A stretch of DNA of 39,957 nt from a virus (Duplodnaviria > Caudoviricetes): IMG/VR virus record IMGVR_UViG_3300020374_000009, positions 1-39,957 of that record, one strand, 5' to 3'. Position numbers and translations under genes: made by a program. Within the stretch, counting starts at the first letter, position 1; each line of letters begins with the position of its first letter. The notes under the pieces were generated by a model. It was given only the letters and a program-made list of their open reading frames with translations. It was not told where the DNA came from and made no database searches. Below are positions 1-39,957 of the stretch, piece after piece.

Positions 1-799
1 CAGCGTCAGGGTTTGAGATAGTAGAACTAGCACTTGAAAATAGAACGCCAGGGCCAGGTAATGTATTACTTGTCTTTGTTCCTGTTGTAAATGCAAATAT
101 TCCACTCTCTGTGTAATCTACTGGGAAAATTGTTCCAGCAGCAGAAACACGATTCACAACCTTAACATCAACTGTACTTGATCCAACACCAGTAACGATA
201 CCTTGTAGATATCCGTCTGCTGTTGATGTTGTGCCTGGGCCAACGATTGTTCCACTAAGAGGTTGCGTAACACCCATACCAACACTTATATTTGTCACTA
301 CATGAGGAGTAACGTGAAGTTGTTGATCTGCAGCTCCATCAATATATGCAACTTTCATTCCATTTGCATATGCGCCTGGATTTCTTGCAGCTAATCGATA
401 TGTAGTAGCATCTTCATAATTGTTTTGATAATCTTGAAAAGATTTAATCTTAAGATTTGAAGTTGATCCGATACCAGTTGGATGTGTTGAAGGCATTCCT
501 CCAACGTTTGCGTTATTTAAAGATGCACCATCTGCTCTAACGACTCTTAATACACCACCATACTGTAGATAGTTTGATGCTGTGTACCAGTATTCGTATT
601 GTCTATCCGCAGTTATTGGTTTTCCAAATAGATCGATCATATCTTGCTCATTCTCAATAAGCAAAGGTTCTAATACAGGGCCTCTTTCAAATGGCCCTAC
701 TATTGCACCTGTCTGATCACTAATGGAGTCAATTCTACCAACCGTAAGGTCAACTTCCCTAACCTTAACGCCTGGAGATACTAAACCTATGCCAGCCAT
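1..799 (-). CDS. gp18: Tail sheath protein gp18 (5' part; runs off the left edge)
   Basis: Not in the ORF track. Manual translation from ATG 799: MAGIGLVSPGVKVREVDLTVGRIDSISDQTGAIVGPFERGPVLEPLLIENEQDMIDLFGKP...YWYTASNYLQYGGVLRVVRAD, matching the T4-type gp18 N-terminus (SPGVxVxEVD, G-x-F-x-x-GP, NYLQYG-x-x-LRVVR). GGAG RBS at 806-809; lies downstream of gp17. Confidence 0.95.
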   Translation of the reverse strand, partial: MAGIGLVSPGVKVREVDLTVGRIDSISDQTGAIVGPFERGPVLEPLLIENEQDMIDLFGKPITADRQYEYWYTASNYLQYGGVLRVVRADGASLNNANVGGMPSTHPTGIGSTSNLKIKSFQDYQNNYEDATTYRLAARNPGAYANGMKVAYIDGAADQQLHVTPHVVTNISVGMGVTQPLSGTIVGPGTTSTADGYLQGIVTGVGSSTVDVKVVNRVSAAGTIFPVDYTESGIFAFTTGTKTSNTLPGPGVLFSSASSTISNPDA

Positions 800-835
800 G
801 TTTTTCTCCGAAATTCCACGTTGTTTTACTAAATT

Positions 836-843
836 TATTTATA
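836..843 (-). promoter_or_regulatory. T4-type late promoter TATAAATA upstream of gp18
   Basis: Plus-strand tatttata at 836-843 is a perfect gp55 consensus on the minus strand, intergenic, about 37 nt before the gp18 ATG. Confidence 0.85.
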
Positions 844-882
844 ACTTATGACCTCTTCAAATGGGGAAACATGACGTGAACT

Positions 883-1107
883 CTACCAATCAGGATAAAT
901 GTCTATTAAATCTTTCTTTTTTCTATTCTGAGAAACTCTTTTAATCGAACATCCTTTACACTCATAAGCATATGCAGATGGCACATTTCCTCTATCCTTT
1001 CTTGTTTTATAAAAATCGTTAATCAATTCTTTTGTTTGTCCACATATTTTACATTTTCTTTGTTCAAAAAGTAAATGTTCTAATCCAAACTGATCTTCAA
1101 GTTCCAC
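883..1107 (-). CDS. Small putative zinc-ribbon protein (CxxC...CxxC), about 74 aa
   Basis: CKIC and CKGC pairs. Start re-assigned to GTG 1107, which overlaps the upstream TAG and has GGAG at 1117-1120; the longer 1236 start overlaps the neighbour by 130 nt. Confidence 0.75.
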   Translation of the reverse strand: MELEDQFGLEHLLFEQRKCKICGQTKELINDFYKTRKDRGNVPSAYAYECKGCSIKRVSQNRKKKDLIDIYPDW

Positions 1108-1379
1108 TAGAACCATCTCCAAGGTAACATTGAATAACCTACCATATTTAACAATGGTTCCATTACTAATGCGATTAATGTAAATGTTAAGACATCTATA
1201 AAAAGTCGTTGTCTTGGTGAAAACTTTGACTTCCACTTTATAACTTTCTCTCCTACCTTCTCACAACGTCTCAATAATCCTGTCTTCTTTAGAATTAGTG
1301 TTGCCCACCACTGTGGATCTACTAAGTTTCCCAAGGTCTCTATTGTAAATTTACAATATGATTTTATAAGTTTAATCAC
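1107..1379 (-). CDS. Hypothetical membrane protein, 90 aa
   Basis: GTGA overlap with the upstream stop; hydrophobic C-terminal segment LFIDVLTFTLIALVMEPLL. Confidence 0.65.
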   Translation of the reverse strand: MIKLIKSYCKFTIETLGNLVDPQWWATLILKKTGLLRRCEKVGEKVIKWKSKFSPRQRLFIDVLTFTLIALVMEPLLNMVGYSMLPWRWF

Positions 1380-1549
1380 TCTTCTATTTCAAAAAACCAT
1401 TTAATAGACTTAATATAATCAAATGTACAACCTATATCTTTATCACAGTTGACATCATACTTTCTATCACACAAAAACTTTCTTAGTTCATAAACAGAAT
1501 CAAATCTTCCTTTATGTCTTTCTTGTTCATCATATAAATGATACTTCAT
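1376..1549 (-). CDS. Hypothetical protein, 57 aa (MKYHLYDEQERH...)
   Basis: ATGA overlap with the upstream stop at 1546-1549; fills the operon without a gap. Confidence 0.7.
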   Translation of the reverse strand: MKYHLYDEQERHKGRFDSVYELRKFLCDRKYDVNCDKDIGCTFDYIKSIKWFFEIEE

Positions 1550-1809
1550 ATGCCGTTCCAAAAAGTATCTATTTGAGTAGTTTGTATATTTCTTGATACA
1601 ATATACAATCCTACATTACATAGAAACCAAAATGCATTAGTTATCCATGCTTGTCTCCAACAGTATTTTCTATTTGTCTGCACAATGTAAAGACTTCTCT
1701 CATTGTCTTTAACAAATTGTTCAAGAACAAATGAAATTGCACATCCTATTGCAAAAACATAAAACATTAAGTTTAAAAAACCTGCCGAAGCTAATAAAAA
1801 TGAAATCAT
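1546..1809 (-). CDS. Hypothetical two-helix membrane protein, 87 aa
   Basis: ATGA overlap with the gp17 stop; two hydrophobic stretches (FLNLMFYVFAIGCAISFVL; WITNAFWFLCNVGLYIV). Confidence 0.7.
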   Translation of the reverse strand: MISFLLASAGFLNLMFYVFAIGCAISFVLEQFVKDNERSLYIVQTNRKYCWRQAWITNAFWFLCNVGLYIVSRNIQTTQIDTFWNGI

Positions 1810-3452
1810 TTGTACTCCCACATGTAAGATCTATCACCATATTCATCATTATACCATCTCTCTCCACTCTCGTCAACAAAACTTTCTTCTTCTGTGCCGT
1901 CAACAATGAAACCAAATGGTGACATATCTTGTTCAATCTGATCTCTTTGATCTTCATATATTCTTTTTCTAATATCTTGATCTGTAAGTTCTTTAAAATA
2001 ATCTTGTTGAACTAGCCATGCATATATCACCAAGCACATTGCAAGGTCATCGTTACAACCTTCTTCTGCTTCAAATGAATTATGTTTTTGAATAAAAGTT
2101 GTTAATTCTGATATAATATCATAATCATTGAATAGTATTTTCTCGTCTTCAATTAAAGTTTTTAAGTTTGAACATCCCACTTTCTTTACAGTCTTGGACA
2201 TCTTCACTCCAAGTTGAGTTTTTTTACCTGAGAATCCTTGTCCCACGATTTGACCAGCACGGCCTCTCATTGAACACATTAAGAGATTTTCATATTCTAG
2301 ATCATAATGTATGATACTTGCAACTTGATCCCCTATGTCATTTACCTCACATAAAATAAAAGCATTATTATAAGCCTTTCCAAGATCTACAATAATACTT
2401 GGAAATAACATTGGTTTTATTTCATTGTTTTTGTATTTACCAACCACTTTATGTGGGAAGGTAGTAATGTCTGTGATTACAAATGCAGAATAGTCAATAC
2501 CAACACCACGAGCAACGTCAACTGTAATTACATAATCATGATCTTTGATTGGGTCAAAATAGATATCTAATCCACGATTACTTTGTCGTGGGTCATCATA
2601 TACTAATGTTCTTAATTTTGAAGAACTAATTAGAGTATCAACAGATCCTAAGAACTCACATTCAAACTCAACACGAAACTGTTGTTCAGATGTGTTTGCA
2701 ATTGTTTGTTCTTTCCATACCGCATCTCTGCCTGGCACTTCTGACCAGTGAACTTCCGTGGGTATATACTCATTTTTATTTCTTTCGGCATCATGCCACA
2801 TACGGTAGAAATGATTCATACCATGTGGTGTAGAAACTATGATGACTTTTGTTTTTTGTCCAGAAGATATAGTAGGATAAACAGAGGCAAAGAATTGATC
2901 AGCAATGTGATTCGGGATAAAAGCGAACTCGTCAAGAAAGATGACATTATAGGAGCCGCCTCGGACAGCAGATGCAGATGTAGATGCAGCGAGAATTTTT
3001 GATCCATTTTCTAACTCCAGAGAACCTTTGTTCCAAACAAGCACACCTTGTTGCATCCACTTCGGTAAATTTTCATATGCAAGTTGCAATCTACCAAGTA
3101 GATCTCTTGCGGTTGATGCTTTGTTTGCAAGTATTGCTATATTTACATTATCATTAAAAACTGCATAATGCAACAAATAAGATACCACAGTCGTAGACTT
3201 TCCAGTCTGACGAGGCATCTTACAGATATTAAATCTGTCGTTATGAAAATTGTTGATTAACTTTTCTTGAAATGGATATAGATTAAAATTAACTAGACCC
3301 TCATCAAGAGAAACAATCTTTATATAATTTTTTGCGAAATATACAGGATTTTCCTTACACTTGATGAACTCCTCAATATTTTCTTGAGTAAATTCAACTT
3401 TTACATTCGCTTTCTTTAGATTGGGATTACCAAGATATACAGTATCAGACAT
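1806..3452 (-). CDS. gp17: Terminase large subunit gp17
   Basis: N-terminal YLGNPNLKKA, Walker A MPRQTGKST, Walker B VIFLDEFAF, coupling motif IIVSTPHG, RNase H-like nuclease residues VDVARG and DDLAMC. Confidence 0.98.
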   Translation of the reverse strand: MSDTVYLGNPNLKKANVKVEFTQENIEEFIKCKENPVYFAKNYIKIVSLDEGLVNFNLYPFQEKLINNFHNDRFNICKMPRQTGKSTTVVSYLLHYAVFNDNVNIAILANKASTARDLLGRLQLAYENLPKWMQQGVLVWNKGSLELENGSKILAASTSASAVRGGSYNVIFLDEFAFIPNHIADQFFASVYPTISSGQKTKVIIVSTPHGMNHFYRMWHDAERNKNEYIPTEVHWSEVPGRDAVWKEQTIANTSEQQFRVEFECEFLGSVDTLISSSKLRTLVYDDPRQSNRGLDIYFDPIKDHDYVITVDVARGVGIDYSAFVITDITTFPHKVVGKYKNNEIKPMLFPSIIVDLGKAYNNAFILCEVNDIGDQVASIIHYDLEYENLLMCSMRGRAGQIVGQGFSGKKTQLGVKMSKTVKKVGCSNLKTLIEDEKILFNDYDIISELTTFIQKHNSFEAEEGCNDDLAMCLVIYAWLVQQDYFKELTDQDIRKRIYEDQRDQIEQDMSPFGFIVDGTEEESFVDESGERWYNDEYGDRSYMWEYK

Positions 3453-3467
3453 AATAAATAAAAAATT

Positions 3468-3623
3468 TTATATTTTTTTAGGTGGTTCAATCACCTTGGG
3501 TGATTGGCCAGGTTCTTGTGTGTATGGTCTATTGCCAGGTTGACTCTTAATATCTTTTTTTACTTTTTTAAGAGTGTCACCGATGTGTGTAAGACCATCT
3601 TTAAATTGTTTAAAAGTTTTCAT
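3468..3623 (-). CDS. Small basic protein (51 aa) with a T4 internal-protein-like N-terminus
   Basis: Not in the ORF track. TAATG overlap with the 1003-aa gene; MKTFKQFKDGLTHIGDTLKKVKKDIKSQPGNRPYTQEPGQSPKVIEPPKKI*; fills the gap before gp17. Confidence 0.75.
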   Translation of the reverse strand: MKTFKQFKDGLTHIGDTLKKVKKDIKSQPGNRPYTQEPGQSPKVIEPPKKI

Positions 3624-6600
3624 TAGCACTTCCACCTTCTTCTTGCTTGTCTCAAACGACTGTTTGGATCTTTTGCAGCCTTTGGAAACTTCTTCATTTG
3701 GCCTGCACTTCTCGCACAGTAACTCTTTCTTCTGTTTGCAGCCTTAGATCCTTTTTTGACTTTACCAGTCACCGCAGTTTTAAGTTTTGAGCCAGGGTTT
3801 CTGCGACGATATGCAGCAACACCTTTTGCAGTCATACCAGCGCCACTTTTTGTAGGTCTTTTGTGTCCAGACTTGACACTCATTCCTTTCATGTCATCTT
3901 CATTTACAAGTATCTTATCTCCAACTCTTAGATCATTCTCTACAAACCAACCACGATTAGTTTCAATCGCATATCTTATCTCACCATCAGGATAAACAGG
4001 AACAGAACTATGTGGTTTTAATTCTTTGATACTATCAATTGTCCCATCTTCCTTAATAAATGCAATGTCAAGAGGTATCAAAGTATTTTTCATATGGAAA
4101 GAATGTTTATCATTACTTTCAAATTCAAATAACATTCCTCTGTCAGTATCTAAACTTTCACGAAACATGAGACCTAATTTGAATCTTGCTTCATCAAGAG
4201 GTATTTCAACTTGAAGTGGTAAATCAACATACTCCTCTTGTGAAAAAGATTGAGTAGAATCTGGACTTGCGCCTCTCATAGTATTTCTTTTGTTATCTTT
4301 TTTGGGAATTTGTTTGGTTAATTTATCAGTAGCTGTCTTAATACCCTCAAATCTTTTATGAGCTTTATCAACTATTTTCTTAGTTCTTGGGTTTCCTAGA
4401 TCTGGGCCTATAACATTTGAGGGTTTAGATCGAGAATATGCATGTCCTATCTTTATCGCAGAATCAACTGAGGCTTTTTTAATATAACTACCTAAAGTTG
4501 CTGGCGACAACTCGGAAATATACTCCTCACTTCTTGTAATCTTTTCATCCTTCTCATTACTTGCAAGGTTTTTCTTAAGTTGTTTCTTTGATATCTTTGG
4601 GCCACCGATTGGATCACCATACTCATCTCTCTTAACTCCTTCACCAACCATCACAGTAGGTTCGCCTGGTTCAAACATCTTAGGTAAAAATGACAAAACC
4701 TTTGCATCAGGATAAATCTTTTGAACTTGTTTCTCTACTTCTTGACGAGTTGGTCTAGACACAGATGGAACAAACATCTGAACCATATATGTATTTCCTC
4801 TCCAAGTTAATACAACTTTATATGTATGACCATTTTTAACTAGACGAACTTTCTCTTCATTTGTTTCTTCGGGTGGTAAGAAATTAACCTTCTCTTGGTC
4901 TTTCTTAGCCATTACTCTTTTTGCTGCCTTACCAGCGTCGTACTTACCTACATACTCCGATTTAGATTTTTTTTTTAACTTCTCTCTTTTGAGAAAAGCA
5001 ACTCCTTCTGTAACCTTCTTATCTGATGTCATTGGTAATTTAGGTTCTTTAGCTTTTATTTTTGCTAACTTATCCTTTGCAATCTTTCCTTCAGGCCCTA
5101 TGGTTTTTGCCATATTTTGAAGTTTACTTGTCTTAGTCTGTTTAACAATAAAAGAAAGAGGATTCATCTCTTGAAGTTCTACTTCTTCCTTAGTAGCTTT
5201 CTTTTTCACACAATTATTATATCTCTTACCAAACATCATCTTAGTTCCTTTCTTCTCATATCCTTTCCAACACTTCTGACCTTCTTTGATTTCAATCATA
5301 CCAGCAGCTTCAAGTGCTGAAACTTGCATTGGTGAGAATCCTTCTTTCTTTGTACTGTTACCCCAGTTTGCAGCACCAACCTTACGACACTTGACTAAAG
5401 CACCAGATGCATATGCACTTGGCCATACAGAATATCTTGATTTAACTTTAGTATAGCAAGCATCTTTTGTGCCACTACCCTTACCTTTCTTATCTTTTGC
5501 CTCATTTACAAAAGATTCTTTTGTATCTTTTTTCTTTTGTTCACGATAAGATTTTTCATTTGCTTTTTTCAATCTTTTATCAGCTGCTTTCTTTTGCTCA
5601 GGAGTCTCCATATGACTAAGATCCGCATATCCTTTGAATCCTTCGACCACTTTATTTCGATTAAAATAATTCTCTTTCATTTTCTTTTTGGGATCTGTAG
5701 AAACGTTTGTTGGTTTTGCTGCACCTGACTTCTGTGGTTGATTTGGATCAGCAGCTCTCTTTCTTCTTGCAGCACTATCTCTTTCCTTATCACTCATAGA
5801 TGATCTCTTAGATGATGAGGTGCATTTAGGAGTTGACTTCTGGCCAGGCTGTCTAGCACATGGTTTACCATCATACTTACCACCAACTTGAACCCAACCT
5901 TTTACTTTGCGTCCAGACTTAGTAGTACCACTTGATTTACCAAACCAAGCACGAAGACCTTCTTCTTCTATACTATATTTATCAAATTCATCTTCTTTCT
6001 TCATTGCCAACTTAGTTGCAGTCGCATACATCACAGACTTTGCATCATCTCCATAACGTTTTTTAAATCCTGATTTATTCTTCTTCATTCCTTTGACTAT
6101 ATCTTCTCTCTTATCCATCTCTTTCTCAGTCATTTTTCCTTCTCTCATATCTTTCATCTTCTGTCTTATAACCCAATCATCTGGAATAGTAAGATGTTTT
6201 GCTTTGAATTGATTATGTAAAAGAGTTGGTGACATGTTATTGCGTTTTGATATACTTTGCATCAACTTATCAATTGAAACATAAGAGGTATCAGTCAACT
6301 TAATCAAACCATCTTCTAACTCAGAAACAGCATTAGCTATGAGTCCTACATTTGATGTTTCGTAAACTACCGATTCCCCGACCCCGCCCCCGCCTGAGCC
6401 ATTACCACCACCATTACCACCAGAGCCACCGTTACCATTTCCAGAACCATTCCCACCGTTCCCATTTCCGTTAGAACTTCCGTTACCATTGCCGCTACCA
6501 TCATCTCCATCACTATCAGAACGATTATCTCTCGCAAGATATCCACGAGATCCTATTCGATACCCACGAGGTATCTTCTTACACTTCTTATCAGTGAAAC

Positions 6601-6634
6601 AGTAATATTTGCCTGGCGGACACTTTTTAGCCAT
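3623..6634 (-). CDS. 1003-aa modular Lys/Arg-rich protein (putative internal-head polyprotein) containing a DUF192-like domain
   Basis: Long ORF behind a perfect late promoter; alternating basic modules and short acidic xxE linkers; aa ~805-909 (GLMFRESL...GMLFEF...FHMKNTLIPLDIAFI...YAIETNRG...LRVGDKI) match the DUF192 signature. Confidence 0.9.
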   Translation of the reverse strand: MAKKCPPGKYYCFTDKKCKKIPRGYRIGSRGYLARDNRSDSDGDDGSGNGNGSSNGNGNGGNGSGNGNGGSGGNGGGNGSGGGGVGESVVYETSNVGLIANAVSELEDGLIKLTDTSYVSIDKLMQSISKRNNMSPTLLHNQFKAKHLTIPDDWVIRQKMKDMREGKMTEKEMDKREDIVKGMKKNKSGFKKRYGDDAKSVMYATATKLAMKKEDEFDKYSIEEEGLRAWFGKSSGTTKSGRKVKGWVQVGGKYDGKPCARQPGQKSTPKCTSSSKRSSMSDKERDSAARRKRAADPNQPQKSGAAKPTNVSTDPKKKMKENYFNRNKVVEGFKGYADLSHMETPEQKKAADKRLKKANEKSYREQKKKDTKESFVNEAKDKKGKGSGTKDACYTKVKSRYSVWPSAYASGALVKCRKVGAANWGNSTKKEGFSPMQVSALEAAGMIEIKEGQKCWKGYEKKGTKMMFGKRYNNCVKKKATKEEVELQEMNPLSFIVKQTKTSKLQNMAKTIGPEGKIAKDKLAKIKAKEPKLPMTSDKKVTEGVAFLKREKLKKKSKSEYVGKYDAGKAAKRVMAKKDQEKVNFLPPEETNEEKVRLVKNGHTYKVVLTWRGNTYMVQMFVPSVSRPTRQEVEKQVQKIYPDAKVLSFLPKMFEPGEPTVMVGEGVKRDEYGDPIGGPKISKKQLKKNLASNEKDEKITRSEEYISELSPATLGSYIKKASVDSAIKIGHAYSRSKPSNVIGPDLGNPRTKKIVDKAHKRFEGIKTATDKLTKQIPKKDNKRNTMRGASPDSTQSFSQEEYVDLPLQVEIPLDEARFKLGLMFRESLDTDRGMLFEFESNDKHSFHMKNTLIPLDIAFIKEDGTIDSIKELKPHSSVPVYPDGEIRYAIETNRGWFVENDLRVGDKILVNEDDMKGMSVKSGHKRPTKSGAGMTAKGVAAYRRRNPGSKLKTAVTGKVKKGSKAANRRKSYCARSAGQMKKFPKAAKDPNSRLRQARRRWKC
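6380..6508 (-). repeat. Gly/Asn/Ser low-complexity tract (GNGNG repeats)
   Basis: aa ~43-85 of the 1003-aa ORF: GDDGSGNGNGSSNGNGNGGNGSGNGNGGSGGNGGGNGSGGGGV. Confidence 0.9.
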
Positions 6635-6655
6635 AAACGAATACGATCTACGATA

Positions 6656-6663
6656 TATTTATA
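6656..6663 (-). promoter_or_regulatory. Late promoter TATAAATA for the 1003-aa gene
   Basis: Perfect consensus overlapping the TAA of the fibre gene, 22 nt upstream of ATG 6634. Confidence 0.8.
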
Positions 6664-9514
6664 CTTTTATTACAGTCTTAGATAATTTAAAGACTGTAGA
6701 AGTTGTGGATGTCGGAGTTACACGAAGTCTTAGATTACCACCACTGATGTCGGCATCAAAAGTTGCGAGTATTGAACCTGTGCGAATTGTTCCATATTCA
6801 CTTAAAAAGGCATTTGTTCCGTCATGAACAACATTAATAGTTGTCACATGATATTCAGTTCCTCTTGTCACTTGAACTTGGAAAGTTGCAGAACGATTGA
6901 CTGTTGCAGAAACACTTGCAACCGTATCTGCACTTGATGATGTAGTTGTCAAAGTATCACTTGAAAGTGTGATAATGCCTGGATCTCCAAGATCTACGCC
7001 AGATGACGCAGTGATAATACCAGTTGCAAGAATATCATTTTGGTCTAGAGATGTAATCGTTCCAGCAACAGATAAGTTACCACTGATAATTGCATCAACA
7101 GCATTGACATCAGTAACAGTAATATTTGGAGAACCTGTTAAACCTTGAGAACTAACTGCGAGTGTTGATGTTGCTGCGTTACCAGTTGTATCTTGATTAC
7201 CAGCAGAGTTTACGCCTGGTAAATTGATACTAGCAGATCCATCAAAACCAACCCCACCGATAGTTCTTGAAGTTGCAAGTCTTGTTGCGGTTGCTGCGTT
7301 ACCTGTGGTTGATCCAGATGTACCAGAAACGTTACCAGTTACGTTACCAGTGAGATTTCCTATGAATGTTGTTGCAGTTGTAGTTCCAGATACGTTGACG
7401 TTCTGTAGGAAAGTTGCGTTTGTATTAGTTCTAATATTATCAGTAACTGCGATACCAGTTAATGCAGATCCATCAATAGCTGGTAATGCAGATGGGAATC
7501 TTGCATCGGGTACAGTTCCTGAACTTAAGTTTGATGCATTCAGGGCAGATCCATCAATAAAACCAGCACCGTTTGTTAATTGGTTAGTATTGGTAAATGA
7601 TGTGGTTATAAACCCAGCACCATTAGTAAGTTGATTATTATTAGTTGGTATTGTAGGTGTATTTGAAAAATTACCGTAATCCAAATAATAGGAAGCAGCC
7701 TGACCATTTAATTGAGACGCACTTCCAGTTACATTTCCAGTTAAGTTTCCAACAAATGTTGTTGCAGTAGTTACACCAGTAAAAAATCCATCTCCATCTT
7801 TACTTAATGTGACACCAGTACCAACAATCAATCCAGATCTTGCGGTGACTAATCCAACAGAATCAATATTAGTTACGTCTTCGTATGTTAAAGTCCCACC
7901 GATAGTGACATTACCACTGAAAGTTCCAGTCGCTGCGTTGACTGCATTAACTGTAATACTTGGTGTTCCCGTTAATCCAGCAGAAGTTCCCGTTGTGTTT
8001 TGATTACCAGCAGAGTTAACGCCAGGTAAATCTATATTTGCAGATCCGTTAAATGATACTCCACCAATAGTTCTTGCATTTTCAAGTATTGTTGCAGATG
8101 CAGAGTTCCCTGTAATATCATCACTTGCAGTAATAAATCCAGCACCATTTGTCAGTTGATTGGTGTTAGTAAATGATGTTGTAATAAATCCAGCACCATT
8201 TGTCAGTTGATTATTGTTGGTAGGTATTGTGGGTCTACCCGATAAACTACTATAAGCACCATCAAAAGTTGTATATCCAGCACCATTAGTTAACTGATTA
8301 TTGTTGGTAGGTATGGTTGGAGTATTAGTAAAATTGTCATAATCTAAGTAATATGATGCAGCTTGACTGTTTAATTTAATTGCATTACTTGAACTTATCT
8401 GTACTGCATTTCCCATATAACCATGAGATGAACACTGATAGTGAAGAACAGTTGGTGTAGAATCTGTAACTTCTAAATCTACATAACCTGATCCTACAGT
8501 AACACCTGTTGTGTACGCAGTAGCCTTTGCAGCATCAAGATAAAATCGGAATGGATGTCCACTATTTGAACTGTCTGATACATCAAAACGATATGTTCTA
8601 CCAGGCGTAAGTGTTAAAAATGGTGATTGAACATTATCTAAAATATAAGCACTTCCACTTCCTGTTCCATAATATCTGTGTTCTCCATCTACCTTACTTG
8701 CAACTTTGACTGTAATAGTTTTTGTTGATGCATATGGAGCGATCAGATGACTAAATCCTGAGAACTGTGCAGCAGTTATGATTCCAACTGTATCAACACT
8801 TCCATTTGTTCCAATTCCAGCACCACCACCACTGGCATCAGCACCAACAAACTTACCGCTTGATGATTCATATTTTAAAAACTTACCATCAACTTTAGCA
8901 GTATCCTCATCAACATCATCAAGTTTTAAAAGATTAACCTCACCAGATCCTGGCCCATGTGCAAGGACTTTATATAAAATATCTCTTACTTGTTTGATTT
9001 CACCCTTAAGATTTTCAATACTTGTTTCATCTGAGTTTTCAATCTCTTCTTTAATATTTGTTTCTTCAATAAACTTAATTGCTTGTGCAACAGTATCACT
9101 TACCTCTGGTGTCTTGATTGGTTCTGGTTTGATAATATCTACTGCATCTATTTCGGTAAATTTAATGTCATCACCATTATTCCAATCTTGAACAGTTATA
9201 GGATCTTCTTCTAATTTTGAAACATCAAAATCCTCAGGCACACCAACTGTAACAGCTGGTTCTGTAATATCTTTAACTTCTTTTGGTTTTTCAATCGTAT
9301 CAATTAATGTATCTAATTGTTCTATTAATTTTTCTTCTTTCTTTTTTTGTTTCTTTTGATTTACTTTTGCTTCTTTAATTCCACTAACCACAGTCGAAGT
9401 TAAGACATCAAGATTGATGTCAGCTTCTTTAAGAAGATTATTAAACTCTTCTTTCTTTTCTTTTTTTGCCTTTCCTAGAAGACTAAAAAATTCTGTGAGT
9501 TCTTGAGATTTCAT
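6659..9514 (-). CDS. Fibre-like virion protein (951 aa) with charged N-terminus, cupredoxin-like domain, internal repeats and C-terminal beta domain
   Basis: Thr/Gly/Asn-rich fibre repeats (NQLTNGAG x5; GNLTGNVTG x2; RTIGGVxFxGSAxIxLPGVNSAGNQxTTG x2); ATGA overlap with the gp16 stop. Confidence 0.85.
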   Translation of the reverse strand: MKSQELTEFFSLLGKAKKEKKEEFNNLLKEADINLDVLTSTVVSGIKEAKVNQKKQKKKEEKLIEQLDTLIDTIEKPKEVKDITEPAVTVGVPEDFDVSKLEEDPITVQDWNNGDDIKFTEIDAVDIIKPEPIKTPEVSDTVAQAIKFIEETNIKEEIENSDETSIENLKGEIKQVRDILYKVLAHGPGSGEVNLLKLDDVDEDTAKVDGKFLKYESSSGKFVGADASGGGAGIGTNGSVDTVGIITAAQFSGFSHLIAPYASTKTITVKVASKVDGEHRYYGTGSGSAYILDNVQSPFLTLTPGRTYRFDVSDSSNSGHPFRFYLDAAKATAYTTGVTVGSGYVDLEVTDSTPTVLHYQCSSHGYMGNAVQISSSNAIKLNSQAASYYLDYDNFTNTPTIPTNNNQLTNGAGYTTFDGAYSSLSGRPTIPTNNNQLTNGAGFITTSFTNTNQLTNGAGFITASDDITGNSASATILENARTIGGVSFNGSANIDLPGVNSAGNQNTTGTSAGLTGTPSITVNAVNAATGTFSGNVTIGGTLTYEDVTNIDSVGLVTARSGLIVGTGVTLSKDGDGFFTGVTTATTFVGNLTGNVTGSASQLNGQAASYYLDYGNFSNTPTIPTNNNQLTNGAGFITTSFTNTNQLTNGAGFIDGSALNASNLSSGTVPDARFPSALPAIDGSALTGIAVTDNIRTNTNATFLQNVNVSGTTTATTFIGNLTGNVTGNVSGTSGSTTGNAATATRLATSRTIGGVGFDGSASINLPGVNSAGNQDTTGNAATSTLAVSSQGLTGSPNITVTDVNAVDAIISGNLSVAGTITSLDQNDILATGIITASSGVDLGDPGIITLSSDTLTTTSSSADTVASVSATVNRSATFQVQVTRGTEYHVTTINVVHDGTNAFLSEYGTIRTGSILATFDADISGGNLRLRVTPTSTTSTVFKLSKTVIKV
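8130..8212. repeat. Perfect 32-bp direct repeat with 51-bp period inside the fibre gene
   Basis: gtaataaatccagcaccatttgtcagttgatt at 8130-8161 and 8181-8212 (encodes NQLTNGAGFIT). Confidence 0.9.
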
Positions 9515-9930
9515 TTATTATCTTCATCTTTTTGATTCTTAATTAATTTTGATAATTCTGCTGTTGATCCTACAAATAATGCGTTGGTAACATTGGTAGG
9601 GCCTTTGTTTGGATCTTGTTCTAGATCCTTCATCTTCTGTTGCAAGTCAATGAGTTTGTCTGTTGTATCTGCAACTGCTTTGATTGTTGTTGCAGCAACT
9701 TCATAAGCTCTTGCAGAATCGGATTCTTGTGCTAATTCTAATATACCATTTACTGCTTCCTGTCCCTTTTCAACCAGAGAGTATAACTGAGCACGACTAT
9801 ATTCATAATCTTTCTCAGAATCATTTCCCTCTACTTTTGAAAGTTGATTCTTTCGAGTCTCTTTCCTCGGAGTTTCAACAACTTCCGTATCTACGTTAAG
9901 TGCTTCCTCGATAGAATCAAAATTTTTCAT
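9511..9930 (-). CDS. gp16: Terminase small subunit gp16
   Basis: DYEYSRAQLYSL, LELAQESDSARAYEV and TNALFVGSTAELSKL are typical of T4-like gp16; follows gp15; GGAG RBS. Confidence 0.93.
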   Translation of the reverse strand: MKNFDSIEEALNVDTEVVETPRKETRKNQLSKVEGNDSEKDYEYSRAQLYSLVEKGQEAVNGILELAQESDSARAYEVAATTIKAVADTTDKLIDLQQKMKDLEQDPNKGPTNVTNALFVGSTAELSKLIKNQKDEDNK

Positions 9931-9937
9931 AACTCTC

Positions 9938-10981
9938 CTAGATGTCTATACCTTGAGATGGACTAAAATCCTTACCGTCACTAAAGAATGATGACATTTC
10001 ATCAAATCCAAAGTCGTCACCAAATTCAATCGCCGCATCATCTACTACACTTAGAACACCAATACTTGTATTATGTTCATGTTTCGCAGCGATGGTATTA
10101 TCGTATGCACGATACACAGTTACATTCTGACCACTGATACTTCTGATAAACATAATCTCAGTATCAATGATAATTCTTTGATTTGCAGCAAGATCGGTTG
10201 TACTACTAACTTTGAATGTTGTAACTTTCTCAGAGAACGCACCATCAACAACTGTCGCTTGATCATCATCATAATTTTTCTTAGCAGTTGGTGTTGCACT
10301 GTATCTTTGAACTCTTTTTGCAGTTTTAATATTTGTATTACCATAGTAATCAACATCAACTTTTTTGATAAGACCTTCTGGATTATCTGCAACAGGGCCG
10401 AATAGATATGTCTTTGCAGTAAATCCTAACGTATAAACAATTGTTCTACGAGTTTCAAAACTACCCTCATACTGATCACTATAGTTTATACTTTCTAAAA
10501 CAATAGGTACATCTTTTTTCTCACCAATTGAACTAATTAAATTAATTGTGATATTAAAAGATGGTTGAAAATAAGGAAGAATCTGTTCTAATATTTGCAA
10601 TCCGTCATCACTCAATTTAGCCAAGATACTTAATTCAAATGAAACATTGTATGGAATTGGCATATAAACTTTCTTTGCAGTTGTACCACCTTTTGCAAGA
10701 AAAGTCTGTGCAATTCCAGTCTTACGAGTTGGATCATATTGTAATCCTTGCATCTCAAAAGATAGTCTTGGAAGAGTTATTGCAATCTCTCTTTCTAATT
10801 CTGGTTGTTGTTGAATTCTTGCCAGAAATTTCTGCATTGGGCCATAAGCCAATGGAACTTTCATGGTGCTGACATTCGTTCCACTCGCATCGGTGTGTCG
10901 TATATTAATATTATTAAAGAGAGTACCGAAACCGATAACCGTCTTTCTTAATATCTCATGATAGAAATAAGTACCTAACAT
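9938..10981 (-). CDS. gp15: Tail sheath stabiliser/terminator gp15
   Basis: MLGTYFYHEILRKTVIGFGTLFNNI, KVPLAYGP, LPRLSFEM, QILEQILPYFQP motifs; synteny. Confidence 0.95.
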   Translation of the reverse strand: MLGTYFYHEILRKTVIGFGTLFNNINIRHTDASGTNVSTMKVPLAYGPMQKFLARIQQQPELEREIAITLPRLSFEMQGLQYDPTRKTGIAQTFLAKGGTTAKKVYMPIPYNVSFELSILAKLSDDGLQILEQILPYFQPSFNITINLISSIGEKKDVPIVLESINYSDQYEGSFETRRTIVYTLGFTAKTYLFGPVADNPEGLIKKVDVDYYGNTNIKTAKRVQRYSATPTAKKNYDDDQATVVDGAFSEKVTTFKVSSTTDLAANQRIIIDTEIMFIRSISGQNVTVYRAYDNTIAAKHEHNTSIGVLSVVDDAAIEFGDDFGFDEMSSFFSDGKDFSPSQGIDI

Positions 10982-10997
10982 ATCAAAGCTTTCTAAC

Positions 10998-11005
10998 TAT
11001 TTAGA
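10998..11005 (-). promoter_or_regulatory. Possible late promoter variant TCTAAATA before gp15
   Basis: TAAATA core overlapping the gp14 stop, 17 nt from the gp15 ATG; one mismatch to consensus. Confidence 0.5.
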
Positions 11006-12389
11006 ATGTTCCGAATGGATTGCCTTCAGAGAAGTCCAAAATTTGATCTGCCTCTAATTCAAAGTCTGCATTATCGTTATATTGATTTGCACTATACTGT
11101 GAATTTGGATAATCATTTGGACTATCATAATCTACAGATTCTATTACATATTCCGCACCAGATTCGAGACCTCTAATCTTTTCACCAACTTGGAATTGCA
11201 TTGCAGTCAACATACCAATATCTAAAGTTCTAGATCCAGAATCCCATACCTTGACTCTTGCGGTTTCAGCAGAACTTGAAGATACTTGAACTATCTCATT
11301 AAAGATATAATTACCATCTGCGATTGTCGTTGCAGCACCAATTGTAATTGTAGGTGCAGAAGTATATCCACTACCAGCATTGCTAATTCTAACTGCACTA
11401 ATTGTTCCACCAACCATCACAACTTCACCAGTTGCATTAGTTCCTCCTTCTGGTGCAGTTCCAATCGCAACTGTTGGAGTTGTTGTATAACCTGATCCAC
11501 CAGAGGTAATTGTAACGATACCTACAGAACCTAGAGTAGTGATGCCAGCAGTCGCTATACCAGTGCCTGGCACGGTTATAGTAGGTATTCCTACATAATC
11601 ACTGCCTGGGTTGATTAAAAGAATTCTATCGATAGATTTACCAGTTGTAATACCAGTTCTTTCTGTCATGATTGCAACAGCAGTTGCATCTGTACCAACT
11701 GATGTTGTGATTCCAATTGTGGGAGCAGCAGCATATCCATAACCATCATTCTGTAAAAATATTTGTTGAATACCACCAAATACCACAGTTGTATTTGCAG
11801 TCGCAGTGTTACCAACACCAGATAAAACTAATCTTGCAGAATAACCTTCTGTTTGGACAACTGAATCAATAGTATTGACATTTGTATCAATAACCTCATC
11901 TTCATATTCAAAGACTTCACATGTAAGTTGATATGTATAAGTTTTTCTTAGTTGATAATTTGGTATTTCAAATTCAACATATTTTATCTCAAATAATTTT
12001 TTTCCTAATGGAGAGAATATTAAATCACCTTCTCTTGGACGATTTGATATCTCATAGTCACCTTCCTGTTGTTCTAAAAAAGGTGCAACTGCTTCCTCAA
12101 ATCTCTCTCTAGAGATTACAAAAGTAGCTTCAGTAGTAACTCTAACACCAAATTTTGATAGTATATCCCCCTGACCAGCATATCCATCAACATTCATTAG
12201 ATAAGCTTCAAGAGGAAATGCCTGATCAAATTTAGATTCAGTAACCTCTCTCATAATTGTTGATGATGTCATCAACTTACGAGGAATATAATGACACTCA
12301 AGACCATACATCCTTAATTGTTCATTAATTAAGTCCTGTACTAAACCTTGTTCTCCTTGAGAACCCTGTAGAAAAAATGGATTTAACAT
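11001..12389 (-). CDS. gp14: Neck protein gp14 with inserted repeat region
   Basis: MLNPFF...EQGLVQDLINEQLRMYG, RPREGDLIF, LFEIKYVE, C-terminal DFSEGNPFG; lies between gp13 and gp15. Confidence 0.93.
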   Translation of the reverse strand: MLNPFFLQGSQGEQGLVQDLINEQLRMYGLECHYIPRKLMTSSTIMREVTESKFDQAFPLEAYLMNVDGYAGQGDILSKFGVRVTTEATFVISRERFEEAVAPFLEQQEGDYEISNRPREGDLIFSPLGKKLFEIKYVEFEIPNYQLRKTYTYQLTCEVFEYEDEVIDTNVNTIDSVVQTEGYSARLVLSGVGNTATANTTVVFGGIQQIFLQNDGYGYAAAPTIGITTSVGTDATAVAIMTERTGITTGKSIDRILLINPGSDYVGIPTITVPGTGIATAGITTLGSVGIVTITSGGSGYTTTPTVAIGTAPEGGTNATGEVVMVGGTISAVRISNAGSGYTSAPTITIGAATTIADGNYIFNEIVQVSSSSAETARVKVWDSGSRTLDIGMLTAMQFQVGEKIRGLESGAEYVIESVDYDSPNDYPNSQYSANQYNDNADFELEADQILDFSEGNPFGTF

Positions 12390-13228
12390 TATCCAATCAT
12401 ATCCAATGGAGGCATCTCATAATCACTTGCCATTTTAGATCTTATCTCTTCTAATTCAGCAACACCGTCATCATATATTTGACGACCATTAAGTTGAATA
12501 CCGCCAGGCAATTGAACTCCTTGAAATTTAATTAAATTTTGACCCCATTGTTTTTTACACAATGCAGTAAAATATCTTTTTAAAAATGGATCATTATAAA
12601 CTCTTGTAAAATCATTTGGATCTAAGATCCTAAAACAATCAATCACAAAGAAATCACCTACTGATAAAGTAGCGAAATCAGCATCAATATAAAGACGATC
12701 TTGACGAATGTTAAATCTAAATCTCATGTCTGGATTTAGTAAGAAAGTAATATCTTCAAGATAAGTTTGAACCATTGAATATTGAAGAAGATCAATTGAT
12801 CCAAACTGGTACAAATCATTTAAGAACAACTGATATTTTATATTAAATAAACCATCATAAACTGTATCTGATCTAATTTTAAATATTTGATTGACTCCAA
12901 TAACAGATGGAGGCATTTGTAGATAATTTTGATTTTCTTCAAAATCAAAAGTTGTTGTTAAACCAACTGTAGATGTACCAGTTGTTGTTGTAATTCCAGC
13001 ACTTGAAGAATCTCCTCTTGCACGGCCTCTATCTATATCATCTTGTGTAATTTGATATTTCAAATACATCCTCATTATACCATCATAATGTCTCTCTTGA
13101 TATATCTGAACAGAGTCATCTAACAGATCTGAGAATTGTTCTTCTGCAACGTTAATTTCCAAGACAGGAAATCCAAGCTGTCTCTTTGCGTAATCTATTA
13201 AACCATCTCTAGAACTTGGTTGAGCCAT
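12389..13228 (-). CDS. gp13: Neck protein gp13
   Basis: LIDYAKRQLGFPVLEINV; VYNDPFLKRYFTALCKKQWGQNLIKFQGVQLPGGIQLNG. Confidence 0.95.
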   Translation of the reverse strand: MAQPSSRDGLIDYAKRQLGFPVLEINVAEEQFSDLLDDSVQIYQERHYDGIMRMYLKYQITQDDIDRGRARGDSSSAGITTTTGTSTVGLTTTFDFEENQNYLQMPPSVIGVNQIFKIRSDTVYDGLFNIKYQLFLNDLYQFGSIDLLQYSMVQTYLEDITFLLNPDMRFRFNIRQDRLYIDADFATLSVGDFFVIDCFRILDPNDFTRVYNDPFLKRYFTALCKKQWGQNLIKFQGVQLPGGIQLNGRQIYDDGVAELEEIRSKMASDYEMPPLDMIG

Positions 13229-13237
13229 TCTTCACCT

Positions 13238-13603
13238 CTAAGTTGAAATTCCTGTTCTGACAAGTACATTACCTTCAATAATTTTGAAGAATGTAGAACC
13301 AGAACTCACGTTAATATCATATAGATATCTACCCTCGGACAAACTTCTAGTCACAGTTGAACCCATAGAAAGAGTTACTCTTCCATTTGTGTCTCCAAGT
13401 GTCACACCAAAAGTATTTGCAGTTCCAATTGCAGACTTCTTCATATTACTTGTTCCTGTATAGTTGGAAAAATCTATACTTGAACCAGCAGAAGTTTTGA
13501 TTACAAAAGTAGTGTTAAAATCTGCACCAGAAAATATGGTTAAGTTAACACCATATGGAACAGCGACATCTGGATCAAAAGTGATTACCTGTTGTTGTGC
13601 CAT
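13238..13603 (-). CDS. Hypothetical beta-rich protein, probably virion-associated (121 aa)
   Basis: Beta-strand pattern ending GRYLYDINV...KIIEGNVLVRTGIST; within the structural operon. Confidence 0.75.
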   Translation of the reverse strand: MAQQQVITFDPDVAVPYGVNLTIFSGADFNTTFVIKTSAGSSIDFSNYTGTSNMKKSAIGTANTFGVTLGDTNGRVTLSMGSTVTRSLSEGRYLYDINVSSGSTFFKIIEGNVLVRTGIST

Positions 13604-13607
13604 TTTT

Positions 13608-13841
13608 CTAATTATTTAGTTTTTGAACGAGAGTAGATAAAAGACCCTTAATATCTCCTAACTCACTCTTCACACTATCAAGATCTTCTTTCATTTGATC
13701 TAATTCATTATTTTTATTTTCCATTGCCTTCTTGCGATCAAGATAAGCTTTATATGCGTTTTTGTCTTTGTTAATTATAGCAGATGTATTTGCATCCCTA
13801 TAAAGTCCATAAGACCCCTCTACTGGTATGTGATTTTCCAT
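13608..13841 (-). CDS. Hypothetical protein with C-terminal coiled coil (77 aa)
   Basis: TAATG coupling to the VrlC-like gene; heptad pattern ELDQMKEDLDSVKSELGDIKGLL. Confidence 0.8.
   Translation of the reverse strand: MENHIPVEGSYGLYRDANTSAIINKDKNAYKAYLDRKKAMENKNNELDQMKEDLDSVKSELGDIKGLLSTLVQKLNN
13613..13620 (-). promoter_or_regulatory. Possible late promoter variant ACTAAATA
   Basis: TAAATA core about 10 nt upstream of ATG 13603. Confidence 0.45.
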
Positions 13842-16800
13842 TATGCAAATGCAATTCCTCTAAGTTCTTTAATTTTTGGTGGTTTTGCTTGATTATTTCC
13901 AACCATCACAACTTTAATTTGGAATTTAGAGAATGCTGGTATTTCTCTTGAGTTGAAAGTATATTCTCTAAACTCATTTCCAATACTAGGTGGAACGAGT
14001 TGATCAGATTGCCCAGTATTATTTGCTGGATTAATCACTTTTTCAAATTGATCAACGTTTGAGAAGCCTGGGAATGGTTCAAAGTCACGGTCAAAAGAGT
14101 TTTCAGCAGATCCCTCTTCCATTGTTTTATAGAATGCTCTAATTTCAGAACCATCAGTTCTGTAAGCAGAGAACTCTACTAGAATAGAAGTTGCTGGATT
14201 AGATAATTTAACCATATTTGAAATATAGGTTGCAGTATTAGGATCTTCACCAGTAACTTTTGTTCTCTTCATAAAGTTATTGTTACTAAAATCACCCTCA
14301 CTTAATCTATTTGAAGTAAGAACTGTTGAGATTCTATCACAATCAATTATTGGAGAAACGTTTTCATCATCTGATTGCATCACGACTTCAAATAACATAG
14401 ATTTAGATGCAGGCATGATATCACTTAAATTAGCATCCGCATTAATCTTGGATGCAATAATTCGAGGTGAATCTAATTCATTTTGATCATTTAAAGTAAT
14501 ATCTTCAAATCCTTGATCTACAAATGACTCTTCTGAACCACCTATACTTGTGGCAGAAACTGTTCTAATTTTTGCAGAAACTGATGTGCCTGGAGGAGTT
14601 GAAGTTGCTAAATTAGGAGTTATAGTTTCATACTGCAAATTTCTTGTAACTCTTGTGACAGAACCACCATCACTCTTAGTTTGATTAAAGAATTTTGCTG
14701 GGAAACTACCACTACCACTACGATCTGCGCCTGGAGATTCGTTATTTAATCCTTTACTTGCACTCATATCAACTTTGATTGCATATTCATCCAATCCAAT
14801 TGGGTGATTAGTTGTATTAACATCGTTAAAGTTATGGAATGCGTTAATTCTTCTCAAGTTTACACCATTAATTTCATATTTTTGAATTTGAGCACCAGAA
14901 TTATATGAACTAATAGGAGTGCTTTGTCCGCTTCCTCCACCAGTCATAAACGAACGAGGCCCAATTCCTCTAGTGGTAATTCCTGTTATCTGTCCCTCTG
15001 CAACACCTGTGTAAGCCACAACTTCAAGATTATTGATCATTGCATATCCATAGTTAGTTGCACCAACAGCAACACCTTCAAATGTTGAGAAACTTGATGA
15101 ATTGACAACTGATATATTTGATGTTGATGATTTAGCATAATCTGCGGTTAATGTAGTAATAGGAGTATCTGGTTGAATACCTTTAATTGAAACTCTATTA
15201 CTTGCATTGTGCATACCATGAGCTCTATGATTAACTTTAAAGTGTAGTCCATCAGATACAGAATCTACATCAAATGATGAAACCGTAGCAGCACTTCCAA
15301 CGGTATTACCGTCCAATGCAACCATATTTGTTCCATTAAAGTATGTAATTGTTCCAACACCAAGATTAAATGATCCTTGAACATTATCAACTAATAAAGC
15401 ACTTGAAGTTGTAACCACACCAATTGCAATAATTTCTCCACTTCCATTTCCTTTACCGATTGTTCCAAGACCAATAGTATCTCCAACCACATAATTATTT
15501 CCACCATTAGTAAATGTAACCGCTCCAACAACACCGTTATTGATAGTTACATCAGCGATTGCACCACTTCCAGATCCAGTTAAAGTAACCGTTGGCACAC
15601 TAGAGTATGTTTTGACAGCTGCGGCTGGAGTATATCCAACGCCAGGATTAACAATTGTAATATCATTAGATCCATTGATTGTTGCAATACCAGCAACTCC
15701 AAGTAAATTTGCAGATGCACCTTCATTTGCAGCCTGTTTGATAGTTACGCCAGGAATTAATCCAGTTGCAAAATCACTTTGAGAGGTTACTGGTAAAGTT
15801 GTTCCAATTCCAATAGTTGCTTTTCTTGATAAAAATTCAATTGAATTTTCAGGCAAATTCTTAATTGTATCATTACCAACTGATATTTCTGGGTTAAAGA
15901 AACGAGCAGTGCCTGGAACTCCAACGTTGAACTTTGCCTTACGAAGTCTAAACTTCATATCTTCTAGTTGACTTGGATCCCAAGTTGTACCATTTTGTGA
16001 TTTAAACAAACTACCCAAGTATGGTTGTTGACTAATTAAAACCTGTTCACTGTCTGGTAAATTAGCAGTTGAGATATCAACTTCTCCCATTCTTGAAATC
16101 CAAGCAGTGTAATTTTCTGATGGTGTAACAAGAACGATTGCATATTCTTGTTCTCCTTCAACATAAACAGGTGAATCAAATGTGAATGTAGTCGATACAG
16201 TTCCATCTTCAGATGTATTAACTTCATCTGGATCTTTTGAGACAACACTATATGGTAAAATCTTAGATGTTGGTAAACCAGTTTGAACTGTTCTGATTTG
16301 TATAGTAACTGGAATTGTATCATCTTTGTCTCTAAAGAAGACATCTACAGATGTTAAGAAAACACCAGATGTATCATCAACTCGGAAAGTTTGTGCAAGA
16401 GGATCATAATACTGAATACCTGTCAACTCTGATTCAGCTGGGCCAACTTTTTTAGATATTGTCTCATTTAAAACTCTCTGATCTTGAACAGTAAGTTTCT
16501 TAATTTGAGGAACTTTTGTGCTTAAAACAGTTTCTTGAACTGTATTCAATGTTCCTTGTGCATAGAAGTTTGATTCTGCATGACTCTTAACAACACCTTG
16601 AACTTGAGAGTTTGTTGAACTAGTTGTTAATCTAAATGTTTTTGTACCAGATTCAAATTTAGGAACACTTGCAAACTTAGGATCAGGAATACTCATAACA
16701 ATCTTAAGATGTCCAAGAGCATCAGAGACAAATTTAATATCTTTAACTGTTGCTTCTGCACCACTAGTTTGTCCGCTCAATTTCATGCCTTTTTTAATTT

Positions 16801-19800
16801 TACCAAGAAATTGATCATCAACCATGTTAACTAAACTAAACGTGTCTACGTTTAATAGAGTAGAAGATGATGCATAAACGGTAGAAATACCAACACCAAA
16901 TTCATAGGGATTTGTCGCATAAGATTTTGATGGAACATTATAAGGCCCCTCTTTATGATTTGGTGCAGCTAATCTGAATACAATTTCATCTTTGGCACCA
17001 CTTTTAAACATAGGAGCAAATGTTTGTCCTGTTTCTGGATCTACTGTACCAAAGTTTAATGAACCCTCAACTGTTTCACCAACTTGGAACACACCATCAT
17101 TCATTTCAATTTCGATTAATTTTGGAGAACAGAAGAAATTCATTGACTGTCCATCAAAGAATGGATAGAATCGAGTTCTTGGTTTTAATCCACTCGCAGT
17201 AATTTCTATTTGTCTCTTTCTCATGAAAGGTATTTTATCAGCACTAACTATCTTTTCACCTATAACTTCATTTGAAGTTGTTGATGTAATTTGATATTGA
17301 GTTCCTTCTTTTGATTGATTAGTTGTAATCTCAATGTCTTCGTATTTTTGTTTAGTTGTTAATGTTGCATCTGTAATTACACCAGCGCCTTTTGGAATCC
17401 ATTTTCCATTTAATTCAATAACTTTACCATAGTTGGCGATATGTTGTAAATTTAATTTAGCGCCAGCAATTTGCAAGGAATCTGGATGAACTTTATCAAA
17501 CTTCTGTGTTGCAATTGTCTCACTCCAACCACCAGTTACAACTTCACCAACCCAATCAGTCTGCCAAGCGCCCCAATCCACTTCACTGAATCCAGTATCT
17601 GCATCAATACCATGTTTCAAAAGAGCTAAATCATATTCACTTGTATCGTATATAATAGCAGCATCAATTTTTTTGGTATCCATCCAAGTATCAGAATCTG
17701 GAAATAGTGTCATATCTCCATCATAATATGCAATCAAGAATGGGTTAACATTTTCAATTCGTGATGAATAAACTTGTTCTAACATCACAACCTCTTCATA
17801 ATCAAGAGTTATTGCATTTTTAGTTTTTCTATTATTTGTTCCAGAAATATCATTAACAAATTGTAAATCTACAGAAGCGTCTTGTGCAACACCTTCTAAT
17901 CCAAATTTAGATTTAGATGCAGGCACTAAATCAATACAGGTTGTAAAATGACCAGCCCTTAAATATCCATTTTTAGCATCTGTACTTGCACTAAAATCTG
18001 GATGTCCGATTTGATGGTTTGAATGTTTTTTAAAGTTATCAACAAAGAATCCACATTTAAATCGATTTAAACCATTTGCATCGGTAACATTTAAAGTACT
18101 AGTTTCAAGTTCAAGTAAAGATAATCGAGTATAATACTCAACATTTTCTAATCTCTTTTCAAGTCTTCCTATGTCAGCCATAGTAAAACGTTTATGTTTT
18201 GTTCTTATAACTTGTGATTGTGATACGTTACTTAGATATGGTGCATATACAAATTTTGCAACTTCCATTGCATCTCCAACCGCTTGTGGTTCCTGTGGAT
18301 TTTCTGATGGAACTCCTTGAAGATATACAAAATCACCATTTTTATCAATGAATAATCTGTCTTTACGAGCAAGATAATAATTATAATTAACAACTAAGTT
18401 TTCTTCAGAAACTAATGGATTTAATGAACCATCACCTGTAGTTGTAAATTGTCTAGAACTATGAGTGAATGGAGAAGATGAATTTGTTACTTTATTAAAG
18501 TTTACAACTCTAGGTCTTAAATCAATTAGATCTGTTGTAAGTTGTCTATAACTTGGATCAACTGGAATAAGTGGTCTAGTACCAGCTGGATAACTGGATG
18601 CATTATAAAAATCTCCAGTATCAGATGGTTCGACAAAGAAGTTTTTAAATACTATTTTTAATTGTTTCTCAGGAGCTGAGAATGTTTTATCTCTCTCAAT
18701 AAATGAGTAATCATAAAAAGTTGGTTTTTGTCCAGTGTTTAATTTATAGTAATTTGTAATATCTCGATCACCAGCTGCGATTGCAGAAACAACAGCAGTA
18801 ATACCAGATTTTTCAGCTCTTACAGTTTCACCTATTTCAAAACTATTTTCATTTAGATTTACAACTCCTACACCATCGGTTCCAGATTTTTCAATTACTG
18901 AAACAATTGTATTACTAATCAAACCTGTTAGTTTTTCACCAACTATTAAATCTGCATTAGTTGAACTTGGGCCTGAAAATCCACTTAAAGTTAATGATGG
19001 TAAATCTGGTTCTGATGTATCATTTGATTCAAAAACTCCTAATAATTGAGCAACATCTGGTACATTTAAAGATATTTTCTCATCTTGAACTCTAGTTCCA
19101 TATGCATTATGATGAGTTAAACCATCACCTATAGTTGCTGAACCAATTCCAGAAGATGTTAATGTAGAACGATCTACAATTAAAACATTCGCTTCGTTTA
19201 ATTTCTTTTGTTTATTAACAACTTTTGATTTTAAAACGGTTGCAAAAAGATTTGCTTTTACATTGTTTTGACTTAACGCAACAAAAGTAACTGTTTTCTT
19301 ATCAGTTGATATTTCTACTTGATCAGCAGTTAATGGTTCTACAACTCCATTTTCATATGATATAAAGTATCTTTCCTCATCAAAAGGTTGGAAGAATAAA
19401 TTCTTACCAGCAGTTGGCGATGTGAATGAATTATCTTCAACACTAATATCTGAATATTGTTTTCTTATTTGAATTGTAGTATTAGTTACATCTATGCTCT
19501 CAACGTAAGTATTATTCAGAGGAGTTAATAGACTGTTTTGACCTAGAGTAAATGAAGGTTTTCTAATTTGTAAATCATTAACAGCTATTATACTATCTGT
19601 TCCGATTCCACCGTTACAAACACCAGTCACAGTTGGTATTCCAACGATGTTTATTTCACTTCCCTCTACATTGACTCCAGTAATACGATTGAATCTAGGA
19701 ACAGTTTCGCCAGGAATAGTGTAACTTACAATGTTGTTTGTAGTTATAATTCCAGCAAAGTTCTTTCCAGCCGCTGTAATTGTTCCAGTTGTTGATGTTG

Positions 19801-21535
19801 CATTTCCTGATACATAATTTAATTGAAAATTACCAGAAACAATATTTGTTAGTTTTTCCCCTTTATCAAGAACTACATCAGCAGAAAAAGTTGAAACACC
19901 AACTGCACTTTCGATAGAAGCTACATCATCAAATCCAAAAGTGTCAACTTTTGTAATAGTTCTTCCGTTTGAGATTCCGTTAATTAATATAGATTCATTC
20001 TTTATAAACTTACCACTTACATCAACCAAACTAAAATCAGTTGCATTTGTTATAGCTGCTCTCACATATCCTGTTGCACCACTTCTTGCACCTTGAATAC
20101 GATCAGATGATAATAAAGAAGTGATTGCAGTTCCTACCTTAATATCAGTGAATGTTCTGACATCAAATAAACGAACTTCATATTGTGTGGTGTTATTTAA
20201 GTAACTACTAGATTGTGCTTTAAAATCATATAATCTTGCAAGACCAATTTCAGATCCACTATTACCTTTTCTTCTACTGATTAAAGAAACAGTTGCAGTT
20301 GTTCCAATTCCTAAACTTGGTGATCCAGCAATATTATTAACAAAAAGAGGACTACCTGTTGAATATGTAACAGCTTCTTCTACTACCTCTCTTGTAGCTC
20401 TTGGTTTTGGTACATCAATAAAAGATGGTGAAATTTTTTCTAATCTATATCCTTTTACATATGCAGCTCCTGGCGATACCTTAACTGTCATCAAATCTTC
20501 AGAAGGTGTATTTCCTTGTGCAGTTAATTGTTCTGAGGTATAAATTCCATCACTTCCAATTCCATCATCCAAAGTTTCTCTTACATGAACAGCAAATGGA
20601 ATTACATAGTAATTACCTGACTCATCGAAAGTTCTTCTAGCTAAAGTGTCATTAATTAAATTATATTGAGTTTCTTGAACAAAAGTTTGTAAATTTCCCT
20701 GTTCGATTCTTGCTATCTCTATGAAATTTTGATCATTAAAATCACCTAAATCTTTTTTTGCTAAAGTGATAGACATTTGAAATCTATCAGCGCCTGGAGC
20801 AGCAAAGTTTGTATATCCAGATGCATTATCATTCAAAGATGGATCTTCATCTGCTGTTACAAAATTTTCATCAACATTAAATCCTACACGATATGAAGGA
20901 GTATCACCATATTGACTTAGAATAAGTGTTTCACTCTGGACTTGTGCAAAAGTTCCACGAAGAAAATAAACACCCTCCCCTACAGAAAAAGCAGATCCAG
21001 TAGCTGAAGAACCATCAATTAATGTATTTGCAAATGGTTCGTTCGCTGCAATCACAGTTGCACCGTAAACAATATCAGTTCCAGTTAATAAACTTTCACC
21101 ATCTTGAAATATTGATGATTCAAAGTCTGATCCAGACTGTTCGTATTTAATGTATAAAGTTAAATTACCCCTATCAGAATCTTCCGCTAATAAACATTTT
21201 CTAACAGTTGCAGTTACACCAGATCTAGATCCAGTAATTCTAACCCCAACAAGTTGATTAGCATATAATGCTACAGGAACACCTAAAAAATTACTCTCTA
21301 TCTGAACACATGTATAATTATTATCATAAGTAACGTTGCCTGGAATTACCTTAGATCCCTCTTTGAAAAAGTGAGTACCAAATTGTTCAATCTGATTCTG
21401 TAGAATAGATTGTAATCCAGTTAGTTCTCGTGCCTGAACAGGAGAGCCTGGTTTAAAAAGAACCTTATAAAAGTTTTTATTTTTATCAAAATCGTCAAAA
21501 TATGGATTGACGTTAAGATTAGTTTCCTGTGGCAT
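13841..21535 (-). CDS. vrlC: VrlC-like (DUF4815-type) large baseplate/tail structural protein, 2564 aa
   Basis: PYFDDFD...VLFKPGSPVQARELTGLQSILQNQI; APGADRF; LARRTFDESGNY; RFTMADIGRLEKRLENVEYYT; DPLAQTF; position after gp8 as in T4-like cyanophages. Confidence 0.85.
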   Translation of the reverse strand: MPQETNLNVNPYFDDFDKNKNFYKVLFKPGSPVQARELTGLQSILQNQIEQFGTHFFKEGSKVIPGNVTYDNNYTCVQIESNFLGVPVALYANQLVGVRITGSRSGVTATVRKCLLAEDSDRGNLTLYIKYEQSGSDFESSIFQDGESLLTGTDIVYGATVIAANEPFANTLIDGSSATGSAFSVGEGVYFLRGTFAQVQSETLILSQYGDTPSYRVGFNVDENFVTADEDPSLNDNASGYTNFAAPGADRFQMSITLAKKDLGDFNDQNFIEIARIEQGNLQTFVQETQYNLINDTLARRTFDESGNYYVIPFAVHVRETLDDGIGSDGIYTSEQLTAQGNTPSEDLMTVKVSPGAAYVKGYRLEKISPSFIDVPKPRATREVVEEAVTYSTGSPLFVNNIAGSPSLGIGTTATVSLISRRKGNSGSEIGLARLYDFKAQSSSYLNNTTQYEVRLFDVRTFTDIKVGTAITSLLSSDRIQGARSGATGYVRAAITNATDFSLVDVSGKFIKNESILINGISNGRTITKVDTFGFDDVASIESAVGVSTFSADVVLDKGEKLTNIVSGNFQLNYVSGNATSTTGTITAAGKNFAGIITTNNIVSYTIPGETVPRFNRITGVNVEGSEINIVGIPTVTGVCNGGIGTDSIIAVNDLQIRKPSFTLGQNSLLTPLNNTYVESIDVTNTTIQIRKQYSDISVEDNSFTSPTAGKNLFFQPFDEERYFISYENGVVEPLTADQVEISTDKKTVTFVALSQNNVKANLFATVLKSKVVNKQKKLNEANVLIVDRSTLTSSGIGSATIGDGLTHHNAYGTRVQDEKISLNVPDVAQLLGVFESNDTSEPDLPSLTLSGFSGPSSTNADLIVGEKLTGLISNTIVSVIEKSGTDGVGVVNLNENSFEIGETVRAEKSGITAVVSAIAAGDRDITNYYKLNTGQKPTFYDYSFIERDKTFSAPEKQLKIVFKNFFVEPSDTGDFYNASSYPAGTRPLIPVDPSYRQLTTDLIDLRPRVVNFNKVTNSSSPFTHSSRQFTTTGDGSLNPLVSEENLVVNYNYYLARKDRLFIDKNGDFVYLQGVPSENPQEPQAVGDAMEVAKFVYAPYLSNVSQSQVIRTKHKRFTMADIGRLEKRLENVEYYTRLSLLELETSTLNVTDANGLNRFKCGFFVDNFKKHSNHQIGHPDFSASTDAKNGYLRAGHFTTCIDLVPASKSKFGLEGVAQDASVDLQFVNDISGTNNRKTKNAITLDYEEVVMLEQVYSSRIENVNPFLIAYYDGDMTLFPDSDTWMDTKKIDAAIIYDTSEYDLALLKHGIDADTGFSEVDWGAWQTDWVGEVVTGGWSETIATQKFDKVHPDSLQIAGAKLNLQHIANYGKVIELNGKWIPKGAGVITDATLTTKQKYEDIEITTNQSKEGTQYQITSTTSNEVIGEKIVSADKIPFMRKRQIEITASGLKPRTRFYPFFDGQSMNFFCSPKLIEIEMNDGVFQVGETVEGSLNFGTVDPETGQTFAPMFKSGAKDEIVFRLAAPNHKEGPYNVPSKSYATNPYEFGVGISTVYASSSTLLNVDTFSLVNMVDDQFLGKIKKGMKLSGQTSGAEATVKDIKFVSDALGHLKIVMSIPDPKFASVPKFESGTKTFRLTTSSTNSQVQGVVKSHAESNFYAQGTLNTVQETVLSTKVPQIKKLTVQDQRVLNETISKKVGPAESELTGIQYYDPLAQTFRVDDTSGVFLTSVDVFFRDKDDTIPVTIQIRTVQTGLPTSKILPYSVVSKDPDEVNTSEDGTVSTTFTFDSPVYVEGEQEYAIVLVTPSENYTAWISRMGEVDISTANLPDSEQVLISQQPYLGSLFKSQNGTTWDPSQLEDMKFRLRKAKFNVGVPGTARFFNPEISVGNDTIKNLPENSIEFLSRKATIGIGTTLPVTSQSDFATGLIPGVTIKQAANEGASANLLGVAGIATINGSNDITIVNPGVGYTPAAAVKTYSSVPTVTLTGSGSGAIADVTINNGVVGAVTFTNGGNNYVVGDTIGLGTIGKGNGSGEIIAIGVVTTSSALLVDNVQGSFNLGVGTITYFNGTNMVALDGNTVGSAATVSSFDVDSVSDGLHFKVNHRAHGMHNASNRVSIKGIQPDTPITTLTADYAKSSTSNISVVNSSSFSTFEGVAVGATNYGYAMINNLEVVAYTGVAEGQITGITTRGIGPRSFMTGGGSGQSTPISSYNSGAQIQKYEINGVNLRRINAFHNFNDVNTTNHPIGLDEYAIKVDMSASKGLNNESPGADRSGSGSFPAKFFNQTKSDGGSVTRVTRNLQYETITPNLATSTPPGTSVSAKIRTVSATSIGGSEESFVDQGFEDITLNDQNELDSPRIIASKINADANLSDIMPASKSMLFEVVMQSDDENVSPIIDCDRISTVLTSNRLSEGDFSNNNFMKRTKVTGEDPNTATYISNMVKLSNPATSILVEFSAYRTDGSEIRAFYKTMEEGSAENSFDRDFEPFPGFSNVDQFEKVINPANNTGQSDQLVPPSIGNEFREYTFNSREIPAFSKFQIKVVMVGNNQAKPPKIKELRGIAFA

Positions 21536-21541
21536 GATTGT

Positions 21542-23101
21542 TTAAAATTCCAATACGATCTTGATGTCTTCTTTCTGTTGAGTACTACGAGTCACAGCAG
21601 CTCTGTTATCAACGTAAATGATATCGCCGCTATATTTTTTAACTTCTGGGTTGGCAACACCCTTCACAAAACTCATTCCTAAATTATAAGTCCTACTATT
21701 TATTGAGGTAGAAAGGCCAGGTTCGTCAGAAGTTCCAAAATTAGTATCTATATTTAGATTACTTGTTCCACCAAATACTGTTGTTCCAGCACCTGTGGCA
21801 GGATCTGCATTAAATCTAAACAATTCATATCCATATGAAGGTGCAGTTCCATCAGTTGATATTGCAAGTCTACGATCTTGCCAATATTTAAGAACTCCAG
21901 TTGTAGCATCCCAATTAATCACACGACCAACAGCAGTTGATCCAATACCAATTTCTTGAGTTACCTCAGAGTCAGCGGTAAATGTAGTAGTTGTTGATCC
22001 AGCACCTGTCAATTTTAACGCATAAACAGCACTCGCTTTTTGAAGTGTAAGTTTATCATCTGATCCAAATGCGAGAGGATCTCTACAAAGACCAACACGA
22101 GAGAATTGGTTTCCTGTAATAAAGTCTGGGTTTGATGTATCATTTTCTAATCGTGAATATATAAGAACACGATTTGCACCTAACTCTCTATATACATCTG
22201 ATCCATGCCCACCTTGAGGTGGAATGATTACATTAAATGCAGCATCTGTTGATCCAGATGGGTTTGCAAGTCCAACAGCATTTAAATCAACACTACCAAA
22301 TGTGTAGTTAGATCCTCCATTAGTTATCTCAACAGAATCCATTTTACCAGCAGCGTTTACCACAACGGAACATCTACCACCACTTCCATCACCTTTGATT
22401 GGAACGTTATTATATGTTGCAGCAGTTCCGTATCCAACACCACGACTTGTAATTGAAACTATTTTTAATTGACCACCAGTTGCAGCATTATTTCTCACCG
22501 CAGCAACATCATTATTAGTAGACCAGTTTTGAGGTAGAGGTATGAAACTTGTTGAATCAAATTTAATAATACTATTTGGATCAACTGTAAAAAGATATTT
22601 CCAGATATATCCATCTCCAGAAGCACCAGCAGATCTTGGTTCTAAATCTGTGAATAAAGGTTCATCGAGAGAAGGTCTTCCAGATGTGTTTTCTGGATTA
22701 GTTCCGTTCTGCAAACAAATATAAACTCTAAAGTTCTGGTTCATTACATAGTAATTTGTGTCATACAAATTAGTAGAACTAGTTTGTGGAGACAAATTAG
22801 ATCGAGAATAATCGTCTCGATACATTTCATATGTTGTACCAGATGTCCAAGATATCTTTCTTACTACTCTTGCAATATCATCTGAATTTAACTTTTTAAG
22901 AGCGATCATTGTATCCCAATAATCATTCTCTTCACTCAAAGAATCTTTTGGTGCTGGTGGATTTTCACTCCAATCTGATTGAAAATCTGATGGGTTTGGA
23001 AGACCAATCCACGCATAATAACTGTTCGTAGTTGAAGCTATCCCCGCTACAAAATTCTCAGAGTTTAATATACGCAGTTGATCAGTTATAATTGCTGACA
23101 T
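21542..23101 (-). CDS. gp8: Baseplate wedge subunit gp8
   Basis: MSAIITDQLRILN; WTSGTTYEMY; GDGYIWKYLF; C-terminal YSGDIIYVDNR...QKEDIKIVLEF. Confidence 0.93.
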   Translation of the reverse strand: MSAIITDQLRILNSENFVAGIASTTNSYYAWIGLPNPSDFQSDWSENPPAPKDSLSEENDYWDTMIALKKLNSDDIARVVRKISWTSGTTYEMYRDDYSRSNLSPQTSSTNLYDTNYYVMNQNFRVYICLQNGTNPENTSGRPSLDEPLFTDLEPRSAGASGDGYIWKYLFTVDPNSIIKFDSTSFIPLPQNWSTNNDVAAVRNNAATGGQLKIVSITSRGVGYGTAATYNNVPIKGDGSGGRCSVVVNAAGKMDSVEITNGGSNYTFGSVDLNAVGLANPSGSTDAAFNVIIPPQGGHGSDVYRELGANRVLIYSRLENDTSNPDFITGNQFSRVGLCRDPLAFGSDDKLTLQKASAVYALKLTGAGSTTTTFTADSEVTQEIGIGSTAVGRVINWDATTGVLKYWQDRRLAISTDGTAPSYGYELFRFNADPATGAGTTVFGGTSNLNIDTNFGTSDEPGLSTSINSRTYNLGMSFVKGVANPEVKKYSGDIIYVDNRAAVTRSTQQKEDIKIVLEF

Positions 23102-23124
23102 TTTTATCGAAGACTTTTTGTTTT

Positions 23125-23132
23125 TATTTATA
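23125..23132 (-). promoter_or_regulatory. Late promoter TATAAATA upstream of gp8
   Basis: Perfect consensus in the 31-nt gp7-gp8 gap. Confidence 0.85.
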
Positions 23133-26100
23133 TTAAGTAAAGGACTCTTTTAAATCCCTTGTTCTGATAATCACAGGGCCTGTTTTAATTCCTGTAATAC
23201 CATCATCGGTAATTGCTGTAAATGCACCAGTTCCCTCCTTAATGAAGTCATGTAAACGACCCCAAGAGAACTTACCATAGTAAAGAGGATTTATTACTGT
23301 GGTTACACCAACAGGAACAGTTAAACCTTCAATAGAACTTACACTTACTGTGACTCTTCTTAAAGTAGTGGCACCTATTCCAAGAACAGGCCCTTGTATA
23401 GTTTTAGCACTATGTACTTTGTATATATTATCTATAAAGGAAGTTCCTACTCCAACAGGTGAAGTTCCAATGGCATTTTCATAAGAAGTTAAACCACTTC
23501 CAATATTCGTTTCAGATGCAGTAAAGTAGTGTCCTGATCCAATACCACTTACAGTTATCGCAGTTCCAACAACTGATGTATCACGAAGAACAGAATCTTT
23601 TGGAATAAAGAGATCTAATTGCAAGGCTGTTCCAACTCCAGCAACCGATGTTGTTGCGATTCCAACTATGTGTCCAAAATCACCATCATATTTAATACTG
23701 GTTAATGTATCTTGAGTCACAGATTCTGGTTCAATCATAACCAAAGGTGGATTGGTATTAGTATATCCAGCACCAGCGTTTCTAACTGTAATTGAGTTTA
23801 CAGTTCCAAGACCAGATATGGTTGCAGTTGCAGTTGCATTTCCAATTGTGCCTGCAACTCCAACATGAACTGTTCCAATTCCAGCAGTTACACCAATCGA
23901 AACATGTGGAGGACGAGTGAATCCTGATCCACCATTAGAAATATCAATTCTTGATATTGATCCTGTTCCGTCAACAAGTGCTGTTGCAGCAACACCTGTC
24001 TTAGTTGTACGGTCAAGAATCAATACACTTTGTTTAACCTCAGCTATATCATCAACTTGATTAAACAATGGAACTGAAGTATCTACAAACATTTCACTTG
24101 AACCAGCAGACACACTCTTAATAATATAAGCAGTTGGACGAATGCCAGGTTCCAATTCAACTCTATCTTTACCAATTCCAATATTATTTACGACAACATC
24201 TGATATTTGTTTTTTCCAAGTTACTGGTCTTTCAAGTGTTCTAACTGTGGTGATTCCAGCATCAATATATGTATTAGTAGTTACTGCATCAGAAGTTGTA
24301 ATACCTGTGATTGTTCGAGGATCTTGTTGGAATACATCATCTAAACCAATATCAGGATATTTGTTAATTGTTAACTTGTCACCAGTTTTAACTGTTTCTA
24401 AGATATCAACTTCAATTACATCATGTTCAGATCCACGATAATAATAAATTCTTACTTTATCATCAGATTTTGGTGCTTCAGAGAATGTAACTTGTGATCC
24501 ACCATTAAACACATAACTTTCAAAAGGAACTTGGAGAATATCATTTAAGAATATTAAACAGTTATCTTCTACACGAATTGGAGAACCTTTTGCAGCTCTT
24601 AATGTGATTAATGTTTCTGCAGCACCAATTGTTTTAGTTAAGTTGAATGATCTTCTATTTCCATCAAATAAATCTTCAAAACTATTTAATTTTTCCAATT
24701 CACCAAATGTGAATCCAGCAAAACTATCATTAAAGGTGTCAAGAACTGTTAATTCAAAATCTTTAACCACTTTGTTGGCATCTGTTAAAATACCAGCTTG
24801 TCCACCTTCTTCTATCTTAAGAACATCATCAATTTTATAATTATATCCAAAGTTTGTAATTTGGAAACTGATTATACTTGATGCAGAACCAACACGAACT
24901 GATACGGATGCACCAATACCTGTAGCACTACCAACTAACTTCATATTTTCATAGTTAATTGGTTTGTCAAATTCAAGATCTGGAGGAGTTGCAGAACTAA
25001 ATCCAGATCCACCACCGTTTGTGATAGTTACGGATGTTACCAATCCAGCACTCACGTTTGCCTTTCCAACTGTAACAATACCAGAACTTGTAACAGCCTT
25101 GACTAAAATATTTGTCTGAAGTCCAACACGATAACCAGATCCACTGTTTCCAATAGATACTGATTCAACAGTTCCAGCAGCAGATACGATTGCAGTTCCA
25201 CCAGCAGACACTAAAGATTGATAACCAAAGTTTGTGGTTTCACCAACTGAAACTATGATACCACCTCTAGGTACTGATGACACGTTCACATCATAATTAT
25301 TTGTGACACCAACACCTGTGAAACTTACAGATGTAATACCAGTAGTTTCAACAATATTATAATCATCATTTGGATTTTGGAATATCTCATTCAAAAGAAT
25401 TACACCTGTATTTGTCGCAAATCCAGTTACATTTGAACCACCAGACTTTAGAATAAAGTTAGTTGCAATTCCTGTGAATTGATCCTCAACAGTATCAAAT
25501 ACAAAGTTGTTAGTATAAGTCTCTTGGGTTCCGCCAGGAATACCAGTATGTGTAAACACACGACCAACAAATGTGGATGTAGTTGTTAAACCGGCTGGGC
25601 CTTTTGAACCTTTGGGTGCATCTGTAAAGTTAATCGTATCTTTAACAATCTGATAATTACCTAAGAACTTAGTAACGGTATCATTAGCACTATGAGCTAC
25701 AATCGCAGAATTAAGTTGTCCTCTTCTTACAAGAATTTGATTGGTAGATCCAATACCAACAGTATCGATCTTCATAAACTCATCATTAACTTTAATTACA
25801 TCACCTGAGAAGAATGATGATATACCTGTGAGTGTAATGAAATCTGTCTCTGATACAACGTCAAATGATAATTTGACATTTATAGGAGATTGAATTACTG
25901 GACTTTGAATGTTGTTGTCAAGAGTAACTAAAACTTTAGAATTAAGATTAGTTGAAGTAAACGCTTGAGTTGTTCCAACACCTACTGCTGTAAGATCAAG
26001 AACTTTTGGAACAGTTTGAAGTGCCTCTGCTGCCGTTCTTGCAACTTTAAATTTATTCTCTGCAATCTTAACTGCAAATACTGTAGGTGGCATCTTGGAA

Positions 26101-29100
26101 GTAACACCGATTCCACTGATGGCAGTTGCTGCGATTCCAATACTCATGGTTGTTCCAGAACCAATTGGGTCATATGATAACTCCTCACCAGTCTGGAAGA
26201 AATGATTGTTAACTATAAATGTATTATTTGTAACATCAACTACTGCTGCATCTTCTGAATCAAATGTTTTATTGAATATTGAGTCACCTGTATGTTTCAT
26301 ATTGAATGAGAACTTAATATCATTCTCAGTTCCAGTGTATGAACCCTCAACAGATTTTAATCTAGAATCAGTAAATGTAACAAAACCGATACCACCTGTT
26401 CCAGTTTCATTAAAGTTATACTGGAAAACCTTTGCTGTAATTGCTGTGTTTGCTGGGGGAGTTAAACGAAGTTCAATATCACCATCACTTGCAGATGAAT
26501 ATCCAACACCAACAGTTCCAATACCAGATGTACTAGTAGGATTGTCGGAGAAGTTATCCATGTAACCAAACTCCGTAAAGTAAGGAGTAATACTATCATG
26601 AATTGCAGTTACTTGAGTGACAGCATAACGATCATTAGTAGTATCATGTAATTCAATTAATGCATCAAAAGCAGAATATGTGTTAGAGTTTATTCCACTA
26701 ATTCTTGTTGGTTGTGGTGTTCCAGTTGAAGCAATATTTGTTGTTGTAGTTAATACTTCAGTAGTTGATACGAGAGTACTTCCAATACCTGTTGCAGTTC
26801 CTCCAATAGCCACTTGATGAACTCTCATTGTTACACCAACACCAGTTACAGGTGTAAAGTAAACACTTGTGATACCTGATCTTACATCTGCGCCAAACGT
26901 TCCTAAACCTACACTTGGAGAATCAGTGATAGAAAGATTGTCATTTGTCATCTGTGCATAATCTAAAAGATATACTTCTTCACTATCATTTAAAACAACC
27001 AACTCATTTAATTGAGTTCTTTGATCTCCACCCAACTCTTGTGTTTGTACAAGTAATTTACTGGTTGTGATTGCAGTAGATCCAAATCCAACAACCTGTA
27101 CAGGAGATGGATCTGTAGATCCAATACCAGCTGAAGTAGAAATAATATCATATCCTGTTCCAAGTGATAGAGTACTAATACCTGTTTGTGTATTCTTAAA
27201 TGTTTCTATAGCAAATAATCTTAACGCATAGTTATTAAATTTAGATTTTGCTGGTAAAAATCTTAAATTTCCTATGACTCCTGATACGCTGAAGTCAAAA
27301 TCACCAAGATCAATTGCTGTTTCTACACGACCAAACTTCATCATGTAACCAGTAGAACCATCATGAAGTAGATTGACCTGAATTATTTCCTTCTCACCTG
27401 AAAATCTAGTATCAAAAAGCATTGCATAGAACTTAATTCCGTCAATATCATTGATATTAAAATCAAATACATCAGAAAATGCAGTTGCACGAGGTAGATC
27501 ATTGAACTCTGAACTTACACTATCAATTGATATTGCTCTATTTGTTCTCGACTCAATGTAATCTGTAATAATTTTATTACTAAAATTAATTTCATCAGAT
27601 GCAAATAATCCACCAATATTCTTAGAATTTTCTGTAACTAAATCAAAGTCATATGTATTATGAAGAGATTCATTTTCACTAACTAAATCAGCAACAACGA
27701 CAGCTACATTTGAAGAAACTCCAACTCTAGCATTACTTCTATTTTTATCATCTGTTGATGCTACAGATACTATATTTACATCTGCAAAATTTTTAAATCC
27801 AACAACATGTCCAAGGCTATTAACAGGATCTTTCCAAGTTTCATATTGAACTGGACTACCTAAAGAATATGAGAAGTTTTGATAATATTCACTATCTTGT
27901 ATTTTTTGAAGTTCTGTATTTAATTTACCAGTTTCTCTTCTAAAACCAGATCTTACTTCAGAATTTGAATCTATTTCATAAGTTGAATCGAATTTATTTG
28001 TTTGTTCAATGATCGCAATCGATTTAGATGATGATCCATTTATCAATTCATCAACACTGAAAGTATCATTTGAAAGAACCTTAAGATACTTGTTATTTTC
28101 ATTCCATGCAACAACAGTTCCTTCTTTATCACCTGTGCTTACAGTTTCCCCTACACTAAATTGATTAGGTTTAATGTCTATATTAAATGATGCAATGTTT
28201 TCAAATGGTATCGCTTGTCCAGATGATGAAGGGCCACTAAAGATGCCTGGGCTTGTAACTGAAGAATCTAACTTATATGAGACAGTTGCATTTCCTCCGC
28301 CTGGATTTGTATTAACACCAGTAATTACAAATGGATCATAATTATAATCTGAAGAATTATATCCACTTCCTGTTGATCCAATTCCTATATTTTCTACATA
28401 TAACTTATCACCTATCGTAAATGGATAAGTTGTTGAATCATATGTGCCTTCAAGAGTTAGTGCAACAACATTAGTTCCACTTGTAAATGATAAATTTTTA
28501 ACTTTAATTCCATTATTGTTGTTAGTTGCAACTATTTTTGGATTGGTGTCATATAAAGAGTTTGTATTTCTAAGTATTCTTACCTCAGAAACTGATGTTC
28601 CTTGCAATTCTGATCTAGTAACAATTTCAGAATTGACTTGACCAGTAACTCTATCGATAACAATAATTCTTGGAGGTTCTAAGTAATTTTTACCACCAGA
28701 ACTTATACCAATATTGGCAATAGTTGATAATCTATCTAATCTAAGAATTTGAGGTAATTGTACTGATGGTTGAATTGTTTTATCAGCAGAGTAATCAAAA
28801 CCAATATTTTTAGTTGTATATCTTTTTAAGTTTCCAATATCTGTACTATTAAACCTTACAATTCCACCAACACCTTGAGTTGAAGCAATTGAAGTAACGA
28901 CAGGTATTGAACGATAACCTCTACCCTTTGATACAAATTGAATTCTATTAATTGGCCCAGAAGCAGTTTTTGATGCGGTTTCATATTTTAAAATTACAGC
29001 TTCATTTTTTGTATATCCATCCTTTTCTGGTTGTTTAGGAATATTAAATGTAAATGTGGTACTTCCAATTCCAGTAATAGCATAAGTTCCATTATATTCA

Positions 29101-32100
29101 CTTTCTCTTACACTTAAAGTTGAGAAATTATTTACGTCAGTATCTGTAATTGGATTTCTTTTACTATCAGCGTTAATATTTAAATTAACAGGTGTTAATC
29201 TATAGAATAACTCATCAGGAGTATTTTCTGTCAATGACAAATCAACTCGAGCGGTAGTTGTGACTCCAACAGTTCCAACACCAACAACTTGGAATCCACT
29301 ATCTTCTTCATTGTTAAAATATGGATTTGTAAAATTAGGATCTCTGAAGAAATCTAAATCAAATATTTTTGTTTTCTTTCCAGAAACAACTTGTGTCAAA
29401 GAAGTATCCGATACTGCGAATCCAACTTTATATCCTTTGGTTACAGTAATAGGTGGGTTGACTAATGATATAGTATGACCAGAACCAGCAGATGTAATTG
29501 AAATTGTGCTTGGAACTAAAGTTTTAGATTTGAAATTAGTTTCACTTAACTTGAATGAGTTATCATCAATTCTAACTACAAAATATACATCATTATTGAC
29601 TAATGGTGAGGCTGGGCTTGACGATTTGTATATAACTTTATCGCCAGTTTTAAATCCATGATTATTCAGAGTAATTACAGATGTATCTGTGTTAACATTA
29701 GATGCACCAAAACTTCTTGGATTTATAACAGTTCTCTTAGTTAAATCATCATATTGCACATTATATGAAGTTGATATGCCTGGTGTTAAAGATATTGATA
29801 CAGAATCGTTTTGCAATAAATTATGATTTTCTTTACAAACAACTGTTCCTACAATTTTTTCAACAAAACCAGTAATCTCTTCTTTCTGTGGTGTAAAACT
29901 ATGTTTTACTCCAGTTCCTTGACTACTAAAGAAAAGTTGATAAGCAGTAGATCCAATACCAGTTACTGATCCTGTTGATCCTATACCTAATGCATTAGTT
30001 GATATTCCTAAGAAGTTTTGTCCCAAATTAATTGCAAAAACGGGAGAGTTATTCGGAAGAACGAAAGTTCCTAGTCCGTTATAAACTCTTAGTGATGTTC
30101 CACCATTGTTAGAGTATAAAAGTTTTTCTCCTGTTTTGAATCCATGATCTTCTAAGAAAATTTGTTGAGTACGAACAAAAGTTGAAGTTATTCCACTTGG
30201 TCTCCCCGATCTTCTACCAGAAACACCGAATGTATATACAATTGTATTACCAACTCCAACTCCAGCTGTTGAACCAACTGAAACAGTTTCAACTGGATTA
30301 AAATAACGTGGAATATTAATGTTTGTTATGATATTAGTGTTTATTCCAACATTAAAACTAATTGATCTGTTTAAAGCAGTTACAGTTGCTCCAGCACTAT
30401 GAGCTGTACCAAGAACTCCATCAAACTCTCGTTGAACTCTTACTTTTCCATTTACGTTATCAACATTCAAAACCAACATTCTTTCAGTTGATATACCTAA
30501 AATATCGTTTGAATTAATATTTCTAGGAGAAAAATCACCAGCTAAATCGATACTGGTCACAATTCCTGTAACACCTGTGGTTCCAACGCCAACGGTCAAA
30601 TCAAATGTTGCAGTACTAAATCCAATACGATGTTGTCCATCAAGACTTCTAAGAGTATCTGTAGATAACCCAGATACATTAATAACATCACCAATTACTA
30701 AACCGTGAGGTTGAGATGAAAGTCCAATAACATTTCCAGTGCGATTATCATAACTAAAGACAATATTTTCAATTTTTACTATTGTGGATGCGATTGATAC
30801 AATCTCTTTTCCATCAATAACTGATATTTTTGCAGAAAGACCGTTTCCAGAATCTAAGTTATTAATTAACAACTTTTCATTGACCTGATAACCAGATCCA
30901 GCGTTTAGTATTTCATATTGATTAATTTTGCCAGGCGAAGCATAATTAACTTCTATTTCCTGTAAAACTTTCTTTCTACTATCAAATATTCCCTCATATT
31001 CTGATCCAGCCGCATCAAGTTTGTATGGATTAGTATTTCTTGTCAAACTCAGAGTATTTAAATCAATATTTTGATTATTTGTTTCTACAAAGTTCCAATC
31101 ATCTGGTTTTGCTGCATAATTGGCACCAATTAGATAGGGAAATACTGGTGATCTGAAGTTCTTAAATGTTCCACTAGTCTCATTCTCATTTGGGTTGATT
31201 GTGGAAAAATAAGCGTAAGTTCCTTTTGGATAATCTGGTGTAACACAATATCTTCCATTATTTTCATCTAAATCTCCATTTGCAAGATATTCATAATCTT
31301 CAATAAAGAATCCAAGTGGGAACGTATTAATTGGAGGCCCATTCTCTCTTGTTGTCTTAAGAGAATATCCAGATCTCATAATTCTTACAGTACCACCATC
31401 TTTACGATCATAACCATAAGGCCCGTAAATTGGATTTCCGTCATAAGCCCATCCTATGATTGGAGAATGATTAAGAGATACCTGTTCTGCGTTGTTTAGA
31501 ATATTAAGATCATTTGATGTATAATCTATCGTTCCATCACTATTTTTTTGTTTTAATATTTTTCTTAATTCTCTAGGAACATAGAATGAAGTAAATTTAA
31601 TTCCTTCATCATTATCACCTCTTGTTAAGAAACCATCATCTCCGTAGAAGATATCTTCATATCTTTTAACGTTATTAACTGCCCAAGATTTAATTTTTGG
31701 TAAGAATACAACACCAGAGCCAGGTATAACCTCTTGAACTCCAACTAAAGAAGTTGTATATCCAACACCACCATTTTTGATGGAAACTTCACTAACTCTT
31801 CCACCGCTAATCGATGAAACTACTTTTGCACCAACACCATCACCCAAAATAGTTAAATCTGGAGTGGATGTGTACTCATCACCAGAACGAGTTACAATTA
31901 CAGATTGTATTTTTCCATTTGATACAATCGCCTTATATTCAGATGAAGAACCAGAAGAAACTCTAACGAGAGGTGGAATACTAAAGTTAAAGGTTGTTGG
32001 TGAACCATATCCAAGGCCAGGTCGTTCTACATTAATCGATGTTATTCTTCCTCTTACAATTGGATTTACAATCGCATGATAATTTTCTGGATGTGATGTA

Positions 32101-35100
32101 TTAATACCAATTGTACCTTTTACATTAACTTTAATTGGTGGATAGTTAAATACATGTTCTCCAGAACCAATTGATGTTAATCCAACAAATTGTTTACTTA
32201 AATAATTTGCATTTGATAATGTAGTACCAATTCCAGCAGATGCTAATCTAAATTGACTATCATTTATTTTTAAAACATAATAATCTTGCTCAGTATCTAA
32301 TCCCCCAATTGTAATTCCGATTCCTGTATGTGAATATTGAATAATTTCTCCATCTTCAAATCCATGATTTTCATATTCAATAAAATCTGAATATGTATTA
32401 ATGCCAGTTGTAGGAACTAATCTTCTTTTATTTTCATAACCCTCGCCTGGATTATCAATAATAATATCACCCAAAATAAGTTTTTGATTGACACTTTGGA
32501 ATCTCTGTGATCCATCAGCAAAACCTGTAATGTTGATAAGATTTGATTGCGTTAAAGCGTCATTCTTAGTATTAGCTAATTTAATTGTTGTTGCATTTGT
32601 TCTCGATACAAAATACACTGCTTCATCAACAAGTCTTTGATCTGGGTTATTTTGAATAAGAGTTGTAGTAATACCAGCACTTGCGATACCAATCGAACCA
32701 GTATTGAATGTTTTATAAATTACAGGTTCCCCATCTCTGAATTTATGGAAAGTTGAGAATCCAATCGTATCATTTGCGATGTTAATTGCATTACCTGTTG
32801 AAGACGCATCAAAATCAACGAAATGATCAATTTGTCTTAATCTTGGTCTTAGAATTGCATTCTTACCATTTCCTCCAGTAATTTCAATAACTGGTGGTTC
32901 TACATAGTCAAAACCAGAATCTTGAATATCAATTCTTTCAATTTGACCTTTTACAACAGCTGTTGCACTTACACCAGCACCAGCTAAACTCTCAACACTA
33001 ACTTTTGGTGGATTAATAACATCATATCCAGATCCACCTTCCAAAACATCAATTGATTCAACGCCGCCAAAGAAAATAACATCACCAGATTTGTAATTTG
33101 TTATTTCTGTTCCATTTACCAATATTCCAGTTGTGCCTGGTATAGTTTCACGTTGACTACCATCAAATGTAGGATTTAATGAAACTCTTTTTAATAACTT
33201 TTGATGTTCTAATTTCTTATTTGCTAAATCTGGAACAGATATCTTAAAAGTTCCATCACCTGTAGCATCTACAAAGTTCTCATTAATTAAATCTGGTAAT
33301 GAGTTTGCAAGACGTATATTATTAGAGTCGATACGACTTACATAATAATTTTTACCATTAATTAATTGACCAAGATATCCACTGGTTACATTAAATGTAA
33401 CAACTTCTCCAGAATAGAACCCATGATCCGCTGCACCCTCTGTTACCTGTATCAACTGTATAACGTCGCCGCCAGTGGCGCCAGTCCACGTTACAGAACG
33501 GTCTGGTGCAACTATAGGTTCATTACCTAAACTTGGGATTGATGGTGAAGTAATGTAAGCACTCCCAGTTTTATCATCATAAACGTTTTGAACATCAACC
33601 GTATATTTGGTAATGTTATCATGAATAGGACTATTACCTCTTTTTACTTTTCTTCGTATAAATGCAATTGTAAACTCATTAATGCCAGGCAAATCACCCA
33701 ATATAAATGTAGAACTACTAATTGTACTTAAAACTCTACCTAAACCAATCACATTTGAATTAGCGTCTAAAATTTCAACTGAATCCTCTTCTAGTAATTT
33801 GTGATCTGATTCTGTAACAATATTGAAACTACTTGATGATATTTTGGTAACTGTCTTTGGTGTTTGTTTTACAGTTGTATTATAAACCCAAGATCCAAAG
33901 TTAAAATCTTCAGAACTCTTATTAACACCAAATGTTCCAACACGAACTCTATCTCCCTTATTAAAATAGTAAGTTTCTTCTGGAATTGGAAAATCTTTAA
34001 GAACACCAGTGATTAAAACTTCAATTTTATTTGATCCACTTGCAAAAGAATATCCATATGCAACATTATTATATCTAACATCATCTCCAATACTTAAAGT
34101 GTCTACCATTGTAGACAAACCTACAAATTGATTAGTTGTTTTATTTGTATATGTTACAACTCCAGCAACACTTGCTGATGGTAATGATAAGGAACCACTT
34201 GTAGGGAATCCAACTGTAGTATCAACAGTAATTACAGTTGCGCCAATTGATACTGGATCAGTGATTCGAGTTCTGCCTGGAACTTTAAAATGTCCCTCAA
34301 TTGAATCTTTTGATACACTTATTTGATAATAATGTTCTCCACCATATACAAAATCTTTAACATCAGATATCGCACCAGAAGCACCAAGGATATTTTTATC
34401 ATTTTCGTCTAAATCTTGAAAAAGTGTAGATCCTTCTAAGTTTCTAGGATCTCCAGTGATTGATTTAACCACAAAATCCTGTGCAAAACCATAATCTGCA
34501 TCAGATGGTTTGATTAAAAAATCAGATGGTCTAATAATATTGACTTCTTCACCATATAATGCTCGAAATAAAATTTTATATGACTCATCGGTTCCCTTTG
34601 TTTTATAAAAATCTTTAATTTGTCGAATAAACTTAACTTGATCTAAATCACTATCTAATTTTCTACTCTCAAACCCACTTGCAAAGGTTGTTTTAAGTTT
34701 ACTGAAAAATTCACGAATAAAAAGATTTGATAAGTTATAAACTTTACTTCCACCAGTATGTGCAGCACCAATACTTGTATTGAATGATAATAGATCAGGC
34801 CTAGTTGGTTGATCCATATCATCAACACCACTAAACCCTCTTACACATCCTGTAAAGGAAGTAGATCCAATACCAGTGTATGTGATAATCTCATCATCTA
34901 TTTTTAGTAATCCATACTTATTTGGATAACCTTTTGTAGTATCAACATAAATTATATCCGAATATGACTCAGTGTTTGTTGATAATCCTGTATATTCAGT
35001 AAGTGCAGCGCCAACATATGTTTGTAACTTAGTATATCTGTCAAGATTCTCTGCGATGTTTATAGATGCACCTTGATATTCTTGGGAGATATAATATTGT

Positions 35101-35204
35101 TTCATAAAATCCACAAAAAGTGGACTTTCTGACTGCACAAACTCAGGTAACTGATTTTCAATTACCTGATTTATTTCGACTCTTTGTATGGAGGTATCTA
35201 TCAT
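23133..35204 (-). CDS. gp7: Giant baseplate wedge initiator gp7 (4023 aa) with many accessory repeats
   Basis: NQLPEFVQSESPLFVDFMKQYY; IKDFYKTKGTDESYKILFRALYG; IQDSEYYQNFSYSL...WKDPVNSLGHVVGF; lies between gp6 and gp8 with TAATG coupling to gp6. Confidence 0.88.
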   Translation of the reverse strand: MIDTSIQRVEINQVIENQLPEFVQSESPLFVDFMKQYYISQEYQGASINIAENLDRYTKLQTYVGAALTEYTGLSTNTESYSDIIYVDTTKGYPNKYGLLKIDDEIITYTGIGSTSFTGCVRGFSGVDDMDQPTRPDLLSFNTSIGAAHTGGSKVYNLSNLFIREFFSKLKTTFASGFESRKLDSDLDQVKFIRQIKDFYKTKGTDESYKILFRALYGEEVNIIRPSDFLIKPSDADYGFAQDFVVKSITGDPRNLEGSTLFQDLDENDKNILGASGAISDVKDFVYGGEHYYQISVSKDSIEGHFKVPGRTRITDPVSIGATVITVDTTVGFPTSGSLSLPSASVAGVVTYTNKTTNQFVGLSTMVDTLSIGDDVRYNNVAYGYSFASGSNKIEVLITGVLKDFPIPEETYYFNKGDRVRVGTFGVNKSSEDFNFGSWVYNTTVKQTPKTVTKISSSSFNIVTESDHKLLEEDSVEILDANSNVIGLGRVLSTISSSTFILGDLPGINEFTIAFIRRKVKRGNSPIHDNITKYTVDVQNVYDDKTGSAYITSPSIPSLGNEPIVAPDRSVTWTGATGGDVIQLIQVTEGAADHGFYSGEVVTFNVTSGYLGQLINGKNYYVSRIDSNNIRLANSLPDLINENFVDATGDGTFKISVPDLANKKLEHQKLLKRVSLNPTFDGSQRETIPGTTGILVNGTEITNYKSGDVIFFGGVESIDVLEGGSGYDVINPPKVSVESLAGAGVSATAVVKGQIERIDIQDSGFDYVEPPVIEITGGNGKNAILRPRLRQIDHFVDFDASSTGNAINIANDTIGFSTFHKFRDGEPVIYKTFNTGSIGIASAGITTTLIQNNPDQRLVDEAVYFVSRTNATTIKLANTKNDALTQSNLINITGFADGSQRFQSVNQKLILGDIIIDNPGEGYENKRRLVPTTGINTYSDFIEYENHGFEDGEIIQYSHTGIGITIGGLDTEQDYYVLKINDSQFRLASAGIGTTLSNANYLSKQFVGLTSIGSGEHVFNYPPIKVNVKGTIGINTSHPENYHAIVNPIVRGRITSINVERPGLGYGSPTTFNFSIPPLVRVSSGSSSEYKAIVSNGKIQSVIVTRSGDEYTSTPDLTILGDGVGAKVVSSISGGRVSEVSIKNGGVGYTTSLVGVQEVIPGSGVVFLPKIKSWAVNNVKRYEDIFYGDDGFLTRGDNDEGIKFTSFYVPRELRKILKQKNSDGTIDYTSNDLNILNNAEQVSLNHSPIIGWAYDGNPIYGPYGYDRKDGGTVRIMRSGYSLKTTRENGPPINTFPLGFFIEDYEYLANGDLDENNGRYCVTPDYPKGTYAYFSTINPNENETSGTFKNFRSPVFPYLIGANYAAKPDDWNFVETNNQNIDLNTLSLTRNTNPYKLDAAGSEYEGIFDSRKKVLQEIEVNYASPGKINQYEILNAGSGYQVNEKLLINNLDSGNGLSAKISVIDGKEIVSIASTIVKIENIVFSYDNRTGNVIGLSSQPHGLVIGDVINVSGLSTDTLRSLDGQHRIGFSTATFDLTVGVGTTGVTGIVTSIDLAGDFSPRNINSNDILGISTERMLVLNVDNVNGKVRVQREFDGVLGTAHSAGATVTALNRSISFNVGINTNIITNINIPRYFNPVETVSVGSTAGVGVGNTIVYTFGVSGRRSGRPSGITSTFVRTQQIFLEDHGFKTGEKLLYSNNGGTSLRVYNGLGTFVLPNNSPVFAINLGQNFLGISTNALGIGSTGSVTGIGSTAYQLFFSSQGTGVKHSFTPQKEEITGFVEKIVGTVVCKENHNLLQNDSVSISLTPGISTSYNVQYDDLTKRTVINPRSFGASNVNTDTSVITLNNHGFKTGDKVIYKSSSPASPLVNNDVYFVVRIDDNSFKLSETNFKSKTLVPSTISITSAGSGHTISLVNPPITVTKGYKVGFAVSDTSLTQVVSGKKTKIFDLDFFRDPNFTNPYFNNEEDSGFQVVGVGTVGVTTTARVDLSLTENTPDELFYRLTPVNLNINADSKRNPITDTDVNNFSTLSVRESEYNGTYAITGIGSTTFTFNIPKQPEKDGYTKNEAVILKYETASKTASGPINRIQFVSKGRGYRSIPVVTSIASTQGVGGIVRFNSTDIGNLKRYTTKNIGFDYSADKTIQPSVQLPQILRLDRLSTIANIGISSGGKNYLEPPRIIVIDRVTGQVNSEIVTRSELQGTSVSEVRILRNTNSLYDTNPKIVATNNNNGIKVKNLSFTSGTNVVALTLEGTYDSTTYPFTIGDKLYVENIGIGSTGSGYNSSDYNYDPFVITGVNTNPGGGNATVSYKLDSSVTSPGIFSGPSSSGQAIPFENIASFNIDIKPNQFSVGETVSTGDKEGTVVAWNENNKYLKVLSNDTFSVDELINGSSSKSIAIIEQTNKFDSTYEIDSNSEVRSGFRRETGKLNTELQKIQDSEYYQNFSYSLGSPVQYETWKDPVNSLGHVVGFKNFADVNIVSVASTDDKNRSNARVGVSSNVAVVVADLVSENESLHNTYDFDLVTENSKNIGGLFASDEINFSNKIITDYIESRTNRAISIDSVSSEFNDLPRATAFSDVFDFNINDIDGIKFYAMLFDTRFSGEKEIIQVNLLHDGSTGYMMKFGRVETAIDLGDFDFSVSGVIGNLRFLPAKSKFNNYALRLFAIETFKNTQTGISTLSLGTGYDIISTSAGIGSTDPSPVQVVGFGSTAITTSKLLVQTQELGGDQRTQLNELVVLNDSEEVYLLDYAQMTNDNLSITDSPSVGLGTFGADVRSGITSVYFTPVTGVGVTMRVHQVAIGGTATGIGSTLVSTTEVLTTTTNIASTGTPQPTRISGINSNTYSAFDALIELHDTTNDRYAVTQVTAIHDSITPYFTEFGYMDNFSDNPTSTSGIGTVGVGYSSASDGDIELRLTPPANTAITAKVFQYNFNETGTGGIGFVTFTDSRLKSVEGSYTGTENDIKFSFNMKHTGDSIFNKTFDSEDAAVVDVTNNTFIVNNHFFQTGEELSYDPIGSGTTMSIGIAATAISGIGVTSKMPPTVFAVKIAENKFKVARTAAEALQTVPKVLDLTAVGVGTTQAFTSTNLNSKVLVTLDNNIQSPVIQSPINVKLSFDVVSETDFITLTGISSFFSGDVIKVNDEFMKIDTVGIGSTNQILVRRGQLNSAIVAHSANDTVTKFLGNYQIVKDTINFTDAPKGSKGPAGLTTTSTFVGRVFTHTGIPGGTQETYTNNFVFDTVEDQFTGIATNFILKSGGSNVTGFATNTGVILLNEIFQNPNDDYNIVETTGITSVSFTGVGVTNNYDVNVSSVPRGGIIVSVGETTNFGYQSLVSAGGTAIVSAAGTVESVSIGNSGSGYRVGLQTNILVKAVTSSGIVTVGKANVSAGLVTSVTITNGGGSGFSSATPPDLEFDKPINYENMKLVGSATGIGASVSVRVGSASSIISFQITNFGYNYKIDDVLKIEEGGQAGILTDANKVVKDFELTVLDTFNDSFAGFTFGELEKLNSFEDLFDGNRRSFNLTKTIGAAETLITLRAAKGSPIRVEDNCLIFLNDILQVPFESYVFNGGSQVTFSEAPKSDDKVRIYYYRGSEHDVIEVDILETVKTGDKLTINKYPDIGLDDVFQQDPRTITGITTSDAVTTNTYIDAGITTVRTLERPVTWKKQISDVVVNNIGIGKDRVELEPGIRPTAYIIKSVSAGSSEMFVDTSVPLFNQVDDIAEVKQSVLILDRTTKTGVAATALVDGTGSISRIDISNGGSGFTRPPHVSIGVTAGIGTVHVGVAGTIGNATATATISGLGTVNSITVRNAGAGYTNTNPPLVMIEPESVTQDTLTSIKYDGDFGHIVGIATTSVAGVGTALQLDLFIPKDSVLRDTSVVGTAITVSGIGSGHYFTASETNIGSGLTSYENAIGTSPVGVGTSFIDNIYKVHSAKTIQGPVLGIGATTLRRVTVSVSSIEGLTVPVGVTTVINPLYYGKFSWGRLHDFIKEGTGAFTAITDDGITGIKTGPVIIRTRDLKESFT

Positions 35205-37258
35205 TAATATCCGCCAGAACCAGAACTATATGATCCACCACTACTAGTAGAAGTAGTGTTTGAACTTGATGATGTCATCGTGTTATTGTATGTGCCAGTT
35301 GACGAAGAACTAGTTGTTGACGTTGATGCAGCAGTTGATGGTAACACTGAATCAACAGTTGTAACTGCTGAATTTGAATTTCGAGTGTAGGTTGGTGTAT
35401 AATAACTATGAACATGAACAAAACGAGATCCAGAAGTATTTTCACCAGAAGCTATTAAGTCTTGAACCATATTAATTGTTGTATTTGACATATCAAATTT
35501 TACATATAAGTCTCTTAAACCAACAATATCATTTGAATGAGGGATTGCTTGAATTTCAATCACATTATTTGCAATGACTGTAGAAAGTATGTTCACAGTA
35601 TCTATAAGAACTTCTCCATGCATATAATCAACTGTCCCTGCATTTTTCTTAATTACAACTGGAGCTCCACCCTCCGTATATGTAAAGAAGAATATTCGAC
35701 CTTTATCCTTATCAATAACTTCATCTGCAAGATAAACAGTTCCAACAACTCCTTGCATTGTAAAACCAGTCGAAACAACGTTATAAGATTTCTCTTGAAC
35801 ATGGAACATGTTACCAAAACATACTTCATATTGAGCAAACTTACCAATTTCTGATATTAAATTTCTTCTTATTAAGACTCTAGTGATATTTGATGTAATT
35901 GATGAGTCAACACTATCAATAAGACTCACCGCCTTACTATATTTAAATCTGCCACCAAATTTATTAATATCAATTGAACGAGAATATTGAGTTAATGCAT
36001 TAGAAACACTTGTCTTTAAGTTTTCTGAGTCATCATTCAAATTAGGATTATAATACGCTGATGTTTGTAACTCAACATATAAGTACTTAAGATCGATAAA
36101 CTCTGGCACAATTCCAGCAACTGCGTAACTTTTTAATTTTCTAATTAAATCTCTTTTTGTTTGATCTGAAAGAAAATCACCATTTCGAGGTTTAACTGAA
36201 ATGAATACCTTTCCATAACGAGGTGGAGTCATTTCTTCACCACCATAAGCTGTCACAGACTCAACATTCGGGTAAATATAACCTAAAACTGATTCATAAT
36301 CTGAAGATGTCACTGCACGGTACTGAGAAGAGTAAATTCGAGGTGCAAAATACTTAATTGACGTTATGGATTCAATCTCATCACCGTCTCTTGACTTTTC
36401 ATCAGTCGAAACAAGTGATATAAGTCCAGAATTTATCGCACCACCGTCTTGATTTGTAATATTTCCTACAAAACTGAACTCAGAAGCACCATTTCCATCT
36501 TTTCCTTCAGTTACAATGTAAGAAACTGTAACAACGTTGTTATTTGATAACTTTTTACCAATTACATTGTCACCAAAAATCAATTCATACCTTTCATCTT
36601 CAATTTCTTGTAATAAGTAAGAAGATGAAGTTGATGTAATTCCAATAATGTTATCAATTTGTTTATATGTGACCGAAGATGTTGAAGATGAAGACGATTT
36701 AACCTTAACTTGAATGGTTGATGTATCAATAAACGAATTATCTAGAATATATCTCTGATTAAACAAGGAAGTATTAACAGTAAACTCTTGTGATACAAAA
36801 TTACCTTCATAAATCTCAATATTATTAAATTCAGCAACTCCATTTACAACCGCAACTGTAATATTCTCTGGAATACAGAATATGTAATTTGTATTTGTAC
36901 CAGAACCGTTACAAATGATACCAGAATTTAATGTAAGAGTTGAAGTCTCTGTTAGACCATCTACAATAAATGATACTCTTGCTCTTGCAGATCTACGAGA
37001 TCTTGGAACGTAACCAATATTTCTTGCCAATGCAACAACATTCTCTCGAAGTGTAGCGGAATCGAGAAAACACTCATTTGCTGCCATATTGGTATTATAG
37101 GCAGTTGTGTATGTATTATATGCTAATGCGTCAATAATTATCGAAAGGTTAGACCCTTCAAAGTCATAATCAGTGAAATTTGTATTCGCCTTCAGATAAT
37201 CTCTGATGGAGACTTTGATTTGATCAAAATCTAAATTAACGTATTGACCGAAAGCCAT
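35204..37258 (-). CDS. gp6: Baseplate wedge subunit gp6
   Basis: LDFDQIK...FTDYDFEGSNLS; FLDSATLRENVVALARNIGYVPRS; QYRAVTSSDYE; PPRYGKVFISVKP. Confidence 0.96.
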   Translation of the reverse strand: MAFGQYVNLDFDQIKVSIRDYLKANTNFTDYDFEGSNLSIIIDALAYNTYTTAYNTNMAANECFLDSATLRENVVALARNIGYVPRSRRSARARVSFIVDGLTETSTLTLNSGIICNGSGTNTNYIFCIPENITVAVVNGVAEFNNIEIYEGNFVSQEFTVNTSLFNQRYILDNSFIDTSTIQVKVKSSSSSTSSVTYKQIDNIIGITSTSSSYLLQEIEDERYELIFGDNVIGKKLSNNNVVTVSYIVTEGKDGNGASEFSFVGNITNQDGGAINSGLISLVSTDEKSRDGDEIESITSIKYFAPRIYSSQYRAVTSSDYESVLGYIYPNVESVTAYGGEEMTPPRYGKVFISVKPRNGDFLSDQTKRDLIRKLKSYAVAGIVPEFIDLKYLYVELQTSAYYNPNLNDDSENLKTSVSNALTQYSRSIDINKFGGRFKYSKAVSLIDSVDSSITSNITRVLIRRNLISEIGKFAQYEVCFGNMFHVQEKSYNVVSTGFTMQGVVGTVYLADEVIDKDKGRIFFFTYTEGGAPVVIKKNAGTVDYMHGEVLIDTVNILSTVIANNVIEIQAIPHSNDIVGLRDLYVKFDMSNTTINMVQDLIASGENTSGSRFVHVHSYYTPTYTRNSNSAVTTVDSVLPSTAASTSTTSSSSTGTYNNTMTSSSSNTTSTSSGGSYSSGSGGY

Positions 37259-37650
37259 TATACTCTAGCTGGGAATAGGAGAACGTCTACTTCTTGTGTT
37301 GGAGAGGGAATACCAACGATATCGTATTGAACCGTACAATCCATTTCGTTTGTATCTGGTGCAACTGATACAGTTACCTCAATATTGTCAATTCTTGGTT
37401 CATAATTGAGTAAAGATGTTCTAATTTCATCTTGAATTCTAATCTCACTCAAATTTGTGTTCAAATCGAACAAAGATTCATTAATAACTGATCCAAAATT
37501 AGGTTCAAATGGTTTTTCACCAAGAATTGTAAAAATTATGTTCTTAACAGACCTTTTAATAGCGTCTTCATCACGAATTGCAATCACATCATTCGTCACA
37601 GGGTGACGTTTAAACGATAAATTGATATCTTTGAATGCTCTAGAAGCCAC
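37258..37650 (-). CDS. gp25: Baseplate wedge subunit gp25
   Basis: FKDINLSFKRHPVTND; AIKRSVKNII; GEKPFEPNFGS; NYEPRI; GTG start. Confidence 0.95.
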   Translation of the reverse strand: MASRAFKDINLSFKRHPVTNDVIAIRDEDAIKRSVKNIIFTILGEKPFEPNFGSVINESLFDLNTNLSEIRIQDEIRTSLLNYEPRIDNIEVTVSVAPDTNEMDCTVQYDIVGIPSPTQEVDVLLFPARV

Positions 37651-37658
37651 TATTTACA
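37651..37658 (-). promoter_or_regulatory. Possible second late promoter variant TGTAAATA abutting the gp25 start
   Basis: One mismatch to consensus; immediately 5' of the GTG. Confidence 0.3.
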
Positions 37659-37676
37659 CAATTAGTTTGCTGTTTT

Positions 37677-37684
37677 TATTTATA
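37677..37684 (-). promoter_or_regulatory. Late promoter TATAAATA upstream of gp25
   Basis: Perfect consensus in the speD-gp25 gap. Confidence 0.85.
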
Positions 37685-37693
37685 CCACTTTTT

Positions 37694-38020
37694 TTATCTT
37701 TTTACGACACGAATTCGATATTTTTCAGAATCTAAAGCGTTAATAATGTATTTAGCACAAATTCTGGGGTCTTTTTCGCCGCAAGTGAAGAAATCTGCGT
37801 TCAAACGACCCAATTCAGGCCAAGTATGACAAGAAACATGACTTTCTGCTAATGCAAAAAGAGACGTAACACCACATGGACTGAATTTATGTGTATATTC
37901 ATTTAATATTGTCATCTCCGACTTCAAAATAGCACGAGTGAAGATGTCACGAAGGAAATTTGGACTATTTAAGTCCTCAAAGTACCCATCGTAGACATCT
38001 AGTATCAGATGCTCACTCAT
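37694..38020 (-). CDS. speD: S-adenosylmethionine decarboxylase-family pyruvoyl proenzyme
   Basis: HLILDVYD, HKFSPCGVT, self-cleavage motif LAE|SHVSCHTWPE, DFFTCG; start placed at ATG 38020, just after the upstream TGA. Confidence 0.92.
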   Translation of the reverse strand: MSEHLILDVYDGYFEDLNSPNFLRDIFTRAILKSEMTILNEYTHKFSPCGVTSLFALAESHVSCHTWPELGRLNADFFTCGEKDPRICAKYIINALDSEKYRIRVVKR

Positions 38021-38021
38021 T

Positions 38022-38786
38022 TCATCCCAATTCTGGTGCATCATCGATTGTAATATTCATTCCTTCAGTGTAATATCCTTCTGTAATGAAGTCATCGGTG
38101 ATTAAATCAGTGCTTCCATAACTTACTTGGACATCAGATGCTCTTTCTTTCGATGTTTTCCAGAAATAATTGTCTTCTGAACCCAATCCATCACGATCAT
38201 GACCATTCTCCACCTGATAATACACGGTTGATACCTTAAAATCGGGAATCTTAGGTGTCTCAGGAGTGATACTGTTATCATAGATACGCATTCTGTTGTT
38301 AGGATACAGTGCAAACTGACCATTATCCAATTCTAAGAGGTTATGAGACTTATGTTCCGCTGGTTGTTCACTGGTAGAGTAGTCGATGGCGTCTACATCA
38401 GAGTGATAATTATCTAAAGTGCAAATATATGTACCTGTCTGATTACCAAAGTCTCTTGTATAGACCTCATAGTGCATTGAACCGATGAATTGTTTCTGTA
38501 CTGCAACAACGCCATAGTCCATACAGTTCCAAAACTGTAGATTATGTAACGTCATATCTGGATCGGGTAGCTCAGGAGAGGAGAGAAAAGCGCTTATCGG
38601 TAACTTATCAAACATTGCAGCATACTCTGGTAAATACGTTTCAAAGTAAAACGCACGGCCAGGAATACTCTTTGCAGAAACCCATACTCCTTTCACAAAT
38701 TCACCATGACCACTCTTATGATCAGTCAAGTACTCTTTTCTCACCCATACCTCATAAGAAGGTAGATTGGTAATCAGTGTACTCAT
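38022..38786 (-). CDS. Conserved hypothetical marine T4-like phage protein (254 aa)
   Basis: Long ORF with ATGA coupling; well-folded composition (WVRKEYL, EHKSHNLLELDNGQFALYPNNR); no function recognised. Confidence 0.85.
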   Translation of the reverse strand: MSTLITNLPSYEVWVRKEYLTDHKSGHGEFVKGVWVSAKSIPGRAFYFETYLPEYAAMFDKLPISAFLSSPELPDPDMTLHNLQFWNCMDYGVVAVQKQFIGSMHYEVYTRDFGNQTGTYICTLDNYHSDVDAIDYSTSEQPAEHKSHNLLELDNGQFALYPNNRMRIYDNSITPETPKIPDFKVSTVYYQVENGHDRDGLGSEDNYFWKTSKERASDVQVSYGSTDLITDDFITEGYYTEGMNITIDDAPELG

Positions 38787-38923
38787 TTACCCTGACCCCG
38801 ATAAGCTTTCTTCTTTGCATTTCGACTGGTTGCAGACAACTTAGTTCTTGCTGACTGTCCTTGTCTTGTCTTCTTGGGACGATGTTCAATCGTGGGTGTG
38901 CCTGGATTAAAACGAACTGCCAT
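38783..38923 (-). CDS. Small very basic protein, 46 aa
   Basis: Not in the track. MAVRFNPGTPTIEHRPKKTRQGQSARTKLSATSRNAKKKAYRGQGK*; TAATG at start, ATGA at end, GGAGG upstream. Confidence 0.8.
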   Translation of the reverse strand: MAVRFNPGTPTIEHRPKKTRQGQSARTKLSATSRNAKKKAYRGQGK

Positions 38924-39066
38924 TACTTTGTCCTCCGATCACGATTTAAAGGAGATGCAAAATAATCTCGATTTGCAATGTATAATACTACAAGAGTGAG
39001 TAGAATACCAAAGAAACCAGCAATGAGTATTGGTGACTCTGGAATTTCATAAAAAGGAACTTCCAT
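38923..39066 (-). CDS. Small single-pass membrane protein, 47 aa
   Basis: Not in the track. MEVPFYEIPESPILIAGFFGILLTLVVLYIANRDYFASPLNRDRRTK*; TAATG overlaps at both ends. Confidence 0.75.
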   Translation of the reverse strand: MEVPFYEIPESPILIAGFFGILLTLVVLYIANRDYFASPLNRDRRTK

Positions 39067-39254
39067 TACTTACCTTCCTCCATCATATCAATAACTTCAA
39101 CTTCATCTGGATCGATTGCACCTTCAACACCCATGTCAAAGTTCTTGACTAATATCTGAAATGCATCGTATTTACCTGATTCACTCAACAAACCCTTGGA
39201 GAGTTCGCGCCCGTTATGAATCAATTTATATCTTCTAGGGAGACCTTGCGCCAT
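39066..39254 (-). CDS. Hypothetical protein, 62 aa
   Basis: GGAG RBS upstream; coupled to the downstream ORF. Confidence 0.75.
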   Translation of the reverse strand: MAQGLPRRYKLIHNGRELSKGLLSESGKYDAFQILVKNFDMGVEGAIDPDEVEVIDMMEEGK

Positions 39255-39262
39255 AATAACTC

Positions 39263-39337
39263 CTATGAATGTGGATTATAAAACTGTAGGAATGCAAAGA
39301 CTCCTACGATGAGAACAATAAAAACTATTCCGTACAT
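39263..39337 (-). CDS. Putative 24-aa hydrophobic micropeptide
   Basis: Not in the track. MYGIVFIVLIVGVFAFLQFYNPHS*; TAATG overlap with the upstream gene; fills the gap. Confidence 0.55.
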   Translation of the reverse strand: MYGIVFIVLIVGVFAFLQFYNPHS

Positions 39338-39957
39338 TATATTACCCTCGTCTTCTCATGACCCACTCGTATTCGTGGATCGCACCATGTCACGATGCCC
39401 TTCTTCTTTGCATCTAAACAGAATGATACATCTTCTCCACACATATCCTGTACCTTACCACTATCAAAGACTTGCATCTTCGGAGCAAACCAAGGATATT
39501 CAAGATTCTCGAATACACCATTCTTAATCAATACCCAACCAAAACCAGTATAATCAACAGTGAAAGGTTTTCTCTTCTTAGTAATCGACTCCACAGTCTC
39601 ATGATTCATCACTCCGCCATTCTTTGCAAAGTCTTCTTCGTTCAACCAGTGTGCAACTGATGTCGTATGTCCATCTTCTGTGGCATACCAACCTGCTGTA
39701 ATCTCTTTCTCAGGCCCTTCTTCTGGTATTGCTAAGTCAATAAGTTGCCAGAACTTCTCAGTACTGAAAACAATATCACTATCAATCCATAACTGATAAT
39801 CATACTTTAACTTACCATCCCAAGGAACCTGTTTGGGGCCTCTCAATACATTCGCACCTAATACCTTACAACGTGCAAAGTTAACCATAGATGAATAATC
39901 TTGAGATATCTGTATTCCATTACCATTCTGTACTAAGTCAAAACATAACTGTACAAA
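39337..39957 (-). CDS. GT-A-fold glycosyltransferase-like protein (5'-truncated by the window edge)
   Basis: Frame is open to the window end (FVQLCFDLVQNGNGIQISQDYSSMVNFARC...); DxD motif YQLWIDSDIVF; VDYTGFGWVLIK and GEDVSFC are typical of GT2-like enzymes. Confidence 0.75.
   Translation of the reverse strand, partial: FVQLCFDLVQNGNGIQISQDYSSMVNFARCKVLGANVLRGPKQVPWDGKLKYDYQLWIDSDIVFSTEKFWQLIDLAIPEEGPEKEITAGWYATEDGHTTSVAHWLNEEDFAKNGGVMNHETVESITKKRKPFTVDYTGFGWVLIKNGVFENLEYPWFAPKMQVFDSGKVQDMCGEDVSFCLDAKKKGIVTWCDPRIRVGHEKTRVI

Follow-up and report, generated by a model that had tools for sequence, protein, structure and literature searches.

In Druantia type I, druA stands in an operon with druB-E, and we found no function assigned to DruA in the literature searched. 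DruA-like structures in six Synechococcus phages are reported in the Phold preprint. Mom of phage Mu (PDB 8bv8), a phage-encoded GNAT-fold protein, moves a glycyl group from Gly-tRNA to adenine (PMC13219725). The product of S-SCSM2R ORF152, named ‘methylcarbamoylase mom’, is described in the accessible text of PMC12801897 as Mom-like in structure, with a proposed anti-restriction role; adenine modification is assumed there, no motif is given and the gene is called unseen in other cyanophages. In marine myoviruses, m4C motifs (RGCY, VGCY, CCNGG, GGWCC, DCC+GCT) have been ascribed to SAM-dependent methyltransferases or left unmatched, and the accessible part of that report (PMC8919816) does not describe flank-dependent site survival. 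Phage CAjan carries dPreQ0 at GA and GGC, a short-word modification blocking overlapping restriction sites, for which it needs DpdA and QueC-type genes (PMC7544227).

The sequence analysed here comprises 39,957 nt (IMG/VR record IMGVR_UViG_3300020374_000009, positions 1 to 39,957; hereafter the window), together with a DruA-like gene found beyond it. The gene shares with Mom a phage origin, a predicted GNAT fold and a predicted anti-restriction mark at a short degenerate word; it differs in the length of its product (373 aa, where Mom has about 200-240) and, if it causes the shield described below, in its word GCY/RGC, which has no fixed adenine. S-SCSM2R ORF152 is a 76.7% identical homolog in the same slot; unlike in the account of that phage, the family is present here in 31 phage records, and the genome word counts favour a G:C pair as the target. 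The likeness to DruA consists in an over-cut-off match to PF14236 and in PADLOC DruA matches. As in the marine myoviruses, CCWGG and GGWCC are at stake, and GCY-type words have been detected there by SMRT sequencing (PMC8919816). The DpdA and QueC-type genes of CAjan were not detected here.

Flank-dependent survival of restriction sites

By sequence, the window belongs to a T4-like cyanomyovirus of marine origin (Kyanoviridae) and covers its structural module. The best cultured matches of its terminase are P-TIM68, Bellamy and S-SM2 (75-77% nucleotide identity), and its gene order agrees with that of P-TIM68. The features are as follows.

2-799, minus strand: tail sheath-like ORF; its part 1..270 is shared with the start of record G024 (first 270 bases, 96.7% identity)
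1806..3452, minus strand: terminase large subunit, used for phage placement and clade definition
3623..37650, minus strand: T4-like structural module with neck, small terminase, fibre-like and baseplate ORFs, named from P-TIM68 synteny
37694..38044, minus strand: S-adenosylmethionine decarboxylase (PF02675)
39337..39957, minus strand: 206-aa ORF, 5'-open, without Pfam match
1..39957, no strand: word-rule signature, CCWGG, CCGG, CTGCAG and GCGC kept solely where they overlap GCY/RGC
1..39957: Gly-Pro encoded as GGSCC, with GGWCC and CCSGG absent

All 46 CCWGG sites of the window are G-flanked on one strand (G before in 43, C after in 3). CCSGG and GGWCC number 0 each, GGSCC 24, GATC 188 and CCNNGG 19, and the single CCGG lies in the context ACCGGC. 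These counts were set against a codon null of 300 synonymous-codon shuffles of 20 window ORFs (12,897 codons). Free, that is unflanked, CCWGG was observed 0 times against 37.9±2.9 (null minimum 30) and GGWCC 0 times against 24.6±2.4 (minimum 18); the corresponding values are 43 against 6.7 for G-flanked CCWGG, 24 against 4.3 for GGSCC and 1 against 19.3 for CCGG. Since the total of CCWGG in the ORFs stays near the null (43 against 44.6), the sites were recoded and not lost. GATC (184 against 164.8) and CCNNGG (16 against 18.9) are not avoided in the window ORFs. The structural module (3623..37650) accounts for most shielded codon pairs of the Pro-Gly and Gly-Pro kind.

The signature is common to a clade with terminase identity of about 91% or more and is missing from 77 other terminase loci. 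On a largely non-redundant clade scaffold of 116,939 bp with 90 ORFs, and under two codon nulls, we counted 0 free CCWGG (expected 72.6/75.5), 0 free CTGCAG (20.0/16.6), 0 free CCATGG (10.6/10.7), 0 YGCGCR (9.2/6.2) and 0 GGWCC (59/51). A complete clade genome was not recovered from scans of viral and metagenome contigs, with no clade record exceeding about 39 kb; the 239-kb record L230 (12 kb of it examined) and the 236-kb record G015 do not carry the signature. The counts thus bear out what a sequence-only reading of the window had noticed by eye: about 45 CCWGG sites, each reading GCCWGG on one strand, at coordinates that match (20468 becoming 20469), Gly-Pro written as GGSCC without GGWCC, a lone CCGGC, and GATC and CCNNGG left alone. 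Free CCWGG and GGWCC lie far below a codon-shuffled, amino-acid-preserving expectation in the window, and again on the clade scaffold.

CTGCAG occurs twice in the window against 15.4 expected, both times as CTGCAGC, and 14 of the 15 GCGC sites read GCGCC, the remaining one being AGCGCT. From these contexts, the shield is widened from GCC to GCY: the shielding word is GCY/RGC, and neither GCC alone nor plain GC. The word first proposed, GCC/GGC or GpC, does not hold, because GCC/GGC alone leaves GCTGCAG unexplained, and GCGC and CTGCAG contain an internal GC yet still need an additional flank. RGCY and GGCC are ruled out as shields by the base 5' of GCC, which is unconstrained at 82 one-side-shielded sites (C34, T22, A14, G12). 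The CTGCAGC and GCGCY contexts are additional to the sites of the earlier reading.

The DruA-like gene and its carriers

The S-adenosylmethionine decarboxylase at 37694..38044 is not a modification gene. The 206-aa ORF served as anchor for an upstream walk to clade contigs L306 and L324 and then to G014, and no dam, C5 or DpdA-like gene was met along the clade contigs. PF01555, PF02086 and PF00145 are absent from the clade records searched, which are fragments, and from the complete genome of S-SSM7, where PF01702 and a credible [SDN]PP[YFW] ORF are also missing. PF01702, a profile that may miss distant DpdA, was found in 0/24 records, and QueC (PF06508) exceeded the cut-off in none of 5, with one sub-cut-off match of 16.2 bits in S-SSM7. 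A methyltransferase or deazaguanine gene, as had been expected, was accordingly not seen in S-SSM7 or in those clade contigs that were searched (no PF00145, PF01555 or PF01702, no over-cut-off QueC). Two records that resemble the clade on the basis of few sites, L339 and L351, have the common PF01555 enzyme.

Several methyltransferases were rejected as the cause. The conserved PF01555 enzyme of P-TIM68 and P-SSM2 is not in clade record G014, and 80 loci flanking it mostly keep free CCWGG. Genomes with the homologs of the second P-TIM68 methyltransferase (S-RIM12, S-CAM22, Sf-CH1b), like P-TIM68 itself, have no shield, and GGCC is avoided in dam-type genomes, which argues against the conserved ‘dam’ as a GCY enzyme.

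Record G024, which continues from the window and bears the signature (29/29 CCWGG G-flanked, GGWCC 0), holds a DruA-like gene at 23627-24745, outside the window. Its 373-aa product matches PF14236 (DUF4338/DruA) with 49.5 bits against a cut-off of 27 (E 4.3e-13) and the PADLOC DruA model with E 5.5e-7. In L395, clamp-loader, RegA, DoxX and DUF3310 ORFs adjoin the gene, which is set among the replication genes of a lytic phage. Conserved segments of the protein include PTQPFG, GGKLL and TTSLYG. The family comprises 6,843 clusters of homologs at 90% identity. The literature searched, with few subscription papers covered, contained no report of a DUF4338/DruA activity or of a GCY word rule. This GNAT-fold candidate was absent from the proposals of the earlier reading.

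The protein is predicted to have a GNAT core fold. The 50 best structural matches of the model (pLDDT 90.3) are all of GNAT type or contain a GNAT domain (Z 8.2-9.8); Mu Mom ranks first (Z 9.8, rmsd 3.8, 172 aligned, 11% identity), in a tie with about 15 other GNATs within 1 Z (8.8-9.6). Foldseek gave no match at E<=0.001 for the same model, with Mom at rank 11 (E 0.016). An earlier model built on 49 close homologs reached a pLDDT of 62, with GNAT matches even so.

The gene and the cyanophage ‘dam’ (PF02086) are nearly mutually exclusive, dam being present in 1/12 carrier records and 7/7 non-carriers. The slot just before gp62 holds dam in P-TIM68 and the DruA-like gene in S-SCSM2R, S-SSM7, Sf-CH8 and S-SM2; P-SSM2 is likewise of the dam type. 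In the whole genome of S-SSM7, whose host is Synechococcus WH8109, 196/206 CCWGG are G-flanked, the first of the 10 free ones lying at about 36,283, and CTGCAG (PstI; 27/27), CTCGAG (5/5) and GCGC (49/49) are all shielded. In seven CCGG-depleted carriers retaining any CCGG, 42/42 sites are G-flanked, against 1 CCGG in total in six CCGG-depleted dam-type genomes; the observed/expected ratio of GGCC lies between 0.03 and 0.11 in 7 dam-type genomes, and 13/14 carriers exceed 0.11. HTVC008M and Mosig, both carriers, show GCY plus a second shield, their GATC sites being G-flanked in 83/83 and 6/6 cases, which together gives DCC+GCT. These are the same two words as the SMRT signals of the marine V-MAG CM1_5m.V27, reported as cytosine-type in the PMC8919816 supplement, where the listed genes include no cytosine methyltransferase.

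Other observations limit the association. S-SSM7 has 0 GGSCC and 0 CCGG, although GCY should shield some, and this counts against a GCY mark. A clear G-flank shield is lacking in three carriers of the gene, Sf-CH8, S-SM2 and S-SRM01. None of 20 viral loci with alleles at most 84% identical follows the CCWGG rule (205/265 CCWGG are free there), so the gene is not sufficient for it; 52/60 loci with alleles at least 86% identical do, and since those 52 form one clade, kinship confounds the association of gene and shield. YGCGCR is scarce in several non-carriers too (2-3 of 23-31), which makes GCGC weak evidence by itself. A scheme of one paralog for one word was also rejected: Mosig, with the second paralog type alone, was predicted to have no GCY shield, and its GCNGC sites are shielded 63/63.

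Proposed mechanism and alternatives

We consider it probable that GCY is modified at its G:C pair by the DruA-like protein, with N4 of the cytosine as the likely position, and that the phage has purged unshielded sites. The protein would act on phage DNA and place its mark on the G:C pair after G (the C of G-C-Y). This mark would block host restriction enzymes at overlapping CCWGG, GGNCC, CCGG, CTGCAG, CCATGG and GCGC sites, marking of a single strand presumably being enough, and selection would have removed the sites left without it. The hosts would carry EcoRII/ScrFI-, AvaII/Sau96I-, HpaII-, PstI- and HhaI-type enzymes, and the sites seen as shielded in a given phage would vary with the enzymes of its hosts. 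Granted the rest, the modified base is quite likely cytosine, which would be acylated at N4 much as Mom acts on N6 of adenine and TmcA on N4 of cytosine in tRNA; otherwise it would be guanine. Of the sequence-only reading, a modification encoded outside the window and selection against unshielded sites are thus retained as the best reading.

A phage N4-cytosine methyltransferase with specificity relaxed from RGCY to GCY could instead lie in the unseen part of the clade genome, known only as fragments, with the DruA-like gene as a passenger. Marine Myoviridae-like V-MAGs have m4C at RGCY, VGCY and YGCYGC and encode genes like M.Ssp6803II and M.AvaVII (PMC8919816), and M.Ssp6803II has a PF02086 domain yet yields GGm4CC (PMC6105098). 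We nevertheless regard this as rather unlikely, as the complete S-SSM7 genome is shielded alike without PF01555, PF02086, PF00145 or a credible [SDN]PP[YFW] ORF, and the usual slots in the clade contigs hold no such genes. Marking of GCY on replicating phage DNA by the host, through a methyltransferase or another enzyme, would have a precedent in the orphan GGm4CC enzyme of cyanobacteria (PMC6105098). It seems improbable, because the free 5' base of GCC misfits GGCC or RGCY enzymes, the shield recurs in Synechococcus and Pelagibacter phages that share the phage gene, and dam-type phages from the same host genera lack it.

Without any modification, separate avoidance of several longer sites (e.g. 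WCCWGGW-type, AvaII GGWCC, FspI TGCGCA) might mimic the flank rule, and simple avoidance could explain each of the GGWCC, TGCGCA and YACGTR absences. However, one G flank rescues five cores (CCWGG, CCGG, CTGCAG, CCATGG, CTCGAG) and all non-G flank combinations are missing in the clade (94/94 CCWGG), so that many separate enzymes would be needed and we give this explanation little credence. A CAjan-like 7-deazaguanine at the G of RGC would fit word counts, which do not tell the two bases of the pair apart, and GGC is modified in CAjan (PMC7544227), but the CAjan rule of GA and GGC leaves out AGC, the other strand of GCT, and the PF01702 and QueC searches described above make this very improbable. 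Mutational decay, in which deamination after C5-methylation at CCWGG, GGWCC and CCGG erodes sites unless an overlap blocks the methylase, is scarcely credible: GCT is under-represented (1387 against 1656-1912) and GTT over-represented (4486 against 4178-4280) in a comparison confined to the clade, but the product counts disfavour it, showing no excess (CTWGG 218 against 206-208, GGWCT 206 against 202-206, TCWGG 439 against 445-456), PF00145 was not found in the records searched, and the keeping of total CCWGG by recoding to rare GGC codons calls for selection.

Implications for phage DNA modification and for DruA

Action of the DruA-like protein at GCY would supply a phage gene family of 6,843 clusters, and by extension DruA of Druantia, with a target word and a function open to test. 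If true, Mom-type chemistry would reach beyond adenine, with a GNAT enzyme acting on a G:C pair of DNA. Tentatively, we suggest as a possibility that T4-like phages of cyanobacteria and SAR11 contain a new DNA base, N4-acylated (or aminoacylated) cytosine at GCY or DCC/GCT, made by GNAT enzymes of the DUF4338 family in place of methyltransferases; in the methylomes of marine viruses, some ‘m4C/m5C’ calls might then stand for this base, and in bacteria DruA might be the enzyme with which Druantia type I marks self. The cultured phages S-SSM7, DSL-LC02 and HTVC008M make a direct test possible. More generally, flank-dependent survival of restriction sites reveals the modification word of a phage from sequence alone, and the same approach reveals the restriction specificities pressing on marine phages.

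Site avoidance in the window and its clade

The window is a structural module of minus-strand genes from a T4-like phage, in the gene order of P-TIM68; its top terminase matches are cyanomyoviruses (75–77% nucleotide identity), and its DNA occurs in marine metagenomes. Its GC content is 34.5%. Over its whole length it holds 46 CCWGG, each preceded by G on one strand, 24 GGSCC, a single CCGG (ACCGGC) and neither CCSGG nor GGWCC. Compared with a null in which the synonymous codons of 20 ORFs were shuffled 300 times, free CCWGG (without GCY/RGC overlap) numbered 0 versus 37.9±2.9 expected, G-flanked CCWGG 43 versus 6.7, GGWCC 0 versus 24.6±2.4, GGSCC 24 versus 4.3 and CCGG 1 versus 19.3. Exact counts and codon null thus uphold the sequence-only reading that CCWGG survives only beside G and that GGWCC is missing; GATC and CCNNGG, which it held not to be avoided, showed no depletion under the null, their counts being at least about those expected. 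Totals of CCWGG (43 versus 44.6) and GCC/GGC (251 versus 245) are ordinary in this null, so the rare GGC codons sit exactly where Pro-Gly or Gly-Pro would give bare sites, a placement expected from selection, not drift.

Three of the 80 viral terminase loci compared reach 91–93% terminase identity; they contain 48 CCWGG, none free, and no GGWCC. In the remaining 77, 987 of 1,209 CCWGG are free and GGWCC occurs 623 times. A clade-specific pattern search returned 32 loci: 24 without free CCWGG, two close relatives (L091, L109) with three each, two intermediates at 85%, two at 82% lacking the signature and two unrelated. The word signature is a clade trait. A few free CCWGG or GGWCC occur in the close relatives L091, L109, L141, L486 and L536, possibly in recombinant or recently acquired segments. 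The full signature also appears in G019 (L371-L374, L385-387), a 43-kb non-cyanophage T4-like marine fragment whose gene region lies outside the record (CCWGG 15/15, CCGG 5/5, PstI 6/6, GGWCC 0).

GCY as the shielding word

In the window plus 27 partly homologous clade loci, all 352 CCWGG and all 34 CTGCAG are G-flanked, and all 57 GCGC read GCGCY. The largely non-redundant clade scaffold (116,939 bp) agrees: CCWGG 94/94, CTGCAG 8/8, CCATGG 4/4 and GCGC 48/48 are shielded, and no unshielded copy was observed where codon nulls on 90 ORFs expected 73–76, 17–20, 11 and 6–9, respectively. The word rule is certain. An earlier proposal of modification at GCC/GGC or GpC is supported in part: a modification is the best reading of the pattern, but the word itself is GCY; plain GpC is ruled out because internal GCA and GCG give no protection, and RGCY or GGCC because the base 5' of GCC is unconstrained. 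Some mark is very probably present at GCY. To judge from sequence, the affected pair would be G-C*-Y / R-G*-C, within which counts do not single out a base. Decay by deamination was rejected, C-to-T products not being over-represented in the scaffold codon null; in that test, within the clade only, GCT is low and GTT high.

Several other words deserve mention. CCTGC is strongly depleted in the window (8 versus 46). The unshieldable YACGTR, GGTACC, GTGCAC and TTCGAA are absent from the window/clade scaffold and S-SSM7; likewise unshieldable are GTATAC, absent from the clade, and ATGCAT and CAATTG, absent from S-SSM7.

A DruA-like gene and its distribution

Walking upstream led to G014 (35.8 kb; CCWGG 24/24 shielded, GGWCC 0), where the PF01555 gene found ahead of the helicase in P-TIM68 and relatives is missing; that gene is present in L339 and L351, which resemble the clade on few sites. 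Walking downstream led to L395, which keeps the full signature over a stretch from CobS to RegA and has no dam ahead of gp62, the slot of the P-TIM68 dam (the position of dam itself was examined in P-TIM68 only). L395 carries a 373-aa ORF matching PF14236 (DruA), and three ORFs downstream a DUF3310 ORF (PF11753; 10932-11177). A 97% identical allele lies at 23,627–24,745 of G024, which bears the signature and whose first 270 bases match window 270–1 at 96.7%; overlap and allele together place the gene outside the window itself, on a record that continues it with near-identical sequence.

Of the 12 carrier records, 11 are complete genomes and one is a 74-kb fragment. A single one has PF02086 ('dam'), against all seven non-carriers, in which a profile search found no DruA-like gene; the sole exception, S-SCSM2R, has its PF02086 gene at a different position. 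The methyltransferase or dpdA-type genes suggested earlier were not detected in the records searched: PF01555 is in 0/12 carriers, and PF00145 and PF01702 are each in 0/24 records.

Two carriers were counted over the whole genome. S-SSM7 (allele 68% identical) has 196 of 206 CCWGG G-flanked, with CTGCAG 27/27, CTCGAG 5/5, CCATGG 18/21 and GCGC 49/49 shielded; it retains 150 GGWCC, and both GGSCC and CCGG are absent, although GCY would be expected to shield some of them. DSL-LC02 has CCGG 17/17 G-flanked, GGWCC 0, GGSCC 101 and 191 free CCWGG. In comparisons resting mostly on 40–60 kb stretches, all 42 CCGG remaining in CCGG-depleted carriers are G-flanked, two carriers holding none, and six CCGG-depleted dam-type genomes hold one CCGG in total. 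No clear shield was seen in the carriers Sf-CH8, S-SM2 and S-SRM01. The window's rule appears in 52/60 gene-bearing viral loci at ≥86% identity and in 0/20 at ≤84% (80 loci in all); the gene by itself therefore does not impose it.

Dam-type cyanophages (L147-L226, P-SSM2, P-TIM68, S-RIM12, S-CAM22, Sf-CH1b, G015) remove almost every CCGG/CCSGG and deplete GGCC strongly, and keep CCWGG and GGWCC; their conserved 'dam' and PF01555 enzymes may act on words other than GATC. L258, L291, L302, L354 and AG-345-O18 combine GCGC 0 and CCGG 0 with abundant GGSCC/GGCC and free CCWGG, and may have an RGCY-type shield. Many marine myoviruses (L339, L355 and others) have in their hypervariable region a small methyltransferase-like ORF with an NPPF motif; the P-TIM68 copy (L145:2382-3468) adjoins an ORF that may encode a nuclease. 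No CTAG occurs in 60 kb of S-SM2 (L465-467).

The SAR11 phage HTVC008M carries a pair of DUF4338 paralogs, at 86.1 and 99.5 kb. Genome-wide (L462-464, L579-583), it keeps GCGC (59/59) and GCNGC (218/218) solely before Y, and GATC (83/83, as GGATC), GANTC (43/43) and GTATAC (14/14) solely after G. Mosig (L584) has a single copy, of the second paralog type, and both shields in 48 kb (GCNGC 63/63, GATC 6/6; GANTC not shielded), which refutes one word per paralog. In both SAR11 myoviruses GTATAC occurs solely after G.

A predicted writer of the GCY mark

In the cultured-phage collection the DruA-like protein occurs in 31 records, every one a Synechococcus, Pelagibacter or marine virus; at 90% identity its homologs form 6,843 clusters. 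A model built from 104 aligned sequences among 270 listed homologs (pLDDT 90.3) best matched Mu Mom among 48,161 chains (Z 9.8, rmsd 3.8, 172 aligned), with generic GNATs scoring about as well; Foldseek gave no match at E≤0.001. Mom acts on dsDNA using Gly-tRNA, and TmcA puts an acetyl group on cytosine N4 in tRNA (PMC13219725); the S-SCSM2R homolog is termed Mom-like with an adenine target assumed (PMC12801897), and a Phold preprint gives six Synechococcus phages with DruA-like structures. Marine Myoviridae-like V-MAGs carry m4C at RGCY, CCNGG, GGWCC and GGHCC; V32 shows VGCY, and V27 shows DCC and GCT. For V27 the listing names no genes of this kind beyond two Dam-like methyltransferases and a single restriction gene (PMC8919816). 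DCC plus GCT equals GCY plus WCC. Extracts of PMC7544227, PMC6105098, PMC7824862 and PMC8565338 were also drawn on.

The DruA-like GNAT is, with some confidence, the predicted writer of the GCY mark; it would resemble Mom in working mode and, unlike Mom, have a word without an adenine target. An acylated cytosine is plausible as the modified base at GCY. The full case, a new N4-acylated cytosine written by DUF4338 GNATs at GCY or DCC/GCT, is put forward tentatively, the odds being somewhat against it. If DruM of type II Druantia is a cytosine methylase, DruA may hold DruM's self-marking role in type I Druantia.
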